Shown here in pieces: positions 1 through 64,000 of a stretch of DNA of 64,000 nt (positions are counted from its first letter, which is position 1; each line of letters starts with the position of its first letter). Source of the stretch: a bacterium. Its GTDB lineage: Bacteria > Desulfobacterota > JADFVX01. The stretch spans positions 10,976-74,975 of the forward strand of contig JAVVFD010000001.1 in the NCBI GenBank assembly GCA_032250935.1, read 5' to 3'. The notes under the pieces are model-generated. The model searched no databases, was not told the DNA's origin, and saw nothing but the letters and a program-made list of their open reading frames with translations. The translations under genes were made by a program, and so were the position numbers.

Positions 1-781
1 CCCCCCCGAGGGAATAGATAGTATATACGCCTACATTGAACTCCATATAGAACAGGGGAATTTACTTGAAACAAGCGGAAAAGAGCTTGGCATTGTTTTG
101 GGGATCAGGGGGGCGTCGCGTATGATGGTGACCCTTGAAGGCGCTTTCGATCATTCTGGCGCAACGCCGATGGGGGGTGCATTCCGAAAAGACGTTAATC
201 TCGCCCTGGGTTATATTATTGTGAGGCTCGATGAGCTTGCAACGAGACATATTGAGGCGGGAATGGATCTTGTCCAGACCATTGGCGTCATAAACTCCAG
301 CTCGGATCTTAATGAATTAAACTCCGATATCTACAGGAATGCAGTGACCAAAGTGAGTGGTTTTGCCTACTTCTCTCATGAAGTGAGAAGCTGCAACAGC
401 TACGAAAGCGACATCTTCTGCCTGGAGGCCATAGAGATCATACTTGACACGGCAAAGGAGTTCGGGATCTCTGCCGGCATTAAAGAAATTGGTAAAACAG
501 CGGGAATACCTTCATTGAGCGGGACTGTCCAGGTAGCGCTTGAGGCCTCGTCTTGTGAGGCAGGTGCGTCCTTCATGAAAATGTTCAGTGGAGCATGGCA
601 TGATGCCGCAGTAGTGGCCAGCCAGCAAAGAAGTGACGGCAGCCGGATTCCTGCCGGCATGCTGTTTATACCATGCAAAGATGGAAAGAGCCATACACCC
701 GAAGAATACTGCAGCCCTGAGCAGATTGCAAAGGGAGCGACGGTGCTGGCAAGAGCGATGCTTCGCCTGGCCGATGAGTAA
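1..781 (+). CDS. Partial (5'-truncated) Zn-dependent amidohydrolase of the M20 hydantoinase/carbamoylase family (allantoate amidohydrolase / N-carbamoyl-amino-acid hydrolase type). The frame opens at nt 2 and runs to the stop at 781.
   Basis: The frame is open from the window edge. Upstream of the listed ORF start it reads AYIELHIEQGNLLETSGKELGIVLGIRGASRMMVTLEGAFDHSGATPM. The C-terminal motif is IPAGMLFIPCKDGKSHTPEEY. Both are typical of M20 carbamoylase-type hydrolases. Confidence 0.75.
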   Translation, partial: PPEGIDSIYAYIELHIEQGNLLETSGKELGIVLGIRGASRMMVTLEGAFDHSGATPMGGAFRKDVNLALGYIIVRLDELATRHIEAGMDLVQTIGVINSSSDLNELNSDIYRNAVTKVSGFAYFSHEVRSCNSYESDIFCLEAIEIILDTAKEFGISAGIKEIGKTAGIPSLSGTVQVALEASSCEAGASFMKMFSGAWHDAAVVASQQRSDGSRIPAGMLFIPCKDGKSHTPEEYCSPEQIAKGATVLARAMLRLADE

Positions 782-861
782 TAGCTCTGAGAGGACTTTT
801 TACGTCATAGAGATCATGGAAGGTATCACGGGCGGAAGCTTCCTTGGCATTAGTGTTTATA

Positions 862-1617
862 TTAAGCGTGGTCATTTAAAAGTGTCGGAAGAATCTCTGC
901 GGCCTTTCCCGCGATGGCTTCATCAACTACGCGGCTATTTGGAGTCTTTTCGATATTCAGTTCCACAACATAGGCGCCTGCCTGCCTGGCTATCGATGCC
1001 ATGGAGGCTGCGGGCTGCACTACTCCAGATGTACCTACTACAAGGAGTATGTCGCATCTTTCAAGCGCCGCATAGGCCGAGCTTATTATATCTGCAGGCA
1101 GCATCTCGCCAAACCAGACAATGTGAGGCCTCAAGAGGCCGCCGCACTCCCTGCAGCGGGGTAGTATGTCGATAGGAAGGTCGTGATTTTCACTGACTAT
1201 GCCGCAACCGGTGCATCTTACCTTCCATATATTTCCATGCAGCTCAAGAATGTTCCTGCTGCCTGCCTCTTCGTGCAGGCCATCTACATTTTGAGTGATA
1301 AGCGTAAAATCTGTAGTTTTTTTCTCAAAAGACGCAAGGGCCTTGTGTGCCATATTGGGTGATAAGAGAGCAATCTTCTCGCGCCGCATATTGTACCACT
1401 CCCAGACCAGCTCAGGGTCACGCCGAAATGCCTCGGGCGTGGCGAGCTCCTCCGCTCTATAGCTTCTCCAAAGACCTCCTTTCCCCCTGAAGGTAGGTAC
1501 GCCGCTTTCAGCGGATATGCCCGCACCGGTGAGTATAGAGACAGATTTTGCGAGGCTTAATTTTGATTTGATTCTGCTTATCTGTTTTTCATTCATTTCA
1601 ATTTCTGCAAACTTCAA
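862..1617 (-). CDS. cobB: NAD-dependent protein deacylase (Sir2/CobB sirtuin)
   Basis: Carries GAGISAESGVPTFRG, the QNVDGLH motif and a CxxC...CxxC zinc ribbon. The listed start is TTG; an in-frame ATG at 1596 (MNEKQ...) is an alternative start. Confidence 0.85.
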   Translation of the reverse strand: MKFAEIEMNEKQISRIKSKLSLAKSVSILTGAGISAESGVPTFRGKGGLWRSYRAEELATPEAFRRDPELVWEWYNMRREKIALLSPNMAHKALASFEKKTTDFTLITQNVDGLHEEAGSRNILELHGNIWKVRCTGCGIVSENHDLPIDILPRCRECGGLLRPHIVWFGEMLPADIISSAYAALERCDILLVVGTSGVVQPAASMASIARQAGAYVVELNIEKTPNSRVVDEAIAGKAAEILPTLLNDHA

Positions 1618-1717
1618 TTATCCAGGGCGAAGGGAGGTTTGGATGGATTGCTTCTATTTATAAAGACGGCAGAGAAAATTGCGTCAGGAAGTTTAAAACC
1701 AGGGAAGGGGGAGTAAA

Positions 1718-1745
1718 TATGCCCCGCCGGAGCGGGGCTGGTTAA
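1718..1745 (-). terminator. Putative rho-independent terminator downstream of the 1765-2424 minus-strand gene
   Basis: GC hairpin GCCCCGC-TCCG-GCGGGGC, followed on the minus strand by ATATTTACT. The T-tract is weak. Confidence 0.3.
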
Positions 1746-1764
1746 TTAGTAGCTATATTTATGA

Positions 1765-2424
1765 CTATGCCGGAGAGATACAATATTTACAGGCGCCAGA
1801 GCCTTTCATTACAGAATCTTCAATATTGTATTCCATCCCTGATGTTGAGCCTGCCAGGAAGCCCTTTATCCATGCTCCTGTGATCTTGCACATCAGTTCA
1901 AGAGGTGCGCCTGCTTCTTTCCAGTTGTTGCTGTGGAGGCATTCGCTCTGTCTTATAACAAGTTTGTCACCGCTGAGCTCGGGCTGCGCGCCCTGGTCGC
2001 AAGGCATGCCGTCAAGCTGGCGATCATAAAGCGCCTTATAAATAGACTGCATATCGCCTGCATCAACTTCTTCCTTTGCAGCGTCACCTGTTTTTTTACC
2101 GAATTCTTCTGCTGTGGCAAGGGCAATGTCGGCGGCCTTGTCAGCGTATTTATCAGTAAAGACCTTAACAACTGCGCCCTCCCTCGTCTCTACCATCCTG
2201 ATAAGTCCCATCAAAAAAGGGTGTATCTGGGCGTCCCCGATAATATCCTCAAGGGGGATGCCGACGGGAAATGCAGGGTAGCTATCATCTATCCCAGCGA
2301 TAAGAGCATCCGCATCTGCGCCGAATGCGCCCTTAAATGCGTCCTCAATAGCTGAAGCCCTTTCCGCACCGTTTTGTATTTTGTTGTAAAGCCATTGATG
2401 TATAGGCCCAAGAAACATGCTCAT
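1765..2424 (-). CDS. Conserved hypothetical protein with a Cys-rich C-terminus (CxxxC...C...CKYC). Function unknown.
   Basis: Long ORF with coding-like composition, bounded by an upstream AT-rich promoter region and a downstream hairpin. I recognise no family. Confidence 0.4.
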   Translation of the reverse strand: MSMFLGPIHQWLYNKIQNGAERASAIEDAFKGAFGADADALIAGIDDSYPAFPVGIPLEDIIGDAQIHPFLMGLIRMVETREGAVVKVFTDKYADKAADIALATAEEFGKKTGDAAKEEVDAGDMQSIYKALYDRQLDGMPCDQGAQPELSGDKLVIRQSECLHSNNWKEAGAPLELMCKITGAWIKGFLAGSTSGMEYNIEDSVMKGSGACKYCISPA

Positions 2425-2673
2425 AGTAGTTTTCTCCTGAAGTTTTTTTTGGACTCATATTTATACACTATTACAGACGATGCAACAAGTCCAAAGTCAA
2501 ATTATGTAAGTTAACATAGGCACATTTGTTTTTATATTGAGGGATTGATATTGCTTATTGTGGCCCAATAGGTTTGATTTATGGCAATAGTCTCGACTAT
2601 AATTAACTAACTATATTGAACAGTATTGTAGTTGCCCCCGACTAAATACCAAATTTAAATCTGGGAATTTTTT

Positions 2674-3501
2674 ATGAAAAAAATTATTGCCGCTGCGGTG
2701 CAGATGACCTCCTCTTCCAACAGGGAGGCAAACCTTAAAAAAGCTGAAGAGTTTCTCAGCAGGGGTGTCGATGAAGGGGCCAGTCTTTTATCCCTGCCGG
2801 AAAATTTCTCTTTCATGGGAGAGGGTGAGAAGGACAAGCTTGAGGTGGCGGAAATGCCGGAAGGAGGTCCTGTTACCGATTTCCTGAAGGGCTTTGCGCG
2901 CCTTAACAAGGTATGGATTGTTGGAGGTTCCGTTCCGGTTCAGGCAGGAGAAGGAAAGGTATTTAATCGCTCTCTTTTGATTGATGATAGGGGAGAGGTC
3001 GCTGCGAGCTATGATAAGATACATCTCTTCGATGTCGATATTGCGGGAGGTGAAAGTCATAAGGAATCCAGAACGGTATGCCCTGGCGACAAGCTTGTTA
3101 CCCATAAAACTCCCTCTGGGGTGGTCGGGTTGTCTATATGTTATGATCTCAGGTTTCCCGAACTATACAGGGAGCTTGCCTTAAAGGGAGCCACAATGAT
3201 ATTTGTTCCTGCGGCCTTTACCAGCCAAACCGGTGAGGCCCATTGGGAGGTGCTGCTAAGGGCCAGGGCGATAGAAAACCAGCTTTATATTATCGCCCCT
3301 GCACAGGTAGGCGTTCATAATAAGAAGAGAAGCACTTTCGGTAATTCCATGATTATAGACCCCTGGGGAAGAATTATTGCAAGGGCCCAAGGTGAAGAGA
3401 CGGTCATAAGCGCTGAAATAGATTTAGATTATCTGGACTCGGTCAGGCAAGGCATCCCGTGCCTAAGTCACAGACGCCTAAAAAGTCTGGGGGAATCATA
3501 A
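2674..3501 (+). CDS. Carbon-nitrogen hydrolase (nitrilase superfamily, Nit/omega-amidase-like)
   Basis: The N-terminus AAVQMTSS...EANL is followed by the catalytic Glu region and by a Cys in GLSICYDLRFPE, as expected for the E-K-C triad of CN-hydrolases. Confidence 0.8.
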   Translation: MKKIIAAAVQMTSSSNREANLKKAEEFLSRGVDEGASLLSLPENFSFMGEGEKDKLEVAEMPEGGPVTDFLKGFARLNKVWIVGGSVPVQAGEGKVFNRSLLIDDRGEVAASYDKIHLFDVDIAGGESHKESRTVCPGDKLVTHKTPSGVVGLSICYDLRFPELYRELALKGATMIFVPAAFTSQTGEAHWEVLLRARAIENQLYIIAPAQVGVHNKKRSTFGNSMIIDPWGRIIARAQGEETVISAEIDLDYLDSVRQGIPCLSHRRLKSLGES

Positions 3502-3599
3502 ATCCGGTATTTTTGAAGTTTTTGCTTGTTATTGCTGTGCTACAATATTGCCTGGATTGAGTCGATAAATCTTAAAAATTTAATTTAGAGGTTGGGTCT

Positions 3600-3785
3600 G
3601 TGGGTTGTTGCGAAGATAAAAGAGAAAATGAGAAGGACCCTGAGCTTGTCGAGTGTGAGACCTGCAAAATGAAGACCGGCAGATCTGTAGTTGCTGTAAT
3701 GTATCTAAGGGGGGATGAGCATTTTTTCTGCTCTCATCAATGTCAGGATAGATGGGAATCTCTTCATCCGGACAAGTTGTGGTAG
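3600..3785 (+). CDS. Small TRASH/YHS-like metal-binding domain protein
   Basis: Contains CETC...FFCSHQC, the CxxC...FCSxxC arrangement of TRASH/YHS domains. GTG start with a GAGGT ribosome-binding site 7 nt upstream. Confidence 0.4.
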   Translation: MGCCEDKRENEKDPELVECETCKMKTGRSVVAVMYLRGDEHFFCSHQCQDRWESLHPDKLW

Positions 3786-3887
3786 CTTAGACTGTGGGGA
3801 AAATGCAGGGGAAAATGTTTTGACATTTAATGCATTATTGATATACTGAAATCCATTAATACGTAACATTAAATCTGTGAAAGCGCC

Positions 3888-4376
3888 ATGAAAAAGAGCA
3901 ATAATGAAGTAAGCCGTCAGATATTATCCTACCTTGCAGAGGCGAGTCCCAAAGCGGTAAAATTTCATGAGATTGTAAATACGCTGGAGATAGAAGAAAG
4001 AGCGCTTTTCAAGAACCTTTTCTTCCTTGAAGAAAACCATCTGGTTCAGCTCATGTCCAGTTATCCTTCAGGGGCAACCTATCCCACCATCCATATGGTA
4101 AAGATGAGAGATGAGGGGGCAGCTCTATTGCATGATGAAGGAAAACTTGAATCAATGTTTCCACTGAAGGGCTTTTCATCCAGACTTGACCTCTATACAA
4201 TCAACAGTTTAATGCTGCCTGAAGTTCTGAACATACTTCTGGTTTTGATTGAAAAAGAGGAAGTGGCAAAAGGAGCTGATAAAGAAAAACTTTTAGATGA
4301 TATTAAAGATCTGGCTTCAGCCCCGGGCGTATCGGCTCTTACGCTTGGTAACCTATTTGAGTACTATCAGCCATGA
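3888..4376 (+). CDS. Hypothetical protein with a putative winged-helix N-terminus
   Basis: The N-terminal roughly 90 aa (SRQILSYLAEASPKAVKFHEIVNTL...) look like a winged helix-turn-helix. Its stop overlaps the next start (ATGA). Confidence 0.4.
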   Translation: MKKSNNEVSRQILSYLAEASPKAVKFHEIVNTLEIEERALFKNLFFLEENHLVQLMSSYPSGATYPTIHMVKMRDEGAALLHDEGKLESMFPLKGFSSRLDLYTINSLMLPEVLNILLVLIEKEEVAKGADKEKLLDDIKDLASAPGVSALTLGNLFEYYQP

Positions 4377-4573
4377 AATTAACAGGCGATGAAAAAGGGA
4401 TAGACGTTTTAAAGGGGATGCATAGCACCAATAATGACTATCTTAAGTTCCTGTTGCAGGAAGCGAAAACCGTTTTCGGAAATATTGTTGATTTTAAGGC
4501 CGATGGAGACAATCAAAAATATAGACTTCATTTTAATCCTGCCTCGGGTGAATTCACCGTTGAAAAACTTTGA
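4373..4573 (+). CDS. Hypothetical small protein (66 aa)
   Basis: Translationally coupled on both sides (ATGA and TTGA overlaps). I recognise no domain. Confidence 0.35.
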   Translation: MKLTGDEKGIDVLKGMHSTNNDYLKFLLQEAKTVFGNIVDFKADGDNQKYRLHFNPASGEFTVEKL

Positions 4574-5055
4574 AAAGCAAATTTAAGACACTCCAGGAAT
4601 TAAAAGCAACCATAGAAGCGATCAGGAAGAAAGGCGGCAAGGTTGTTTTCACAAATGGCTGTTTTGACCTGCTTCATGCTGGACATACCAGATACCTTAA
4701 AGAAGCAAAACTGATAGGTGATTACCTGGTTATCGCAATAAACAGCGATAAATCCGTAAGGGGCCTTAAGGGTGATAAAAGACCTATAGTGCCTGAAGCG
4801 GAAAGGGTAGAGCTTCTTGCTGCATTGGAGGTTGTGGATTTCGTTACGATCTTTGATGAGCCTGATCCCTATAATGTAATAAATGAACTTAAACCCGACT
4901 TTCTGGTTAAGGGCGGGGACTGGGGAGAAGGCGAAATAATCGGCAGTGACATAGTGATAGAAAACGGCGGTGAAGTTATCCGCCTCCCCTACCTTGAAGG
5001 TTCTTCATCTACAAATATTGTAGAGACAATCATAGAGAGATATTGTGGCGGTTAA
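4570..5055 (+). CDS. Cytidylyl/adenylyltransferase resembling RfaE/HldE domain II (D-glycero-beta-D-manno-heptose-1-phosphate adenylyltransferase-like)
   Basis: Carries VVFTNGCFDLLHAGHTRYL, the (H/T)xGH nucleotidyltransferase motif, followed by SDKSV and then KG...RP. TTG start. Confidence 0.7.
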   Translation: MKSKFKTLQELKATIEAIRKKGGKVVFTNGCFDLLHAGHTRYLKEAKLIGDYLVIAINSDKSVRGLKGDKRPIVPEAERVELLAALEVVDFVTIFDEPDPYNVINELKPDFLVKGGDWGEGEIIGSDIVIENGGEVIRLPYLEGSSSTNIVETIIERYCGG

Positions 5056-5062
5056 AGAGAGG

Positions 5063-5240
5063 ATGAAAGAGCATTGCGCCATTCTCATTGCCACTAAGGG
5101 GAAGGACGCCCCCGGCATAACCTCTGCCCTCACCGGCATCATAGCAAATCATGACTATCTATAATAGATATTGAACAGGTTGTCATTCACAATGCTCTTA
5201 AACGTTCCATCCTTGTCGTCATCAGCCAGGTAAGGACTTA
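5063..5240 (+). pseudogene. Disrupted ACT-domain (UPF0237-like) small regulatory protein gene. It has an in-frame TAA stop, and the reading continues in the +1 frame.
   Basis: MKEHCAILIATKGKDAPGITSALTGIIANHDYL* reads as the N-terminal half of an ACT domain. The +1 frame then gives IDIEQVVIHNALKRSILVVISQVRT, matching the next beta-strand region. Confidence 0.3.
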
Positions 5241-5268
5241 ATTTTTAAATTATTTCAGGAGGTCTGAT

Positions 5269-6201
5269 ATGTCCGATGAAACTTACGATTTAGTGACTAT
5301 AGGCGGAGGCCCTGCCGGGTTGACTGCCGCCATATACGCCGGCAGGGGCATGCTTAAAACGCTTGTTCTTGAAAAACTTATGATGGGCGGGCAGGCTACT
5401 ATAACGCATATGATAGATAATTACCCCGGCTTTCCCGACGGGGTCACAGGGCCTGATCTTATGGGAAAATTTGAAAATCAGGCCAAACGTTTTGGGGCAG
5501 AATTTAAGTTTGCCACAGTCGATAAAATAATACTTGATGGCAATATTAAGGTGCTTAAGATTGCCGATGGGGAAATAAGGGCCAAAACGGTCATTATCTG
5601 CACTGGAGCCGAGCCAAGGCGCCTTGACGTGCCGGGAGAAACGAAGCTGACGGGGAAGGGAGTTTCTTACTGCGCAACCTGCGATGGGGCATTCTTCAGG
5701 GAAGCCGTAATTGCAGTAGTAGGGGGCGGTGATTCGGCGGTAAAGGAGGCGATCTACCTTACAAAATTCGCAAGCAAGGTCTACGTCATACATAGAAGAG
5801 ACGAATTGCGTGCAGAGAAGATAACGATTGAGCAGGCATTTGCAAACGAAAAGATAGAGTTTGTCTGGGATTCGATTGTTGAGGAGATTACAGGTAAGCA
5901 TGCCGTTGAATCTGTTATGGTAAAAAATGTAAAAGACGGCTCAACGAAAGAGCTTAAACTTGAAGGTGTTTTTATATATGTAGGGATGATCCCGAATACG
6001 GGATTCCTGAAAGATTTTGTCAAACTTGATGAGGCCGGTTACATTGTAGCCGATAGAGATACTCACACCGATATAACAGGTGTTTTTGCGGCGGGAGATG
6101 TGAGAAGAAAGCTGTCGAGGCAGGTTGCAACAGCTGTGGGTGACGGTGCAACGGCCGCAATGGCTGCAGAAGAGTGCATTGCCGGACACTGTTTTGAATA
6201 G
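5269..6201 (+). CDS. trxB: Thioredoxin-disulfide reductase
   Basis: Contains GGGPAG, the redox-active CATCDG, and the GGGDSA and AAGDVR NAD/FAD motifs. Confidence 0.9.
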   Translation: MSDETYDLVTIGGGPAGLTAAIYAGRGMLKTLVLEKLMMGGQATITHMIDNYPGFPDGVTGPDLMGKFENQAKRFGAEFKFATVDKIILDGNIKVLKIADGEIRAKTVIICTGAEPRRLDVPGETKLTGKGVSYCATCDGAFFREAVIAVVGGGDSAVKEAIYLTKFASKVYVIHRRDELRAEKITIEQAFANEKIEFVWDSIVEEITGKHAVESVMVKNVKDGSTKELKLEGVFIYVGMIPNTGFLKDFVKLDEAGYIVADRDTHTDITGVFAAGDVRRKLSRQVATAVGDGATAAMAAEECIAGHCFE

Positions 6202-6213
6202 GAGGGAAGTTAC

Positions 6214-6675
6214 ATGGATATAGATATCTTAAAAAAGGTAAGGTTTTTTGATACGCTCACTGAAGATGAGCTTAAGGAAATTGCATCCCTTTCAAAGACG
6301 GAGGAATATAAAGAAGGCGAGACGATCTTTAAAGAGGGGGATGAAGGGGAGAGGCTTTTCATCATACTCTCCGGCGCAGTCAGGATAAGTAAAAATATAC
6401 CGGGCATGGGAGAAGAGGCCCTTAGCGTTCTTAGAGCAGGCGACTATTTCGGGGAGATGGCCCTGATTGATAACGCGCCCCGCTCCGCTGACGCCCGCAT
6501 TCATGAGGATTCCAGCTTAATGACCTTGTCGAAAAAAGACCTTGAGACTTTAATGGATGAAAAAAAGGATATGGGCTACAAAATTCTTTCAAAGTTCGTG
6601 GAAACCCTCTCTCAGCGACTGAGAGATACAAATGACAAGATAAGATCCTTCTTTGCCATGACAGGAGGGTTTTAA
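6214..6675 (+). CDS. Stand-alone cyclic-nucleotide-binding domain protein
   Basis: Carries the GDYFGEMALID...RSADARI cNMP-binding signature. It starts 13 nt after the trxB stop. Confidence 0.7.
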   Translation: MDIDILKKVRFFDTLTEDELKEIASLSKTEEYKEGETIFKEGDEGERLFIILSGAVRISKNIPGMGEEALSVLRAGDYFGEMALIDNAPRSADARIHEDSSLMTLSKKDLETLMDEKKDMGYKILSKFVETLSQRLRDTNDKIRSFFAMTGGF

Positions 6676-6750
6676 ATCAGTTATCCTTTTATCAATACAG
6701 GTTTGATAAATAAGTTTTTAGAAAGCTAAAGGTAAGGCAAACGGGCAGAA

Positions 6751-6996
6751 CTATCCCTTCCCCTTCTCTTTGTATTGCTGCCAGCATTCCTTGCTGCAAA
6801 AATAGAGCTTTTTCCCGCCAGACTTTTTTTCCAGAGCTGAACTTTTCGGTATAAATGTTCCGCAGTACGGATCTTCTACCATATATTCACCTGAATTATT
6901 ATTTTCCCCTTTATCTTTAATTTTAGGCGAGATAAGCGCTTTTATAATGTTAATCGCAAGGTATATTATTGTGAAGTAGATTATTAGCCTGATCAT
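6751..6996 (-). CDS. Small membrane-anchored YHS/TRASH-like domain protein
   Basis: An N-terminal hydrophobic helix is followed by DPYCG...YFCSKEC, the YHS-type motif. Overlaps the upstream TPR gene by 4 nt. Confidence 0.45.
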   Translation of the reverse strand: MIRLIIYFTIIYLAINIIKALISPKIKDKGENNNSGEYMVEDPYCGTFIPKSSALEKKSGGKKLYFCSKECWQQYKEKGKG

Positions 6997-7583
6997 TTTT
7001 TGGCCTTCCTTGTCCTGAGCATCTCTTTTAAGACCTTGATGTTTCCCCTTAACTCCTCGGCAAGAACAAAGTATGGGTCAATTCTTAAAAGTTCTTCCCA
7101 TATCTCTATGGCTCCCTCTATATTTTTTATATCCCAGAGGAGGACGACTCCGATATTATATCTTGAGATGGAGTGTCTCGGATCTATTAAGAGGCTTTTT
7201 CTGTATTCTGCAAGCGCCTTCTTAGGCAGGCCTATGCGCCTGTATGCGGTTCCAAGGTCTGTCCTTACGGCAACGTTATCAGGATAAATCTCAAGAGTTT
7301 TTTTGTATATCTTGATTGCTTCAGTATCCCTGCCTATGTCGAACAGGGCATTACCGAGGGCGCTGAGTAAAATTATATTGTCAGGTTCTTTTTTAAGTAG
7401 TTGCTCATAGTTTTTAATTGCCTCATAATAGTCTTCCTTGCTTCTTTCGGACTTTATGGTGTCGGTTTTTACGACCTTTTGTTCACTAATCGCCTTGTCT
7501 TCCCTCCCGCATCCTGATGATAAAAGAGAAAGAGCTATTAAGGGAATGCATAGAAAAATGCCGCCCTTTAAAATTGATGTCAT
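6993..7583 (-). CDS. TPR-repeat lipoprotein
   Basis: Lipobox LLSSGC, followed by several 34-residue TPR-like repeats. ATG overlaps the folK stop (ATGA). Confidence 0.6.
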   Translation of the reverse strand: MTSILKGGIFLCIPLIALSLLSSGCGREDKAISEQKVVKTDTIKSERSKEDYYEAIKNYEQLLKKEPDNIILLSALGNALFDIGRDTEAIKIYKKTLEIYPDNVAVRTDLGTAYRRIGLPKKALAEYRKSLLIDPRHSISRYNIGVVLLWDIKNIEGAIEIWEELLRIDPYFVLAEELRGNIKVLKEMLRTRKAKK

Positions 7584-8080
7584 ATTTTATCCGCCTTCAA
7601 TCTGCTTATACAATTATCCTCCGGAAGCGCAGCCTTTAACTGAGCCACTGTTTCGCCGGTTACAGGATGTTTGACATCAGCCCCTATTTCCAGAAGTGGT
7701 ATTAATACAAAACCTCTTTCAGTCATATGAGGGTGAGGTATGCTAAGTTCTGGCGTTATGATGACTTTATCTGCATAAAACAATATATCCAGATCGATAA
7801 TTCTTGGTCCCCATTTGAAGTTTTTTTCTCTTCCAAGCAGCTCCTCAATGTTTTTTATCTCAATCAGGAGTTTTTGAGGGCTAAGATCAGTTTCTATTTT
7901 AGCCGCCATATTTATAAATCTGGGTTGATCTTTATAACCCACCGGTTCCGTCTCGTAGAGAGATGAAAAAGCTACAAGTTTAATTCCATATGTTTCATCG
8001 AGCGCCCTTAATGCCTTCCTGCAGTTTGCGCTTCGATTGTTCATATTGGAGCCTATGGAGAGGTATGCGTCATTTATCAT
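7580..8080 (-). CDS. folK: 2-amino-4-hydroxy-6-hydroxymethyldihydropteridine pyrophosphokinase
   Basis: Matches the HPPK family: AYLSIGSN...ETEPVG...PRIIDLDIL. Confidence 0.8.
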   Translation of the reverse strand: MINDAYLSIGSNMNNRSANCRKALRALDETYGIKLVAFSSLYETEPVGYKDQPRFINMAAKIETDLSPQKLLIEIKNIEELLGREKNFKWGPRIIDLDILFYADKVIITPELSIPHPHMTERGFVLIPLLEIGADVKHPVTGETVAQLKAALPEDNCISRLKADKI

Positions 8081-8144
8081 TGCAATCCATAAATATCAAA
8101 GGGGATGACTTTAGTCAATTAAAATAGGGGCTTTCATAGATAGT

Positions 8145-9083
8145 TTATTGGGCGGCAACGCCGATCATTATCAGAGTAAGTACTGTATGCGCTCCGATAG
8201 TTAAGGCCATTGCCGGTATGAGTTTGGAGGGGTTCAGGTAGTGTCTTTGTAAAATAATCGCAGCTGCAAACGCCGGGAGAATGAAAAAAAGGGCCCATAG
8301 AATTGTCATAGGTAGTGGCCCATACAAACTGCTTACTACAAGTGATGCGGCTGTGAGAGCGATTAAGATGAAGTAAATATAGCGGGAACGGCTTGGGCCT
8401 ATTTGAACGACAAGAGTTTTTTTATTCGCTCTCTTGTCTGTTTCATAATCGGGAAACTGGTTTATCCATAATATGGCAGTTGTCATGCTCCCTGGAGCCA
8501 GGGAGTATATGACGGGGGAGATTGAAATGTTGCCGCTTAGGATGTAGTAGGCAGTACATACAGTCAGGGGGCCAAAGGCCAGGAAAATGGTGAATTCACC
8601 AAGGCCTCTGTATACGAAATTAAAGGGGGGCGCTGTGTAGGCATAGCCGAGGAAAATCCCGGCTGCTCCGAAGAGCGCTATGAATAATGGATTGCCGGGG
8701 CTTAAATAAAGTATTATAAACCCGGCAAGCGCCGCCATTGTGAGCAGGCACATTGATAACAAGAATACTTCTCTTGGGAGCAATAGCTTGTCAACAAGCA
8801 GTCCGCTGCCGCCGCTAAAATGTGTATTGCAGGTGTCAGGACCATCACTGCCGTTTTTGAAGTCGAAATAGTCATTCATCGTGTTGCTGGCTAGATGAAT
8901 GAGGGCCCCGCAAAGTACTATTAAGCCAAAAAGCAGTAGTTTGTCAGCTTTTTCCCAGCCTGGAACGAGTACGCCACCGAGTATTATCGGCAGGAGGGAA
9001 GCCGATAGAAATGGAGCTCTTAGTTCCTTAATATATAGAGGCAGCCGTATTGATTTTTCTTGACTTGCTTTGGGGTAGTTCAT
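8145..9083 (-). CDS. UbiA-family polyprenyltransferase, probably MenA-like 1,4-dihydroxy-2-naphthoate prenyltransferase
   Basis: The NDYFDFKNGSD aspartate-rich motif sits in a protein with about 8 transmembrane helices. Confidence 0.65.
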   Translation of the reverse strand: MNYPKASQEKSIRLPLYIKELRAPFLSASLLPIILGGVLVPGWEKADKLLLFGLIVLCGALIHLASNTMNDYFDFKNGSDGPDTCNTHFSGGSGLLVDKLLLPREVFLLSMCLLTMAALAGFIILYLSPGNPLFIALFGAAGIFLGYAYTAPPFNFVYRGLGEFTIFLAFGPLTVCTAYYILSGNISISPVIYSLAPGSMTTAILWINQFPDYETDKRANKKTLVVQIGPSRSRYIYFILIALTAASLVVSSLYGPLPMTILWALFFILPAFAAAIILQRHYLNPSKLIPAMALTIGAHTVLTLIMIGVAAQ

Positions 9084-9105
9084 AAAATTTACTCATCAGT
9101 TTATT

Positions 9106-9182
9106 CGGGGTGTGGCTCAGCCTGGTAGAGCACTGCGTTCGGGACGCAGGGGTCGGAGGTTCAAATCCTCTCACCCCGACCA
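9106..9182 (+). tRNA. tRNA-Pro (anticodon CGG), CCA encoded
   Basis: Cloverleaf with acceptor CGGGGTG/CACCCCG, anticodon stem CTGCG/CGCAG, loop TTCGGGA, T-arm GGAGGTTCAAATCCTCT and a terminal CCA. Confidence 0.85.
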
Positions 9183-9358
9183 GTAATCGTTTTCATATAA
9201 TTATCTTGCCTTTAAAAAAAGTGTAATTAAATCAAAGTACCTTACATCATCTAATTGTTTATAGTATACGCCAATGTAGAGCTTTAGAACAAAAAATATG
9301 TTGTCGCTTTATTTCTCTCCCGCATATTCAGCTTAAATCCTTAAGAGATAAAATATAA

Positions 9359-10096
9359 ATGAAAAGAATTTCATTGAAGGCCGGGGAGGCGATAGAAGAC
9401 CTTCGCTGCGGCAGCTTGAAAATCATTCAGAAAAAATCAGGCTACCGGTTTTCTGTAGACGCCGTGCTGCTTGCCGGCTTTGCCGGCGTAAAGAAAGGCG
9501 ATAGTGTTGTTGATCTCGGCAGCGGATCGGGGGTTATCCCTTTAATTCTTAGCGCCCGGCATGAAAATATCAATGTTACCGGCATAGAGCTTGACGGTGA
9601 ATCGGCAGATATGGCCAGAAGAAGCATCGGGATGAATAATCTTTCAGAAAAGATATCCATCGTTGAGGGAGATATAAGGGGAATAAAAAGGCTTTTTCAG
9701 CCTGAATGTTTCAACTCTGTTCTGGCCAACCCGCCTTATGGAAAGCCAGATTCGGGAAGGATCAACCCCAATGAGCAGGTTGCTACAGCAAGGCATGAAA
9801 TTGCGGGAAATCTGGATGATTTTCTTAAAGCCGCCTCATACCTTCTTAAATATAGAGGACGCCTTTCCATTATTTATCCGGCAAGGAGGGTTGCAGATCT
9901 TATTGCCGGAATGAGAAGATTTAATGTGGAGCCTAAAAGGATGCAAATGGTTCATTCCCGTGAGGGCGACGGGGCAAGCCTTGTCCTTGTCGAGGGGGTA
10001 AAGGGTGGAGGAGTAGAGACGGAGGTTATGAAGCCGCTTTATATCTATGCTCCTGATGGCAGTTATACCGGGGAGCTTGAGGAGATGTACCGCTGA
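9359..10096 (+). CDS. SAM-dependent N6-adenine methyltransferase, tRNA1(Val) m6A37 methyltransferase (TrmN6/YfiC)-like
   Basis: SAM-binding DLGSGSGVI, and NPPYGK, the N6-adenine methyltransferase catalytic motif. Confidence 0.7.
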   Translation: MKRISLKAGEAIEDLRCGSLKIIQKKSGYRFSVDAVLLAGFAGVKKGDSVVDLGSGSGVIPLILSARHENINVTGIELDGESADMARRSIGMNNLSEKISIVEGDIRGIKRLFQPECFNSVLANPPYGKPDSGRINPNEQVATARHEIAGNLDDFLKAASYLLKYRGRLSIIYPARRVADLIAGMRRFNVEPKRMQMVHSREGDGASLVLVEGVKGGGVETEVMKPLYIYAPDGSYTGELEEMYR

Positions 10097-10105
10097 CAGG
10101 AGCGA

Positions 10106-10597
10106 TTATTCCTTAGGTAGTTTGCCCCTCTTGGCGGCATTGATCATAGCCTTTCTTGCCGCATTTTTAGTGGTGTCGTCATGGATGCTTTTCAGGACAT
10201 CCTCTATATGCTCTCTTTCATCTTTTGTTAATCGTACTTTACGCATCGCTTCCGCAATATTCGGGCCTGCTTCATCTTTATCGGCTACTTTCCCAATTTG
10301 AAAATAGATATTTTCAACAAGATTGGCCTTGAGCGCTTCGTTTAGTTTGTTTGATATGTCATGCTTTAAAAATTGAAGTTGCTGTAGCCAGGCATGGTCT
10401 GCTACGGTCACCTTTAGCACTCCCTTGCATATCCCTGTGGGCTGAGTCTGAGCAGCTATAGCGTCACCTACCACGTCGTCCCATATCTCGACGACTCTGC
10501 ATTCCTCCATCCTTTTTTTAAACTTTTTTTTGGATAAAAGAGAGGCCAGGATTGATGACACTCCAGTTGGAAATGAGCGAGGTCGGCGAGGACTCAT
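10106..10597 (-). CDS. DUF721-family (DciA-like) protein
   Basis: Shows the DUF721 pattern RVVEIWDDVVG...GVLKVTVADHAWLQQLQFLKHDI..L. The probable start is the internal ATG at 10597 (MSPRRP...), shorter than the listed 10741. Confidence 0.5.
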   Translation of the reverse strand: MSPRRPRSFPTGVSSILASLLSKKKFKKRMEECRVVEIWDDVVGDAIAAQTQPTGICKGVLKVTVADHAWLQQLQFLKHDISNKLNEALKANLVENIYFQIGKVADKDEAGPNIAEAMRKVRLTKDEREHIEDVLKSIHDDTTKNAARKAMINAAKRGKLPKE

Positions 10598-10863
10598 TAC
10601 CTGTTTATGGGTAGTTTGCCGCCGGTGAACTGGCCAAAGATTGCAGCCGCCAGCATAAGAGGTATAAAGTAATAGCTGATGCCAGCGGTGTAACGAAGAT
10701 ATATTACGAGTGGGACCGGCAAGTGTATATATAGAATCCACTGGAAGGAAAATTTTCTGGATTTCCCCCGGAGGTAGCCAAAAGGGATATTGAGTAAAAT
10801 GACAAAAATGGTTAAAGCAAAGACCATCAAGGTGGTTTCCATTATTAAGTCTCTAACAGGCAT
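10597..10863 (-). CDS. Small integral membrane protein (88 aa, about 3 transmembrane helices)
   Basis: Hydrophobic ORF. Its stop overlaps the downstream start by 1 nt. Confidence 0.35.
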   Translation of the reverse strand: MPVRDLIMETTLMVFALTIFVILLNIPFGYLRGKSRKFSFQWILYIHLPVPLVIYLRYTAGISYYFIPLMLAAAIFGQFTGGKLPINR

Positions 10864-11026
10864 GATATGGAAGAGTAAAAAAACTTAGATAGATATATTA
10901 GAATATAGGGAAAGGGGCGGTCAAGGACTAAGTGCCAAGCCGTTTATTTTCTTGACATGATTATTCTTTTATGTTTAATCTGCCAGTGTTTACCTGAATT
11001 TTATCTTCTGCAAGGAGAGAAACTAT

Positions 11027-12064
11027 ATGGCATTTAAAAGGTCATCTTTATTGTATGTTTTGCTGCTCTCTTTAATTCTCCTGCCTGCAACACTCAAGGC
11101 TGAAGGGCTTAAAAAAGATGTTCATATCGTTGTTAAGGGGGATACCCTCTGGGATATATCAGAAACATATCTGCACAATCCTTTTTTATGGCCCAAATTG
11201 TGGCAATGGAATGATTATATTATGAACCCGCACTTTATATATCCGGGCAATAGAATCAGACTGAAGGCGCCTGCCCGCGCTGCCAAAAAACCGATTAAGC
11301 TTCCTGTAACGGTTCTAAAGCCTGAACCTGCAGAAGAGATACCGGTGGAAGAAGCAAGCGAAGAGGTGGAAGAAGAGGAAGCTTCTCAGCCTGTAGTGGA
11401 AGGGGGGAGGTACAATATTCGTCACCTGAGAGCATCGGGCATGATCTCGCCAGTTGAGCTCTCAAGGGCCGGCTCTATACTTGATGGACAATCAGAGAAT
11501 GTCATGATGAGCGTGGGAGATGTAATATACCTAGGCGTAAAAGAGCCTGCGGCCCCAGGCGAGCTATATTCTGTTTTCAAGCCAAAGCAGAAGATTTATC
11601 ACCCTGTAACTAAGGCTATTTTAGGAAATAAGATAGAAATGCTTGGTAGACTGGAGATTATTACTTATGCTGACAAGGTAGCAACGGCGAAGGTTATTGA
11701 GTCGTTTAATGTAATATCAAGAGGCGATTTTGTAAGGCCATGGGTAAAACTGCCTGAAGAGATAACAATCCGTGAAAGCGCCATAAATCTTGAGGGATAT
11801 ATAGTGACAGCCAAAGAGGAGATCAGTATTTACGGGCAGGGTCATGTGGTTTATATTGATCTTGGTGCAAGTTCAGGTGTGGAGGCGGGAAATATCTTCA
11901 TATCTTACAAGCCTGAATACATCAAAGATAAATACACAATTCCGGCTGTCACTATAGGCAGATTGCTTGTCTTTGAAGTGAAGGAAAACAGCTCCTCCGC
12001 TGTTATTATAGACAGTATAGAAGAAATGCGATCGGGCACTAAGATCAAGACAATAGTGAGGTAG
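11027..12064 (+). CDS. Secreted LysM peptidoglycan-binding protein with an acidic linker
   Basis: Signal peptide, a LysM motif (HIVVKGDTLWDISETYL...PGNRIRL), and a Glu-rich low-complexity stretch. Confidence 0.7.
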   Translation: MAFKRSSLLYVLLLSLILLPATLKAEGLKKDVHIVVKGDTLWDISETYLHNPFLWPKLWQWNDYIMNPHFIYPGNRIRLKAPARAAKKPIKLPVTVLKPEPAEEIPVEEASEEVEEEEASQPVVEGGRYNIRHLRASGMISPVELSRAGSILDGQSENVMMSVGDVIYLGVKEPAAPGELYSVFKPKQKIYHPVTKAILGNKIEMLGRLEIITYADKVATAKVIESFNVISRGDFVRPWVKLPEEITIRESAINLEGYIVTAKEEISIYGQGHVVYIDLGASSGVEAGNIFISYKPEYIKDKYTIPAVTIGRLLVFEVKENSSSAVIIDSIEEMRSGTKIKTIVR

Positions 12065-12086
12065 CAACAGATTGATTTAATTAATA

Positions 12087-12120
12087 GGGGTTGCGCTTGG
12101 GCGGTGCAACCTTTTTTATT
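12087..12120 (+). terminator. Rho-independent terminator after the LysM gene
   Basis: Hairpin GGGGTTGCGC-TTGGGCG-GTGCAACC, followed by TTTTTTATT. Confidence 0.5.
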
Positions 12121-12131
12121 TATATAAATCT

Positions 12132-13253
12132 TTGCCACATGACCTTATGCCGAGTGACAATGAGATAGATATTCGATTCTGGATGGCGCTTACCAGGGTA
12201 GGTGGCGTAGGCGGCGTAACCGCCAATCGCCTTGTTGAGCACTTCGGGTCTGCAAAGGCCGTTTTTGATGCCGCAGAAAATAAGTTCAAGGACATTAAGG
12301 GGATCAGAGTTAGTGCAGTAAAGGGGATCGCCGCATTTAAGGGCTGGGAAGAGATAGACAGGGAGATTGATCGCGCAAGACGCCTTGGAATTTCAATTAT
12401 ATCTCTTCAAGACAGCCGCTATCCTGGAAACCTTATTAATATTCCATCTCCACCGCTCATACTTTATGTGATGGGCCGTTTAAGTGCGGCAGATGCTGCT
12501 GCAATTGCCGTCGTCGGGTCTAGAAATCCCTCATCCTACGGGCTGGAAATGGCGGGTAAGTTCAGCGCTCATTTTGCCAAAGAAGGTCTTGCCGTTGTAA
12601 GCGGGCTTGCCAGGGGAATTGATACGGCAGCACATAAATCTGCCCTTAAGGCCGGCGGACGGACAATCGCTGTCCTTGGCTGCGGCATAGATGTAGTGTA
12701 TCCACCGGAAAGTTCTAAATTATTTAGGCAGATTGCCGACAACGGCGTTCTGATTTCGGAATTTCCTCTTGGAACGCAGCCTGACGCCATGAACTTCCCG
12801 AGAAGAAACCGCATAATCAGCGGCCTTTCCCTTGGTGTTCTTGTCGTTGAGGCGGCGCTAAAAAGCGGTTCGCTTATTACGGCCAACTACGCGGCAGAGC
12901 AGGGCAGGGATGTTTATGTTATTCCCGGGAATATAAACTCTGCCCGCAGCAAAGGTTCAAACAGGCTTATTAATGACGGCGCAATGTTTGTTGATGCCCC
13001 CGAGACTATTATTGAGGATCTCCAGCCTCGGCGGAGTGAAAGCAAGATCAAAATAAAGAGCCCTGAGTTCGCCTTCAATGAAAAAGAGGCGATAATTTTT
13101 GATTTGCTTAGTCAGGAGCGGATGCATATAGACAATATACTGAAGATCTCTCAGATGAATATAAGTGAGATATCAACAATACTATTAAACCTGGAAATGA
13201 TGGATGCGGTGAAACAGCATCCCGGTAAATTTTATTCGAAAAACACAATATAG
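12132..13253 (+). CDS. dprA: DNA processing protein DprA (Smf)
   Basis: Rossmann-like DprA core (VVSGLARGIDTAAHK...VLGCGIDVVYP) and a C-terminal winged-helix domain. Start uncertain: TTG at 12132 or ATG at 12147. Confidence 0.85.
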   Translation: MPHDLMPSDNEIDIRFWMALTRVGGVGGVTANRLVEHFGSAKAVFDAAENKFKDIKGIRVSAVKGIAAFKGWEEIDREIDRARRLGISIISLQDSRYPGNLINIPSPPLILYVMGRLSAADAAAIAVVGSRNPSSYGLEMAGKFSAHFAKEGLAVVSGLARGIDTAAHKSALKAGGRTIAVLGCGIDVVYPPESSKLFRQIADNGVLISEFPLGTQPDAMNFPRRNRIISGLSLGVLVVEAALKSGSLITANYAAEQGRDVYVIPGNINSARSKGSNRLINDGAMFVDAPETIIEDLQPRRSESKIKIKSPEFAFNEKEAIIFDLLSQERMHIDNILKISQMNISEISTILLNLEMMDAVKQHPGKFYSKNTI

Positions 13254-13261
13254 GTGTATAA

Positions 13262-15508
13262 ATGGCAAAATGTCTCCTCATAGTGGAATCTCCCGCCAAG
13301 GCGAGAACTATAAATAAATATCTTGGCAAAGACTTTAATGTCGTGGCCTCAGTCGGTCATGTGAAGGATCTGCCTAAAAGCAAACTCGGCGTCAATATAG
13401 AAGATAATTTCACCCCGGAATATGTCACCATAAAGGGGAAGGGAAATATAATCACCAATATAAAAAAAGAGGCCAGGGCTGCGGAAAAAGTCTACCTTGC
13501 CCCAGACCCTGACCGCGAGGGTGAGGCGATTGCCTGGCATATTGCCAGCGAAATCAAGGACAAGGAAAAACTTTGCCGCGTACTATTTAATGAGATAACA
13601 AAAAAGGGTATTCAGGAGGCCATAAAAAACCCTCTTCCTATAGATCAGCATAAATTCGAGGCTCAGCAGGCAAGACGTATCCTCGACAGGCTTGTCGGTT
13701 ATCAAATATCTCCCCTTCTATGGGAGAAGGTCAGGAGAGGGCTCTCTGCCGGCAGGGTCCAATCGGTAGCGCTCAGGATTATTTGCGAGAGAGAGGCCGA
13801 AATAAAGGCTTTTAATCCCGTTGAATACTGGTCGGTAGCTGCAAGGCTTGAAGGTGAGGCGCCACCTCCCTTTGATGCAAAACTGGTCAAGATTTCAGGA
13901 AGAAAGGCAGACCTTAAGACCGAGAAAGAAACTAATGAATTTTTAAAATCTATTGAAGGCGCTGACTATGTAGTCAGTAAAATAGATAAAAAGGAGCGAA
14001 AGAAGAATCCATACCCTCCTTTTATTACCAGTACTCTTCAACAGGATGCAGCGCGGAGACTTCGCTTTTCAGCCAAAAAAACCATGATGCTGGCTCAACG
14101 CTTATATGAAGGTGTAGATTTCGGTACTGAAGGGCCTGTTGGTTTAATAACCTATATGAGGACGGACTCGACAAGGGTTGCCGATGAGGCGATCGAAGGC
14201 GTAAGGACTTTTATTGCAGATAAGTATGGCGATGATTTTCTTCCCAAAAAGCCGAGACAATATAAAAGCTCCAAATCAGCACAAGAGGCCCATGAAGCGA
14301 TCAGGCCGACCTCCATGGAGCATACCCCTGAGCTCGCCAGGCCTCTGCTTGATAAAGACCAGTTTCGTCTTTATGAGCTTATATGGAATCGTTCTATAGC
14401 GTCCCAGATGAATCCTGCCATAATGGATCAAACCTCTGTAGATATCCAGGCGGCTGATGCAACTTTCAGGGTGACAGGTTCGGTTATCCGCTTTCCCGGG
14501 TTTATGTCTGTTTATACGGAGGCCAAGGAAAAGGAAGATGAAACCGACAAGGATAAGATCCTTCCTGCATTTAATGAAAAGCAGGTTCTTAAGTTCCATG
14601 AGATCATGCCGCGCCAGCACTTCACCGAGCCTCCACCGCGTTTCTCTGAGGCAACTTTAGTCAAGGAGCTGGAAGATAAGGGGATAGGCAGGCCAAGTAC
14701 CTACGCCGCTATTATATCTAATATTCAAGATCGTGAATATGTCAATGTCGACCAAAGGAGATTTTTCCCAACGGAACTCGGACTCTTGATAACAGAGCTA
14801 TTGGTCGAGAATTTCCCAGATATTATCAACGTTGAATTTACTGCGACTATGGAAGGTACGCTCGACGACATAGAGCTTGGCAAGGCCGATTGGGTCAAGG
14901 CGATGAGGGCCTTTTACGATAATTTCAGCAAAGAGCTGGAGCGTGCAAAGCTGCAGATGAGGGACGTAAAGAGAGAAGAGATCCCTACAGACATAGTCTG
15001 CGATAAGTGCAAGGCCAATATGGTCATAAAGTGGGGAAAGATGGGAGAATTTCTTGCCTGCCCCAACTATCCCGAATGTAAAAATACCTCCAATTTTAAA
15101 AGAGATAAGTCGGGAAAGATTGAGATCGTTATAGAGGAGTTCGAACTATCTGATGAACTCTGCCCGAAATGCAGCAAGCAGATGGTAGTAAGAAGGGGGA
15201 AATACGGTCGATTCCTTGCCTGCCCCGACTATCCCGAGTGCAAGGGGACCAGGGCTCTATCCATCGGTATTAAATGCCCTTCCTGCAAAGAAGGCGATAT
15301 TAGCGAAAGAAGGAGTAAGAAAGGGAAGATCTTCTACGGATGTACCGCCTACCCAAAATGCACCTTTGCCACATGGGACAAGCCTGTCAATGAGGCCTGC
15401 CCGCTATGCTCCGCTCCATTCCTGGTTGAAAAAACCTCAAAGAGAGAGGGCACTGTAATTAAATGCATTGAGAAGGATTGTGGCTATAAGAGAGAGAAGA
15501 ACGATTAA
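13262..15508 (+). CDS. topA: DNA topoisomerase I with C-terminal zinc ribbons
   Basis: Toprim N-terminus (LLIVESPAKA), the active-site Tyr region, and four C4 zinc ribbons (CDKCK...CPNYPEC etc.). Confidence 0.9.
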   Translation: MAKCLLIVESPAKARTINKYLGKDFNVVASVGHVKDLPKSKLGVNIEDNFTPEYVTIKGKGNIITNIKKEARAAEKVYLAPDPDREGEAIAWHIASEIKDKEKLCRVLFNEITKKGIQEAIKNPLPIDQHKFEAQQARRILDRLVGYQISPLLWEKVRRGLSAGRVQSVALRIICEREAEIKAFNPVEYWSVAARLEGEAPPPFDAKLVKISGRKADLKTEKETNEFLKSIEGADYVVSKIDKKERKKNPYPPFITSTLQQDAARRLRFSAKKTMMLAQRLYEGVDFGTEGPVGLITYMRTDSTRVADEAIEGVRTFIADKYGDDFLPKKPRQYKSSKSAQEAHEAIRPTSMEHTPELARPLLDKDQFRLYELIWNRSIASQMNPAIMDQTSVDIQAADATFRVTGSVIRFPGFMSVYTEAKEKEDETDKDKILPAFNEKQVLKFHEIMPRQHFTEPPPRFSEATLVKELEDKGIGRPSTYAAIISNIQDREYVNVDQRRFFPTELGLLITELLVENFPDIINVEFTATMEGTLDDIELGKADWVKAMRAFYDNFSKELERAKLQMRDVKREEIPTDIVCDKCKANMVIKWGKMGEFLACPNYPECKNTSNFKRDKSGKIEIVIEEFELSDELCPKCSKQMVVRRGKYGRFLACPDYPECKGTRALSIGIKCPSCKEGDISERRSKKGKIFYGCTAYPKCTFATWDKPVNEACPLCSAPFLVEKTSKREGTVIKCIEKDCGYKREKND

Positions 15509-15735
15509 ATAATCTATATCCTCTTGATTGCAAAAGGGCAAAGAAAAATATCTAAGGGAACCTCTAATAATTTAAATTTGTCATTCCCGTGAAAACGGGA
15601 ATCTAATCATGTCAAGTATCTGGACGGCCCCCGTAGTACGGGATAAACTTTCAAGTCGAGCATGACATATTTTCAGGGATACCCTTAAGAGCTTTTCTTT
15701 ACGCACCCTTTATTTTTACACCTTTATAATCCCCC

Positions 15736-17583
15736 ATGATGAAATCCAAACACGATATATCCGACTGGCTGCCGCTGTCTTTAAGTGATGCCAAAAAAAG
15801 GGGCTGGGATTCCTTTGATGTTATCATCATTTCAGGCGACGCCTATGTTGATCACCCTTCTTTCGGGCATGCAGTCATCGGGCGTATTATTGAAAGCGAG
15901 GGTTTTAAGGTAGGCATGATTCCTCAGCCGAACTGGCGCGATGACCTCAGGGATTTTAAAAAACTGGGGAGGCCCAGGCTGTTTTTCGGCGTTACGGCAG
16001 GGTGTATGGATTCGATGGTTAATCACTATACGGCCAATGGCAGACTTAGATCGAATGACGCATACACGCCCGGTGGAGAGTCGGGCTTTAGACCGGACAG
16101 GGCCGTTAGCGTTTATACGGGAATCCTGAAGAGGCTTTTTCCCGATACACCCGTTTTGATTGGCGGAATGGAATCGTCGATGAGAAGGGCAACGCATTAT
16201 GATTATTGGTCTGACACTCTAAAGCCTTCCATTCTTGCAGATAGCGGTGCAGATCTCCTCGTATATGGAATGGGCGAGCAGCCACTTAGGGAAATACTGA
16301 AGCTGCTGGCAAGGGGCGTGCCCTTTTCATCACTGACTACCGTTCCCCAAACCGCTCTATTGCTGGCGGAAGGCGCGGCCATACCCAAAAACAAGAAGTG
16401 GCAGGATCTGCGGCTCGCCTCCCATGAGGCCTGCCTGAAGGAAAAGAAGACCTTCGCCGCTAATTACAGGCATATCGAGACCGAAGCAAACAAGACATTT
16501 GCAAAGCGCCTTATCCAGGACGTAGCAGGTCAAAGCCTTGTGATAAACCCACCGTACCCTACTATGAGTGAAAAGGAGATTGATGCATCTTTCGATCTCC
16601 CCTATACCCGTCTTCCGCACCCTAAATATAAGAAAAGGGGCGCTATCCCGGCCTACGATATGATCAGGTTCTCAGTAAACATGCACAGGGGATGTTTCGG
16701 GGGATGCAGTTTTTGCGCAATATCCGCCCATCAGGGAAAGATGGTGCCAAGTCGTTCCAGGGAATCCATTATGAAAGAGGTGGATGAAATTGCCGCTATG
16801 CCGGAATTTACCGGCTACATCAGTGACCTCGGGGGGCCATCTGCCAATATGTATAAGATGAAGGGAGTAAAAAAGTCCATCTGTGATGCCTGCGCCAGGC
16901 CTTCCTGTATATTCCCTTCAATATGCCACAACCTTGGCACATCTCATAAGCCCCTTACCGAGATCTATAAAGAGGTGTCGGCTCATGAAAAAGTAAAAAA
17001 GGCCTTTGTAACAAGCGGCCTGAGATACGATATGTTCTTAGGGCGGTCTAAAGAAGAAGACAAGGCAAATGGCTATAGTGAATATCTGAATGAACTTATC
17101 ACAAACCATGTATCGGGAAGGTTAAAGGTAGCTCCCGAACATACCTCCGGCCCGCTTTTGAAGTTGATGCGCAAGCCATCATTTGAGCTGTTTTATGATT
17201 TAAAAGAAAAGTTTGATTCTATATCGGCAAAAAAAGGGCTAAAACAGCAGATAATTCCCTATTTCATATCGAGCCATCCCGGATGCGAACTGGGCGACAT
17301 GGCCGATCTAGCCGCAGAGACAAAGGATATGGGGTTTCAGTTGGAGCAGGTTCAGGACTTTACGCCAACTCCGATGACGCTTGCAACGGTGATGTATTAT
17401 TCCGGGTATGATCCGTATACATTGAAGAAAGTTTACTCGGCAAAGGCGAAGGAAGAAAGAGCGGCGCAAAACAGGTTCTTTTTTTGGTATAAAAAAGAAA
17501 ACCGCGCCTGGATATCTAAATCACTTAGTTTAATTAATAAGAAAAACCTTGCAGAAAGGTTGCTAGGGAGGGAGAAAGGATAG
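15736..17583 (+). CDS. ygiQ: YgiQ-family radical SAM protein (UPF0313)
   Basis: B12-binding-like N-terminal domain, then the radical SAM cluster motif CFGGCSFC. Confidence 0.8.
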   Translation: MMKSKHDISDWLPLSLSDAKKRGWDSFDVIIISGDAYVDHPSFGHAVIGRIIESEGFKVGMIPQPNWRDDLRDFKKLGRPRLFFGVTAGCMDSMVNHYTANGRLRSNDAYTPGGESGFRPDRAVSVYTGILKRLFPDTPVLIGGMESSMRRATHYDYWSDTLKPSILADSGADLLVYGMGEQPLREILKLLARGVPFSSLTTVPQTALLLAEGAAIPKNKKWQDLRLASHEACLKEKKTFAANYRHIETEANKTFAKRLIQDVAGQSLVINPPYPTMSEKEIDASFDLPYTRLPHPKYKKRGAIPAYDMIRFSVNMHRGCFGGCSFCAISAHQGKMVPSRSRESIMKEVDEIAAMPEFTGYISDLGGPSANMYKMKGVKKSICDACARPSCIFPSICHNLGTSHKPLTEIYKEVSAHEKVKKAFVTSGLRYDMFLGRSKEEDKANGYSEYLNELITNHVSGRLKVAPEHTSGPLLKLMRKPSFELFYDLKEKFDSISAKKGLKQQIIPYFISSHPGCELGDMADLAAETKDMGFQLEQVQDFTPTPMTLATVMYYSGYDPYTLKKVYSAKAKEERAAQNRFFFWYKKENRAWISKSLSLINKKNLAERLLGREKG

Positions 17584-17739
17584 TTTTTATTCTTTAAGGC
17601 GTATAGTCAATGAAAAGGATTGAGAAATCCGGTCAAAAATGTTTTAAACAGCATGTCACTACCTGGCGCGATATATTCCCCTCTTCCTTTTTCTTGACTA
17701 TTTTCTTTTAGATATGGTAGTTTTTATCTAATATTTTCA

Positions 17740-17900
17740 AGATATTCTGGTCCCCATTGGGGATTTTAAGGGAATCCCGTTAAAATCGGGAGCGGTTCCG
17801 CCACTGTATCCGGGTACGAAAATCGCATTTTGCCACTGTCAAAAATGACGGGAAGGCGCGGTTAGTAGGATGATCCGGGAGCCAGGAGACCTGCCAGAAT
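17740..17900 (+). ncRNA. Cobalamin (AdoCbl) riboswitch aptamer
   Basis: Conserved 5' core AAGGGAATCCCGTTAAAATCGGGAGCGGTTCCGCCACTGT, and the B12 box AGCCAGGAGACCTGCC at about 17880-17895. A possible TTGACT -35 lies at about 17695. Confidence 0.75.
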
Positions 17901-17954
17901 ATTCATAACTCAATAATTTCTTCGAGGCAAAGAAATGAGAGACCGCTGCACAAA

Positions 17955-17987
17955 AACCGCCTTTAAATATGGGCGGTTTTTCATTTT
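17955..17987 (+). terminator. Intrinsic terminator acting as the riboswitch expression platform
   Basis: AACCGCC-TTTAAATAT-GGGCGGTT followed by TTTTCATTTT, located between the aptamer and the cbiX start. Confidence 0.55.
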
Positions 17988-18079
17988 AGGGAAGATTTCA
18001 TCCTTTCTCACATTCATTGTTTCAAACAGCTATAAGCAACTAAGCCCTCTTTCGTGTTTATTAAAGGAGATATCTTGTA

Positions 18080-18478
18080 ATGATTAATGCGGATGCCAAG
18101 TGGAAGAAAAAAGGGGTGCTGGTTATTGCCCATGGGAGCAGGAACAACGAGGCGAACGAAGCTGTAACTGCGCTCGTAGAACGGTTGAAGGGCCGGCTTG
18201 AAACCGGACTTGTAGAGGCAGCTTTTCTGGAACTGGCCAACCCTTCCATTCCAGAGGGGATACGCGCCCTTGCTGCAAAGGGGATGGAAACGCTTGTTGT
18301 TTATCCGTTCTTTCTTTCCATGGGGGTTCATCTTAAAAAAGATGTGCCGCAGATCGTTGAAGAAGCTGTGGCTTCGCTTGGAAGGGAGCTTTCCTGTCAG
18401 ATACTGGAGCCGCTGGGGATGCATCCCAAAGTTATGGATATTATTGTCGACACCCTTCTGAATGAGGTAAGAGAGTGA
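18080..18478 (+). CDS. cbiX: Sirohydrochlorin cobaltochelatase, short form (CbiX-small)
   Basis: The size is about 130 aa, matching the short CbiX form, and it contains the VIAHGSR motif. First gene after the B12 riboswitch. Confidence 0.65.
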   Translation: MINADAKWKKKGVLVIAHGSRNNEANEAVTALVERLKGRLETGLVEAAFLELANPSIPEGIRALAAKGMETLVVYPFFLSMGVHLKKDVPQIVEEAVASLGRELSCQILEPLGMHPKVMDIIVDTLLNEVRE

Positions 18479-19374
18479 AACGATTTTTGATTATTCCGCT
18501 TTTAGTTCTCTGTTCCAGTAAGGCTCTATTTGCCGAGACCTTCTCAGATGATATGGGCAGGCTTGTTGAAATCAAGGAGAACCCCTCAAGGATAGTCTCT
18601 CTTGCCCCGCATATAACGGAAATCCTCTTTGCCCTTGATTTGGGTAAAAAGGTAGTTGGCGTTACACAATATAGCGACTATCCTGAAGAGGCCAGAAATA
18701 AGGAAAGGGTCGGCAGTTACGTTAAGTTGAATCTAGAAAAAATCGTATCTCTATCGCCTGACCTCGTTCTTGCCACAGCCGATGGGAATCCTAAGGCGGT
18801 AGTGGACAGGCTGGGTTCTATCGGCATTCCGGTTTATGTGGTAAATGCGGGAGGAATTAAAGATATATACGGCAATATCCGCTCCATCGGGATAGTAACT
18901 GGGAAAAGTAAAAAGGCTGATCTCATAGCTGAAAAACTGGAAAACAGGATAAACTCCGTTGTAGATAAGGTAAAAAAGCTTGCCAGGCCCAGGGTATTTA
19001 TTCAGCTCGGCTACAGCCCCCTTTATACGGCAGGCAAAAATACCTTTGTCGATGATCTTATAACCCTCGCCGGCGGGAAAAATATTGCGGGAAAGGAAAA
19101 GATAAGTTATCCCGTCTACAGTACGGAAGAGCTGCTGAATAAAGAGCCTGAAGTCGTATTTTCAGTTCTCATGGGCTCTGAAGTCGATATAAAGACGGAC
19201 ACCTTCTGGAATCAGTGGCACACTCTACCGGCCGTAAGGGATGGCCGTATCTATTACGTTGATCCCGATATTGTCAACCGACCATCGCCGAGGATTGCCG
19301 CGGGGCTGGAATTACTTGCGCGCAAGCTTCATCCGGGGGTCTTTGAAGATTCAGGGGGAAAAGGGGATAAGTGA
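18475..19374 (+). CDS. btuF: Periplasmic cobalamin/iron-siderophore ABC substrate-binding protein (BtuF-like)
   Basis: Signal peptide and a class III substrate-binding-protein fold (VVSLAPHITEILFALDL...). GTG start overlaps the cbiX stop. Confidence 0.75.
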   Translation: MKRFLIIPLLVLCSSKALFAETFSDDMGRLVEIKENPSRIVSLAPHITEILFALDLGKKVVGVTQYSDYPEEARNKERVGSYVKLNLEKIVSLSPDLVLATADGNPKAVVDRLGSIGIPVYVVNAGGIKDIYGNIRSIGIVTGKSKKADLIAEKLENRINSVVDKVKKLARPRVFIQLGYSPLYTAGKNTFVDDLITLAGGKNIAGKEKISYPVYSTEELLNKEPEVVFSVLMGSEVDIKTDTFWNQWHTLPAVRDGRIYYVDPDIVNRPSPRIAAGLELLARKLHPGVFEDSGGKGDK

Positions 19375-20393
19375 TGGACTTGGCCCCAAAAAGGTTTAAA
19401 CTTCGTATGTTTGGGATAGCTCTACTGGTTGTCTTATCCATACTTGCTCTTCTAGTTTCAGTCGGCATAGGCAGTGTAAGCGTGCCGCTTGGCGACATAT
19501 TGAAAATATGTCTTGGAGAGAAGGCGTCGACTGCCGTTGCGAATTCTGCAATTATCATCATGGAGATACGCCTTCCCAGGGTTCTTACCGCATTTATTGC
19601 CGGGGCTGTTCTGGCCGTTGCCGGGGCATCCTTCCAGGCCCTTCTCAGGAACCCGCTGGCTGATCCCTTCATACTGGGCGTCTCAGGAGGGGCAGCGCTT
19701 GGCGGAGTAATGGCAATAGTCTTGGGTTTTTCATTTGACGGGTTTTCAATTCAACTCTTCGCATTCATAGGAGCGCTTGCGACAATACTATTCGTATATT
19801 CCATATCGATCGTTGACGGGCGGATACCGAAATACAAGATGCTTCTTGCAGGGGTCATCGTCAATTCCTTTCTCTCCGCACTTATAATGCTCGTACTCTC
19901 CCTTGCCGGTGAGGACTCTCTCGCGTCGGCCCTCTTCTGGCTTATGGGTGACCTCAGCAGCGCAAGCTGGAACAGGACCCTTACCGGCATACCGTATCTC
20001 ACTGCAGGACTGGCGATTCTTTATATGATGAGCAAGGAGATGAATCTGCTCCTGCTCGGCGAGGAGCAGGCGAGAGAGCTCGGTGTGAATACGGAGCGGA
20101 TAAAGCTTCTCATATTCGTTTCGGCATCCCTCATTACGGGTGTAGTCGTCTCGGCATGCGGTCTCATAGGTTTTGTCGGACTCATCATCCCCCATGCGGT
20201 CAGGCTGATATGGGGCGCTGATCATAGATTTCTCATCCCTGCATCGCTCTTTCTGGGAGGCATATTTCTTACCCTCTCCGACATGGTGGCGAGAACGGTA
20301 ATTGCGCCTGTCGAGCTTCCCGTAGGGGTGATAACCGCCCTTATTGGTGGCCCGGTCTTTGTATACCTGATGAAAAAGAGGCTGCATGAATAA
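19371..20393 (+). CDS. btuC: FecCD-family ABC permease (BtuC-like)
   Basis: About 9 transmembrane helices and the C-terminal ALIGGPVFVYLM FecCD signature. Confidence 0.8.
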   Translation: MMDLAPKRFKLRMFGIALLVVLSILALLVSVGIGSVSVPLGDILKICLGEKASTAVANSAIIIMEIRLPRVLTAFIAGAVLAVAGASFQALLRNPLADPFILGVSGGAALGGVMAIVLGFSFDGFSIQLFAFIGALATILFVYSISIVDGRIPKYKMLLAGVIVNSFLSALIMLVLSLAGEDSLASALFWLMGDLSSASWNRTLTGIPYLTAGLAILYMMSKEMNLLLLGEEQARELGVNTERIKLLIFVSASLITGVVVSACGLIGFVGLIIPHAVRLIWGADHRFLIPASLFLGGIFLTLSDMVARTVIAPVELPVGVITALIGGPVFVYLMKKRLHE

Positions 20394-21183
20394 GCATGTC
20401 GTAAAGGTTGATGAGCTCCACTTCGGCTATGACGGGGAAGAGATATTGAAAGGGATATCCCTCACCCTTGAGAAAGGTGAAGTCCTGGGGGTAATAGGTC
20501 CGAACGGTTCCGGTAAGAGCACACTTTTAAAGCTTATATCCGGCCTCATTAATCCCTGGAAAGGGGATGTCTTCATAAAGGATCGGCCCGTTGCTTCATA
20601 CAGCAGGCGAGCTATTGCACAGATCATTGCATCGGTATCCCAGGAGATAGAGAGGGACTTTCCCTTTACCGTAAGGGAGGTTGTATCCATGGGGAGGGCG
20701 CCCTATATCGGCCGTTTTGCTATTGAAGGAAAGAGAGATAAAAAGGTAATAGATGAGGCGCTTGAGCTTACGGATATTGATCACTATGGGGAGAGATTGC
20801 CCTACCAGCTAAGCGGAGGTGAAAGACAGAGGATGGTCATAGCCAGGGCGCTGGTCCAGGAGCCGGAGGTGCTGCTCATGGATGAGCCGACATCACATTT
20901 AGATCTCAAGCACCAGATGGAGATCAACAGGCTGATTCTCGGCCTGAAGAAGGAGAAAAATCTCGGAGTGATTTATGTCACACATGACCTCAATATTGCC
21001 GCAGAGTGCTGCGACAGGATTGTCATGATGGGAAGGGGAGAGATACGCGCCTCTGGTAGCCCCTTTGACGTTATTACGGGGGATAATATAGAGGAAGTTT
21101 ACGGTTGTCGCACCATTGTGGATGAAAATCCCGAGACAGGGAGGCCGAGGGTGACGCCACTCATGGAGCTGATAAATGGTTAA
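20386..21183 (+). CDS. btuD: ABC transporter ATP-binding protein (BtuD/FepC-like)
   Basis: Walker A GPNGSGKST, the LSGGERQR signature and Walker B LLMDEP. Confidence 0.8.
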   Translation: MNKHVVKVDELHFGYDGEEILKGISLTLEKGEVLGVIGPNGSGKSTLLKLISGLINPWKGDVFIKDRPVASYSRRAIAQIIASVSQEIERDFPFTVREVVSMGRAPYIGRFAIEGKRDKKVIDEALELTDIDHYGERLPYQLSGGERQRMVIARALVQEPEVLLMDEPTSHLDLKHQMEINRLILGLKKEKNLGVIYVTHDLNIAAECCDRIVMMGRGEIRASGSPFDVITGDNIEEVYGCRTIVDENPETGRPRVTPLMELING

Positions 21184-22720
21184 GTCATTAATGGTACAGG
21201 GGACAGGCTCTCATGTAGGCAAGTCCATACTTACGGCTGCGCTCTGCCGTATCTTCAGGGACAGGGGGATTAACGTCGCCCCCTTCAAATCGCAGAATAT
21301 GGCTTTAAATTCATTCATTACCGAATCGGGCGGAGAGATGGGCAGGGCCCAGGTTGTGCAGGCTGAGGCGGCAGGGCTTATCCCTTGCGTGGATATGAAC
21401 CCCATCCTTATAAAACCTCATGCAGATATGGAGGCTCAGGTAATCATTCAGGGGAAGGTGCATGGTAATTTCTCAGCAAAGGATTTCCATAATTTTAAGA
21501 GCAAGGCTATGCCTTTTGTTGAGGATAGTTACAAGCGCCTTGCAAAGCGGCATGAACTGATAGTCATTGAAGGTGCAGGCTCTCCGGCCGAAATAAACCT
21601 CAGGGAAAACGACATCGCCAATATGGGAACGGCTCATCTGGTAGACGCGCCGGTTCTTCTGGTTGGAGATATAGACAAGGGGGGTGTCTTCGCCTCTATT
21701 GTGGGGACGCTGGAGCTGCTCGATGAAGCCGACAGGAGCAGGATCAAAGGTTTTATAATAAATAAGTTCAGGGGAGATATTTCGCTTCTGAAACCGGGTC
21801 TGGATTTTCTGGAGGAAAGGACGGGGCTCCCTGTACTGGGCGTCATACCTTACTTCAGGGATATCTACATCCAGGAGGAGGACAGCGTAAATCTGGAAAG
21901 TCTATCTCCTTCATCTTCCGGAGGTGCAGGAAAGATCAGGGTCGCCCTTTTGTACCTTCCCCATATCTCCAACTTTACGGACTTTGATCCCCTGGAAAGG
22001 GAAGAGGACGTGGATCTCAGGTATGTCAGGCAGGGGGAAAGGATAGGCGATGCGGACATAATCATTATTCCCGGCTCTAAAAGTACAATATCGGACCTTG
22101 GTTACCTCAGAAAGGCGGGATATGCCGATGAGATCAGGAAGCATGTCGAAAGAGGGGGCAGGCTCATCGGCATCTGCGGTGGTTACCAGATGCTGGGGGA
22201 GAGCATATCCGATCCTTGCAGGGTGGAAGCAGGAGGGGAGCTTGAAGGCCTCGGTCTCCTTGATATAGAAACGGCATTGAAAGAGAGCAAGGAGACCCAT
22301 CAGGTGGCGGCGGTGCAGGTTGGCAGGGAAAATATACTCAAGGGCTACGAGATTCATATGGGGGAAAGCTCCTATCTGAATGGCGCGTCTCCCCTCTTTG
22401 AAATCAAAATAAGGGGAGCTGGTGACGTAAAGGTCGGAGACGGGGCAATGTCGTTCGATGGAAGAGTATGGGGGACTTATATCCACGGTATATTTGACAA
22501 CGATGATTTTAGAAAAAGCGTGCTTGATGAAGTGAGGAAAGAAAAGGGTGTAACTACGGGAGATAAGGGGTCCGCTTATACCGATCTGAAGGAAGAAGGA
22601 TACAGGCAGCTCGCAGAGCTTGTGGAGTCAAATCTGGATATGGAGGCGATTTGCCGGATAGCCGGACTGCATGCGGCGAAGCCTGAAGAAGAGAGGAAAG
22701 AGAGGGAGGAAGCGGGCTAG
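21176..22720 (+). CDS. cobQ: Cobyric acid synthase (CobQ/CbiP)
   Basis: CobQ-type N-terminal P-loop domain (GTGSHVGKS) and a C-terminal glutamine amidotransferase domain (GICGGYQMLG). Confidence 0.85.
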   Translation: MVKSLMVQGTGSHVGKSILTAALCRIFRDRGINVAPFKSQNMALNSFITESGGEMGRAQVVQAEAAGLIPCVDMNPILIKPHADMEAQVIIQGKVHGNFSAKDFHNFKSKAMPFVEDSYKRLAKRHELIVIEGAGSPAEINLRENDIANMGTAHLVDAPVLLVGDIDKGGVFASIVGTLELLDEADRSRIKGFIINKFRGDISLLKPGLDFLEERTGLPVLGVIPYFRDIYIQEEDSVNLESLSPSSSGGAGKIRVALLYLPHISNFTDFDPLEREEDVDLRYVRQGERIGDADIIIIPGSKSTISDLGYLRKAGYADEIRKHVERGGRLIGICGGYQMLGESISDPCRVEAGGELEGLGLLDIETALKESKETHQVAAVQVGRENILKGYEIHMGESSYLNGASPLFEIKIRGAGDVKVGDGAMSFDGRVWGTYIHGIFDNDDFRKSVLDEVRKEKGVTTGDKGSAYTDLKEEGYRQLAELVESNLDMEAICRIAGLHAAKPEEERKEREEAG

Positions 22721-22721
22721 T

Positions 22722-23057
22722 ATGTGCATCCCATCGAAAGATATAATTTTAAGGCGAGTTGACGCTAAAAACTACCTTTTTGAGAAATGCCCCTGGTATG
22801 CGTGTCACTCAGAACTTGAGACATGCAACATGTGCTTTTGCATCTTTTACCCTTGCGAAGATGCAAAACTGGGTGAGTATGTAATCTCCAGCAAGGGGGG
22901 CAAGGTATGGTCCTGCATGAATTGCAACTGGGCGCACCGTGTGGAGACAATGGATGCGCTGAGGGAGTTTATGAAGAATGAAGCAAATCGTAAAATGGGG
23001 CCGGGTGAACTTTACAAAGCTTTTATTAAAAGTATGAAGTCCGGCAGTCAAGAGTAA
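22722..23057 (+). CDS. Cysteine-rich small-domain protein, a metal-binding family I believe is recurrent in cobalamin gene neighbourhoods
   Basis: ATG 2 nt after the cobQ stop. About 11 Cys arranged as C..C...C.C.C...C...C..C. Confidence 0.45.
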   Translation: MCIPSKDIILRRVDAKNYLFEKCPWYACHSELETCNMCFCIFYPCEDAKLGEYVISSKGGKVWSCMNCNWAHRVETMDALREFMKNEANRKMGPGELYKAFIKSMKSGSQE

Positions 23058-23065
23058 AAATCAAT

Positions 23066-23262
23066 ACCTTGCGGTCAAGGGAATACGGTTAAAATCCGTA
23101 GCTGTCCCGCAACTGTAATGGGAACGAAAGTCGCAGAAGCCACTGTCTCTATTTCCCCCTCTTCCTCTGGGAGCACCCAGAGGGCATAAAAGGGTTGGGA
23201 TGAGGGGACGGGAAGGCGCGGTGAGTAGGATGCCCAGAGCCAGGAGACCTGACGCAAGGTAA
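23066..23262 (+). ncRNA. Second cobalamin riboswitch, upstream of btuB
   Basis: 5' core AAGGGAATACGGTTAAAATCCGTAGCTGTCCCGCAACTGT, and a 3' segment GACGGGAAGGCGCGGTGAGTAGGATGCCCAGAGCCAGGAGACCTG that is nearly identical to riboswitch 1. Confidence 0.7.
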
Positions 23263-23389
23263 AACACTTAATCCTTTCGAGGCAGAAGGAGGAGCGTTAT
23301 GCAGACAGTTGAAGACGGTTAGACCTGGAGAGGGATTACTTTAGATTAAGACAAATCATATAATTCTCTTTCAAGGAGCAAGAAGAACA

Positions 23390-25255
23390 ATGAAGAAAAT
23401 CTTTTTTATTTTTTTATTTATGTGTGTGATATTCCCATCCTTCGCGGGGGCCCAGGAAACTGTTTATTTTGAAAAGATGGTTATAACAGCTACGAGAACT
23501 GAAGAGCCTGTTGAATCCGTCGCATCTTCCGTGACGGTGATAACAGCCGAGGAGATAGAAGCAAGACAGGCGACAACGGTATTGGAGCTTCTAAGAAGTG
23601 TTAAAGGATTTGATGTTGTACAGAATGGAGGTATAGGGAAAAGAACAAGTGTCTTCGTCAGAGGAGGAAACTCCGGTCACATCCTGGTTATGATAGATGG
23701 TGTTCAGGTCAACAGTCCCACAACAGGCAGTTATGATTTTGCAAATCTTACAGTCGACAATATTGATAGGATCGAAATCATTAGAGGTCCGCAAAGTCCT
23801 TTATATGGATCCGATGCAATGGCTGGGGTTATCAATATAATTAGGAAGAGGGGGAAAGGTGCGCCTACCTTGATCATAACGGAAGAAGGGGGCACTTTCG
23901 AAACCTACAGGAATAGTTTTTCTGCGGCGGGAAGTACTGAAAAATTAAGCTATTCTGTGTCAATATCAAGAATGGAAACGGAAGGCTTTTCTTCAGCTTC
24001 GGAAAAAAACGGGAACACTGAAGATGATGGTTACGAGAATAAGAGTCTTTCCGGGAAAGTAGGTCTGAAATTTTCAGCGAGTCTCGGTATTGATCTTGGT
24101 ATAAGTTATTCGGAAGCAAGGTCAGATCTCGACTATTATTATGATTCCGGCACTTATGAAATGACGCCTGACGCTCTTAATTATGAAATGGGAACAAAAG
24201 CGTTTACGCCCTATATTAAGGCCGTGCAGAAGATAAATAATAACTGGGATCATACTATTATGGCTTCACTGGATGAAACTTCAGTTACTGAAAAAAAAGA
24301 TTCAACCACAACCTCGGAAATTGATACTACTGTAAAAAATATAAATTGGCAGCACAATTTATATTTAGCTGAAGAAACTAATACACTGACTTTCGGCGTT
24401 GAGTATGAGGAACAGGAAGGTGAAAATGGTGGTGAGGGTAATTTTAAAAAGTATATTCATAACAAAGCCTTTTATTTGCAGGACCAGGCTTCCATCTTTA
24501 ATGAACGACTGAATGTTTCCCTCGGTGTGAGAGTTGACGATCATAATATCTTTGGTGAAGAGACGACTTCCAGGATAACGGCTTTGTATAATTTAAACTC
24601 AATAGGCACTAAATTCAAAGGGAGCTGGGGTAGTGCTTTCAAGGCCCCTAGCTTGAATGATCTTTACTACAATGCATCATGGGGAATTGGAAATCCCGAG
24701 CTTAAACCGGAAAAAAGCACAGGATATGATATTGGATTCGAGCAAGAGATCAGCGATTTGATTTTAATTTCTGCCAATTATTTCGAGAATGATTTCAAGA
24801 ATCTTATTCAGTGGGACTGGTCAATATATCCCATGACACCTGAAAATATTTCCAAAGCTGAAACCAAAGGCTATGAGTTTGGTTTCAATTTTAAACCTGT
24901 AAGCAGTTTTTATATAGATGCATCCTGTACTCTTTTGGATACAGAAGACAAATCGACAGGAAATGAACTGGCAAGAAGGGCTAATAACAAAGGAGCTATT
25001 ACAGTTGGCTGGACGCCTGAGAAGGCAGGCTTTAATCTGACTGTTAATAAAATAGGTAAAAGATGGGATAACGGCGGCAATACGAATAAGTTAAGATCCT
25101 ACACAAAAGTCGATTTTGCAGCTTCTTTTGACATTACGAAAAATCTTACTCTCTTTGGCAGAGGGGAAAACCTTCTTAATGAAGATTATGAAGAAGCAAA
25201 AGGTTATGGCACTGCCGGAATTTCTTATTATGGCGGCCTGAAGGCCAGTTTCTAG
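23390..25255 (+). CDS. btuB: TonB-dependent outer-membrane receptor (vitamin B12 transporter BtuB-like)
   Basis: Signal peptide, a TonB box and plug (ETVYFEKMVITATR), and a C-terminal beta-barrel ending in an aromatic residue. Confidence 0.8.
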   Translation: MKKIFFIFLFMCVIFPSFAGAQETVYFEKMVITATRTEEPVESVASSVTVITAEEIEARQATTVLELLRSVKGFDVVQNGGIGKRTSVFVRGGNSGHILVMIDGVQVNSPTTGSYDFANLTVDNIDRIEIIRGPQSPLYGSDAMAGVINIIRKRGKGAPTLIITEEGGTFETYRNSFSAAGSTEKLSYSVSISRMETEGFSSASEKNGNTEDDGYENKSLSGKVGLKFSASLGIDLGISYSEARSDLDYYYDSGTYEMTPDALNYEMGTKAFTPYIKAVQKINNNWDHTIMASLDETSVTEKKDSTTTSEIDTTVKNINWQHNLYLAEETNTLTFGVEYEEQEGENGGEGNFKKYIHNKAFYLQDQASIFNERLNVSLGVRVDDHNIFGEETTSRITALYNLNSIGTKFKGSWGSAFKAPSLNDLYYNASWGIGNPELKPEKSTGYDIGFEQEISDLILISANYFENDFKNLIQWDWSIYPMTPENISKAETKGYEFGFNFKPVSSFYIDASCTLLDTEDKSTGNELARRANNKGAITVGWTPEKAGFNLTVNKIGKRWDNGGNTNKLRSYTKVDFAASFDITKNLTLFGRGENLLNEDYEEAKGYGTAGISYYGGLKASF

Positions 25256-25261
25256 GAAGTG

Positions 25262-25292
25262 ATGCCCTCTCTCCTTGCGGAGAGGGGGCTTG
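25262..25292 (+). terminator. Possible hairpin terminator or attenuator after btuB
   Basis: CCCTCTCTCC-TTGC-GGAGAGGGGG, a 10-bp stem, with a weak T tract. Confidence 0.3.
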
Positions 25293-25326
25293 AAATTCAA
25301 TCGTAAAAATAAGATCAGGAGAAAAA

Positions 25327-26385
25327 ATGAGCTACATCAAGGACACAACGGATTCAATAAAAGGGCTGGATAAAGCCTTTATGGAAAAGGCCCAGGAAAG
25401 GCTCGATTCACTCACCAAACCTCAGGGGAGCCTGGGAAGGCTGGAGGAGATTGCCATGCAGGTGGCAGCAATAAGGGAAGATGAGAGGCCAAACGTTGAC
25501 AAGAAGGTGATCTTCACCTTTGCAGGCGACCACGGCGTCACCGATGAGGGCATTTCCGCCTTCCCGAAGGAGGTGACTCCCCAGATGGTCTTTAATTTCC
25601 TGAACGGCGGTGCGGGTATCAACGTCCTGGCCCGTCAGGCAGGGGCCGAGGTGGCCGTCGTTGATATCGGTGTAGACTTCGATTTCAAGGGGATGCCGGG
25701 GCTTCTGCACAGGAAGGTGGTTTCGGGAACAAGGAATATGGCCAGGGGACCCGCCATGACGAGGGATGAGGCGGAGCGCTGCCTCCTTGTGGGGATCGAT
25801 CTGGCCGAGGAGTATGCCGGAAAAGGATACAGCCTCTTTGGGACAGGTGAGATGGGGATAGGCAATACTACGCCTTCAAGCGCCATTATCGCAGTAATAT
25901 CGGGGAAGGATGCAGCTGAGGTGACCGGCAAGGGTACGGGTATAGACGGCTCCGCCTTTGACAACAAGGTGAAAGTGATTGAAAAGGCGATAGAGGTCAA
26001 TTCCCCCGACAAAAATGATCCAATCGATGTGCTGGCAAAGGTGGGGGGCGCTGAGATAGCCGGTATTGCAGGCCTCTGCCTCGGCGCCGCCGCAAACAGG
26101 ATACCCGTTCTAATAGATGGGTTTATCTCTACAGCGGGCGCTCTCATCGCCTATGAGATAGAGCCGAAGGTGAAAGAATATATGATATCGGCCCACAAGT
26201 CCGTCGAGGCGGGGCATCAATTCATGCTGAATCATATGGGCCTAAGGCCTCTGGTCGATCTGGATTTCAGACTCGGTGAAGGTACCGGAGCGGCTGTAGG
26301 GATGAATATTGTTGAGGCCGCACTAAGAATATATAACGAGATGGCGACTTTTGCCGAGGCAAGCGTGGCGGAGTCTGATAAGTAA
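25327..26385 (+). CDS. cobT: Nicotinate-nucleotide--dimethylbenzimidazole phosphoribosyltransferase
   Basis: CobT family features [16 protein letters not shown] and LIDGFIS. Confidence 0.85.
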
Positions 26386-26391
26386 CACTAG

Positions 26392-26465
26392 CCACAAAGA
26401 GACAAAGGTCACAAAAGGAGGAAGAGAGAAAAAAGTTTTTATCTGTGCTCTTTGTGTCTTTGTGG
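26392..26465. repeat. Long near-perfect inverted repeat (arms of about 16 bp, loop of about 40 nt) between cobT and dapF
   Basis: CCACAAAGAGACAAAGG ... CTTTGTGTCTTTGTGG, with a purine-rich loop AAAAGGAGGAAGAGAGAAAAAAG. Confidence 0.45.
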
Positions 26466-26592
26466 TGAAACATATTATATTTATGCCTGTCATGCCTTGT
26501 TTATGATTCTTGTCATTGTCTTAGCTCTAATGCTATATTGCTCTTTATTTTTAAGGATAAAAATGATTGAAGTTTAAGGAGATTTAAAGATA

Positions 26593-27411
26593 ATGGAAAT
26601 AAAATTTACGAAGATGCACGGCATCGGTAACGATTTTGTCCTTATAGACTGCCGTGATATAAATATTGCTGATATGAAGGCGGTTGCCCGAAAGCTCTGC
26701 GACAGAAGGTTCGGCATAGGGGCCGACCAGTTGCTTTTGCTGCACAGTTCCGACAAGGCCGATTTCAGGATGGAGATATTCAACGCCGACGGAGGAGAGG
26801 TGGAGATGTGCGGCAACGGCATAAGGTGCTTTGCAAAATACCTGACAACGCACAATCTGACAAATAAAACTGAACTGGAGATCGAGACCCTTGGCGGCAT
26901 TATACGCCCCTCTGTGAGAGAAGACCTGGTTGAGGTTAATATGGGCAAGCCAATCTTGGAAGGAAGAGAGATTCCCGTTAATCTTGATGGACGCGTTATT
27001 TCGAGATCACTCGAAATCCTGGACAGGACATTCGATATTACCTGTGTCTCTATGGGCAACCCTCACTGCGTTATATTTGTTGATGATGTTGAAAACTTTC
27101 CCCTTACGAAATTTGGCCCTCTAATTGAGAAGCATGAGATCTTCCCGAACAGGATAAACGTCGAGTTTGTCGAGGTTATGAACGATCGCGAGGTTCGCAT
27201 GCGTGTTTGGGAGAGGGGCTCGGGCGAAACGCTTGCCTGCGGCACGGGAGCCTGTGCCACGGCTGTTGCCTCCATATTGAACGGGAAAGTGGCCAGGCGA
27301 ATTACCGTACATCTGGCAGGTGGAGATCTTGATATATTATGGGGAGAGGACGAAATTGTCTATATGACCGGGGCTGCCGAAGAGGTGTTTGAAGGGGTTA
27401 TAGAGATTTAA
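26593..27411 (+). CDS. dapF: Diaminopimelate epimerase
   Basis: FTKMHGIGNDFVLID, and the two catalytic Cys (MCGNGIRC, ACGTGACA). Confidence 0.85.
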   Translation: MEIKFTKMHGIGNDFVLIDCRDINIADMKAVARKLCDRRFGIGADQLLLLHSSDKADFRMEIFNADGGEVEMCGNGIRCFAKYLTTHNLTNKTELEIETLGGIIRPSVREDLVEVNMGKPILEGREIPVNLDGRVISRSLEILDRTFDITCVSMGNPHCVIFVDDVENFPLTKFGPLIEKHEIFPNRINVEFVEVMNDREVRMRVWERGSGETLACGTGACATAVASILNGKVARRITVHLAGGDLDILWGEDEIVYMTGAAEEVFEGVIEI

Positions 27412-27431
27412 GCCCCTAAAATTAAATTGCC

Positions 27432-28802
27432 ATGAAACCTGCAAAATCCAAAACAAGGTCAGTTTATTGCTGTCAGAAATGTGGAGGGCAGAGCCCAAAG
27501 TGGATGGGACGCTGCCCCGACTGCGGCGAGTGGAACTCCCTTGTAGAGGAGACCTTTTCTGCCGCCCCCGCTGAAAAAAAGCAGGCTGCTAGATTTGCAA
27601 AAACGCCGCCAACGCCGATTAGCGATATCGAAACAAGCGCCGAGAGCCGGATTAAAAGCGGCATATCGGAGTTTGACAGGGTCCTCGGGGGGGGGATAGT
27701 AAGGGGATCTGCCGTGCTTATCGGCGGCGACCCCGGCATAGGAAAATCAACCCTTTTGCTTCAGGCAATGGAAGAACTTGCCCGAAAGGGAAATAAGGTT
27801 CTTTATGTCTCCGGGGAGGAATCTGCCGAGCAGACCAAGATGAGAGGGCTAAGGCTCGGCTCATCATCTGAAAGCCTTTACGTCCTTGCCGAGACCTCTC
27901 TTGAGACCATACTGGCCGAAATAGAGAGATTGAAGCCGAAGACCATTGTAGTCGATTCGGTTCAGACCGTCTTCACGGAGGAACTCTCGTCGGCTCCCGG
28001 AAGCATAAGCCAGGTGAGGGAAGTGGCCGGAAGGCTTATTTATGAATCCAAAAGGGATGGGATGGCGACCTTTCTTGTTGGGCACGTAACCAAGGATGGA
28101 GCTATTGCCGGGCCCAGGGTGCTTGAGCATATGGTGGATACGGTCTTATATTTCGAGGGGGAAAGAGGACATCCATACCGCGTGTTAAGAACGGTAAAGA
28201 ATCGTTTCGGATCAACAAACGAGATCGGCGTCTTCGAGATGAAGGAGCTCGGCCTTGCAGAGGTTACAAATCCCTCATCACTTTTTCTTGCCGAACGGCC
28301 CGATGATGTTTCAGGAACGGTTGTTGTTCCCAGTATGGAGGGGACAAGGCCACTTCTTTTAGAACTTCAATCCCTCGTTTCGCCATGTAATTTTGGCGCA
28401 TCAAGAAGAACTTCTATGGGAGTAGATCACAACAGGGTTTCTCTAATGGCTGCCATAATGGAGAAAAAGCTTGGGATGAAATTTATAGATATGGATATAT
28501 TCGTCAATATCGTTGGCGGAGTAAAGATAGATGAACCGGCCGCAGACCTTCCACTTGCCATATCGCTCGCATCTAGCTACCTCGACAAATCGGTGCCTAA
28601 AGATATGATTATCTTCGGTGAAATAGGCCTCGCAGGTGAAGTAAGGGGCGTAGGCCAGGCCGAACTCAGACTGAAAGAGGCTGTAAAGATGGGCTTTAAA
28701 AAGGCGCTCCTTCCTAAAAATAATATGAAGCAGTTAAAGAGTAAAGAGATTGAGCTGATTCCAGCTGTCTCGATCAAGGAGGCCCTTGATCTTGTCTTTT
28801 AG
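27432..28802 (+). CDS. radA: DNA repair protein RadA/Sms
   Basis: N-terminal C4 zinc finger (CQKCG...CPDCG), Walker A GDPGIGKST, and a Lon-like C-terminal domain. Confidence 0.9.
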   Translation: MKPAKSKTRSVYCCQKCGGQSPKWMGRCPDCGEWNSLVEETFSAAPAEKKQAARFAKTPPTPISDIETSAESRIKSGISEFDRVLGGGIVRGSAVLIGGDPGIGKSTLLLQAMEELARKGNKVLYVSGEESAEQTKMRGLRLGSSSESLYVLAETSLETILAEIERLKPKTIVVDSVQTVFTEELSSAPGSISQVREVAGRLIYESKRDGMATFLVGHVTKDGAIAGPRVLEHMVDTVLYFEGERGHPYRVLRTVKNRFGSTNEIGVFEMKELGLAEVTNPSSLFLAERPDDVSGTVVVPSMEGTRPLLLELQSLVSPCNFGASRRTSMGVDHNRVSLMAAIMEKKLGMKFIDMDIFVNIVGGVKIDEPAADLPLAISLASSYLDKSVPKDMIIFGEIGLAGEVRGVGQAELRLKEAVKMGFKKALLPKNNMKQLKSKEIELIPAVSIKEALDLVF

Positions 28803-30183
28803 AAAATACCTCATAGGGGTGGTTTTGCTGGTTTTAATTGCCGGATGCGCATCTACAGGCGTTGATGCCCCGCCTCCTGCCGCAACTATTGGCGATAAAA
28901 GTATTGCGGATAAGCATAATGACAGGCGTTTAGATGCGGCGTTAACAATAGATAATGAAGAGCATGTAGTTCCAGGTCTCCCTGTATTCAGACTCACAAA
29001 TGATGACAAAATTCCCTCCCTCCCCCTTTACAGGCTTGCAAGGAATGAGAAGATTGTCGCTGTACAGGTGCTTCTTTTTAACTGCCCGACTCTTCGTGAA
29101 GTGGAAGGTAAGATAAAGGAACTAAAAAGGGCGGGCGTAAATACACTCATATTCAGGGTCTTTCAAAACAGGGGCGATAGATTCTACCCCTTTGCACGGC
29201 CTTTAAACGAAGTGGGCGTATATTTCAATAGTGCCCATGCCCCCGTAGTCGGCGATATCCTTGGCGACCTGGCTCGAATCAGCAGGGCAAACGATATGAA
29301 GATATTTGCATGGATGACAACGAGATATGCCGATTATGGTATGGAGAATAAAAAAGGGTGGCAGGCTGTAAAATATGATCTGGGAAGTGAACGTTTTACC
29401 CCTGCAAAAGGATTAAATCTTTTCAGAAGGGATGTGAAAAATCATCTAGGGAGCCTGTATAGAGATCTTGCCGCATATGATATTGACGGCATTCTTTTTC
29501 AGGACGATCTCGTATTAAAACATACAGAGGGATTCAGTCATGATGCAAGGAACGCCTTTGCCGCAGAGTTTGGGCAGATGCCAAACCACAAAGACTTTTA
29601 TAAGGGTGTCTTCACGGCAGAAGACGGCAGGCAGATGGTTTCATCTTATGGTGAGGGTTTTTGGAAATGGAGCAGATGGAAAAACAGGGCACTCCTTAAT
29701 GTTGCCTCTGAAATAATGAAAGAGGTAAAGAGGATAAAGCCGGATATGAAGTTCGCCATCAACCTTATGTATGAGGCGGCAATCTACCCTGAAAATGCCC
29801 TTGCCTGGCTTTCCCAGGATCTGGATGAAGCGGTAAGGACCGGTTTTGATCTTTACGCTATTATGGCCTATCATCGACAGATGGCGCGTGAGTTGAATGT
29901 AAAAGGGGTGGCCCTTGATTCGCTTATGAGTAAGCTTGTGGAAAAGACTCTTGAAAAGGTGAAAGACCCGGCCAAGGTGCTCATAAAGCTCCAGATTTCA
30001 GACTGGGAAACCCAGGAGATTGTCTCTCATGAAGAGATCAATTCTATGCTCAGGCTTATTAATAAAAAAGGGAGCCCAAGCCTCGCCTTCGTCCCCTATA
30101 GAGACAGTTTTGATTTCAGAAAAGTGGCCCCCTTTTTGGGACACGATCATGACCTACGGCTGGCGTCGGCATCTGAAAAGTAG
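28786..30183 (+). CDS. Lipoprotein with a putative glycoside-hydrolase-like (GHL10 / PgaB-C-terminal-like) TIM-barrel domain
   Basis: Lipobox LIAGCAS and the DGILFQDDL motif. Overlaps the radA 3' end. The true start is probably TTG at 28792, after an AAGGAGG ribosome-binding site. Confidence 0.45.
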   Translation: MILSFRKYLIGVVLLVLIAGCASTGVDAPPPAATIGDKSIADKHNDRRLDAALTIDNEEHVVPGLPVFRLTNDDKIPSLPLYRLARNEKIVAVQVLLFNCPTLREVEGKIKELKRAGVNTLIFRVFQNRGDRFYPFARPLNEVGVYFNSAHAPVVGDILGDLARISRANDMKIFAWMTTRYADYGMENKKGWQAVKYDLGSERFTPAKGLNLFRRDVKNHLGSLYRDLAAYDIDGILFQDDLVLKHTEGFSHDARNAFAAEFGQMPNHKDFYKGVFTAEDGRQMVSSYGEGFWKWSRWKNRALLNVASEIMKEVKRIKPDMKFAINLMYEAAIYPENALAWLSQDLDEAVRTGFDLYAIMAYHRQMARELNVKGVALDSLMSKLVEKTLEKVKDPAKVLIKLQISDWETQEIVSHEEINSMLRLINKKGSPSLAFVPYRDSFDFRKVAPFLGHDHDLRLASASEK

Positions 30184-30409
30184 TTTGTCCTGCACCCCAA
30201 TTCTTATCTTTCAAGGAATAACTCTCAAAAAACAATAAATCAGCAATATTTGTCGTACATTCCGCAATATACGTCGCGACAAGCCCTTATTTTAGAGCTA
30301 CTACTATTTTAAAAAGAAAAATTCGCGTCTCTTGAAACTTTTGGCTGAAGTTTTCATCAAATGAAGAAACAAGAGTGAGAACACTTGATTTTTAAGGGGG
30401 GGGTGAGAC

Positions 30410-30646
30410 ATGTATTACAAGGTACTTATGGAAGGAGGGCATATGGGGGCAGGCAAATCTTACGATATGTGCCGCTACTTTAGTGTCAGCAATGTAGGTG
30501 TGATTTTTGATCTTTTAGGTAGAATGCCACGACTTAAATCAAAAGGCGTCAGCGGCTCCGTCAAGCTGATAGAGCCGATTAGTCGGGAAGAGTTTAGAAA
30601 AGGTAGAAACGACGAAGGAAGAGACCCTTACCTTACCCGTCACTAG
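30410..30646 (+). CDS. Hypothetical small protein (78 aa)
   Basis: Strong ribosome-binding site (GGGGGGTGAG) 5 nt before the ATG. It is isolated within a roughly 700 bp region that lacks other credible ORFs. I recognise no domain. Confidence 0.3.
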   Translation: MYYKVLMEGGHMGAGKSYDMCRYFSVSNVGVIFDLLGRMPRLKSKGVSGSVKLIEPISREEFRKGRNDEGRDPYLTRH

Positions 30647-30899
30647 CGGGGGAAGCTGTCGGCGTCTTGCTTTGGCGATATATTCAGCTATCGTTGTTCT
30701 GGCTATCAGGTTAATTCGCCCACTTGATCTCAGCCGCGCACTAAGATCCCCGTCATTTTTTTATCACAATTCTCCTTTTAACTCCAACTAACCAGTTGAT
30801 AAAATTCTCATGCCGCCAGAAGTAGATTTTCTTTGATATTTTATCTGTGCTAAGATGTTCTACGGATATATTAAAATGTAGACAAGACAATATACACTT

Positions 30900-31967
30900 A
30901 TGATTCAGAGAAAAAATACAAGAGGATTAACTCTTGGCGCGATCAGGGTCGGTGGCGGAGCCTCTGTTACGGTTCAGTCAATGACTAATACTAAAACCTC
31001 TGACGTTGAGGCGACGCTTTCTCAGATAGGAGCCCTTGAGGAAGCGGGATGTGAAATTGTGCGCGTTGCAGTACTTAATATGGAAGATGCAAGGGCGGTG
31101 GGAGCGATCGTTGAGGGCGCCAGGATACCTGTAGTAGCCGATATACACTTTAATCACGCCCTTGCCCTTGAGGTGGTAAGGCAGGGTGTCCATGGCTTAA
31201 GGTTAAACCCCGGCAATATTGGAGACAGGCAAAAAGTGGTAAAGGTGGTGGAGGCCGCAGGAAAGGCCGGACTGCCCATCCGCATCGGAGTCAACGCAGG
31301 TTCGCTTGAAAAGGAGATAGTTGAAAAATATGGCTATCCTACCGCTGAGGGGATGGTGGAAAGCGCCATGAATCATATCGCCATACTTGAAGAGTTAGAT
31401 TTTCATGATATCAAGGTATCGCTTAAGGCATCCGACGTGCCCCGAACCATTGAAGCCTATCGCGCCTTTTCCAGTCGCTCAGACTATCCTCTCCACCTGG
31501 GAGTTACCGAAGCAGGAACCAGCTTTTCCGGCACAGTAAAATCGGCTGTCGGGATAGGGACTCTCCTTGCCGAAGGGATCGGAGATACGATAAGGGTCTC
31601 CCTTTCTGCCGCTCCGGTTGAAGAGGTCAAGGTTGGATTTGAAATTCTAAAGTCCTTGCAGATACGGTCAAAGGGGGTCAATATTATATCCTGCCCCACC
31701 TGCGGGAGGATGGAGGTCGATCTTATTAAGCTTGCGGGTGAGGTTGAGGATCGACTTAAGCATATTGAGGCCCCATTAAATGTGTCTGTCTTAGGCTGCG
31801 TAGTAAACGGGATAGGAGAGGCGATGGAGGCCGATGCAGGGATAGCCGGTGGAAAGGGGGAGGGGCTTCTCTTTGTAAAGGGAGAGGTGGCAGGAAAACT
31901 CCCTGAGGGAAAACTGGTAGATGCCCTTATTGCAGAGGTGGAGAAGCTGGCAAAGGAAAGATCCTGA
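30900..31967 (+). CDS. ispG: 4-hydroxy-3-methylbut-2-en-1-yl diphosphate synthase (flavodoxin) IspG/GcpE
   Basis: GcpE TIM-barrel, plus the C-terminal [4Fe-4S] motif CPTCGR...GCVVNG. Confidence 0.9.
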
Positions 31968-31994
31968 TGCGAGAATTCAAAACAGGAAAACGGG

Positions 31995-33623
31995 ATGAGT
32001 AATTATACCTTACTCTCTTTTTTTAGCGGTCTTTTTCTTCTCCTTTATGGGGTAAAGATTGCCGGAGAAGGTTTTCAAAGAGCAGCCGGGCCAAGGCTGC
32101 AACATATTTTGCACCTGGTAACCAGAAACCGAATAACCGCGCTGACTCTCGGGGCCTTTGCAACGGCCATTATGCAAAGCAGCAGCGCGACTACAGTTAT
32201 GGTTGTCGGTTTTGCAAGTTCCGGCCTTTTGTCCCTTGCGCAGACAGTTGGAGTTGTTCTCGGAGCAAATATCGGAACGACCTTTACTGTTCAGCTCATT
32301 GCCTTCAAGATATATGATTATGCGATAATCATGGTCGGGCTGGGGGCAGCCATTGTTCTTTTCGGTAAAAAGAGAGATATCGTATTTGTAGGTCAGGGGG
32401 TGCTTGGTTTTGCCCTTATCTTTCTTGCTATGAAAATCATGTCTGACTCGGTGGCGCCGCTCAAAGACAGTGATCTGTTCAGGCAGATTCTCCTTTCAAT
32501 GGAAGGAAGCACTCTCGCCCTTCTTCTTATCTCCACTCTTTTTACGGCTCTGGTTCAAAGCAGCGCTGCCACGATAGGCGTGGTTCTGGCCTTGGCCCTG
32601 CAGGGAATGATGAATTTAGAAGGGGCCATCCCGATTATTCTCGGCGCAAATATAGGTACCTGTGTTACGGCCATGCTGTCATCAATTAATGCCAGAAGCG
32701 AGGCGAAAAGGGTTGCTATTTTGCATCTGCTGTTTAATCTGGCCGGTGTTGTTTTTTTTCTGCCATTAATGGGGCTTTTCAGGGATATTGCACTTATGAC
32801 ATCGGCTGAACTTTCCAGACAAATAGCAAACGCACATACCATGTTTAATGTAGCTATTTCCCTGTTATTTCTCCCATTTACAGGCTGGTTTGCAGCCTTG
32901 GCCAGAAGGCTTGTGCCGGAGGAAGACGGCTCGGATCGAGGCTTTAGACCGAAATACCTTAATGCTCAGGTTCTCGACAGCCCTGATATGGCTTTTGGGC
33001 TTGCGACGAGGGAGGCCCTCAGAATGGCTGACATTGCTCAGGAAATGTATGGAAAGTGTATCTATGTTCTTATGAAAGATGATGGAGATCTGCTTACGCA
33101 GGTCGAAAATATGGATGATCAGCTCGATATTCTTGATAATGAGATTAAACTTTATATAACAAAGATATCCCGCAAGGCGCTCAAGGAAGAAGAGTCCAAG
33201 AGAGAGATAGCTATATTGACGCTGGTAAATGATCTTGAAAATATAGGGGATATTATAGACAAAAATATTATGGAACTTGCAAAGAAAAAAATAGCCAAAG
33301 GCCTCAGGTTTTCGGCTGAAGGTCAAAAAGAGATAATTGATTTCTATAGCAAGGTGGCAGAAAATTTTGAGATGGCCATATCGGCTTTTGCCGGAAATAA
33401 TTCCGACCTTGCCTGGAAAGTGATGAAAAATAAAGAAAAGCTCGGCAGCATGGAAAGAGAGCTTAAGGCGGCGCATGTAGGGAGGCTCCACCTGGGGTTC
33501 AGGGAATCTATAGAGACAAGCTCCATACACCTTGATCTATTATCGAATTTTAAGAGAATAAACCACCATATTACAAATATCTCTTATCCTATTATAAAAA
33601 GATCAAAAGAAGCCATGGATTAA
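31995..33623 (+). CDS. Na+/phosphate cotransporter family protein with C-terminal PhoU-like domains
   Basis: Two repeated Na/Pi-cotransporter membrane domains (GANIGTT/GANIGTC), and a cytoplasmic PhoU-like helical domain. Confidence 0.8.
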   Translation: MSNYTLLSFFSGLFLLLYGVKIAGEGFQRAAGPRLQHILHLVTRNRITALTLGAFATAIMQSSSATTVMVVGFASSGLLSLAQTVGVVLGANIGTTFTVQLIAFKIYDYAIIMVGLGAAIVLFGKKRDIVFVGQGVLGFALIFLAMKIMSDSVAPLKDSDLFRQILLSMEGSTLALLLISTLFTALVQSSAATIGVVLALALQGMMNLEGAIPIILGANIGTCVTAMLSSINARSEAKRVAILHLLFNLAGVVFFLPLMGLFRDIALMTSAELSRQIANAHTMFNVAISLLFLPFTGWFAALARRLVPEEDGSDRGFRPKYLNAQVLDSPDMAFGLATREALRMADIAQEMYGKCIYVLMKDDGDLLTQVENMDDQLDILDNEIKLYITKISRKALKEEESKREIAILTLVNDLENIGDIIDKNIMELAKKKIAKGLRFSAEGQKEIIDFYSKVAENFEMAISAFAGNNSDLAWKVMKNKEKLGSMERELKAAHVGRLHLGFRESIETSSIHLDLLSNFKRINHHITNISYPIIKRSKEAMD

Positions 33624-33643
33624 GGCACGTGCCTTGCATGCAA

Positions 33644-33670
33644 TAGCTTAATATATAAGCTTTTTTTTTG
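33644..33670 (+). terminator. Rho-independent terminator after the Na/Pi cotransporter gene
   Basis: AGCTTAATATATAAGCT hairpin, followed by a 9-T run. Confidence 0.45.
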
Positions 33671-33851
33671 GCAAATACCTTGACAGTGATAGGTAATGTC
33701 AATAGAATACGGAAGTCTTGTTGTAAGTTATAAAAAGATTTTTGTTTAAAGATAAAAGGGGAAATGCTGCCTGGGAGCTGTAGCTTTTATGTCGCCGTAT
33801 TGTGCCTGATGCCGGAAAGAATGTAAATGGACTCCCGGAGGATTTAAGTCT

Positions 33852-34604
33852 TTGAAAGTAATGGTTATTATCCCTACGTATAACGAAAGGGATAACATAG
33901 AAAGGCTGACGAATGAAATCCTTGCATTGGGCCAGGATATACATATTCTGATTGTTGATGACAACTCACCGGATAAAACAGGGGAAATAGCAGATGATCT
34001 GGTTAAAAGGTATGGCAATCTGCACGTAATACATAGAGCCGGAAAGATGGGGCTTGGCTCGGCATACATCGAGGGTTTTAAGTATGCGCTCAAGGCCGGG
34101 GCTGAAAAAATAATAGAGATGGATGCAGATTTTTCCCATAATCCCGAAAGGCTGCCTGCATTAATTGAAAGGGCAGATGAGGCGGATCTTGTAATAGGTT
34201 CGAGATATCTTAATGGTGTGAGCGTTGTTAATTGGCCCATAAGAAGACTTATGCTCAGCTATTTTGCCAATATGTATACCCGGGTTATTACCGGTCTAAA
34301 GATCAGTGACTGCACAGGCGGATTTAAGTGCTTTAACCGGAAGGTTCTTGAGGCTATAGACCTTGATAAGATCAGGGCCGATGGCTACTCCTTTCAGATA
34401 GAGATGAATTACAGGTGTGTAGAAAAGGGATTTAGTGTCGATGAAATACCTATCATATTCATCGACCGTCACGCCGGAACGTCCAAGATGTCAAAGAAGA
34501 TAGTCAGAGAGGCGGTATTTATGGTCTGGCGTCTTAGAATGGGCAGTATTTTTAATAGAATAACGGGTAAAAACATGCTTTACAGGGGCTTGAACGATGA
34601 TTAA
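33852..34604 (+). CDS. Family 2 glycosyltransferase, dolichyl/polyprenyl-phosphate mannose synthase-like
   Basis: VIIPTYNE...IVDDNSPD...DAD(F)SH motifs typical of DPM1-like GT2 enzymes. TTG start. Confidence 0.8.
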   Translation: MKVMVIIPTYNERDNIERLTNEILALGQDIHILIVDDNSPDKTGEIADDLVKRYGNLHVIHRAGKMGLGSAYIEGFKYALKAGAEKIIEMDADFSHNPERLPALIERADEADLVIGSRYLNGVSVVNWPIRRLMLSYFANMYTRVITGLKISDCTGGFKCFNRKVLEAIDLDKIRADGYSFQIEMNYRCVEKGFSVDEIPIIFIDRHAGTSKMSKKIVREAVFMVWRLRMGSIFNRITGKNMLYRGLNDD

Positions 34605-34782
34605 TCAGGGGTGGGCTGTTATCTGTGAGATCGGCTTTGTCGGATGGGTAAGTTGCACTATAGGTTTTATTTTTAGATCTTTCGGGGATGATGATGCTTT
34701 TTATGCGAAACGAGCGCTCTTTTGGGGAGGCCTCGTTGTTTTGTTTTACGCTTTCTGGGTTCTTGGCATGGTTAACACCTGA
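34597..34782 (+). CDS. Small hydrophobic protein (61 aa). A small membrane protein is often found downstream of GT2 genes.
   Basis: Overlaps the GT2 stop and has two predicted transmembrane helices. Confidence 0.3.
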   Translation: MINQGWAVICEIGFVGWVSCTIGFIFRSFGDDDAFYAKRALFWGGLVVLFYAFWVLGMVNT

Positions 34783-34803
34783 TTTTGCAAGAACTCTTGA
34801 ATA

Positions 34804-35862
34804 ATGAACTTCACTACTAAAACCTGCTCGACCGGGCTTTTTTTGTTCTTTTTTATAGCAGCCCTTTTTTTTCAGGGCTGCGCCGGCTCTCTAAAGACAG
34901 AAGAAATCTTTGTGGTTGAGGCTGACCTTAATTGGCCGCCATTTCCACTTAAGCCCCGGATCAAATATATAAGATCCATAGCCATGCCCTCCGATATAGC
35001 CATTAAAGAGGGAAAAGGCTGGCTGGGCAGAGCTTTTGACTATCTAACGGGTGGCAGTTTACTGGAGGGCACGCCCATATCTGCCCCCTACGGTCTTTTT
35101 TTTGATAGTGATAAAAAAACTCTTTATGTTGCAGATAGAGCAAGAAAGGGCATTCATCTCTATGATTTGAGCAAAGGGAAGGCCGAAACCCTTGAGGCTG
35201 TAGCTGGAGAGGTATTTGAAATGCCCGTTGCTGTGGCAGTGTCTGGAGACAGGATTTACGTCTCCGACTCGGGTTTTAAAAAACTGCTTATTCTCGACCT
35301 CGAAGGCAATCTCCTGAAAGAGATTGACCGATGGGAGAGGCCGGGCGGGATAGCGATTAGCAAAGATGAAAAGCGTCTCTATGTTGTAGATGTGCTTGCA
35401 TGCCGGATAAAGGTCTTTGATGCTGAGGGTAACTTCCTTTTTGACTTTGGCAGTAAAGGAGAAAAGGCCGGGGAATTCAACCTTCCGAGTAATATATGGG
35501 TAGATGCCTCTGGAAAGATATATGTAACTGATTCTATGAATTTCAGAGTCCAGATATTTGATGAGTCAGGAAAGCATATTATCAGCATCGGCAAGTTGGG
35601 CGATTCCCCGGGCTACCTGGCAAGGCCGAGAGGCGTGGCTGTAGATAGTGAAGGTCATATCTACATTGTTGATGCTGTTTTTGATAACGTGCAGATATTT
35701 AATCCCGATGGGCAGCTTCTCCTCTTTTTTGGAGGGTCGGGAAGAGGCCCGGGAGAATTTTATCTTCCCAGCGGAATTTTTATAGATGAAAAGGATAGGA
35801 TATATATTTCAGACTCCTACAACAGGAGGATTCAGGTATTTCAGTATTTGAAAGAAGAGTAG
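34804..35862 (+). CDS. NHL-repeat (six-bladed beta-propeller) lipoprotein
   Basis: Lipobox FFQGCAGS and repeated NHL-like units (P.G.AV....IYV.D..N.R.QVFD..G). Confidence 0.7.
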   Translation: MNFTTKTCSTGLFLFFFIAALFFQGCAGSLKTEEIFVVEADLNWPPFPLKPRIKYIRSIAMPSDIAIKEGKGWLGRAFDYLTGGSLLEGTPISAPYGLFFDSDKKTLYVADRARKGIHLYDLSKGKAETLEAVAGEVFEMPVAVAVSGDRIYVSDSGFKKLLILDLEGNLLKEIDRWERPGGIAISKDEKRLYVVDVLACRIKVFDAEGNFLFDFGSKGEKAGEFNLPSNIWVDASGKIYVTDSMNFRVQIFDESGKHIISIGKLGDSPGYLARPRGVAVDSEGHIYIVDAVFDNVQIFNPDGQLLLFFGGSGRGPGEFYLPSGIFIDEKDRIYISDSYNRRIQVFQYLKEE

Positions 35863-35866
35863 GTAA

Positions 35867-36628
35867 ATGAAGAAAAATATTTACATAATAATTGCAGTTT
35901 TATTTATGATGCATGCATCTACCGCTCTGGCCGGTGTTGCAGATACCAAGCATAATCTCTCTTCAGGGAGCTCTTTTACATATAAATCTGCCACCGAAAC
36001 GGAGGTCTGCAAGTTCTGTCATACCCCTCATGCGTCGATTGCCGACACACCCCTTTGGAATCATAAGAATGATGTAACCACCTTTACACGTTTTTCTTCT
36101 GCCACTCTGGTTGTAGATGATAATGCCGCCAATCCTTATGGCTACCTTGATGCTGATCTTTCCGGCGCGTCAAAACTCTGTATGGGCTGTCATGACGGAG
36201 TCACCGCCCTTGGCGCCCTGTCGCAGGTCACTATAAGTGATGTGAGTCCGTCTAATTACCTTACCGCTACGGATCTGAGGAACAAGCATCCCGTATCTTT
36301 TGAATATAAGTCTGGCGGCAGTAACCTATGGGGTGTTCTGGATGGAGGCGTGAAAGCTGGCAAGTATGGGTTGCCTAATAATACCGTCAATAACACTATC
36401 AACAATCCTTTTGTTTCTGAAAAGTGGAGGCGGGAAGGAGAAAGGGTGGAGTGTACTGTATGCCACGACCCGCATGAAAATAAGGCAGATGCAGCTGATG
36501 CGGCTTTATTGCCTTTTTGGGTTAGCTCCAGCATTACGGGCTATGATTCTCATGATTCGGTCTGTGTGGCTTGTCACAATCCCTCATTTGGAGAGTACAC
36601 AGCGTTTGGAGAATATAGTAGTCTGTAA
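35867..36628 (+). CDS. Secreted tetrahaem cytochrome c
   Basis: Signal peptide and four CxxCH motifs (CKFCH, CMGCH, CTVCH, CVACH). Confidence 0.75.
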   Translation: MKKNIYIIIAVLFMMHASTALAGVADTKHNLSSGSSFTYKSATETEVCKFCHTPHASIADTPLWNHKNDVTTFTRFSSATLVVDDNAANPYGYLDADLSGASKLCMGCHDGVTALGALSQVTISDVSPSNYLTATDLRNKHPVSFEYKSGGSNLWGVLDGGVKAGKYGLPNNTVNNTINNPFVSEKWRREGERVECTVCHDPHENKADAADAALLPFWVSSSITGYDSHDSVCVACHNPSFGEYTAFGEYSSL

Positions 36629-36673
36629 AATTAAGCAGGTAAAAGGCAATAATGGCAATAGTAAGGTAATGAT

Positions 36674-37786
36674 ATGATAGAAAGCAAAACCATATTTTTT
36701 GCAATATTCTTAGGCCTTGCAGTTCTCTTGGTAGGCCCCGTCGATGCAGCTAAAGTAAAATATAATAATATCCACGGGGCATCCAGCATGGTGACTGCCG
36801 GGTGCAGGGCATGTCACGCCGGCAGCGAGATGAGTAGGAGTGTTTTGAATACCTGTTTTCAATGCCATGGAGATATGCTTGATCTCGATAAGGCAGAAAA
36901 GAAAGGAATTCTGTCGCCCTTTTACAAGGCATCCAAGTCTATGAGTGAAATCAGTATGAAGCGTAAGCTTGAAAAGCCTTATAGGCATCCTATAGGTGAG
37001 GCCAAAGGGGTTCATAATGCGTATGAAGAAATGCCTGAGACCGCCTCTGATATCGAACGACACGTAGAATGCGTAGATTGCCATAGTCCGCACTATATGC
37101 GTGAAGATAGAAAGTTTGCAGGAATTAAGGGAGTAACTAAAACTGGAATAAGCGGCGTATGGGCAAGGACTGAATATGAGGTCTGCTTTAACTGTCATTC
37201 GGACAATTATAACCTCCCTGTTGACCAGACAAATAAGCGTGTGGAGTTTGCCGAGACCAACCCTTCATATCACCCGGTAATAGCGGAAGGTAAAAACAGT
37301 TTCGTGCCAAGTCTCATAAAGCCATATACTGAAAAATATACTAGCGCCGGTGATGTATCGAAAATAAGCTGTAGTGACTGTCATAATAATGATGATAAAA
37401 GAGGGCTTCAGGGGCCTCATGCATCAAATTACCCAGCCATTCTTGCTAGAAATTACTCTATTTCAGATAATGTAGATGAAAGCCCCCAAAGTTATGATCT
37501 TTGTTATGGTTGTCATAAGCGAACCAGCATACTCTCAGATATATCTTTTAAATATCATTCTCTGCACATCAAGGGTGACCTCGTGAAGGGGGTAAGGGGA
37601 ACCAGTTGCTTTACATGTCATGACGCCCATGGCAGCACTGAAAATACACATCTCATAAGGTTTAATAGAGATGTCGTTTTCAGCAATCCATCAACAATGG
37701 AGCTACTCTTTAAAGATAAAGGAGAGTTCAAAGGAGAGTGTTCGCTCCTTTGCCACGGTGTTAACCACAACCCCAAAAGTTATTGA
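36674..37786 (+). CDS. Secreted multihaem cytochrome c (7 CxxCH plus 1 CxxxCH)
   Basis: Signal peptide. Haem motifs are CRACH, CFQCH, CVDCH, CFNCH, CSDCH, CYGCH, CFTCH and CSLLCH. Confidence 0.75.
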   Translation: MIESKTIFFAIFLGLAVLLVGPVDAAKVKYNNIHGASSMVTAGCRACHAGSEMSRSVLNTCFQCHGDMLDLDKAEKKGILSPFYKASKSMSEISMKRKLEKPYRHPIGEAKGVHNAYEEMPETASDIERHVECVDCHSPHYMREDRKFAGIKGVTKTGISGVWARTEYEVCFNCHSDNYNLPVDQTNKRVEFAETNPSYHPVIAEGKNSFVPSLIKPYTEKYTSAGDVSKISCSDCHNNDDKRGLQGPHASNYPAILARNYSISDNVDESPQSYDLCYGCHKRTSILSDISFKYHSLHIKGDLVKGVRGTSCFTCHDAHGSTENTHLIRFNRDVVFSNPSTMELLFKDKGEFKGECSLLCHGVNHNPKSY

Positions 37787-37935
37787 TCTCCGATGCAAAC
37801 GCTAAAGCCGGCAAAAAAACTCTGATTCCACTTTGTGAAACTGCGTATTAAAAAGGAATTTGCATGATAATTCCTTTTTAGGCGGGATTAACATTTTCAC
37901 TGTAATGAACAATCCTCTAAAAGAGGCCTTTATTT

Positions 37936-39147
37936 ATGCCGATTTATAAATGCAAGCTCGGTGATGAAACCGGGAAGATCGTTGAGAAGGAGATAGAGGC
38001 AAATGATGCAAACGGCCTTAAGGAAAGGCTTGAAAGGGAAGGCTGGCTCTTATTTGGTCTTGTTGAAAAGCGTAGTCTCCTCCCCTCGGCAATAAGGAGG
38101 CCTGGTGCCGGAAGAGTCAAAATATCCAACTTTATAATCTTTAACCAGGAACTTGTAGCCCTTCTCAAGGCAGGTCTTCCTCTGCTCGCATCCATCGAAA
38201 CTCTTGCAGGAAAGGAAGAAAATAGATACTTTAAAGAGCTTCTCGGCAGGGTTGCCGACGAGGTTAGAAAGGGCGCGCCCTTATCCGAGGCGCTGGAGGG
38301 AGCTCCAAGGGTTTTTAATAAACTATACATATCGTCAATTAAGGCCGGTGAAAAGAGCGGTGAGCTTGGCACGAATATATTAAGATATATATCCTATGCA
38401 AAAAGAGTTGAAGAGCTTAAGAAAAAGTTTGTAAGCGCCTCTGTCTATCCGCTTATACTTCTGTCTGTGGCGGCTATTGTTATAATGTTTCTGATCCTTT
38501 ATGTAGTGCCCTCCTTCAGCCAGGTCTTTATAGATTCCGGTACGGAGCTACCGGTTCCAACACGTATCCTGATCGGCCTGACAGATTTCATTACAAGTAA
38601 TATCTTAATAATAGCTATCCTTGTTTTTATATCTTATCCATCTTTTCTTGTGGCGAAAAAAAGGCCGGAGGTCGGCAGCTGGTTAGATATAATGAAAACA
38701 AAAATTCCCTGGATTGGCGAAACACTTAAAAAATATGCCATTGCGAAATTCTGCAGAACCCTGTCGACTCTTTTAAAGAGCGGAGAGCCGCTCGTTACGG
38801 CCATATCTTTATCTGCCGGCACACTCGACAATAACTATCTGGAGGAAAATATTCTGCTAGCCTCGGGAAAGGTTAAGGAGGGTGGAAGCCTTGCTGATGC
38901 ACTGGAAGAAACGGGGCTTGTTCCATCTACGGCTCTAAAGATGATTATGGTAGGGGAATCAAGTGGCGCACTTGATGAAATGTTTGAAAATGTTGCCGAA
39001 CTCTTTGAAGAAGAGGTAGATAGGAGGCTGAATTTAGTCACTACAGCTATTGAACCTGTTCTTATGTTGACCATGGGGCTTGTAATTGCCTTTATTGTTG
39101 TCGCCATGTATCTACCGATTTTTAATCTTGCCGGGGCCGTAAGGTAA
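37936..39147 (+). CDS. gspF: Type II secretion / type IV pilus platform protein (GspF/PilC family)
   Basis: Two repeated T2SSF domains with three transmembrane segments, of typical GspF size. Confidence 0.8.
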   Translation: MPIYKCKLGDETGKIVEKEIEANDANGLKERLEREGWLLFGLVEKRSLLPSAIRRPGAGRVKISNFIIFNQELVALLKAGLPLLASIETLAGKEENRYFKELLGRVADEVRKGAPLSEALEGAPRVFNKLYISSIKAGEKSGELGTNILRYISYAKRVEELKKKFVSASVYPLILLSVAAIVIMFLILYVVPSFSQVFIDSGTELPVPTRILIGLTDFITSNILIIAILVFISYPSFLVAKKRPEVGSWLDIMKTKIPWIGETLKKYAIAKFCRTLSTLLKSGEPLVTAISLSAGTLDNNYLEENILLASGKVKEGGSLADALEETGLVPSTALKMIMVGESSGALDEMFENVAELFEEEVDRRLNLVTTAIEPVLMLTMGLVIAFIVVAMYLPIFNLAGAVR

Positions 39148-39319
39148 TCCGTTTATTTGCGCAAACTTACATAATAGCTTGGATATAAGGCATTATTTTA
39201 TTGACAGCGGCTTGATGCGATTGTTTAATTGTGCACAGATATTATTAAGCCTCTTTTGAGAGGCAAGCTTGAAATCAGGCGCAGGAACTCCTGATTATAG
39301 ATACTATTTAAACAGGCCT

Positions 39320-41038
39320 ATGAAAAAAGAAAAACAAGAAAATATCGGCGAAATCCTAATTCGACTCGGGTTTTTGAAACCAAATGATCTTGAGGCAGCG
39401 CTCGCATCTGGAGTCAAAGATGATAAGGGCCTTGCAGAAGTATTCCTTGAAGAAGGGTATATAAATGAAGAAGAGCTGGCAAAGGCCCTTGCCGATCAAT
39501 ATGAGTATGAATATCTAAGCCTTAAAGAGTTAGAGCCTTCTGCTGAGATGCTGGAAGAGGTGCCTCTTGATTTAATGCTAAGGTACAACTTCATTCCCTT
39601 TGAAAAGCGAGACGCTTCCCTTGTCGTAGTCCTATCTGACCCCACCGATATAATAGTTATTGATGAGCTTGAACTGCTTTTGGATCGCCCGATTATCGTG
39701 GCGCTTGCATCGAAAAGTGGAATAGAAAAGGCGATAAAGATCTTTGAGCGCTCCGGAAGGCTCGTTAGTGATATATCCGCCGGCATGGAGCTTCAGCTTG
39801 TAAAAGAAACAGACGAGGGCGAAGAGGTACTATCGGTAGAGAAGATCTCTGAAGAGATGAGCCCCGTGGTGAAACTGGTCGATTCAACCATCCTTGACGC
39901 ACTTGGTAAAAGAGCGAGTGATATTCATATCGAGTGTACAGGAAAAGGGCTTGAGATCAAGTATCGGATAGATGGCGTCCTCTATCCGGTGGCAAAGCCC
40001 TTTGATGCCAAATTTCAAGGCCCTATTATTTCGAGAATCAAGATTATGTCCGAACTGGATATCTCGGAAAAAAGGATCCCGCAAGATGGCAGGTTCAAAC
40101 TGAGAATAAAGAGCAGGGCTATAGACTTCAGGGTTTCCATAATACCTACTATATTCGGCGAAGATGCCGTAATAAGGGTGCTTGATAAAGAAATGATTAG
40201 TGCAGAGATGGAAAAACTTTCTCTCGAATCCATAGGCTTTCATAGTGAAGAGCTTGTTCGCCTGAGAAGAATGATAAGGGAGCCCTATGGGATGGTGCTC
40301 GTAACCGGGCCGACAGGAAGCGGGAAAACAACAACATTATATGCCGCGCTGACCGAGATTAATTCATCAGAAGAAAAGGTAATAACTATTGAAGATCCGG
40401 TAGAATATAACCTTGACGGAATAGTACAGATTCCCGTAAATGAAAAAAAGGGACTTACCTTTGCCAGGGGCCTGAGATCAATACTTCGCCATGATCCCGA
40501 TAAAATCATGGTTGGTGAGATAAGGGATGAAGAAACGGCGCAGATAGCAATTCAGTCCGCCTTGACAGGGCATCTTGTTTTTACTACGGTACACGCGAAT
40601 AACGCCTTTGATGTTATAGGGCGGTTTCTTCATATGAACCTTGAGCCTTACAACTTCGTATCATCACTGAACTGCATCCTCGCACAAAGGCTGGTTAGAA
40701 AGATCTGCGGAAACTGCAAGCACAAGGTCAGTATGACAAAGGAAGATCTTGAGGATTCCCACCTGCCCTATGATGAATATAAAGACCATCCCTTTTACGA
40801 AGGTAAGGGATGTGTGGATTGTAACTACACCGGATACAAGGGACGGACTGCAATTGTGGAACTTCTTGACCTTACCGAGGAGATCAGGGAGTTGATCCTG
40901 GGAAGACACTCTACGGCTAAATTAAGACGAGCCGCAGCCGAATCAGGGACGGTCTTTTTGAGGGAAGATGCCATTAAAAAGGTATTAAATGGCGAAACGA
41001 CATTGAAGGAAATAAACAGGGTAACCTTCGTGGATTAA
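39320..41038 (+). CDS. gspE: Type II secretion / type IV pilus assembly ATPase (GspE/PilB family) with an N-terminal GspE_N/MshEN-like domain
   Basis: Walker A GPTGSGKTT, Asp box, His box, and the tetracysteine motif CGNCK...CVDCN. The ATG at 39320 is preferred over the listed TTG at 39269. Confidence 0.85.
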   Translation: MKKEKQENIGEILIRLGFLKPNDLEAALASGVKDDKGLAEVFLEEGYINEEELAKALADQYEYEYLSLKELEPSAEMLEEVPLDLMLRYNFIPFEKRDASLVVVLSDPTDIIVIDELELLLDRPIIVALASKSGIEKAIKIFERSGRLVSDISAGMELQLVKETDEGEEVLSVEKISEEMSPVVKLVDSTILDALGKRASDIHIECTGKGLEIKYRIDGVLYPVAKPFDAKFQGPIISRIKIMSELDISEKRIPQDGRFKLRIKSRAIDFRVSIIPTIFGEDAVIRVLDKEMISAEMEKLSLESIGFHSEELVRLRRMIREPYGMVLVTGPTGSGKTTTLYAALTEINSSEEKVITIEDPVEYNLDGIVQIPVNEKKGLTFARGLRSILRHDPDKIMVGEIRDEETAQIAIQSALTGHLVFTTVHANNAFDVIGRFLHMNLEPYNFVSSLNCILAQRLVRKICGNCKHKVSMTKEDLEDSHLPYDEYKDHPFYEGKGCVDCNYTGYKGRTAIVELLDLTEEIRELILGRHSTAKLRRAAAESGTVFLREDAIKKVLNGETTLKEINRVTFVD

Positions 41039-41042
41039 TAAT

Positions 41043-41960
41043 ATGATGTTTAATTCAAAAATAAAAAGAGGTCTCAGTATATCTTCATCGCAGCTTTCAT
41101 GGGTTGAGATAGATAGCTCAAGCAGTAGTAAGCCCGATATAAAGATCTCGGCTAATGAAAGTCTGCCTGAAGGCCTTGTCAAGCCTTTTTTTGCAAAGAG
41201 AAACATAGATGACAGAGAAGCCTTTAAGTTTGCAATTGAAAAGCTGATTCCAGGTGGGCATATGACCGGGGATATTGCTTTATCTATCCCGGATCATATT
41301 GCAAAGATAACATCCTTAAAATTTGATGATCTGCCGGATAGCAGGCAGGAAGTTGAGCAGCTTATTTTGTGGCGAATGAAAAAAACAGTGCCCCTTCCGG
41401 TAGCGGATATCAAGCTTGATTTTATCAGTTACAAGGCAAACGATGGTACCGTTGATGTTGCGGCTTCTGTTGCTTCAAGGCTTGTCTTGAGAGAATATGA
41501 AGATGTCTTGAAGGAAATGGGGCTAAGACCAAGGCTTGTAGATATTGCATCTATCAATACCCTTAGAGCTTTTGAGACTGCAATCCCCGAATCTTCCTTG
41601 TTTATAGAGCTGTCGGAAGACTCCTTAGGTATGGCAATACTGGATGAAGGGAGGCTCGGTTTTTTTAGAAGCAAGGAGGTCGAGGGCAGTTCAGATAAAG
41701 TGCTATCGGATAAAGTAAAAAGGGAGATTGTTTCAACGCTGGCATATTTGAGGACAACCTTTCCTGAAAAGGAAATAGCAACAATCTGCTTTCATTCCAC
41801 TATCCCTGGGTTAGAAGAGATTATAAAAGGCCTTGAAGCAGGCTTTGAAGGAAGTATTGTTAATCTATCCGTTTCAGATTATATAAGCGAAGCAGAGGCA
41901 GGAAGTGACAATATTGATGAGCATCTGGCCCCGGCTATTGGAGGAGCTCTTAGGCTATAA
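41043..41960 (+). CDS. pilM: PilM/GspL-like actin-fold assembly protein
   Basis: Comparable in size and position to PilM, with a C-terminal LAPAIGGALRL. First of a pilMNO-like run. Confidence 0.55.
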   Translation: MMFNSKIKRGLSISSSQLSWVEIDSSSSSKPDIKISANESLPEGLVKPFFAKRNIDDREAFKFAIEKLIPGGHMTGDIALSIPDHIAKITSLKFDDLPDSRQEVEQLILWRMKKTVPLPVADIKLDFISYKANDGTVDVAASVASRLVLREYEDVLKEMGLRPRLVDIASINTLRAFETAIPESSLFIELSEDSLGMAILDEGRLGFFRSKEVEGSSDKVLSDKVKREIVSTLAYLRTTFPEKEIATICFHSTIPGLEEIIKGLEAGFEGSIVNLSVSDYISEAEAGSDNIDEHLAPAIGGALRL

Positions 41961-41963
41961 ATA

Positions 41964-42530
41964 ATGAAGGGATTTAATCTATCTACATATTCTTATACCG
42001 ACAGGAATACGGCCTTTGGCGCATACCTCGTCACTGTCATTATAGTTATTGCGTTGACCGCATATAACGTGAGTTCATATGTAGAATCTATGAAAAATAA
42101 AGAGGTCATGTTTAATAAGGTTGATTCTATTAGCAAGGAAGTAAGGCTATTGGGAGTAAAATTAGAGCAGGGGAAAACAGGTTTATCAAAGACAGACAGC
42201 GTAAAAAAAGCAGAAATAATGGCAAAAGAGATTAACAATATAAATGCCGTTATAAAGAAAAAGAGCTTTTCCTGGAGCGAACTATTCTACTCTATTGAAA
42301 AGGCTACGCCAAAAGGGGTTTCAATTGAGGCTATTAAGCCGAATTACAATACAAGGAAGGTGACTATTAATGGAGTCGCCCTGAATCTTGGGGACATTAC
42401 AAACTTTGTAGATAACCTAAAGGATAGGCCATATATAAAAAATGGTTTTCTCGTAAGCGAGCAAGAATCGCTAAACAAGCAAAAGAAAATGGTTTTATCA
42501 TTTGTAATAGCTGCAGACGGGGATTTTTAG
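41964..42530 (+). CDS. pilN: PilN-like bitopic inner-membrane protein
   Basis: Single N-terminal transmembrane helix, a coiled coil, then a periplasmic domain. Confidence 0.5.
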   Translation: MKGFNLSTYSYTDRNTAFGAYLVTVIIVIALTAYNVSSYVESMKNKEVMFNKVDSISKEVRLLGVKLEQGKTGLSKTDSVKKAEIMAKEINNINAVIKKKSFSWSELFYSIEKATPKGVSIEAIKPNYNTRKVTINGVALNLGDITNFVDNLKDRPYIKNGFLVSEQESLNKQKKMVLSFVIAADGDF

Positions 42531-42532
42531 CA

Positions 42533-43093
42533 TTGTTTGAGAATATGAAAATGTATATTTCCGAGGGGCGGCGTTTTTATCTGGCAGCCGGAGCGATATT
42601 TACCTTCAATCTTATCTTTTTGATCGCCCTTGTCCTGCCGAATAATGCTGATGTTGACGCACTTAGAAATAACTATTCCTCGCTCAGGAAGGACCGCGCG
42701 AGCAAGATTGAAGAGTTAAAAGTGATTGCAGATTCAGGCGTCGCTCTTAAGACTATGAATAGCGATATAGATATGTTCCTTAACAGGATGCCGGAAAAGG
42801 TGACCATGTCGGGTATTGTCAGGGAATTTCATAGACTGGCAAAAAAATCTGCCCTCAGTATAAGTTCGGCGAAATATTCACCTCCTGTAAGAGAAGGTGA
42901 ATATTTAATGAGAAATGATATCTCTTTTCCCGTATCGGGACTCTACAAGAATATCCGCAAGTTCATATATAATATTGAAAAAATGCCATATCTTATGACC
43001 ATTGATGATCCGGCACTTACATCCAGGGGAGATCAAACTGTTTCGGTGACAATCAGAATATCATTATATCTGAGGGTGGAAGCGGATGAATAA
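42533..43093 (+). CDS. pilO: PilO/GspM-like bitopic inner-membrane protein
   Basis: One N-terminal transmembrane helix with a periplasmic domain, downstream of the PilN-like gene. Start uncertain (TTG at 42533, or ATG at 42545 or 42551). Confidence 0.45.
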   Translation: MFENMKMYISEGRRFYLAAGAIFTFNLIFLIALVLPNNADVDALRNNYSSLRKDRASKIEELKVIADSGVALKTMNSDIDMFLNRMPEKVTMSGIVREFHRLAKKSALSISSAKYSPPVREGEYLMRNDISFPVSGLYKNIRKFIYNIEKMPYLMTIDDPALTSRGDQTVSVTIRISLYLRVEADE

Positions 43094-43865
43094 GAAAAGT
43101 ATAATCCTTGGCGTGCTCTTACTGTTTTTTGCAGTGTTGACATATAATAATTTCAAGGACTCCCGACCTCGGAGGATAGAAAAACTTACCTATGTAACCG
43201 GCGCGGACGTGATATCTGTAAAAAAAGATATTTCAGCCCCCCCCTTGATAAACAAGAATTTATTTCCACCTGAGAGAGAGCCTTTTAGAATCGCAAACAA
43301 AAATATATTCAGGCCGGTCGGGTTTAAAGTTAAAACAAAGAAAATTGAACCCCCTATCGCCGCGCCCGCCAAAGAGTTGCTCCTGTCACCGGGAGCCATA
43401 GCCCTGGAAATTGGAGCTAGCGCCGAGGTCAATGTTGAGAATGCAGGGGCCGCTCTTAATATTCTGATTTCACCACAAGATGTAGCTTCAGGAAGCGGGA
43501 CCTCCTCTCCCCTTACATTTAGATGCGAAAAGGAAGGCAGCGCAAGTGCGGCCATATCTGACGGTAAAAGGTCAGCATCTCTACAGGTAGACTGTCGCAT
43601 GCGGCCCGAGGAAAGGAAACTTGCCGACTTTATATTTCTCGGTTTTCTGGCTCAGGAAAAAGAAAAGACCATATTTCTTTCAAGAATTAGAGACAATGAG
43701 ATATTTGTCGTTAAAAAAGGTGACGTAATTATAAAAAAGGGTGCTACAATTACGCAAAACTACGTTGTTAAAGGGATTGCTGACGATAAAATAATCATAT
43801 CTTCTGCCGATGGCACGGATATTATGGAAATAAATCTCACGGAAAATGAACCTCTCAGAAAATAA
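43086..43865 (+). CDS. Putative secretin-associated protein (PilP/GspC-like)
   Basis: An N-terminal transmembrane helix is followed by Pro/Ala-rich linkers and a C-terminal beta-rich domain, directly upstream of the secretin gene. Confidence 0.3.
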   Translation: MNKKSIILGVLLLFFAVLTYNNFKDSRPRRIEKLTYVTGADVISVKKDISAPPLINKNLFPPEREPFRIANKNIFRPVGFKVKTKKIEPPIAAPAKELLLSPGAIALEIGASAEVNVENAGAALNILISPQDVASGSGTSSPLTFRCEKEGSASAAISDGKRSASLQVDCRMRPEERKLADFIFLGFLAQEKEKTIFLSRIRDNEIFVVKKGDVIIKKGATITQNYVVKGIADDKIIISSADGTDIMEINLTENEPLRK

Positions 43866-43881
43866 GGGAAGGAGTATAAAT

Positions 43882-46188
43882 ATGTTTTTAAACCTCACTT
43901 ATATACCAAGGCTGACCATAATATTGGTGATCTGTCTGTCTGTTGCCGGTTGTGCCAGCACTAAGCTTGTAAGAGACGGGGATATGCTTGCATCACAGGG
44001 AAGATGGGATGAGGCTCTTGATCAATATGATAAGGCGCTTGAAACATCACCGGATAATACGGGATTCCGCATAAAAGTAATAGAAACTAAATATAAAGCT
44101 TCACTTGCACACATAAAAAAAGGTGAAGCTCTTTTGCAAAAAGAAGATTATGATCGAGCAATTTTAGAGTTCCAGATTGCAACTGCCTTAAATCCCTCCA
44201 TCAAAAGGAGCGAATATCTTGCGATGGAGGCGAAGAAAAGAAAGGATGCGGCCTATTATTACAAAGCCGGTCTGGATTTTCTGAAACAGAAAAAAACAGT
44301 TGAAGCCAAGGCAGCGCTTAAAAGAGCTCTGTCGTTAAATGCTAATCTTGAAGGGGCGGCAGAAGAGCTTGAACGTTTAGAGCAGGATAAAAAAACAATA
44401 TTGGGCGGCTATGAGCTGAATCTTAAGAGTGAAAAACCGATAACACTTAAATTTAAAGACACTCCTGTAAAGGATATCTTTGATATTATTTCCAAGCTGT
44501 CAGGCATAAACTTTATATTTGATGAAGGCGTGAAAAAACAAAAGGCCTCCCTATACATTGAACAAGCCACATTCGGCCAGGCCCTGGACCTGGTTCTTAT
44601 GACGAATCAACTTTTCCAGAAAGTAGTCAATGAAAATACTATTATAATCATCCCCGACACCAAGTCAAAAAGACAGCAATATGAGGATCTTATGATACAC
44701 ACCTTTTCCTTGTCCAACCTGGAGGCGAAAAAGGCTGTAAATCTTTTAAGGACCCTGCTCAAGATAAAAAGCATATATGTTAACGAGGAATTAAATACTA
44801 TAGTTGTGCGCGATACCCCCGAGGTTGTCTCGCTCGCGGAAAAGTTGCTAAGGGCGAACGACCTCACCGATGCCGAAGTGATGCTTGAAGTTGAAATACT
44901 GGAAGTAGGGAATACGGATACGGAAAAGTTGGGACTGGATCTTCAGCCTGATGAAATAACAGCCGGTTTGCGAGATGTGGGCAGCAAGGAACTTACCTAT
45001 GGTTTTCTCAAAGGTGCATCCAGTGCAGATATACTTTTCACAATACCAGACATCGCCATAGATTTACAAAAACAGTCTGGCAATGTTACGACCCTTGCAA
45101 ATCCAAAAATTCGAGTGGCCAACAATAAAAAAGCTAAAATACATATAGGCGAAAGAATTCCTATAATAACAGTCACCACCAGTGGAGCCGACAATGTTAC
45201 AGAAAATGTTCAGTATGTTGATGTCGGAGTAAAACTTAATGTTGAGCCGGTTATTCATCTTGATAATGAAGTTACCTTGAAAATCACTCTTGAAATCAGT
45301 ACGCTGGGAGAGCAGGTCGCAGCTTCAAAAAGTACGGTTTTTAGAATAGGCACCAGGAATGCGGAAACGGAGCTCAGGCTTCATGATGGTGAAACCCAGA
45401 TAATGGGCGGATTAATTAAGGATGAAGAAAGAGAGACTACGGTAAAGGTGCCCTTCCTTGGTGATATCCCGATTTTGGGAAGGCTTTTCTCCTCCGTCTC
45501 AGATAGCGCCAATAAGTCAGAAATTCTTTTATCTATTACGCCCCATATAGTCAGGACTAGAGAGGTCGCCGATGAGGGGGTAACCAGCATATGGTCCGGC
45601 AGGGAACAGGAATTTTCCGACAGATCTCCTTTTGAATCATTTGAGGAGCAGGGACCGGATGTGGATCTTCCTGAACCTGTGACTCAAATCTTTGGCGGTG
45701 TGGGCCGTGCCGCAGCGGCAGAAGAGGCGCAAGCAGAGGAGGGGGAGCCAGAGGTAATCCCTCCCGCTTCCGGAGATTCGGCGGTTATTTCAATAGCCGG
45801 GCCGGCTTCAGCAGCAGTAGATGATGAAATCGATTTAAGCATCAACATAAGCAGCAGTCAAAAGGTTGTAAGTGTTCCATTTTATGTGAGGTATGACCCA
45901 GTTTTTCTCGAATTCACCAAGGCAACGGAAGGGACGTTTATGAAGATGGACGGCAAGTCTGCCACCTTCATGACATCTAATGATGCCACAAAGGGCCGTC
46001 TGATAGTGGGCAATTCAAGGCTGGGAGACAGAGACGGTATTAGCGGGCAGGGAGATCTGATGTCGGTAAGGTTCAAGGCAAGGAAGAACGGCAGCACGAA
46101 TGTTTATCTTGAAAACTACAGGGTAACCGATGGCAGCGGCAAGGTCGTACCTGCAATAGTTTCAGGAAAGGATCTGGAAATTAAATAA
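43882..46188 (+). CDS. gspD: Secretin (GspD/PilQ family) with an N-terminal TPR region and a C-terminal cohesin-like domain
   Basis: Lipobox LSVAGCAS. The secretin core contains VPFLGDIPILGRLF. The C-terminal roughly 140 aa match the cohesin beta-sandwich pattern. ATG at 43882 has an AAGGAG ribosome-binding site. Confidence 0.75.
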   Translation: MFLNLTYIPRLTIILVICLSVAGCASTKLVRDGDMLASQGRWDEALDQYDKALETSPDNTGFRIKVIETKYKASLAHIKKGEALLQKEDYDRAILEFQIATALNPSIKRSEYLAMEAKKRKDAAYYYKAGLDFLKQKKTVEAKAALKRALSLNANLEGAAEELERLEQDKKTILGGYELNLKSEKPITLKFKDTPVKDIFDIISKLSGINFIFDEGVKKQKASLYIEQATFGQALDLVLMTNQLFQKVVNENTIIIIPDTKSKRQQYEDLMIHTFSLSNLEAKKAVNLLRTLLKIKSIYVNEELNTIVVRDTPEVVSLAEKLLRANDLTDAEVMLEVEILEVGNTDTEKLGLDLQPDEITAGLRDVGSKELTYGFLKGASSADILFTIPDIAIDLQKQSGNVTTLANPKIRVANNKKAKIHIGERIPIITVTTSGADNVTENVQYVDVGVKLNVEPVIHLDNEVTLKITLEISTLGEQVAASKSTVFRIGTRNAETELRLHDGETQIMGGLIKDEERETTVKVPFLGDIPILGRLFSSVSDSANKSEILLSITPHIVRTREVADEGVTSIWSGREQEFSDRSPFESFEEQGPDVDLPEPVTQIFGGVGRAAAAEEAQAEEGEPEVIPPASGDSAVISIAGPASAAVDDEIDLSINISSSQKVVSVPFYVRYDPVFLEFTKATEGTFMKMDGKSATFMTSNDATKGRLIVGNSRLGDRDGISGQGDLMSVRFKARKNGSTNVYLENYRVTDGSGKVVPAIVSGKDLEIK

Positions 46189-46233
46189 GAGATAACCCGC
46201 ACCGCTTTACCATCATCAAACCTGAGAATAGAT

Positions 46234-46725
46234 ATGAGAGTAAAAAAAAATCTTTTAACTGAAAGAGGTCTGACTCTCATAGAGCTTGTCATTGTTATAG
46301 CCATTATAGGGGTCCTTGCCTCAGCTGTCGCCCCGCTAGCCAATATCAGTAAAAAGCGGGCAAAAGAGTTTGAACTCAAGAGGAGTTTGAGGATTTTAAG
46401 ATCAGCTATTGATAGGTATAAAAATGCCTATGACAATAAGAATATTGATAATGAAATCGGACGTTCAGGCTATCCCGAATCATTCCTGGAGTTGATCGAA
46501 GGCGTCAAGGATGCAAAAGACCCCGAGGGGCGAATGATTTATTTTTTAAGGCGCGTGCCGCGTGATCCTATGAACATGAATGAGTTTATCTCCCCCGAGG
46601 AGACCTGGGAGATCAGGGCCCATGATAATGAGCCCGACGATTTTTCTGGGGGAGAGGATATATTTGACATTCGCTCTTCAAGTGACGATATAGCCCTTGA
46701 CGGAACGGCTTATAAAGATTGGTGA
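46234..46725 (+). CDS. gspG: GspG-like major pseudopilin (prepilin-type N-terminus)
   Basis: Leader MRVKKNLLTERG|LTLIELVIVIAIIGVLA, and a GspG-like C-terminus ending DIALDGTAYKDW. Confidence 0.7.
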   Translation: MRVKKNLLTERGLTLIELVIVIAIIGVLASAVAPLANISKKRAKEFELKRSLRILRSAIDRYKNAYDNKNIDNEIGRSGYPESFLELIEGVKDAKDPEGRMIYFLRRVPRDPMNMNEFISPEETWEIRAHDNEPDDFSGGEDIFDIRSSSDDIALDGTAYKDW

Positions 46726-46728
46726 TAT

Positions 46729-47163
46729 ATGGTTCTAAAGGAAATGCGAATGACGGACATCGAAAAGAAATCCAGCCTGCTGCGCAATAAGAATAATGAA
46801 AAGGGGTTTACCCTTATCGAGCTTATGATAGTGATGACTATCATCGCTATACTATTGACAATTGCCCAGCCTACGTACAGGGAATCAACAATCAAGGCAA
46901 GAGAGGCGGTTCTCATGGAGGACCTGTTTGCGCTGAGAGATGTAATAGATCAATTTTATCTGGATAAGAGCAGATATCCCGATTCTCTTGAAGAGCTTAC
47001 TGACGGAGGGTATATACGTTCACTTCCAAGGGACCCCTTTACACGTTCATCCGATACATGGCAGCTTATCCCTCCTCCGGAAGGTTTTGAAGGCAGTGTC
47101 TATGATGTCCACAGCGGCAGCGACCTGATCGCGCTTGATGGCAGCGCCTATAACGAATGGTAA
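46729..47163 (+). CDS. Second GspG-like pseudopilin paralogue
   Basis: KG|FTLIELMIVMTIIAIL, and a C-terminus ending DLIALDGSAYNEW. The leader is unusually long (26 aa from the listed ATG). Confidence 0.65.
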   Translation: MVLKEMRMTDIEKKSSLLRNKNNEKGFTLIELMIVMTIIAILLTIAQPTYRESTIKAREAVLMEDLFALRDVIDQFYLDKSRYPDSLEELTDGGYIRSLPRDPFTRSSDTWQLIPPPEGFEGSVYDVHSGSDLIALDGSAYNEW

Positions 47164-47216
47164 CAGCTAAGCTTTAAAGAGCGGACTTTTTTTATTTGGC
47201 TGCCGGAGATAGTAAA

Positions 47217-47693
47217 ATGTATAAGTCATTTAGCGATAAAGGATTTACTTACATTTCACTTTTATTTGCAATTGTGGTTATAGGCGTCTCGCTTTCAGCG
47301 ATGGGAAGGCAGTGGAGTCTTATCGACAGGGCAGACAAGGAAGAGGAACTGCTTTTCAGGGGGGACCAGTTTGTCAGAGCGATAGACGCATACTATAAAA
47401 GCGCCCATGGACAGGCCAAGCTTTATCCAAAAACCTTCGATCATCTTTTAAAAGATCCTCGCAGCCTTGCCCCCAAAAGATATCTGAGAAAAATATATAA
47501 AGACCCGTTAACTGGCAAAGCGGACTGGGTCCCGATTATAGAACAAAAATCGGGACGTATAAAGGGAGTGAAGAGCCGAAGCGATAATCCTCCCTTAAAG
47601 GAAGATGGCTTTCCCGAAAGATACAGACATTTTAAAGGGAAGAACAGCTACAGTGAATGGGAATTTGTCCACAAGCCCGGGATGACCTGGTAG
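47217..47693 (+). CDS. Third prepilin-type (minor pseudopilin-like) protein
   Basis: MYKSFSDKG|FTYISLLFAIVVIGVSLSA. ATG at 47217 has a GGAGAT ribosome-binding site. Confidence 0.5.
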   Translation: MYKSFSDKGFTYISLLFAIVVIGVSLSAMGRQWSLIDRADKEEELLFRGDQFVRAIDAYYKSAHGQAKLYPKTFDHLLKDPRSLAPKRYLRKIYKDPLTGKADWVPIIEQKSGRIKGVKSRSDNPPLKEDGFPERYRHFKGKNSYSEWEFVHKPGMTW

Positions 47694-47724
47694 CTTCGGC
47701 CGGTTTTTTTTCTGCTCATTATCG

Positions 47725-49245
47725 ATGAATGTTAGGAATATGGTAATAAAAAGCCTCATCACCAAGATCATTATATCTACAACCTTGCTTTTATTCATTG
47801 CGATAGGTATATCGTGGTGGATACATATGAGGATTTACGAGGCTCAACTGATGGACGAGGTGAGAGAAAGGCTTGAAACGGTGCTCGATACCGCAGAAAG
47901 CAGTATTCTGAAATCAATGAGGATAGGGAAAACCGATGATACTCAGAATATCATGGAGCTTGTCAATTCTCATATGAAGGAGGAGTCTGTCGTCAGAATT
48001 TTTCATCCCGGGGGGATAATCATAAGATCTACAAATTTAAGGGAGACCGGCAAAAGAATTACGAGAGAAAAACTGGCGGCGCTAGGTGCAGGGGAAAGGG
48101 AATTCCTGTACCGCTCAAATAGCGGCAGGAGCCTCACTATGGCAAAACCTATTAAGAATATGCGCGAGTGTTATCTTTGCCATGGAGAGGGGGATAAAAA
48201 TATAGGCATACTTGAGGCAGAAATTTCCCTGGATGAGATGGATAATAAGGTGGGCGAGGCGAGACGCCTTTCCAATCTATCCGCCATTACTATCAGCCTT
48301 CTCCTTTCATTTTTCATATTTCTACTTCTTTTCTGGATAGTAATTAAACCGATTTCTAAATTGAACCGAAAAATGGCGCTTGCTGAAAAGGGGGATCTTA
48401 CCGTCAGGAGCGGACTTGTAAAGGGCGATGAACTAGGCAAGCTCGGCAGGAGCTTTGATTCGATGATTGAAAAACTTCAGGAAGCAAGGGCGCAGCTGGA
48501 GAAATATCATTATCAGCAGCTAATAAGGGCGGACAGGCTGGCATCAGTCGGCGAGCTTGCATCAGGCATCGCCCATGAGATAAAAAATCCACTTGCAGGC
48601 ATAGCCGGGGCCGTGCAGATATTTGCCCGGGAATTTAAAGAGGATGAAAAAAAGAGCGTAATATTAAAAGAAATACTTCAGCAGATAGGACGGCTGGACA
48701 AGTCGGTAAAAGACTTGTTAAACTATGCTTCTCCCTCTATGTCGGAACTCGCAATGGGAGATCTGAATCAAATCGTTGAAAAGGCGCTTTTCTTTGTAAT
48801 TCAGCAGCCTAATGCGAGAGAGATAGAGTTTGTAAAGGAGCTGGATACCTCGGTGCCCCAAATCCTGGTGGATGAAAAACAGATTCAGCAGGTATTGCTG
48901 AATCTGTTTTTAAATGCCTTAAACGCCATGTCCGGCGAAGGTATGATGCGGATTTCAACCTTTAAGGATGGTGATGACTCTCTTGCAGTAGAGGTTGAAG
49001 ATAACGGCGCAGGTATTTCGGAAGCGGATATGGCCAAACTTTTTATCCCATTTTATACATCAAGAGAGGACGGAACAGGTTTGGGTCTGCCGATCACCAA
49101 AAGGATTGTAGAGCAGCACGGCGGTAATATTTCCATACGCAGCATTGTCGGGAAAGGAACCTGCATAAAAATTACATTACCCATAAAAGGGGCCAATAAG
49201 GAGACACGTATTAAAGATGAAAAAGTCCAAGATACTGGTAGTTGA
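47725..49245 (+). CDS. Sensor histidine kinase (PilS-like) whose periplasmic domain contains a CxxCH haem motif
   Basis: Transmembrane helix, a periplasmic domain containing CYLCH, a second transmembrane helix, HAMP, the HisKA H-box (IAHEIKNPLAGI) and HATPase_c. I believe a single periplasmic CxxCH motif also marks the Tll0287-like (DUF3365) haem-c sensor domains. Confidence 0.8.
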   Translation: MNVRNMVIKSLITKIIISTTLLLFIAIGISWWIHMRIYEAQLMDEVRERLETVLDTAESSILKSMRIGKTDDTQNIMELVNSHMKEESVVRIFHPGGIIIRSTNLRETGKRITREKLAALGAGEREFLYRSNSGRSLTMAKPIKNMRECYLCHGEGDKNIGILEAEISLDEMDNKVGEARRLSNLSAITISLLLSFFIFLLLFWIVIKPISKLNRKMALAEKGDLTVRSGLVKGDELGKLGRSFDSMIEKLQEARAQLEKYHYQQLIRADRLASVGELASGIAHEIKNPLAGIAGAVQIFAREFKEDEKKSVILKEILQQIGRLDKSVKDLLNYASPSMSELAMGDLNQIVEKALFFVIQQPNAREIEFVKELDTSVPQILVDEKQIQQVLLNLFLNALNAMSGEGMMRISTFKDGDDSLAVEVEDNGAGISEADMAKLFIPFYTSREDGTGLGLPITKRIVEQHGGNISIRSIVGKGTCIKITLPIKGANKETRIKDEKVQDTGS

Positions 49246-50590
49246 TGACGAAGAGCTGATTCGCTGGTCGTTGGAACAGAACCTTAAAGGGGAGGGATAT
49301 GAAGTTCTTTTGGCGTCGACAGGTGAAGAAGCGCTTCGAATTGCCCGTGAAGAGATGCCCGGGCTAATCTTTCTTGATCTGCAATTGCCCGGAATTAGCG
49401 GTATGGAAGTTCTGCAGAAGGTAAAGGAGATCAATAAAGACATTATAGTCGTGATCATTACCGCCCTTGGCGTCGTTGAAATGGTAGTAAAGGCCATGAG
49501 ACTTGGCGCCTATGACTATATAAACAAGCCCTTTAACCTTGATGAGGTTTCCATTCTTGTAGAAAAGGCGATGGAAACGATTCGGCTTAGAAAAGAAGTG
49601 GCTTCGCTAAGGGCGGAGCAGGATAAGATCTTAAGTCCTGTCAATATTATAGGTTGCGACCCCAAGATTGAGGGGGTTATGGATATGGTTGAAAAAGTCG
49701 CAAAAAGCGATACTACGACAGTGCTTATAACGGGAGAGAGCGGAACCGGAAAAGAGCTTATAGCAAAATCTATTCATAATCATAGCGCTCGGGCGGGGGA
49801 GCCTTTTATGGCGGTGAACTGCGCCGCTCTGCCTGAGACGCTGCTCGAAAGTGAATTAATGGGCCATGAAAAAGGAGCCTTTACCGACGCAAAAACGATG
49901 AAAAAAGGTCTCTTTGAGCTTGCCGACGGAGGGACTCTTTTCCTTGATGAGATAGGGGATATGCCCGTCGGCATGCAGGCCAAGATTCTCAGGATTCTTG
50001 AGGAAAGAGTTTTTAGAAGAGTCGGCGGCTCAAAGGATATAACCGTTGATGTAAGGATCGTATCGGCAACAAATAAGGATCTCTTAAAGGCGATTGAAGA
50101 AGGGACATTCAGGGGAGACCTTTACTACCGGCTCCAGGTGATACCGATAAACCTCCCCCCGCTGAGGGAGAGGAAGGGAGATATTATCCCGCTGGTGATG
50201 CATTTCGTCGAATATTTCAGTAAGGAGTTCAATAAAGAGGTTAAGGGTATATCAAAAGTAGCCGAGAAGTTTCTCGTTGAATATGCCTGGCCCGGTAATA
50301 TCAGGGAGCTTAGAAATGTTATAGAAAGAGCGATAATTCTTGAAAGCGGAGACACCCTTTTACTCGAACATCTGCCTCTTGAAATCGTATCTATGGGCTC
50401 AACGCCTTCCACGGGCGGTCTTGACATACAGATTCCACCGGAGGGGATATCTATTGAGGACGTGGAAAGACAGCTCATTGAGCAGGCCCTTGATATAACT
50501 AACGGTAACCAGTCGAAGGCCGCAAAGAAGATCGGCCTGGGGATAGATGCCTTTCGCTACAGGATGAAGAAATTCGACCTGCTGAAATAA
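49217..50590 (+). CDS. Sigma54-dependent response regulator (NtrC/PilR family)
   Basis: REC domain (VVDDEE...D), an AAA+ sigma54-interaction domain (GESGTGKE, GAFTDA) and a C-terminal HTH. Confidence 0.85.
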   Translation: MKKSKILVVDDEELIRWSLEQNLKGEGYEVLLASTGEEALRIAREEMPGLIFLDLQLPGISGMEVLQKVKEINKDIIVVIITALGVVEMVVKAMRLGAYDYINKPFNLDEVSILVEKAMETIRLRKEVASLRAEQDKILSPVNIIGCDPKIEGVMDMVEKVAKSDTTTVLITGESGTGKELIAKSIHNHSARAGEPFMAVNCAALPETLLESELMGHEKGAFTDAKTMKKGLFELADGGTLFLDEIGDMPVGMQAKILRILEERVFRRVGGSKDITVDVRIVSATNKDLLKAIEEGTFRGDLYYRLQVIPINLPPLRERKGDIIPLVMHFVEYFSKEFNKEVKGISKVAEKFLVEYAWPGNIRELRNVIERAIILESGDTLLLEHLPLEIVSMGSTPSTGGLDIQIPPEGISIEDVERQLIEQALDITNGNQSKAAKKIGLGIDAFRYRMKKFDLLK

Positions 50591-50604
50591 GGCGCTTACC
50601 TGTT

Positions 50605-51906
50605 CTATTTTGACTTTCTAATATCAACAATATGGACAGAGCAGGATATGCAGGGGTCGTAGGCCCTTGCTACCTTTTCAAGCTGTAGTTTCAGCTTTTC
50701 TTCAGATTCATCTATGGCAATATGGGTAGCCGCTCGGATGTCTTTTTCCATATTTTCAAGATTGATGGCCGTTGGAGTAATAACATCTGCATCGGTAACA
50801 ATCCCCTTATCGTCTACGGTGTAGGAATGATAAAGTGTTCCTCTGGGGGCTTCCGTTCCGGCTGCTCCACTCCCGCCCGTAAGTTTACCAGGCCTGGCAA
50901 GCTCCTCCTCTTTGTATCCATCGGCCATGATCTGATCTATGACCTCTATCGCCCTTTCGAATGATTGAAGCACCTCAATCGCCTGCCCGAGGTTGTTCCA
51001 GAGGATATTATCCGGATCAAAGGCCGGCTCAAGTCGCTTCATCTCCTTTCCTGCCTTGCCGGAAAGCTTATGTCTATGCAGATAAAGGCGTGCAAGTGCT
51101 CCAACCATAAAAGGTTTTTCCTTATAAAGTGAGTGTTTTGCATGAGAGTGCGACACGACAAATTCGTTACAGAGCTCCTTGTACTTTTCTATAGGAAGCG
51201 TATCACCTGTGGAGACCAGAATATTGTCGCCCTGATAACGGTAGTTGTCCGATCCGTCATCAAGAGCTGAAAAAATAGAAGGGGATGCGTTTATATTTTC
51301 TTTTGAAATGTTTTCTATAAAGGAAAGCGTTTCAAGGGTATCCGGTATTTTGGCCTCTAAATCGCTGCGGAGCGCAAGCAGCTCGGCCTTCTCCGGAACT
51401 TTCCCGAACCCGCCCACTTCGGCATTTACCTGATGGATCTTCCGCCCGCCTACAATCTCTTGTATTGAGTTTCCAAGTTTTTTGAGTCCCAGCCCCATCC
51501 TGACGACGGCTCCATGCCTGTCGGCCATGGCCGCAACTCCGGGGAAACCGAGAAAATCCGGGGCTGCAAGGCAAAATAGATGCAGCGTGTGACTCTCGAT
51601 TGTTTCGCCCAGGATCAAAAGCTCCCTTAGCAATTTTGTCTGCTTTGACACCTCAAGGCCGATAGCCTTTTCAACCGCCCTTATAGCCACAAGTCTGTGA
51701 GACGCGGAGCATATTGCGCAGATTCGACACATAATCATAGGCACATCCTTATAGTGCCTGCCCCGAATGAGCGCTTCAAAAAAGCGCGAGCCTTCGAAAA
51801 TCTCCATCTTCACGTCCAAAAGCTTTTTTCCGTCAAGCTCCACCCGGATGCCGCCATGCCCCTCAACCCTATAGAGATGATCCACTTTAATAGTCTTGTT
51901 GGCCAT
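50605..51906 (-). CDS. hydA: [NiFe]-hydrogenase large (alpha) subunit, group 3b (sulfhydrogenase/NAD(P)-coupled bidirectional type)
   Basis: N-terminal RICAICSASH and C-terminal DPCISCSVH Ni-Fe ligand motifs. Confidence 0.8.
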   Translation of the reverse strand: MANKTIKVDHLYRVEGHGGIRVELDGKKLLDVKMEIFEGSRFFEALIRGRHYKDVPMIMCRICAICSASHRLVAIRAVEKAIGLEVSKQTKLLRELLILGETIESHTLHLFCLAAPDFLGFPGVAAMADRHGAVVRMGLGLKKLGNSIQEIVGGRKIHQVNAEVGGFGKVPEKAELLALRSDLEAKIPDTLETLSFIENISKENINASPSIFSALDDGSDNYRYQGDNILVSTGDTLPIEKYKELCNEFVVSHSHAKHSLYKEKPFMVGALARLYLHRHKLSGKAGKEMKRLEPAFDPDNILWNNLGQAIEVLQSFERAIEVIDQIMADGYKEEELARPGKLTGGSGAAGTEAPRGTLYHSYTVDDKGIVTDADVITPTAINLENMEKDIRAATHIAIDESEEKLKLQLEKVARAYDPCISCSVHIVDIRKSK

Positions 51907-51907
51907 T

Positions 51908-52675
51908 TTATTTCTTGTCCTTAAATTGATTCTCGATTATTTCAGCTGTTGGTGAGAAGACCTGCATCATCCTTGCAATCTCATCCTCTGCAACCCCTTT
52001 TTCTTTGAGGATATTATATTCCATAGCCACATTTGCCTCATCTATCGGGCCAAAGCAACTATCGCAACCGAGGTAATGAGTTGGACACCTGGCATCGCAT
52101 CCAGCCGATGTAATGGGGCCAAGACAGGGAACGTTGTGATGAATCAGGACGCACTCATTCTCTTTTCGTTTGCACTCGCTGCAAACGGGGTAGTCGGGGA
52201 AGAGGGGAAGGTCGCCGTGCAAAAGTTGTCCCACAGCCTTTAAGAATTGGCTCTTCTCGATGGGGCATCCATGAAGGGCAAAATCGACTTTTACGTGTTT
52301 ATGCAGTGGAGAGGGAGTGACAGAGGGTATGAAAGCGCCCGCCTTGCCATAAACGATTTCCTTTAGCTCCTCCCTGTCTCTTTCATAATCTATGGCGGCT
52401 ACACCTCCGTAGGTGGCACAGGCGCCGATGGCTATAAGCAGTCCTGCCTTTTTTCTGATACCTTTGAGGATCTCTATCTCTTTTTCGAGGGTTACCGTCC
52501 CCTCGACAAAGGCGATGTCGAGATCAATGTCGAGGTTATTGCTTTGCGCCATTCCGAAGGAAATTATGTCGACGGCCCCCACAATATCAAGCAGCTCATC
52601 CTCGCAGTTGAGGATCTCCAGTTGACAACCTTCGCAGCAGGTAAGGCTGAATATGCCTATCTTGGGTTTGGACAT
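51908..52675 (-). CDS. hydD: [NiFe]-hydrogenase small (delta) subunit
   Basis: IGIFSLTCCEGCQ, the proximal-cluster N-terminus. ATG at 52675 has a GGAGAT ribosome-binding site; the listed longer ORF starts at a TTG. Confidence 0.75.
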   Translation of the reverse strand: MSKPKIGIFSLTCCEGCQLEILNCEDELLDIVGAVDIISFGMAQSNNLDIDLDIAFVEGTVTLEKEIEILKGIRKKAGLLIAIGACATYGGVAAIDYERDREELKEIVYGKAGAFIPSVTPSPLHKHVKVDFALHGCPIEKSQFLKAVGQLLHGDLPLFPDYPVCSECKRKENECVLIHHNVPCLGPITSAGCDARCPTHYLGCDSCFGPIDEANVAMEYNILKEKGVAEDEIARMMQVFSPTAEIIENQFKDKK

Positions 52676-53532
52676 CAGATGATCTCCTTCATATTGATTA
52701 CATCCCAATAGGTAAAAATAGGGCCATCAATGCAGGTATATTTAAAACCGACACTGCAATGAACGCATTTGCCGATACCGCACTTCATCTTCCTTTCCAG
52801 GGACATGAGTATCCTTCCCTTTGAAAAGCCTTTTTCAAGAAGCTTGTCTATGACGAATTTGTACATAACAGGAGGCCCGCATATTGCGGCATAGGTCTCG
52901 TCTGGATTGATATGGAACTTGCCAAAAAGGTCGGTAACAAATCCTTTTTCTCCTTCCCAGCTGCCGTCGACATCATTCTCAACGGCAAGGAAGGTTTTAA
53001 TGTCAGCCCTGTCCATAAGAGAGAGGAGTTCTCCCTTGAAGAGTAAATCCTCCTTGTCTCTGGCGCCATACATCAGTATGACCTCGTTAAAGCGCTTGCG
53101 ATGATCCATTGCATAATGCAGAAGCGAGCGGAGCGGGGCCATGCCTATCCCACCGGCAATGATGATAAGGTTGTTTCCCTCCATGACCTCGACGGGATAG
53201 CCGTTACCATAGGGCCCCCTCATTCCAAAGAGTGCGTTTTGACCGAGGGAGTGGAAGGCGTCGGTAACCCTGCCAGCCTTCCTGATGCATAAATCTACGG
53301 TGCCGTGCCTTGTCGGCGATGATGCGATAGATATGGGGCATTCTCCCGTCCCCATAACGCTGACCTGAACGAACTGGCCCGGTTTATGATCGAATGCCTC
53401 TGCAAGGGCATCGTCCTCCAGCCTTACCTTGAACAGCATTGTGTCATCGGTTTGGGGTGTGGCGGCCACAATCCTGCATTGTTGCGGGAGGTAGGGGTTA
53501 TTTAAAAGCGCTTTTTGGGCTAAATGTATCAT
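52675..53532 (-). CDS. hydG: Hydrogenase gamma subunit (FAD/NAD(P)-binding oxidoreductase with a C-terminal [2Fe-2S] cluster, PyrK/HydG-like)
   Basis: FNR-like fold (PGQFVQV, GGIGMAPL) and a C-terminal CGIGKCVHC. Confidence 0.75.
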   Translation of the reverse strand: MIHLAQKALLNNPYLPQQCRIVAATPQTDDTMLFKVRLEDDALAEAFDHKPGQFVQVSVMGTGECPISIASSPTRHGTVDLCIRKAGRVTDAFHSLGQNALFGMRGPYGNGYPVEVMEGNNLIIIAGGIGMAPLRSLLHYAMDHRKRFNEVILMYGARDKEDLLFKGELLSLMDRADIKTFLAVENDVDGSWEGEKGFVTDLFGKFHINPDETYAAICGPPVMYKFVIDKLLEKGFSKGRILMSLERKMKCGIGKCVHCSVGFKYTCIDGPIFTYWDVINMKEII

Positions 53533-54587
53533 TTTTCGATATCCTCCCCGTGTATACAGGATATATCTCCCTTAATCTTCTTAATCATCCCCACAAAATG
53601 AATGTCGGCCGGACAATCCTGGGTGCATCTTCCGCATCCCACGCAGCTTGGTCTGCCGAAATCGCCCATGAAGGCCTGATGTTTATGAAGAAATCTGTGC
53701 TTAAACCTGTCCGCTCTTTCGGCCCTGAAGTTGTGGCCGCCTGCAACCATGGCGTGGCTTTTGAAAAGGCAGGAGTCCCAGCATCTCTTCCTTTCCCCGG
53801 TCTCACCGTCAAGACATACCTCATCATTAACGTCAAAACAGAAACAGGTTGGACATACCATGGAACAGATACCGCAGTTAAAGCACTTGTTTCCCATCTC
53901 CTCCCATATCTCGCTCTTATATTCCATATCCAGTATGGCAGGAAGGTCCGCCTCGTCGACTTTTGTTTTAAAGAGGCCGGGGAATTCGTTGATTCTTTTT
54001 TTATATTCGGCTATATCTTCCTCGCTGCAGGAGCTAAAAAGCTCTTCAGCCGAGCTGACCATATCGTCTCCGAGGCTTGAGCCAACCTTGACAAGATACC
54101 CATCACCTACGTCTGAAAGGAAAAGATCAAACCCTTCTTCTACAAAACTGGTTCCCATGCTGTGACAATAGCATAGATCATCGGGTATGCAGCTCATTCC
54201 GATGATGGCCACCTCTTTTCTTCGCCTGAAGTAATAGGTGTCTACATACTTTCCGGAAAAAACCCGATCCAGAGACAAAATGGCATTAATATCGCAGGAA
54301 TGGACCCCGAAAAGTATCTTTTTCCCTTCATCCTCGAAGGCATCCTCAAAACCTTTTTCAGGGGAAAATTTCAGGAGTGTGTCTACGGGCTTGTGAAAAT
54401 ATTTTTTTAAGGGGAGGATGGTTCTTGTATAATCATCACCGGAAAGGACGACTTTTGAGAGATCACTGACGGGTAGAAAGGAAAATGATTTCTTGCCCTT
54501 TTTCTGGGGGGCATGTACTTCTCCAAATGAGCCAAGGTGGCTAAGAAATTCAAGCAGTTTCCCGCTGGGCAGTTTGACTATTTTCAC
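53529..54587 (-). CDS. hydB: Hydrogenase beta subunit (ferredoxin-like, two [4Fe-4S] clusters; HydB-like)
   Basis: CFNCGICSMVCPTC and CVGCGRCTQDC. The GTG start at 54587 (VKIVKLPSGK...) follows an AGGGAGGA ribosome-binding site and matches HydB-type N-termini. Confidence 0.75.
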   Translation of the reverse strand: MKIVKLPSGKLLEFLSHLGSFGEVHAPQKKGKKSFSFLPVSDLSKVVLSGDDYTRTILPLKKYFHKPVDTLLKFSPEKGFEDAFEDEGKKILFGVHSCDINAILSLDRVFSGKYVDTYYFRRRKEVAIIGMSCIPDDLCYCHSMGTSFVEEGFDLFLSDVGDGYLVKVGSSLGDDMVSSAEELFSSCSEEDIAEYKKRINEFPGLFKTKVDEADLPAILDMEYKSEIWEEMGNKCFNCGICSMVCPTCFCFDVNDEVCLDGETGERKRCWDSCLFKSHAMVAGGHNFRAERADRFKHRFLHKHQAFMGDFGRPSCVGCGRCTQDCPADIHFVGMIKKIKGDISCIHGEDIEK

Positions 54588-54706
54588 GATTTCCTCCCTT
54601 TGCAAATGCTTACAAGTAAAAGATAGCATAGATGATTAAAGAGTCAATAGTAGAAATAAACATTGTGGAAATAAGTTTCGTTTATAATATAAGCATGTGA
54701 AATTGC

Positions 54707-54735
54707 TTGACATGCATAAGGCAGATCAGTACAAT
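54707..54735 (+). promoter_or_regulatory. Consensus sigma70 promoter for the rplU-rpmA-obg-proB operon
   Basis: TTGACA, then a 17-nt spacer, then TACAAT, located about 50 nt upstream of rplU. Confidence 0.55.
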
Positions 54736-54782
54736 GTTCTATTTTGCGAAGATAAGTCTATACGATTTTGGAGGATTCAGAT

Positions 54783-55094
54783 ATGTACGCGGTTATTGCA
54801 ACTGGTGGTAAACAGTATAAGGTGTCGGAAGGAGATATCGTCAGGGTTGAGAAGCTAAGTGGCGATGTTGGTTCGAATGTGGAAATATCCGATGTCTTGA
54901 TGGTAGGTGGAGAAGGTGATTTAAAGGTAGGTACGCCTCTCGTTGAAAAAGCGACGGTTGCCGGAAAGATCGTTGAACAGGGCAAGGATAAGAAGGTGCT
55001 TGTCTTTAAGAAGAAAAGAAGAAAGGGCTATAAGAAGCTGCAGGGACATCGTCAGCAATATACCGCCCTTAAGATAGAAAAGATTAAGGCTTAA
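54783..55094 (+). CDS. rplU: 50S ribosomal protein L21
   Basis: [17 protein letters not shown] at 54783 has a GGAGGA ribosome-binding site; the listed ORF begins at an upstream TTG. Confidence 0.9.
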
Positions 55095-55105
55095 GGGAGA
55101 GTACA

Positions 55106-55363
55106 ATGGCTCATAAAAAAGCAGGTGGAAGTACCAGAAACGGAAGAGATAGCGAAAGCAAGCGACTTGGCGTCAAGAAGTTTGGCGGCGAGGCGGTGAA
55201 GGCAGGTAATATTATTATCCGTCAGAGGGGAACAAAGGTTCATCCCGGCAAGAATGTCGGACTGGGGAGAGATCATACAATCTTCTCTCTAATCGAGGGA
55301 GTTGTGACCTTCGAGCCACACAGAAGCGGTAGAAAAAAGGTAAGCGTTTACGCAGCAGCCTAA
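55106..55363 (+). CDS. rpmA: 50S ribosomal protein L27
   Basis: [16 protein letters not shown]. Confidence 0.9.
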
Positions 55364-55394
55364 CAGTCCACCTCTTAGTAGTTACATTTCACTT

Positions 55395-55434
55395 AGGCCA
55401 TAAGGATGCTATATCCTTATGGCCTTTTGTTTGT
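55395..55434 (+). terminator. Hairpin plus T-tract (terminator/attenuator) between rpmA and obg
   Basis: AGGCCATAAGGAT-GCTAT-ATCCTTATGGCCT, followed by TTTGTTTGTT. Confidence 0.4.
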
Positions 55435-55492
55435 TATGATCTATAAGGTTTGAAATGCTAGGCAAAAAGGGCAATTTCAATAAGTCCTTTAA

Positions 55493-56539
<1,047 letters not shown>

Positions 56540-56542
56540 GCT

Positions 56543-57673
56543 ATGAGTGATATGGATCTCAGAAGAAAGACTCTTGCAGGTGTAAAGCGAGTCGTTGTAA
56601 AGATAGGTAGCGGCGTGCTGACTCACCATAGCGAGATTATTGACCTTGCAGTCATAGAGGCTATTGCATCCGACATTTCCACCTTTGTAGATGATGGAGG
56701 CGAGGCAATTATCGTCACCTCGGGCGCCGTGGCAGCCGGACAAAAGAAGCTGGGAATAAAGGGCAGGCCAAATGGAATACCTGAAAAGCAGGCTGCCGCC
56801 GCAGCGGGGCAAAGTACGCTCGTCCGCTATTATGAAAACGCTTTTGAGAAAGGCGGAAAAAGGGTTGCCCAGATACTTCTTACGGGCGATGCCTTAAGCA
56901 ATAGAAAGAGATATCTTAACGCCAGAAATACTATATTTACTCTTCTTGATTATGGCGCTATTCCTATTATAAATGAAAACGATAGCGTTTCCGTTGATGA
57001 AATAAAATTTGGTGATAACGACAACCTTTCCGCAATGGTGGCTGGGCTTGCCGATGCGGATCTCTTGATTATTTTAACGGATACGGAAGGACTTTTTGAT
57101 ATGGACCCCAGGAGGTTTCCTGAGGCCAGGCTCATTCAGACGGTAAGAGATTTTTATGCTCAGACCAAAGGCGCTTCGAGAGGTTCTTCCGAGACAGGTA
57201 CGGGCGGGATGATAACAAAGATTGAGGCGGCGAGGAAGGCTGCTACCTTTGGAGTTCCTACGATTATTGCAAATGGAGAGAGGAAAGGGGTCATCCATAA
57301 CATAATGAAAGGCGAGGAGCTGGGAACATTCTTCATTCCGAATGATGAGCATATAAAAGGGAAGAAAAAGTGGATCGCCTGCAACCTGAATCCGACAGGC
57401 GCTGTCTTTGTAGATAGCGGCGCAAAAGCTGCTCTTAAGAGAGGAAACAGCCTTTTGCCATCGGGTGTGACGAGAATTTCCGGCAATTTCTCTTTCGGTG
57501 ATCTGGTGGAGATATTTGAAGAGGGCAAAGAAAGGTTCGCCTGCGGACTCGTACAGTTCGATAGCGGCGATCTTGAAAAGATTAGAGGGCTTAATACATC
57601 AGAGATAGAGAAAGCACTGGGAAAAAAGGAATATGAAGAGGTCGTTCACAGGGACGACATGGTTTTTTCCTGA
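56543..57673 (+). CDS. proB: Glutamate 5-kinase with a C-terminal PUA domain
   Basis: Amino-acid kinase fold (VVKIGSG, INENDSV) with a PUA domain at the C-terminus. Confidence 0.9.
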   Translation: MSDMDLRRKTLAGVKRVVVKIGSGVLTHHSEIIDLAVIEAIASDISTFVDDGGEAIIVTSGAVAAGQKKLGIKGRPNGIPEKQAAAAAGQSTLVRYYENAFEKGGKRVAQILLTGDALSNRKRYLNARNTIFTLLDYGAIPIINENDSVSVDEIKFGDNDNLSAMVAGLADADLLIILTDTEGLFDMDPRRFPEARLIQTVRDFYAQTKGASRGSSETGTGGMITKIEAARKAATFGVPTIIANGERKGVIHNIMKGEELGTFFIPNDEHIKGKKKWIACNLNPTGAVFVDSGAKAALKRGNSLLPSGVTRISGNFSFGDLVEIFEEGKERFACGLVQFDSGDLEKIRGLNTSEIEKALGKKEYEEVVHRDDMVFS

Positions 57674-57688
57674 TTAGTTCAATTAGCC

Positions 57689-57955
57689 TCAAGATTTTCT
57701 GACGAAGGTCATCTGGAGGTTTGATAAAAGATTCTCCAGCAGTTTTTCTTCATCTGTCGTCAGGTTGTTTGATGTTTTTTCTCTCAGCATCATGATGATA
57801 TCAATAGTCTCTTTTGCCATGTCCATGTCCTTATTGAACTTCCCTGTGTCGGGATCAGGTATTTCACCAAGGTGGAACTCGGCAGCCGTGAAGAGAGAAA
57901 GTATGAAAGTGGAGAAATCTATTTTCGGCAGGCCCTGCCTGGTTTGTTCAGACAC
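57689..57955 (-). CDS. DUF1844-domain protein
   Basis: LPKIDFSTFILSL...LGEIPDP.TGK pattern. Confidence 0.55.
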   Translation of the reverse strand: MSEQTRQGLPKIDFSTFILSLFTAAEFHLGEIPDPDTGKFNKDMDMAKETIDIIMMLREKTSNNLTTDEEKLLENLLSNLQMTFVRKS

Positions 57956-57964
57956 TTCTTTCCC

Positions 57965-58414
57965 CTATTCAACATCTATATTGACGGCCTTGTCACTTCC
58001 TTCTCCCGGCTTAGGAATGCTTATTTGCAGAACGCCATTCTTGAATTTTGCCTTTATCTTCTCCTGATCAACGGAGGTAGGCAGGGGAAATACCCGGCTG
58101 AATGATCCGTAAGACCGTTCCATGCGGTGATAGTTTTCTTCTTTAGACTCCTTTTCAAACTTCCTTTCACCCTTTAGATAGAGAGAGTCATTTTTAAGCT
58201 CTACGCTAATATCCTTTTTGTTCACACCGGGTATCTCGGCCTTGATGATGATGTTTTCAGGTGTCTCGTAGATGTCCACGGCTGGAGACCAGGTAGATTG
58301 GCTCATGTCTCCCTCGCCTCCCCGAAAACGGTTCAGACTGTCCTCAAAGAGCCTGTCCATTCTATCCCGCAAGGTAATCATGTCCCTGAAAGGGTCCCAT
58401 TTTACGATAGCCAT
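57965..58414 (-). CDS. Hsp20/alpha-crystallin family small heat shock protein
   Basis: Alpha-crystallin domain (WSPAVDIYETPENIIIKAEIPGV...). ATG at 58414 has an AGGAG ribosome-binding site. Confidence 0.8.
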   Translation of the reverse strand: MAIVKWDPFRDMITLRDRMDRLFEDSLNRFRGGEGDMSQSTWSPAVDIYETPENIIIKAEIPGVNKKDISVELKNDSLYLKGERKFEKESKEENYHRMERSYGSFSRVFPLPTSVDQEKIKAKFKNGVLQISIPKPGEGSDKAVNIDVE

Positions 58415-58490
58415 TTTAAATCTCCTTGAGTTGAAATTTAATAAATCCGGGAATGAATACAATTTAAATTAAGCATATATTCAGCTCTTG

Positions 58491-60356
58491 TCAAGGGCAG
58501 GCCTTATATTTATCAAGCGTAGACAGATCCCTGACGGCCCCCCTGGCCGCGCTCGTTGTCAGTGCGGCATAGGCCTGTAATGCCTGCGAAACCACCCTTT
58601 TGCGGTTCAGGGGTTTCCATGCGCCGACCCCTTTTGCATCCATCTCTTTACGCCTCGATGCGATCTCCTCATCGGAAAGATCAACATTGATTGAGCGGCC
58701 CGGTATGTCAATATTTATAATATCCCCATCTTCGATAAGCCCGATGGTTCCGCCTTCCGCCGCTTCAGGTGAGCAGTGTCCGATGGAGAGACCAGACGTT
58801 CCTCCGGAAAACCTGCCATCTGTAATTAGAGCGCAGTCTTTGCCAAGGCCTTTTGATTTGAGGTAGGTTGTTGGATAGAGCATCTCCTGCATGCCTGGCC
58901 CGCCCTTTGGGCCCTCATAGCGGATAAGTACAATGTCCCCCGCTACTATGCTGTCGTTAAGAATGGCATCGACGGCGCTCTCCTGGCTTTCGAAGATACG
59001 TGCCGGCCCACTGAATTTAAGAATAGACTCGTCAACTCCTGCCGTCTTGACTATGCAGCCCGCCTCAGCCAGGTTGCCAAATAGCACGGCCAGTCCGCCA
59101 TCCTGACTGTAGGCATTTTTAAAGCTGCGGATGCAGCCTCCCTCGCGGTCCCTATCAAGAGAGTCCCATCGCTCAGACTGGCTGAACGCCTGCTGGCTCG
59201 GGACTCCGCCCGGGGCGGCAAGGAAGCGACGGCTTGCTTCATCGTTATTGCTTATAGCTATATCCCACTTGTCTATAGCTGCGCCCATGGTGGCGCTATG
59301 GACGGTGTACATGTCGCGGTGGATAAGGCCTGCGCGGTCAAGCTCGCCGAGAATTCCGATTACCCCTCCTGCGCGGTGAACATCTTCCATGTGATAGAGC
59401 TGGGTAGATGGAGCAACCTTACACAGGTTGGGAACCTTTCTTGACAGCCTGTCAATGTCGGCCATGGTAAAATCTACCCCTGCCTCATGAGCTGCAGCAA
59501 GTAGATGAAGAACCGTATTCGTGGAGCCGCCCATCGCAATATCGAGGCTCATGGCATTTTCAAATGCATCCATTGTTGCTATGGAGCGGGGAAGCGCCGA
59601 TTCGTCGCCCTCTTCATAATAGCGTTTTGTAAGCTCTACTATAAGACGGCCCGCCTCAAGGAAAAGTTCTTTTCTGTCGGCATGAGTTGCAAGGAGTGAA
59701 CCGTTGCCGGGAAGTGACAGGCCAAGGGCCTCTGTGAGGCAGTTCATGGAGTTTGCCGTAAACATACCGGAGCATGAACCGCATGTAGGACAGGCCGCAT
59801 GCTCGATGGAATCAACATCGGTATCTGTTTCATTAGGATCGGCGGCGGAAAGCATGGCGTCGACGAGGTCGAGCTTGGTCTCCTTCCCGTGATGAATCGT
59901 TTTTCCGGATTCCATCGGCCCGCCGGAAACAAATACTACGGGGACATTAAGACGAAATGCGGCCATCATCATTCCTGGAGTTATCTTGTCGCAGTTGGAT
60001 ATGCAGACCATGGCGTCGGCGCAGTGGGCATTCACCATATATTCCACAGAGTCGGCAATGATATCACGTGACGGCAGTGAATAGAGCATACCTCCATGCC
60101 CCATTGCGATTCCGTCGTCAATTGCGATGGTATTGAACTCCTTTGCCACCCCTCCGGCCGACTCTATCTCTCTTGCTACCAGCTGACCGAGATCTTTAAG
60201 GTGTACATGGCCCGGCACAAACTGGGTGAATGAATTAACTACGGCAATAATCGGTTTTTCAAAGTCACCGTCTGTCATGCCGGTAGCACGCCAGAGTGCA
60301 CGCGCACCAGCCATATTGCGGCCATGGGTCGTAGTACGGGAACGGTATTCGGGCAT
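58491..60356 (-). CDS. ilvD: Dihydroxy-acid dehydratase
   Basis: IlvD/EDD family: CDKITPG, and Fe-S ligands in [18 protein letters not shown]. Confidence 0.9.
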
Positions 60357-60499
60357 TAAGCTCTCCTTTTGATAGTTGATTTAAGATGTTATGATAACTC
60401 GATGAATTTCCCTGTTTCAGATCGGGGGTTCAGGGCTCTGATCCGGCTATATTTATTTCCTGTATAGGGGCGATATGCCTGAAATTAATAGAGTGTGGT

Positions 60500-60901
60500 T
60501 TAAGTTTTATTTTTAATAAATTTACTATATTCCCGGTCTTCTTTCAGGATATGCTCTACGAGCCAGTTTTTGATTACGCTCATCACCTGGCTGCGAAGCA
60601 CCAGTTCGCCCGCGTATATATCGCGCTTTAATTGCATAACCTGTTGTTTGAAGCTGAAGTGTATTCTTTTATGTCTGTCAAGCTCGGGCCATTCAGCCTT
60701 TTCGAGCATCTCTTCTTCAGTTGAAAAGTGAAGATCGGTATACTCTTCCATCTCACGGATGAGTTCCTTAAGGGCGCTTATACCCCTTGTTTTAATGATG
60801 GAATCATGGAGTTCATTTACTATGGATATCCACTTTTGATGCTGGTTATCAATCTCTTCTATGCCTACGCTGAATTCTTCAGTCCATTCTATCAAAGGCA
60901 T
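60500..60901 (-). CDS. Hemerythrin-like (bacteriohemerythrin) protein
   Basis: N-terminus WTEEFSVGIEEIDNQHQ, with the H...H...E...H...H.D diiron ligand pattern. Confidence 0.7.
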   Translation of the reverse strand: MPLIEWTEEFSVGIEEIDNQHQKWISIVNELHDSIIKTRGISALKELIREMEEYTDLHFSTEEEMLEKAEWPELDRHKRIHFSFKQQVMQLKRDIYAGELVLRSQVMSVIKNWLVEHILKEDREYSKFIKNKT

Positions 60902-60989
60902 GCTGGCTCTCCTTTTTATTTTAATTAAGGCTAATTAATCCAACTACCTTATATCATAAATGAACTTCCCAGGTAAATGATCTAAATAT

Positions 60990-61445
60990 TTATTCAAGAG
61001 TCTCCAGATAATCGAGTATGATTTGAGCATCGTCATCATCGGCGCCGTAAAATTTCATTTTTGTTCTGGCCTCGGGGTTGCCCGTCAGTTTCTTTACCGC
61101 CTCCGAAAGGGTCCCGTACTTCCTGTTTATAAGAATGTCAAGGTTATCCCTGGTCCAGAGCCATTTCCCTTCTTTATATTCATCTGAATATCTGTAGCCT
61201 GGTTGTGAGCCCACCTCTTTTCCGACTATGCCAAAAAGTCTGGGACCTATTTTGTGTTTTTCTTCCCTCTTTATAGTATGGCAAGGGGTGCAGTGACGCA
61301 TCTGTTTCGGCATTTTTTTAAATGCCGTAATTTTAGAAGGGGTTTTTATATTCTCGCCTATAAGGTTAATTGCTTCACTTTCACCATCTTTTGAGCAGGC
61401 AATAAAAATGAGAATTAATGGTAATGTAGATATGATTTTTTTCAT
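60990..61445 (-). CDS. Monohaem c-type cytochrome lipoprotein
   Basis: Lipobox LIFIACS, and a single CTPCH haem-binding motif. ATG at 61445 is preferred over the listed longer ORF. Confidence 0.55.
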   Translation of the reverse strand: MKKIISTLPLILIFIACSKDGESEAINLIGENIKTPSKITAFKKMPKQMRHCTPCHTIKREEKHKIGPRLFGIVGKEVGSQPGYRYSDEYKEGKWLWTRDNLDILINRKYGTLSEAVKKLTGNPEARTKMKFYGADDDDAQIILDYLETLE

Positions 61446-61663
61446 TCTAAAAATTATATTTTTCTGCCGGGGGATTGTCAAGGCATGTGAAAAAGGCATA
61501 TGAAACAGGAGAAATATATAACATCCTGTAAGAGCCCTGATTATGGGAAGATGCTGGCAATATGATTGTTTGTCGCTATCGAATTTTTTGTTATAATCAA
61601 CGCCCAAACCTATCGTTTTTAATGGACTAGAAGGCGTGGTTATGGTAAATCTATACAGCTATT

Positions 61664-62680
61664 ATGACTGCTAATGACTTAAAAATATCCGTTTTGGGAG
61701 CTGGAAGTTGGGGGACGGCGCTTGCCGCCCTGCTCGCTTCAAAAGGTTACGATGTTACTGTCTGGGCCTATGAGGATGAGGTGTGCAGGCAGATCAACGA
61801 AGATAGTGAAAATACTATCTATCTTCCGGGGTTCAAACTGCCTGAAAATCTGAAAAGCACAAACTCCGTCGAAGAGGCCATCATTTCAAGCCAGCTTATT
61901 TTATCCGTAATGCCGTCACATGTGGTAAGAGGCGTATTATCCGGGGTGTCCTCGCTAATTACACCTGAGCAGATCTTTGTAAGCGCCACTAAGGGGATAG
62001 AGATAGATACCCTTATGACTAATTCCCAGATTGTAGAGGAAGTTCTTCCTGGCAAGATAGCCGATGGCGCGGCATACCTCTCCGGACCAAGTTTCGCAAG
62101 AGAGGTGGCAGGCCAGCTCCCTACGGCAGTTACCGTTGCATCTAAATATAAAAATATTGCTCTAAAGGTTCAGGAGATATTCAGCACCTCATACTTTCGG
62201 GTTTATAGTTCTGATGATATAATAGGCCTTGAGATAGGCGGTTCGATCAAAAATGTAATAGCCCTTGGCGCCGGCATATCTGACGGTTTGGGTTTCGGTT
62301 ATAACGCAAGAGCTGCCCTTATTACGAGGGGTCTTTCCGAGATGACCCGTCTTGGTATTGCGCTCGGTGCAAAGGCCTCCACCTTTTCAGGGCTTTCCGG
62401 CATGGGCGACCTCGTTCTTACCTGCACCGGGGACCTCAGCAGAAACAGGTCCGTTGGCATTAAGATAGGCGAGGGGGAAAAAATAGACGAGATTCTTTCG
62501 GATATGAATATGGTGGCAGAAGGGGTAAAGACCGCTAAGGCCGCTTATCTGCTCGCGGAGAAGCTGGGTATTGATATGCCTATATGCGAAAGCATATATA
62601 AAATACTTTATGAAGATATGGAGCCGAAGGAGGCCGTATCATCCCTGATGGCGAGGGATCTTAAAGAAGAGACCAATTAA
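61664..62680 (+). CDS. gpsA: NAD(P)H-dependent glycerol-3-phosphate dehydrogenase
   Basis: GAGSWGTALA Rossmann motif, in the GpsA family. Confidence 0.9.
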   Translation: MTANDLKISVLGAGSWGTALAALLASKGYDVTVWAYEDEVCRQINEDSENTIYLPGFKLPENLKSTNSVEEAIISSQLILSVMPSHVVRGVLSGVSSLITPEQIFVSATKGIEIDTLMTNSQIVEEVLPGKIADGAAYLSGPSFAREVAGQLPTAVTVASKYKNIALKVQEIFSTSYFRVYSSDDIIGLEIGGSIKNVIALGAGISDGLGFGYNARAALITRGLSEMTRLGIALGAKASTFSGLSGMGDLVLTCTGDLSRNRSVGIKIGEGEKIDEILSDMNMVAEGVKTAKAAYLLAEKLGIDMPICESIYKILYEDMEPKEAVSSLMARDLKEETN

Positions 62681-62727
62681 AAGAGATATAAATTTTAAAA
62701 TAGAAGATATGAGGAGGTTTTAATTAA

Positions 62728-63201
62728 ATGAGTATTTTATTTTCGGCGTCAGAGGTGGTCACTATGGCCGTTCAGATTGAGAAGAACGGCCTGGAATTTT
62801 ATAACGCCATGGCGGCAAAGGCTCAGAGTGAAAAGTCGAAGGAGCTTTTCTCGTTTTTGGCTGCCGAGGAGATCAGGCATAAGGCTACCTTCCAGAAGAT
62901 GCTTAATAATTTGAAACAGCTGGAGCTGACCGCATCGGAGGAGGAGGAATATAACAACTACCTTGGTGCACTTACAAGCTCACGGGTATTTAGCCGACAG
63001 GTGCCAACCGATGAAATTGTCAAAGACCTTGACGATATGGCTGCCATAGATATGGCTATTGAGGCGGAGAAGGATTCTGTCCTTTTTTACTATGAGCTTA
63101 TGGAACAGGCCATAGATGAGGACAAGGCGGCCATAGAGAGGATTATTAAAGAGGAAAAATCTCATTATGCCATGCTGATGAGGATGAAAAACGAGTCGTA
63201 A
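62728..63201 (+). CDS. Ferritin-like/rubrerythrin-family diiron protein
   Basis: Paired E...ExxH helices (LEFYNAM...EEIRH and IEAEKDS...EEKSHYAML). Confidence 0.55.
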   Translation: MSILFSASEVVTMAVQIEKNGLEFYNAMAAKAQSEKSKELFSFLAAEEIRHKATFQKMLNNLKQLELTASEEEEYNNYLGALTSSRVFSRQVPTDEIVKDLDDMAAIDMAIEAEKDSVLFYYELMEQAIDEDKAAIERIIKEEKSHYAMLMRMKNES

Positions 63202-63214
63202 AGGTGATCAAATA

Positions 63215-64000
63215 GTGGTCCTGAAAAACCTCCTTGAAAGGCACGATCTTGACTGGCCCCTTAGAGGCCGGCTTGAGACCCTGCAGGTAAACACGGGCAG
63301 TCTATGCAATATGACCTGCAGGCATTGCCATGTAAAGGGGAACCCCGCATCTAAAGAAGTCATGAATCAGAAGACCGCAGAATCGGTCATTCAATTTCTA
63401 TTCAGACACCGGGTTAAAACTCTCGACATAACTGGCGGCGCTCCGGAAATGGCCCCCTCCTTTCAGGAATTGGTCACTAAAGCCGGAGACCTTGTAGATG
63501 AGATAATAGTTCGCTGCAATCTGACCATAATATTTGAAGAAGGCATGGAATTCCTGCCCGATTTCTACGCCAGGTCGGGCATCCACCTTGTTTGCTCTCT
63601 CCCTTGCTACACGAAGGAAAATGTAGACGCGCAAAGAGGAGAGGGCACATTCCAAAAAAGTATGGATGCTCTTAAAATTCTGAATACCAAAGGTTATGGG
63701 ATTGACAGCTCTCTCAAACTTACCCTCGTATACAATCCGGGCGGCGCCTTTTTGCCGGGTAACAGAGAGGCCCTTGAAGCGGATTACAAAAAAGCTCTTT
63801 CCTCTATCGGCATTACCTTTAATGACCTTATAACGATCACCAATATGCCTGTAAACAGGTTTGATGACGGTTTGACGCGCGAAGATAAGGCTGACAATTA
63901 TATGTCGCTTCTGGCTGAAAATTTTAATCCCGGGACGCTTGGGAAGGTTATGTGCAAAAATCTTGTCTCCGTTGGATGGGACGGCCGTCTTTACGATTGC
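63215..64000 (+). CDS. Partial radical SAM/Cys-rich-domain protein (ArsS-like), 3'-truncated at the window end
   Basis: No stop codon occurs in this frame after nt 63187, and it continues to the window end. Carries the CNMTCRHCH radical-SAM motif. The GTG at 63215 follows an AAGGTGA ribosome-binding site. This ORF is absent from the supplied track because it has no stop. Confidence 0.5.
   Translation, partial: MVLKNLLERHDLDWPLRGRLETLQVNTGSLCNMTCRHCHVKGNPASKEVMNQKTAESVIQFLFRHRVKTLDITGGAPEMAPSFQELVTKAGDLVDEIIVRCNLTIIFEEGMEFLPDFYARSGIHLVCSLPCYTKENVDAQRGEGTFQKSMDALKILNTKGYGIDSSLKLTLVYNPGGAFLPGNREALEADYKKALSSIGITFNDLITITNMPVNRFDDGLTREDKADNYMSLLAENFNPGTLGKVMCKNLVSVGWDGRLYDC

What the first reader, a model, noticed from the sequence alone, without database searches (positions are those of the whole stretch)
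33852..50590. Multihaem cytochromes next to a dedicated T2SS-like machine and a haem-sensing two-component system
An NHL beta-propeller lipoprotein, a tetrahaem cytochrome c and a roughly 8-haem cytochrome c sit immediately upstream of a complete-looking secretion/assembly machine. That machine has GspF, GspE, PilM/N/O-like proteins, a PilP/GspC-like protein, a secretin and three GspG-type pseudopilins, and ends with a PilS/PilR-like kinase plus sigma54 activator. Nothing in the window resembles a PilT retraction ATPase, a prepilin peptidase or GspH-K minor pseudopilins, so this looks like a specialised pseudopilus system rather than a motility pilus. In Geobacter, pilin-based pseudopili are reported to act as a secretion apparatus for cytochrome nanowires (OmcS, OmcZ). 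The small tetrahaem protein here is in the size range of OmcE-like nanowire subunits. This locus is therefore a candidate self-contained module for exporting or assembling extracellular multihaem cytochromes, under redox control.
Basis: partly seen in the sequence, partly recalled or inferred. Interest (0 to 1): 0.7.

Follow-up and report, generated by a model that had tools for sequence, protein, structure and literature searches.

The report
OmcE-like cytochromes wired to Pul secretion machine
This stretch encodes a pilus-like secretion machine already known from Geobacter, joined to a four-haem cytochrome related to the OmcE "nanowire" protein; this makes the open question of how such cytochromes leave the cell testable, though export is not shown here.

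Summary

The tetrahaem protein is a true OmcE-family cytochrome:
- It is the only structural match among solved structures.
- All 16 haem-binding residues are invariant.

The NHL propeller and the octahaem cytochrome are homologous to components of the G. sulfurreducens omcE cluster.

The machine is the orthologue of the Geobacteraceae Pul/OxpG "atypical" type II secretion system. The order GT2, 61-aa ORF, propeller, 4-haem, 8-haem, pulFEMNOPQ, pseudopilins recurs in G. metallireducens and in nine other distinct loci.

Elsewhere (about 70 of 80 loci, many phyla) the same cytochrome module carries no secretion genes. There the two cytochromes are usually fused into one 11-12-haem protein, often next to a putative large beta-barrel. 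None of the 11 secretion-linked loci has such a barrel.

My best reading is that the secretin machine replaces the barrel as the outer-membrane route for these cytochromes. Export and filament formation are untested.

The haem-containing kinase and sigma-54 regulator track the cytochrome module, not the secretion system. I rate this a new member of a known kind with an under-described linkage, interest 0.6.

The parts
33623..33638 (+). Candidate sigma-54 (-24/-12) promoter AGGCACgtgccTTGCA, followed by a sigma-70-like site at 33680-33708. Both lie in the gap upstream of the first gene.
   Evidence: A similarly placed aGGtatatattTTGCA plus TTGACA occurs in relative L004. The window-wide motif count is not above chance (29 against 25.6 expected), so this rests on position only.
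33852..34604 (+). GT2 glycosyltransferase of the polyprenyl-phosphate sugar synthase type. It is the first gene of the conserved cluster.
   Evidence: PF00535, E 5e-35. Best NCBIfam hits are AglJ, PpgS and ArnC-type, all below cut-off. It is 66-73% identical and in the same position in the Pul-linked loci where the gene lies within the sequence held.
34597..34782 (+). 61-aa small membrane ORF with two hydrophobic segments. It overlaps the GT2 stop by 8 bases.
   Evidence: It is 37-75% identical and in the same position in L001, L004, L006, L021, L086, L088, L090 and L091.
34804..35862 (+). NHL-repeat six-bladed beta-propeller, a probable lipoprotein.
   Evidence: PF01436, E 3e-28. It is 35% identical (E 2e-54) to the propeller of the G. 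sulfurreducens omcE cluster. An NHL homologue lies within 3 kb upstream of the cyt4 homologue in 71 of 80 loci.
35867..36628 (+). OmcE-family tetrahaem cytochrome c (cyt4), with a Sec signal peptide.
36674..37786 (+). Octahaem cytochrome c (cyt8): 7 CXXCH plus a C-terminal CX3CH, with a Sec signal peptide.
   Evidence: PF22113 (MtrC/MtrF domain II/IV), E 3e-15. 25% identical (E 3e-12) to the 370-aa multihaem protein of the omcE cluster. No solved homologue. It is fused to the cyt4-like part in 60 of 89 relatives.
37936..39147 (+). PulF/GspF inner-membrane platform protein.
   Evidence: PF00482, E 2.5e-56. 43% identical to the G. metallireducens gene in the same position.
39269..41038 (+). PulE/GspE assembly ATPase with an MshEN-type N-domain and a c-di-GMP-binding motif. 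The true start is possibly the ATG at 39320.
   Evidence: PF00437, E 2e-130; PF05157, E 2e-15. NF053729, E 2.9e-10. 61% identical to G. metallireducens.
41043..41960 (+). PilM-like protein (PulM).
   Evidence: PF11104, E 1e-8.
41964..42530 (+). PilN-like protein (PulN).
   Evidence: PF05137, E 3e-10.
42533..43093 (+). PilO-like protein (PulO).
   Evidence: PF04350, E 2e-11.
43086..43865 (+). PulP-position protein: one N-terminal TM segment, with only the C-terminal third conserved.
   Evidence: No family hit. The C-terminal ~31% is 33-47% identical to the gene between pulO and pulQ in Geobacter-type loci. The PilP/GspC-like role is inferred from position.
43846..46188 (+). PulQ lipoprotein secretin with TPR, STN, Secretin_N, Secretin, an acidic/Pro-rich linker and a C-terminal cohesin domain. 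The likely start is 43882.
   Evidence: Lipobox VAGC. 1197 proteins scored E<=1e-20, and nearly all of the 120 listed carry TPR, secretin and cohesin domains.
46234..46725 (+). Pseudopilin 1, at the PulG position.
   Evidence: N_methyl motif and weak GspG match. 39-50% identical to the first pseudopilin after pulQ in relatives.
46729..47163 (+). Pseudopilin 2, at the OxpG position.
   Evidence: N_methyl, E 3e-11. 49-66% identical to the second pseudopilin in relatives. The Q-G-OxpG order follows the P. carbinolicus table.
47196..47693 (+). Pseudopilin 3, atypical (GFTYIS, no Glu5), possibly TklG-like.
   Evidence: No family hit. 43-51% identical to a third pseudopilin in L036, L087 and L089. 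TklG is encoded elsewhere in Geobacteraceae. The equivalence is inferred.
47725..49245 (+). Histidine kinase: TM, periplasmic sensor with one CXXCH (C149), TM, HAMP, HisKA, HATPase.
   Evidence: Mcp40H-20_sensor E 1.8e-4; Tll0287-like E 0.002. A weak match to 3B42 aligns the CXXCH (E 0.35). Kinases with a CXXCH at residues 143-153 sit beside cyt4-family modules in L036, L037, L051 and L084.
49217..50590 (+). NtrC-family response regulator and sigma-54 activator.
   Evidence: PF00158, E 3e-71; REC; HTH_8. 63-68% identical to the regulators in L087 and L036.

Best explanation
The locus is a Pul/OxpG-type "atypical" type II secretion cluster, first described in Geobacteraceae, together with its conserved upstream cargo module.

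Proposed mechanism:
1. The OmcE-family tetrahaem and the octahaem cytochrome are exported by Sec and receive their haems in the periplasm. The NHL propeller lipoprotein probably assists them there.
2. The T4P-like machine then moves the cytochromes across the outer membrane. It comprises the PulF platform, the PulE ATPase, PulM/N/O/P, the lipoprotein secretin PulQ and the PulG, OxpG and TklG-like pseudopilins.
3. In doing so it plays the part that a large beta-barrel plays wherever the same cytochrome module occurs without secretion genes.
4. Outside the cell, the two cytochromes form either a 12-haem surface unit or a polymer.
5. The kinase, through its periplasmic c-type haem sensor, and the sigma-54 activator adjust expression to redox conditions, possibly via the sigma-54-like site upstream of the first gene.

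Shown: gene content, homologies, conserved synteny, the barrel/secretin exclusivity and the fusion pattern.
Inferred: the cargo relationship, the role of the propeller, the final assembled form and the regulatory circuit.
For: 1. Orthology to Pul. The same gene order occurs in G. metallireducens GS-15 and RCH3, with 34-69% identity gene by gene. The Pul naming and the OmpB-secretion phenotype come from PMC3543383 and PMC10599522.
2. Synteny. The order GT2, 61-aa ORF, propeller, cyt4, cyt8, then pulF through to the pseudopilins recurs in 11 distinct loci, in each as far as the sequence held extends (L087 has an RCC1/WD40 propeller in place of GT2, the 61-aa ORF and NHL), although the flanking genes differ. 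Six of seven sampled neighbourhoods of this secretin family contain the cytochromes.
3. Phylogeny. The secretion-linked cyt4 proteins form one clade in a neighbour-joining tree (bootstrap 31/60). That clade is separate from OmcE proper.
4. cyt4 has the OmcE fold. The propeller and cyt8 match omcE-cluster proteins.
5. Barrel exclusivity. 39 barrel-like queries, including the omcE-cluster 752-aa protein, give no hit in any of the 11 secretion-linked loci or anywhere in the window. By contrast, 36 of the other loci carry a ~670-aa protein ending in ...RRxF.
6. Type II secretion of outer-surface multihaem cytochromes has precedent in Shewanella MtrC/OmcA (my own knowledge, not checked here).
7. 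The haem-c sensor kinase plus sigma-54 regulator recurs next to this cytochrome module in other phyla.
Against: - No experiment links these cytochromes to the Pul system. The only reported Pul substrate is OmpB.
- One survey lists GSU1786, a cytochrome encoded beside the G. sulfurreducens pul genes, among periplasmic multihaem cytochromes.
- Pul-type machines exist without adjacent cytochromes. L089 is one. P. carbinolicus Pul-1 is apparently another, judged from a supplementary table only.
- Only 4 of 80 top-scoring cyt4-family loci have the T2SS.
- Clade support is moderate, and the tree is a simple neighbour-joining tree.
- Flanks of 10 kb could miss a barrel encoded further away.
- The sigma-54 site is a single motif match at chance-level frequency in the window.
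Confidence: 0.55

Rival explanations
1. Shared regulon, no cargo link. The propeller and the two cytochromes form a periplasmic or inner-leaflet 12-haem electron-transfer unit. The Pul machine exports other proteins, such as an OmpB-type multicopper oxidase. The genes sit together only because both serve extracellular electron transfer and are co-expressed.
For: - OmpB is the only reported Pul substrate.
- GSU1786 is listed among periplasmic multihaem cytochromes.
- Pul-type systems without cytochromes exist.
- Neither cytochrome has a lipoprotein signal.
Against: - The only solved relatives of cyt4 are two extracellular filaments.
- Everywhere else the module travels with a putative outer-membrane barrel, which implies that it crosses or reaches the outer membrane.
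- The strict absence of a barrel exactly where a secretin is present is unexplained by co-regulation alone.
Confidence: 0.22
2. Static secretin-cytochrome conduit. cyt4 and cyt8 lodge in or on the PulQ channel as a fixed trans-outer-membrane wire, the analogue of a porin-cytochrome complex. The pseudopilus is needed only to insert them.
For: - In 60 of 89 relatives the two cytochromes are one polypeptide, in many of them encoded beside a barrel-like protein. That resembles porin-cytochrome and Uet-type undecahaem modules.
- The secretin has an unusual extra C-terminal cohesin domain that could hold a partner.
Against: - No secretin is known to house a resident cytochrome.
- Keeping a full ATPase, platform and three pseudopilins suggests repeated transport rather than one-off insertion.
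- The G. metallireducens PulQ has no recorded cohesin hit.
Confidence: 0.1
3. Inherited gene order with no functional meaning.
For: Most examples come from one broad group: Geobacteraceae, Desulfuromonadales and MAGs labelled Deltaproteobacteria.
Against: - The order and tight spacing persist at 30-45% protein identity for cyt4, the propeller and the secretin.
- The flanking genes differ: ispG/Na-Pi transporter and a hydrogenase here, Lon/ClpX and ftsEX in Geobacter, and others in L087.
- The cyt4 clade tracks the T2SS linkage.
Confidence: 0.05

Closest known systems
Geobacteraceae Pul (OxpG) "atypical" type II secretion system (Mehta et al. 2006; Aklujkar et al. 2012, PMC3543383)
   Same: - The same components in the same order: pulF, E, M, N, O, P, a lipoprotein secretin pulQ, pulG, oxpG.
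- The same upstream genes: GT2, 61-aa ORF, propeller, 4-haem and 8-haem cytochromes.
- 34-69% identity to G. metallireducens.
- A T4P-like PilMNOP scaffold in place of GspC/L/M.
   Different: - The third pseudopilin is inside the cluster. In Geobacteraceae, TklG is encoded elsewhere.
- A haem-sensor kinase and a sigma-54 regulator follow the pseudopilins, instead of ftsEX-envC-ctpA.
- There is no small extra cytochrome between cyt8 and pulF.
- The host is an unclassified MAG.
- The OmpB substrate could not be looked for outside the window.
OmcE cytochrome nanowire and its gene cluster in G. sulfurreducens and D. soudanensis (PDB 7TFS, 9YUQ; bioRxiv 10.1101/2025.10.22.684050)
   Same: - cyt4 shares the OmcE fold and all haem ligands.
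- A homologous NHL propeller lipoprotein and a homologous multihaem cytochrome are encoded alongside.
- A GT2 gene is nearby, which may relate to the glycosylation reported for G. sulfurreducens OmcE.
   Different: - cyt4 falls in a separate clade (sister to OmcE in 0 of 60 bootstraps) and carries a C-terminal tail that OmcE lacks.
- There is one propeller and one partner cytochrome, not two of each.
- The gene order differs.
- There is no large beta-barrel; a secretin machine is present instead.
- Polymerisation is not shown.
Undecahaem cytochrome, NHL and beta-barrel modules, such as the Uet cluster of Tenderia and Gallionella (PMC9900912)
   Same: The same tetrahaem core, the same cyt8-like part and the same NHL partner are found across many phyla. 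Uet clusters are described as having an undecahaem cytochrome, a tetrahaem cytochrome, NHL proteins, a PPIase and a barrel.
   Different: Here the cytochrome is split into 4-haem and 8-haem proteins, and the barrel is absent. I did not test identity with Uet proteins directly.
PilA-N/PilA-C pseudopilus-dependent export of OmcS and OmcZ (Gu et al. 2021, as summarised in PMC12307469)
   Same: The idea is the same: a pilin-based piston helps multihaem cytochromes leave the cell.
   Different: That is a different machine (the PilB/C/MNOPQ type IVa pilus) and different cytochromes. The proposal is itself disputed, and a porin route is now favoured for OmcS and OmcE.
Type II secretion-dependent surface display of MtrC/OmcA in Shewanella
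   Same: A T2SS moves folded multihaem cytochromes across the outer membrane. cyt8 has an MtrC/MtrF domain II/IV-type Pfam match.
   Different: Shewanella uses a canonical Gsp system, its cytochromes are lipoproteins, and they are encoded away from the gsp genes.

Membership tests
OmcE-family tetrahaem cytochrome | Full-length sequence and fold similarity to solved OmcE filaments | tested here: met
OmcE-family tetrahaem cytochrome | Four CXXCH motifs plus four distal histidines at conserved positions | tested here: met
   C48-H52, C105-H109, C196-H200, C233-H237 and H29, H55, H141, H203 are invariant in 150- and 89-sequence alignments that include true OmcE proteins.
OmcE-family tetrahaem cytochrome | Homopolymer filament with one haem ligated by a histidine of the neighbouring subunit | not testable with these tools
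   No multimer or haem-aware prediction was available. The same eight histidines are also invariant in the fused, presumably non-polymerising, undecahaem proteins, so their conservation does not discriminate.
OmcE-family tetrahaem cytochrome | Membership of the OmcE orthologue clade | tested here: not met
   The OmcE clade has 60/60 bootstrap support. The secretion-linked clade is separate and was never its sister (0/60).
OmcE nanowire gene cluster (as defined in bioRxiv 10.1101/2025.10.22.684050) | Beta-propeller lipoprotein(s) encoded next to the subunit gene | tested here: met
   One NHL propeller, 35% identical (E 2e-54) to the omcE-cluster propeller. The definition names two.
OmcE nanowire gene cluster (as defined in bioRxiv 10.1101/2025.10.22.684050) | Two further multihaem cytochromes | tested here: inconclusive
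   Only one is present. cyt8 matches the 370-aa protein over its C-terminal 259 residues (25%, E 3e-12) and barely matches the 330-aa protein (E 0.008).
OmcE nanowire gene cluster (as defined in bioRxiv 10.1101/2025.10.22.684050) | Large outer-membrane beta-barrel protein | tested here: not met
   39 barrel-like queries give no tblastn hit anywhere in the window. The only barrel found is a TonB-dependent receptor behind a cobalamin riboswitch.
Geobacteraceae Pul/OxpG atypical T2SS | Gene set and order pulF-E-M-N-O-P-Q followed by pseudopilins | tested here: met
Geobacteraceae Pul/OxpG atypical T2SS | Lipoprotein secretin with N-terminal TPR repeats (and usually a C-terminal cohesin domain) | tested here: met
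   Lipobox VAGC, TPR and cohesin. The same architecture recurs in Geobacter and Geotalea proteins.
Geobacteraceae Pul/OxpG atypical T2SS | Required for secretion of the multicopper protein OmpB and for reduction of insoluble Fe(III)/Mn(IV) | not testable with these tools
   This is an experimental property. No ORF in the window is long enough to be an OmpB-like protein (longest 780 aa), but ompB is not adjacent to pul in G. sulfurreducens either (GSU1394 against GSU1783-84).
Canonical Gsp type II secretion system | GspC, GspL/M and minor pseudopilins GspH-K | tested here: not met
   PilM/N/O-type proteins stand in their place. Only three pilin-like N-termini occur in the window, and none matches GspH-K above cut-off.
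Type IVa pilus | Retraction ATPase PilT and a dedicated prepilin peptidase near the assembly genes | tested here: not met
   Neither was found among the window ORFs examined. They may be encoded elsewhere in the genome.

The most novel reading that the evidence does not exclude
In this clade the OmcE-type tetrahaem protein polymerises into a nanowire. The octahaem protein and the propeller would prime or base the polymer. The filament is pushed out through the PulQ secretin by an ATP-driven pseudopilus. That would be a second, secretin-based assembly route for cytochrome filaments, one that replaced the beta-barrel route. It would also mean that Geobacter makes a fourth, unrecognised nanowire from the cytochromes encoded beside its pul genes.
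Probability: 0.25. Interest if true: 0.85.

Novelty: new member of a known kind. Interest (0 to 1): 0.6.

Why it matters
A 2025 review and a 2025 preprint both state that how multihaem cytochrome nanowires and surface cytochromes are secreted and assembled is unresolved.

This locus and its relatives show three things:
- One clade of OmcE-family cytochromes is always encoded with a complete Pul secretion machine.
- That clade never has the beta-barrel that accompanies the module elsewhere.
- The same arrangement exists in genetically tractable Geobacter species.

This gives a concrete, cheap test of a secretion route: compare pul mutants for the location of the adjacent cytochromes. It also offers an alternative explanation for the old oxpG phenotype on insoluble metal oxides.

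The fusion pattern (4 + 8 haems in one protein in most phyla) further suggests that OmcE-type subunits arose by splitting a porin-associated undecahaem cytochrome.

Tried and rejected
- A first AlphaFold2 run with a 32-sequence alignment gave pLDDT 47 and was not used. A 150-sequence alignment gave pLDDT 78.
- The OmcE structure paper is not in the library. I therefore could not identify which histidine is donated between subunits.
- Full-text searches for GSU1776-1782 found nothing. Searches for GSU1783-1788 gave only expression data and lists.
- I found no paper linking the Pul system to OmcE-like cytochromes. That is absence in this library only.
- Rfam found no riboswitch or other RNA family inside the locus.
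- The sigma-54 motif count in the window is at chance level. Only the position of one site is suggestive.
- The omcE-cluster 752-aa barrel shows no BLAST similarity to the ~670-aa barrel-like family. "Barrel" for the latter rests on its C-terminal ...RRxF, its composition and its position.
- The profile search of cyt8 against solved structures found only haem-motif-level matches.
- The taxonomy of the window could not be resolved beyond "bacterium". Its nearest labelled relatives are Deltaproteobacteria or Proteobacteria MAGs.
- I considered a PEP-CTERM/PrsK-PrsR system because of NCBIfam hits. I rejected it because all scores are far below cut-off and no exosortase or PEP-CTERM protein was found among the window ORFs examined.

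Full report
**1. What is in the sequence**

Between 33852 and 50590 there are 17 + strand ORFs of 140 aa or more and one small one, separated by overlaps or short gaps of at most about 150 bases. Family scans give the following order:
- a GT2 glycosyltransferase (33852-34604);
- a 61-aa two-TM ORF (34597-34782);
- an NHL beta-propeller with a lipobox-like signal (34804-35862);
- a 253-aa cytochrome with four CXXCH motifs (35867-36628, "cyt4");
- a 370-aa cytochrome with seven CXXCH and a C-terminal CX3CH (36674-37786, "cyt8");
- GspF, then a GspE/PilB-type ATPase with an MshEN N-domain;
- PilM, PilN and PilO;
- a 259-aa protein with no family hit;
- a lipoprotein secretin with TPR, STN, Secretin_N, Secretin and a C-terminal cohesin domain;
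- three proteins with prepilin-type N-termini;
- a HAMP histidine kinase with one CXXCH in its periplasmic part;
- an NtrC-family sigma-54 activator.

I found no PilT, prepilin peptidase, GspH-K or further pilin-like N-terminus in the ORF survey of the 64-kb window or in Pfam scans of 40 of its ORFs. About 17 ORFs were not scanned.

**2. The small cytochrome is an OmcE-family protein**

- A sequence search of all PDB chains hits 7TFS, the G. sulfurreducens OmcE filament, at E 9e-24. It hits 9YUQ at E 5e-14. I take 9YUQ to be the D. soudanensis OmcE bundle; the entry name does not say so.
- A 32-sequence family profile raises these to 4e-41 and 7e-27. The next hit is a 20-residue stretch of OmcS at 4e-4, and cytochrome c554 scores 0.7.
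- Against full-length OmcE the identity is 32% over residues 1-237.
- AlphaFold2 with 150 homologues gave pLDDT 78 and pTM 0.77.
- Foldseek against the PDB returns one match only, 7TFS.
- The four CXXCH motifs and four further histidines (H29, H55, H141, H203) are invariant in every alignment made, including those containing true OmcE proteins.

cyt8 has no solved relative.

**3. The secretion machine is the Geobacteraceae Pul/OxpG system**

The closest named homologue of cyt4 is a G. metallireducens protein. Its neighbourhood reads:
- GT2, a 61-aa ORF and a 353-aa propeller;
- a 254-aa tetrahaem and a 367-aa multihaem cytochrome;
- a 142-aa ORF;
- T2SS-F, T2SS-E, PilM, PilN, PilO and a 204-aa protein;
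- a TPR secretin and two pseudopilins;
- ftsE, ftsX, an M23 peptidase and ctpA.

Identities to the window proteins are 34-69%. This matches the annotated Pul cluster of Geobacteraceae and Pelobacter: pulF, E, M, N, O, P, the secretin lipoprotein pulQ, pulG, oxpG, then ftsE. In G. sulfurreducens, GSU1783 is PulE, and GSU1785, GSU1786 and GSU1787 are cytochromes.

[quoted passage not shown] 2006). So the machine is a known kind. I did not find its link to the adjacent cytochromes discussed in the searchable literature.

**4. How conserved is the link?**

I approached this from two sides.

*Starting from the cytochrome.* A scan of one genome per GTDB species found at least 591 relatives in many phyla, and the 80 best were kept. 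Among those 80 loci:
- 71 have an NHL homologue within 3 kb upstream;
- 63 have cyt8-like sequence directly downstream;
- only 4 have GspE, GspF and a secretin.

*Starting from the secretin.* 1197 proteins scored E<=1e-20, and nearly all of the 120 listed share the TPR-secretin-cohesin architecture. Six of seven sampled neighbourhoods carry the full arrangement from GT2, the 61-aa ORF and the propeller through cyt4 and cyt8 to the pul genes. The seventh (L089) has a rearranged machine, a secretin without cohesin, and no cytochromes. P. carbinolicus Pul-1 also seems to lack adjacent cytochromes, but I judged that from a supplementary table only.

Altogether there are 11 distinct secretion-linked loci, with different flanking genes. 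Their cyt4 proteins form one clade in a neighbour-joining tree. Bootstrap support is 31/60. The OmcE clade gets 60/60, and the two were never sisters. The tree is crude and its support moderate.

**5. Comparison with the canonical omcE cluster and with the majority architecture**

The G. sulfurreducens omcE locus encodes, in order:
- a 370-aa multihaem protein and a 330-aa one;
- an NHL propeller;
- OmcE;
- a 752-aa protein with no Pfam hit;
- then glycosyltransferases.

This matches the published definition of two multihaem cytochromes, two propeller lipoproteins, OmcE and a large barrel. The window propeller matches that propeller (35%, E 2e-54). cyt8 matches the 370-aa protein over its C-terminal 259 residues (25%, E 3e-12). 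Nothing in the window matches the 752-aa protein.

In 60 of 89 family members, the cyt4-like and cyt8-like parts form a single polypeptide of 458-1003 aa (most about 560-600 aa) with 10 or 11 CXXCH motifs. Of these, 43 also keep the C-terminal CX3CH. So the window's two genes are a split form of a 12-haem cytochrome.

Thirty-six of those loci also encode a protein of about 670 aa with no Pfam hit. It ends in ...RRxF and is rich in Ser, Thr, Asn and Tyr. I take it to be an outer-membrane barrel, which is an inference. Nitrospirota loci with split cytochromes have comparable proteins. Thirty-nine such barrel-like queries give no hit in any of the 11 secretion-linked loci.

The pattern is barrel or secretin, never both. 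That is the strongest comparative argument that the Pul machine supplies the outer-membrane route for this cytochrome module.

**6. Regulation**

- The kinase has a periplasmic segment between two TM helices, with CYLCH at residue 149.
- It gives weak Pfam matches to haem-binding sensor families: Mcp40H-20_sensor E 1.8e-4 and Tll0287-like E 0.002.
- A non-significant PDB match (E 0.35) to 3B42, a G. sulfurreducens chemoreceptor sensor domain, aligns the CXXCH.
- Kinases with a CXXCH at the same position, paired with sigma-54 regulators, lie beside cyt4-family modules in a Deltaproteobacteria MAG, a Calditrichota MAG, a Lentimicrobiaceae MAG and an Elusimicrobia MAG.
- Geobacter-type Pul clusters have no such pair. 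The regulators therefore go with the cytochromes rather than with the secretion machine.
- A sigma-54-type motif, AGGCAC-N5-TTGCA, sits 214 bases upstream of the GT2 gene. A similar motif is similarly placed in the nearest relative. The motif is not enriched in the window, so this remains a lead only.
- The ATPase carries an MshEN-type c-di-GMP-binding motif (NF053729, E 2.9e-10), which suggests a second input.

**7. Most likely mechanism, and what is inferred**

The steps are:
1. Sec export and periplasmic haem attachment of cyt4 and cyt8.
2. Handling by the propeller lipoprotein.
3. Transfer across the outer membrane by the Pul pseudopilus and secretin.
4. Formation of a surface-exposed or released haem wire.
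5. Control by the haem-sensor kinase and the sigma-54 activator.

I put 0.55 on the cargo relationship.

Whether cyt4 polymerises like OmcE cannot be decided here. The inter-subunit histidine cannot be identified, because the structure paper is not held. The same ligands are also invariant in the fused proteins, which argues equally for a cyt4:cyt8 heteromer. I put 0.25 on a true secretin-extruded nanowire.

The GT2 enzyme and the 61-aa protein may supply a lipid-linked sugar for periplasmic glycosylation of the cargo or the pseudopilins. G. sulfurreducens OmcE shows densities attributed to glycans. This is speculation.

The rival readings are co-regulation without a cargo link (0.22), a static secretin-cytochrome conduit (0.10) and meaningless inherited order (0.05).

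**8. Novelty and interest**

The cluster is a new member of a known kind: the same orthologous arrangement exists in well-studied Geobacter genomes. Its additions are an in-cluster third pseudopilin and a haem-sensor two-component system, and the host is an unclassified MAG.

Three links appear under-described:
- the OmcE-family identity of the Pul-adjacent cytochrome;
- its co-inheritance with the secretin machine;
- the mutual exclusion with the barrel.

A 2025 review and a 2025 preprint call the secretion and assembly of cytochrome nanowires unresolved, and the test can be done in tractable Geobacter strains. I therefore score interest at 0.6.

**9. Caveats**

- Synteny was scored by tblastn within flanks of at most 10 kb, and some contigs end early.
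- The 80 loci are the best-scoring of at least 591, not a random sample.
- Only seven secretin neighbourhoods were inspected.
- The trees are neighbour-joining trees on about 180 columns.
- The barrel assignment is an inference.
- Literature absence refers only to the library searched.

Noticed in passing
window 35867-37786; loci L009, L015, L038 and others: The two window cytochrome genes correspond to one fused protein (458-1003 aa, most about 560-600; 10-11 CXXCH, often plus a C-terminal CX3CH) in 60 of 89 family members across many phyla. This Rosetta-stone pattern suggests that OmcE-type tetrahaem subunits arose by splitting a larger porin-associated cytochrome.
   Followed up: partly
loci L009-L085, about 3 kb upstream of the cytochrome (e.g. 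L038 2277-4292): A family of ~670-aa proteins with no Pfam hit accompanies the fused cytochrome in 36 loci. The proteins end in ...RRxF and are rich in Ser, Thr, Asn and Tyr, so they are probably outer-membrane barrels. They show no BLAST similarity to the 752-aa protein of the G. sulfurreducens omcE cluster.
   Followed up: partly
window 34597-34782: A 61-aa two-TM ORF overlaps the GT2 stop codon. It is conserved at 37-75% identity in the same position in the Pul-linked loci where that position lies within the sequence held, including G. metallireducens. Its function is unknown.
   Followed up: partly
window 47725-49245; L036 3873-5405, L037 11702-13216, L051 11638-13086, L084 2104-3606: Histidine kinases with a single CXXCH at residues 143-153 of a periplasmic sensor, paired with sigma-54 regulators, recur beside this cytochrome module in Calditrichota, Bacteroidota (Lentimicrobiaceae), Elusimicrobia and a Deltaproteobacteria MAG. 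The association is independent of any T2SS.
   Followed up: partly
window 39269-41038 (N-terminal ~160 residues): The secretion ATPase has an MshEN domain with a c-di-GMP-binding motif (NF053729, E 2.9e-10). This suggests cyclic-dinucleotide control of the machine.
   Followed up: no
window 45570-46188 (secretin residues ~575-780): After the secretin domain come an acidic, proline-rich linker and a cohesin-type domain. Nearly all of the 120 listed homologues carry the cohesin domain. Its partner and its location (periplasm or surface) are unknown.
   Followed up: no
window 17731-17912 and 23055-23270: Two cobalamin riboswitches. One precedes a BtuF/BtuC/BtuD-type ABC transporter and cobQ. The other precedes a TonB-dependent receptor and cobT.
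   Followed up: no
window 50605-54629 (- strand): A four-gene soluble [NiFe]-hydrogenase-type cluster converges on the end of the locus. It encodes a large subunit, a small subunit, an FAD/NAD-binding iron-sulfur subunit and a 4Fe-4S protein.
   Followed up: no
window 12132-15508 and 27432-28802: The genes dprA, topA and radA lie upstream. This echoes the published remark that pul gene sets in Geobacter and Pelobacter sit near DNA uptake and metabolism genes.
   Followed up: no
L011 2708-5638 (Nitrospirota MAG): Three adjacent ~300-aa proteins each carry 11-12 CXXCH motifs, about one haem site per 25 residues. They lie upstream of a propeller, barrel-like protein, propeller, 4-haem and 7-haem arrangement.
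   Followed up: no
window 60500-63201: A monohaem cytochrome c, a hemerythrin and a rubrerythrin cluster near the 3' end of the window. This is typical oxidative-stress equipment of an anaerobe.
   Followed up: no

What the first reader, a model, noticed from the sequence alone, without database searches (positions are those of the whole stretch)
43882..46188. Secretin with an unusual tripartite architecture: TPR N-terminus, secretin core, C-terminal cohesin-like domain
The N-terminal roughly 150 aa after the lipobox are TPR-like, which is normally the job of a separate pilotin such as PilF/Tgl. The C-terminal roughly 140 aa after the secretin core fit the cohesin beta-sandwich signature (...VPFYVRYDPVFLEF...GDLMSVRFKARKNGSTNVYLENYRV...). 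On the gated pore, a cohesin module would be a docking site on the cell surface, for example for a dockerin-bearing substrate or filament. I see no dockerin motif elsewhere in the window.
Basis: partly seen in the sequence, partly recalled or inferred. Interest (0 to 1): 0.5.

Follow-up and report, generated by a model that had tools for sequence, protein, structure and literature searches.

The report
Lipoprotein secretin carrying TPR and cohesin
The gene encodes the outer-membrane pore of a Geobacter-type secretion machine and does have a TPR module at the front and a true cohesin fold at the back, but this layout is the norm for its subfamily, and the cohesin probably sits in the periplasm, not on the cell surface.

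Summary
ORF 43882-46188 (768 aa) has five parts:
- a lipobox (Cys24);
- a TPR-like helical domain of about 145 aa;
- N0/STN, Secretin_N and secretin core domains;
- a disordered linker of about 75 aa;
- a C-terminal cohesin. It scores above Pfam's threshold (E 4.8e-10), the AlphaFold2 model has pLDDT 92, and all 50 best PDB fold matches are cohesins.

The architecture is not unusual for its family. The gene is the pulQ-type "secretin lipoprotein" of the atypical Pul type II secretion cluster of Geobacteraceae, with gene order pulF-E-M-N-O-P-Q plus pseudopilins. Of 86 related secretin ORFs, 66 carry the same cohesin. It looks ancestral, with about two losses. NCBI already names this protein "cohesin domain-containing protein".

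The cell-surface docking idea is weak. In all solved secretins only the beta-lip is in the membrane and the C-terminus is periplasmic.

The window holds no dockerin. In 16 of 49 relatives, a cohesin-X-dockerin-like protein is encoded 5-8 kb downstream.

My best reading is a self-piloting liposecretin whose ring of tethered cohesins docks a periplasmic partner. That function is inferred, not shown.

The finding is solid and moderately interesting: a new member of a known kind, whose cohesin module no paper in the searchable library discusses.

The parts
43882..46188 (+). PulQ-type liposecretin gene (768 aa plus stop)
   Evidence: ORF. AGGAG lies about 8 nt upstream of ATG 43882. 100% identical to NCBI protein P0001. 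1116 homologues at E<=1e-10.
43882..43953 (+). Signal peptide with lipobox LSVAGC (residues 1-24)
   Evidence: Read directly from the sequence. Cys24 is invariant in 30 aligned homologues. A lipobox was found in 58 of 65 cohesin-bearing relatives.
43954..44385 (+). TPR-like helical domain (residues 25-168)
   Evidence: Pfam TPR_2 E 1e-13, TPR_1 E 1e-11. AF2 predicts paired helices over residues 7-168 with pLDDT about 85-94. Only generic TPR matches in the PDB.
44440..44655 (+). N0 / STN domain (residues 187-258)
   Evidence: Pfam STN E 8.1e-7, 29.2 bits against a cut-off of 28.4. AF2 predicts an alpha/beta domain.
44692..44910 (+). Secretin_N (N1/N3-type ring-building) domain (residues 271-343)
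   Evidence: Pfam PF03958, 34.4 bits against a cut-off of 28.2. AF2.
45067..45555 (+). Secretin core, the beta-barrel and gate (residues 396-558)
   Evidence: Pfam PF00263 E 1.4e-45. Best Foldseek matches of the full model are PilQ 6w6m, ExeD 6i1x, InvG and GspD.
45556..45780 (+). Conserved post-core segment (consensus ..WSG.E...S...PF.SF..) followed by a disordered acidic, Pro/Ala-rich linker (residues 559-633)
   Evidence: S572 and G573 are invariant and P599 nearly so. pLDDT is 28-49. In relatives the stretch from the core-end motif to the cohesin is 69-234 aa, median 115, with 19% Pro and 17% Ala.
45781..46185 (+). Cohesin domain (residues 634-768)
   Evidence: Pfam Cohesin E 4.8e-10, above the gathering score. 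AF2 pLDDT 92.3. All 50 top PDB fold matches are cohesins. The profile finds cohesin 2xdh at E 4.8e-6.
37936..39147 (+). gspF/pulF platform protein
   Evidence: T2SSF E 2.5e-56. GspF TIGR02120 E 3.9e-93.
39269..41038 (+). gspE/pulE ATPase with MshEN N-domain
   Evidence: T2SSE E 2e-130 and MshEN E 2.4e-15. c-di-GMP-binding motif NF053729, 39.8 bits against a cut-off of 38.
41043..43093 (+). pilM-, pilN- and pilO-like alignment-complex genes
   Evidence: PilM_2, PilN and PilO Pfam hits.
43086..43865 (+). pulP / PilP-position gene (259 aa, N-terminal TM helix, no family hit)
   Evidence: No Pfam or NCBIfam hit. The position is conserved in relatives. The PulP assignment rests on synteny with the Pelobacter table.
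46234..47693 (+). Three pseudopilin genes (46234-46725, 46729-47163, 47196-47693)
   Evidence: N_methyl and weak GspG hits for the first two. The third has a prepilin-like KGFTYISLL.. N-terminus. pp1 and pp2 are present in all 60 loci that have enough downstream sequence.
34804..37786 (+). Conserved upstream module: NHL-repeat lipoprotein, 4-haem cytochrome and 7-haem cytochrome (possible cargo or partners; association only)
   Evidence: Pfam. Signal peptides or lipobox and CxxCH counts. Present in 30 of 50 cohesin-bearing loci and 0 of 7 cohesin-less loci that have at least 8 kb of upstream sequence.

Best explanation
**What it is.** The gene encodes the outer-membrane secretin of a Geobacter-type "Pul" atypical type II secretion (type IV filament) machine, that is, a PulQ-type liposecretin.

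**Shown here:**
- the domain order lipobox, TPR, N0, Secretin_N, secretin core, disordered linker, cohesin;
- the cohesin fold;
- the pulF-E-M-N-O-P-Q-pseudopilin operon;
- that this architecture is the conserved, probably ancestral, state of the subfamily.

**Inferred mechanism:**
1. The N-terminal lipid anchor and TPR domain act in cis as a pilotin and outer-membrane tether. The protein would be carried by the Lol pathway and held under the outer membrane without a separate PilF/Tgl/TadD-type lipoprotein.
2. After the barrel, a short conserved segment packs where S-domains normally sit, on the periplasmic outer wall.
3. A flexible Pro/Ala-rich tether then presents one cohesin per subunit. 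This gives a crown of about 12-15 cohesins around the periplasmic side of the pore.
4. These cohesins act as protein-docking modules for a periplasmic partner. Candidates are a dockerin-like protein such as the cohesin-X-dockerin-like protein encoded beside the cluster in Geobacteraceae, or a cargo or accessory protein such as the co-conserved NHL lipoprotein and multihaem cytochrome pair.
For: **Domains and fold:**

**Operon and synteny:**
- Operon content in the window.
- The same order occurs in Geotalea and other relatives.
- It matches the published Pelobacter carbinolicus Pul-1 table: pulF, pulE, pulM, pulN, pulO, pulP, pulQ ("secretin lipoprotein"), pulG, oxpG, ftsE, ftsX (PMC3543383 supplement).
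- The Pul system is required for OmpB secretion in G. sulfurreducens (PMC3543383; PMC10599522).

**Conservation:**
- 66 of 86 secretin ORFs in 84 loci have the cohesin.
- 387 species-level genomes encode a relative.
- On a neighbour-joining tree of the core, the cohesin-less state forms two clades, with two state changes and presence at the root.

**Lipid anchor:** Cys24 is invariant.

**Periplasmic placement:** only the beta-lip and amphipathic helical loop insert in the membrane, and pilotins bind the C-terminal S-domain (PMC6532946).

**Tether:** pLDDT is 28-49 and the segment is rich in Pro and Ala.

**Candidate partner in relatives:** 16 of 49 loci with enough downstream sequence encode a signal-peptide protein with a cohesin, a linker, a middle domain of about 115 aa and a paired Ca-loop module (DxDxDxxGxVDxxDF...DLNxDGxRDYxDDYIFTANYL).
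Against: - No binding has been shown, and no dockerin is encoded in the 64-kb window.
- The dockerin-like module of relatives is below Pfam's Dockerin_1 threshold. The best E is 0.0017, in 6 of 11 members, and it also resembles plain EF-hands. It has no significant hit to a solved dockerin.
- It occurs in only a third of the loci that could show it.
- Two clades lost the cohesin but kept the Pro-rich tail, so the module is dispensable in some lineages.
- The full-length AF2 model has pTM 0.33 and says nothing about where the cohesin sits.
- The periplasmic location is inferred from other secretins, not observed.
- The TPR region shows no specific similarity to known pilotins.
- The link between the cytochrome/NHL module and the cohesin is confounded by phylogeny, and only 7 cohesin-less loci have enough upstream sequence.
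Confidence: 0.5

Rival explanations
1. The cohesin is displayed on the cell surface around the pore and captures a dockerin-bearing secreted substrate or filament outside the cell, like a scaffoldin anchor.
For: - The module is a bona fide cohesin.
- Its closest profile relatives include multi-cohesin, scaffoldin-like surface proteins with type IX secretion sorting tails.
- The tether is long: 69-234 aa from the end of the core to the cohesin.
- Relatives encode a secreted cohesin-X-dockerin-like protein nearby.
Against: - In every solved secretin the polypeptide after the barrel is periplasmic, and only the beta-lip and amphipathic loop enter the membrane (PMC6532946).
- The C-terminus leaves from the outside wall of the barrel, so it cannot pass through the lumen.
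- No route is known for taking a folded C-terminal domain of a secretin across the outer membrane.
- No dockerin is present in the window.
Confidence: 0.12
2. A structural role with no external ligand. The cohesin is used as a plain beta-sandwich that stabilises or spaces the assembly. It could pack against the barrel, the N-terminal TPR domain or the Pro-rich tail of neighbouring subunits. It would then be a functional replacement for the S-domain/pilotin or TsaP-type peripheral ring, or a spacer toward the cell wall.
For: - It occupies the position of the S-domain, which in other secretins contacts the neighbouring subunit and the pilotin.
- TPR domains commonly bind extended peptides (established knowledge). 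The TPR domain and the Pro-rich C-terminal tail co-occur in all members, including cohesin-less ones.
- No dockerin is in the window.
- The module was lost twice without loss of the operon, as expected for an accessory stabiliser.
Against: - The module is separated from the barrel by a long disordered tether that varies widely in length (69-234 aa). This suits a reach-and-capture module better than a fixed structural ring.
- The family motifs shared with dockerin-binding cohesins are retained (alignment).
- AF2 predicts no intramolecular packing, although a monomer model with pTM 0.33 is uninformative.
Confidence: 0.28
3. An inert evolutionary passenger. The cohesin is a domain-shuffling remnant with no present function.
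For: - Two lineages lack it while keeping the rest of the system.
- It is less conserved than the core: 26-33% against about 40% identity to Geobacteraceae homologues.
Against: - It is retained as an intact, confidently folding domain, with invariant Gly and Phe positions, in lineages that have diverged to 35-40% identity.
- Between close relatives it is conserved about as well as the whole protein: 87% against 90% for P0002.
Confidence: 0.05

Closest known systems
[quoted passage not shown] 2006, cited in PMC3543383; PMC10599522)
   Same: - Identical gene order pulF-E-M-N-O-P-Q followed by GspG-like pseudopilins.
- It is a lipoprotein secretin.
- Geobacter, Geotalea, Geomonas and Trichloromonas homologues share the TPR-secretin-cohesin layout at 35-44% best-segment identity.
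- The upstream NHL plus 4-haem plus 7-haem module is also shared.
   Different: - The window comes from a more distant, uncultured lineage. Its best match among the species-representative genomes is 64% identity, and that match lacks the cohesin.
- A histidine kinase and a sigma-54 regulator follow the pseudopilins, where Geobacteraceae have ftsEX.
- No cohesin-X-dockerin-like gene is nearby.
- I could not check directly that the G. sulfurreducens PulQ itself has the cohesin.
HxcQ liposecretin of Pseudomonas aeruginosa (Viarre et al. 2009; cited in PMC12475490)
   Same: The secretin polypeptide itself carries an N-terminal lipobox, which suggests self-piloting to the outer membrane without a separate pilotin.
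   Different: From my own knowledge, not tested here: HxcQ has a simple linker after the lipid anchor, and no TPR domain or C-terminal cohesin. Self-piloting was not tested for the present protein.
TPR lipoprotein pilotins PilF/PilW/Tgl and TadD (RcpA-TadD complex, PMC10499894)
   Same: An outer-membrane lipoprotein made of TPR repeats, associated with a secretin. Here the same two features are fused to the secretin N-terminus.
   Different: The TPR region is fused in cis. It is only about 145 aa long. It has no specific sequence similarity to these families, only to generic and designed TPRs.
Non-cellulosomal cohesins, e.g. Archaeoglobus fulgidus cohesin (PDB 2xdh) and Clostridium perfringens NagJ cohesin (2jh2)
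   Same: These are the best sequence-profile and fold matches. They are single cohesin modules outside any cellulosome, in proteins of unrelated function.
   Different: From my own knowledge, those cohesins have demonstrated or co-encoded dockerin-type partners. Here none is identified in the window. Fusion to a secretin is not represented among solved structures: the cohesin part matches only cohesin entries.
S-domain of GspD/InvG-type secretins
   Same: It has the same position, immediately C-terminal to the barrel. It is a module for recruiting another protein (a pilotin) on the periplasmic outer wall (PMC6532946).
   Different: The S-domain is a short helix-turn-helix packed on the barrel. 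Here there is a 135-aa beta-sandwich on a long disordered tether.

Membership tests
Secretin superfamily (GspD/PilQ/InvG) | C-terminal secretin domain (PF00263) | tested here: met
   E 1.4e-45, 155 bits against a cut-off of 27.5. The best fold matches of the full model are PilQ, ExeD, InvG and GspD.
Secretin superfamily (GspD/PilQ/InvG) | Periplasmic N0 (STN) and ring-building N-domain(s) | tested here: met
   STN 29.2 bits (cut-off 28.4) and Secretin_N 34.4 bits (cut-off 28.2). AF2 predicts alpha/beta domains at residues 187-258 and 271-343.
Secretin superfamily (GspD/PilQ/InvG) | Encoded with an assembly ATPase, a platform protein and (pseudo)pilins | tested here: met
   GspF, GspE, PilM/N/O and three pseudopilins flank the gene on the same strand.
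Secretin superfamily (GspD/PilQ/InvG) | Forms a gated 12-15-mer outer-membrane pore | not testable with these tools
   Only monomer prediction is available.
Canonical GspD (TIGR02517) or PilQ (TIGR02515) equivalogs | Score above the curated NCBIfam cut-off | tested here: not met
   GspD scores 176 bits against a cut-off of 351. PilQ scores 178 bits against a cut-off of 284. It is neither an orthodox GspD nor an orthodox PilQ.
Geobacteraceae Pul (OxpG) atypical T2SS, component PulQ | Gene order pulF-pulE-pulM-pulN-pulO-pulP-pulQ-pulG-oxpG | tested here: met
   The window order matches the Pelobacter Pul-1 table and the Geotalea locus L001.
Geobacteraceae Pul (OxpG) atypical T2SS, component PulQ | The secretin is a lipoprotein | tested here: met
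   Lipobox LSVAGC. The Cys is invariant in 30 homologues.
Geobacteraceae Pul (OxpG) atypical T2SS, component PulQ | Cluster lies beside cell-division genes ftsE and ftsX | tested here: not met
   In the window, a histidine kinase and a sigma-54 regulator follow the pseudopilins. ftsEX follows in Geobacteraceae. This is a context feature rather than a strict definition.
Geobacteraceae Pul (OxpG) atypical T2SS, component PulQ | Needed for secretion of OmpB and for reduction of insoluble Fe(III)/Mn(IV) | not testable with these tools
   Known only from genetics in G. sulfurreducens (PMC3543383, PMC10599522).
Cohesin (PF00963) | Sequence match above the Pfam gathering score | tested here: met
   40.2 bits against a cut-off of 24.1, E 4.8e-10. 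The profile finds solved cohesins.
Cohesin (PF00963) | Nine-stranded jelly-roll beta-sandwich fold | tested here: met
   AF2 pLDDT 92.3. All 50 top Foldseek PDB matches are cohesins, with TM 0.64-0.82 normalised to the target for single-module entries.
Cohesin (PF00963) | A cognate dockerin is encoded by the same organism | tested here: inconclusive
   None in the 64-kb window. A dockerin-like paired Ca-loop module lies near the cluster in 16 of 49 relatives, but it is below the Dockerin_1 threshold. The rest of this genome was not available.
Cohesin (PF00963) | Binds a dockerin, typically in a Ca2+-dependent way | not testable with these tools
   Needs binding assays or complex prediction.
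TPR lipoprotein pilotins (PilF/PilW/Tgl/TadD) | Outer-membrane lipoprotein built of TPR repeats | tested here: met
   Lipobox plus TPR_2 at E 1e-13. Helical repeats with pLDDT about 85-94.
TPR lipoprotein pilotins (PilF/PilW/Tgl/TadD) | Specific homology to a known pilotin family | tested here: not met
   NCBIfam gives no pilotin family. PDB sequence search gives only generic or designed TPR proteins.
TPR lipoprotein pilotins (PilF/PilW/Tgl/TadD) | Required for outer-membrane targeting or assembly of the secretin | not testable with these tools
   Needs genetics and fractionation.

The most novel reading that the evidence does not exclude
The ring of tethered cohesins on PulQ would be the anchoring point of a cellulosome-like cohesin-dockerin network built into a type II secretion machine. 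Dockerin-like proteins, such as the cohesin-X-dockerin-like protein of Geobacteraceae, would plug into the secretin. They would recruit or hand over cargo, for example the co-conserved NHL lipoprotein and multihaem cytochromes or OmpB. That would give this T2SS a modular, address-tag-based substrate or accessory recruitment system linked to extracellular electron transfer.
Probability: 0.15. Interest if true: 0.7.

Novelty: new member of a known kind. Interest (0 to 1): 0.38.

Why it matters
How type II secretion systems recognise folded cargo, and how secretins are targeted and stabilised, are still only partly understood. A secretin family that carries a recognisable protein-docking module (cohesin) and a built-in TPR lipoprotein module offers a concrete handle. 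The isolated cohesin can be used as bait, and both modules can be deleted in genetically tractable Geobacter species. [quoted passage not shown]

For this window, the practical result is a correct annotation. It is a PulQ-type liposecretin of a Pul-type T2SS, with a periplasmic rather than surface reading of the cohesin. The architecture is typical of the family, not exceptional.

Tried and rejected
1. **Dockerin in the window.** Regular expressions for dockerin and EF-hand Ca loops in all six frames found nothing. An HMM built from the dockerin-like module of relatives found nothing in the window either.
2. **Word-indexed searches.** Searches with the cohesin profile (A1) and the dockerin-like profile (A4) returned only short fragments of the same proteins. 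They gave no information on other architectures that carry these modules.
3. **AlphaFold database fold search.** The afdb50 library was meant to confirm the G. sulfurreducens orthologue, but it was not available.
4. **Literature.**
   - Peer et al. 2009 (non-cellulosomal cohesins) is not held.
   - A search for "GSU1778", a locus tag recalled from memory, gave no paper, so I do not rely on that tag.
   - No paper in the library combines cohesin, secretin and pseudopilin, or secretin, "cohesin domain" and "type II secretion".
5. **Full-length AF2.** The domains fold, but pTM is 0.33. No inference on cohesin-TPR or cohesin-barrel contacts is possible.
6. **TPR region against PDB sequences.** Only generic or designed TPRs matched, so membership of a pilotin family is rejected at the sequence level.
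7. **Pseudopilin C-termini.** I considered whether the tails (..DIALDGTAYKDW) could be dockerin-like. They look like the GspG-type C-terminal Ca site (my own knowledge) and were not pursued.
8. **Dockerin-like module against solved structures.** There was no significant hit. The best dockerin match, 3ul4_B, has E 1.3.
Full report

Yes. The window has an ORF on the + strand that ends at 46188. The start at 43882 is preceded by AGGAG about 8 nt upstream. It gives a 768-aa product identical to a deposited NCBI protein (P0001), which NCBI names "cohesin domain-containing protein".

- TPR_2, E 1e-13, three stretches.
- STN, residues 209-258.
- Secretin_N, residues 273-327.
- Secretin, residues 396-558, E 1.4e-45.
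- Cohesin, residues 642-745, E 4.8e-10, 40.2 bits against a gathering cut-off of 24.1.

The N-terminus has a lipobox (LSVAGC), and Cys24 is invariant in 30 aligned homologues.

I modelled residues 615-768 with an alignment of 27 homologues. The model has pLDDT 92.3 and pTM 0.83 and is a beta-sandwich. All 50 best PDB fold matches are cohesins. They are led by the non-cellulosomal cohesin of Archaeoglobus fulgidus (2xdh, E 3.9e-11), followed by Clostridium cohesins, some in complex with dockerins. A sequence profile of the domain also reaches solved cohesins (2xdh, E 4.8e-6).

The full-length model (pLDDT 73.6, pTM 0.33) gives these segments:
- helical repeats, residues 7-168;
- two alpha/beta N-domains, residues 187-258 and 271-343;
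- the barrel, residues 402-558;
- a disordered stretch, residues 569-633 (pLDDT 28-49);
- the cohesin, residues 634-767.

Its best fold matches are PilQ of V. cholerae, ExeD, InvG and GspD. The cohesin part matches only cohesin entries.

**2. What is around it?**

The gene sits in a co-directional cluster:
- gspF;
- gspE, with an MshEN c-di-GMP-type N-domain;
- pilM, pilN and pilO;
- a 259-aa membrane-anchored protein in the PilP position;
- the secretin;
- three pseudopilins;
- a histidine kinase and a sigma-54 response regulator.

Directly upstream of gspF are four more genes: a GT2 glycosyltransferase, an NHL-repeat lipoprotein, a 4-haem cytochrome and a 7-haem cytochrome. The NHL protein and both cytochromes carry export signals.

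**3. Which system is it?**

The same order occurs in Geotalea toluenoxydans and other Desulfuromonadales: NHL, cyt4, cyt7, gspF, gspE, pilMNO, X, secretin with TPR and cohesin, then two pseudopilins. In those genomes ftsE, ftsX, an M23 peptidase and ctpA follow.

[quoted passage not shown] The window's secretin is therefore a PulQ-type liposecretin from a more distant, uncultured lineage. Its close relatives at 62-90% identity show the same local gene order as the window. It does not reach the curated cut-offs for canonical GspD or PilQ.

**4. Is the architecture unusual?**

No.
- Among the 120 best protein clusters (36-90% identity), most carry PF00963 together with TPR and Secretin.
- A scan of one genome per species found 387 genomes with a relative.
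- In the 84 loci I held, 66 of 86 secretin ORFs have the cohesin. These include cultured Geobacter, Geotalea, Geomonas, Geomobilimonas and Geomesophilobacter.
- The cohesin-less members end in a Pro-rich tail of 55-107 aa. In cohesin-bearing members the stretch from the end of the core to the cohesin is 69-234 aa (median 115), with 19% Pro and 17% Ala.
- On a neighbour-joining tree of the core, the cohesin-less state forms two clades. One is sister to the window's lineage. Parsimony needs two changes, with presence at the root.

The module is therefore old and retained, but dispensable in some lineages.

The cohesin belongs to a very large family. The profile hits 19,800 cluster representatives at E<=0.001. 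The best summed scores belong to multi-cohesin, scaffoldin-like proteins, several with type IX secretion sorting tails.

**5. Where is the cohesin, and what might it do?**

Structures of secretins argue against this. Only the beta-lip and amphipathic helical loop enter the outer membrane, and the rest is periplasmic. That includes the C-terminal S-domain, to which inner-leaflet lipoprotein pilotins bind (PMC6532946).

Here a short conserved segment follows the barrel (WSG...PF.SF; S572 and G573 invariant). A disordered tether and the cohesin come next. The simplest reading is a crown of cohesins, one per subunit, on flexible tethers on the periplasmic side of the pore.

The N-terminal lipid anchor and TPR domain resemble an in-cis version of TPR lipoprotein pilotins, or of a self-piloting liposecretin such as HxcQ. 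This is an inference, because the TPR region matches only generic TPRs.

**6. Is there a partner?**

No dockerin-like motif exists in the window.

In 16 of 49 loci with enough downstream sequence, a protein of about 440-550 aa with a signal peptide is encoded 5-8 kb downstream of the secretin on the same strand. It has:
- an N-terminal cohesin (Pfam E 8e-7 to 1e-3 in the five members scanned);
- a Pro/Thr linker;
- a conserved middle domain of about 115 aa;
- a C-terminal pair of Ca-loop-like segments (for example DIDLDKSGKVDDNDFKIFL...DLDKDGRRNHIDDYIFTANFLV).

This looks like a dockerin, but the evidence is weak. Dockerin_1 is hit below threshold in 6 of 11 members (best E 0.0017), alongside EF-hand models. 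No solved dockerin is matched significantly. It is a candidate ligand for PulQ's cohesin in Geobacteraceae, not a demonstrated one, and it is absent here.

A second association concerns the NHL, 4-haem and 7-haem module. It is present in 30 of 50 cohesin-bearing loci and in 0 of 7 cohesin-less loci that have at least 8 kb of upstream sequence. The numbers are small and phylogenetically confounded.

**7. Verdict**

The domain calls are right. "Unusual" and "cell surface" are not supported.
- The best explanation is a PulQ-type self-piloting liposecretin whose tethered cohesins dock a periplasmic partner. The identity and architecture are shown. The docking function and the location are inferred.
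- The main rival is a purely structural role for the beta-sandwich.
- Novelty: a new member of a known kind. The architecture is already present in many annotated genomes. No paper in the searchable library discusses a cohesin on a secretin, so its role is open and experimentally accessible in Geobacter.

Noticed in passing
window 33852-37786 (+): A conserved module lies directly upstream of gspF: a GT2 glycosyltransferase, an NHL-repeat beta-propeller lipoprotein, a 4-haem cytochrome and a 7-haem cytochrome with an MtrC/MtrF-type domain. The NHL protein and both cytochromes carry export signals. The NHL, 4-haem and 7-haem trio recurs upstream of the Pul cluster in 30 of 50 cohesin-bearing loci and in none of 7 cohesin-less loci with enough upstream sequence. 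They may be cargo or partners of this T2SS.
   Followed up: partly
L001 18616-19959 and 15 other loci (e.g. L030 19259-20614, L016 18289-19845, L015 18808-20364): In Geobacteraceae, a protein of about 440-550 aa with a signal peptide is encoded 5-8 kb downstream of pulQ, after ftsE-ftsX-M23-ctpA. It has an N-terminal cohesin, a Pro/Thr linker, a conserved middle domain of about 115 aa and a C-terminal dockerin-like pair of Ca loops. Dockerin_1 is hit only below threshold. It is absent from this window.
   Followed up: partly
window 39269-41038 (+): The GspE/PilB-type ATPase has an MshEN N-domain and passes the NCBIfam c-di-GMP-binding motif model (39.8 bits against a cut-off of 38). This suggests that the machine is controlled by c-di-GMP.
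   Followed up: no
window 46234-47693 (+): There are three pseudopilin genes. The first two end in a shared motif..D(I/L)IALDG(T/S)AY(K/N)(D/E)W, which looks like a GspG-type C-terminal Ca site. The third (TTG start, KGFTYISLL..) hits no family model and lacks Glu at position 5 of the mature N-terminus.
   Followed up: no
window 47725-50590 (+): A HAMP histidine kinase and a sigma-54-dependent response regulator (PilS/PilR-like) directly follow the pseudopilins. The same holds in close relatives (L084, L085). Geobacteraceae have ftsEX at this position.
   Followed up: partly
loci L004, L044 and a 14-member clade (e.g. L018, L021, L033): Cohesin-less members of the same secretin subfamily keep the TPR N-terminus and end in a proline-rich tail of 55-107 aa (runs such as PPPPPPSPPGFPPPPPPP). 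The tail itself may have a function, for example as a TPR ligand or a periplasmic spacer.
   Followed up: partly
window 43086-43865 (+): The PilP-position protein (259 aa) has an N-terminal TM helix. Judged by eye, its C-terminus resembles a PilP/GspC-type beta domain. It also has an Ala/Ser/Gly-rich insert of about 80 aa (roughly residues 95-175) with two Cys. No Pfam or NCBIfam family matches.
   Followed up: no
window 50605-54629 (-): A four-gene cluster on the opposite strand encodes a NiFe-hydrogenase large subunit, an Oxidored_q6-type small subunit, an FAD/NAD-binding iron-sulfur subunit and a further ORF. In relatives that fourth gene is a multi-ferredoxin-domain protein. The cluster resembles a soluble, sulfhydrogenase-type hydrogenase and is conserved next to the Pul cluster in close relatives.
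   Followed up: no
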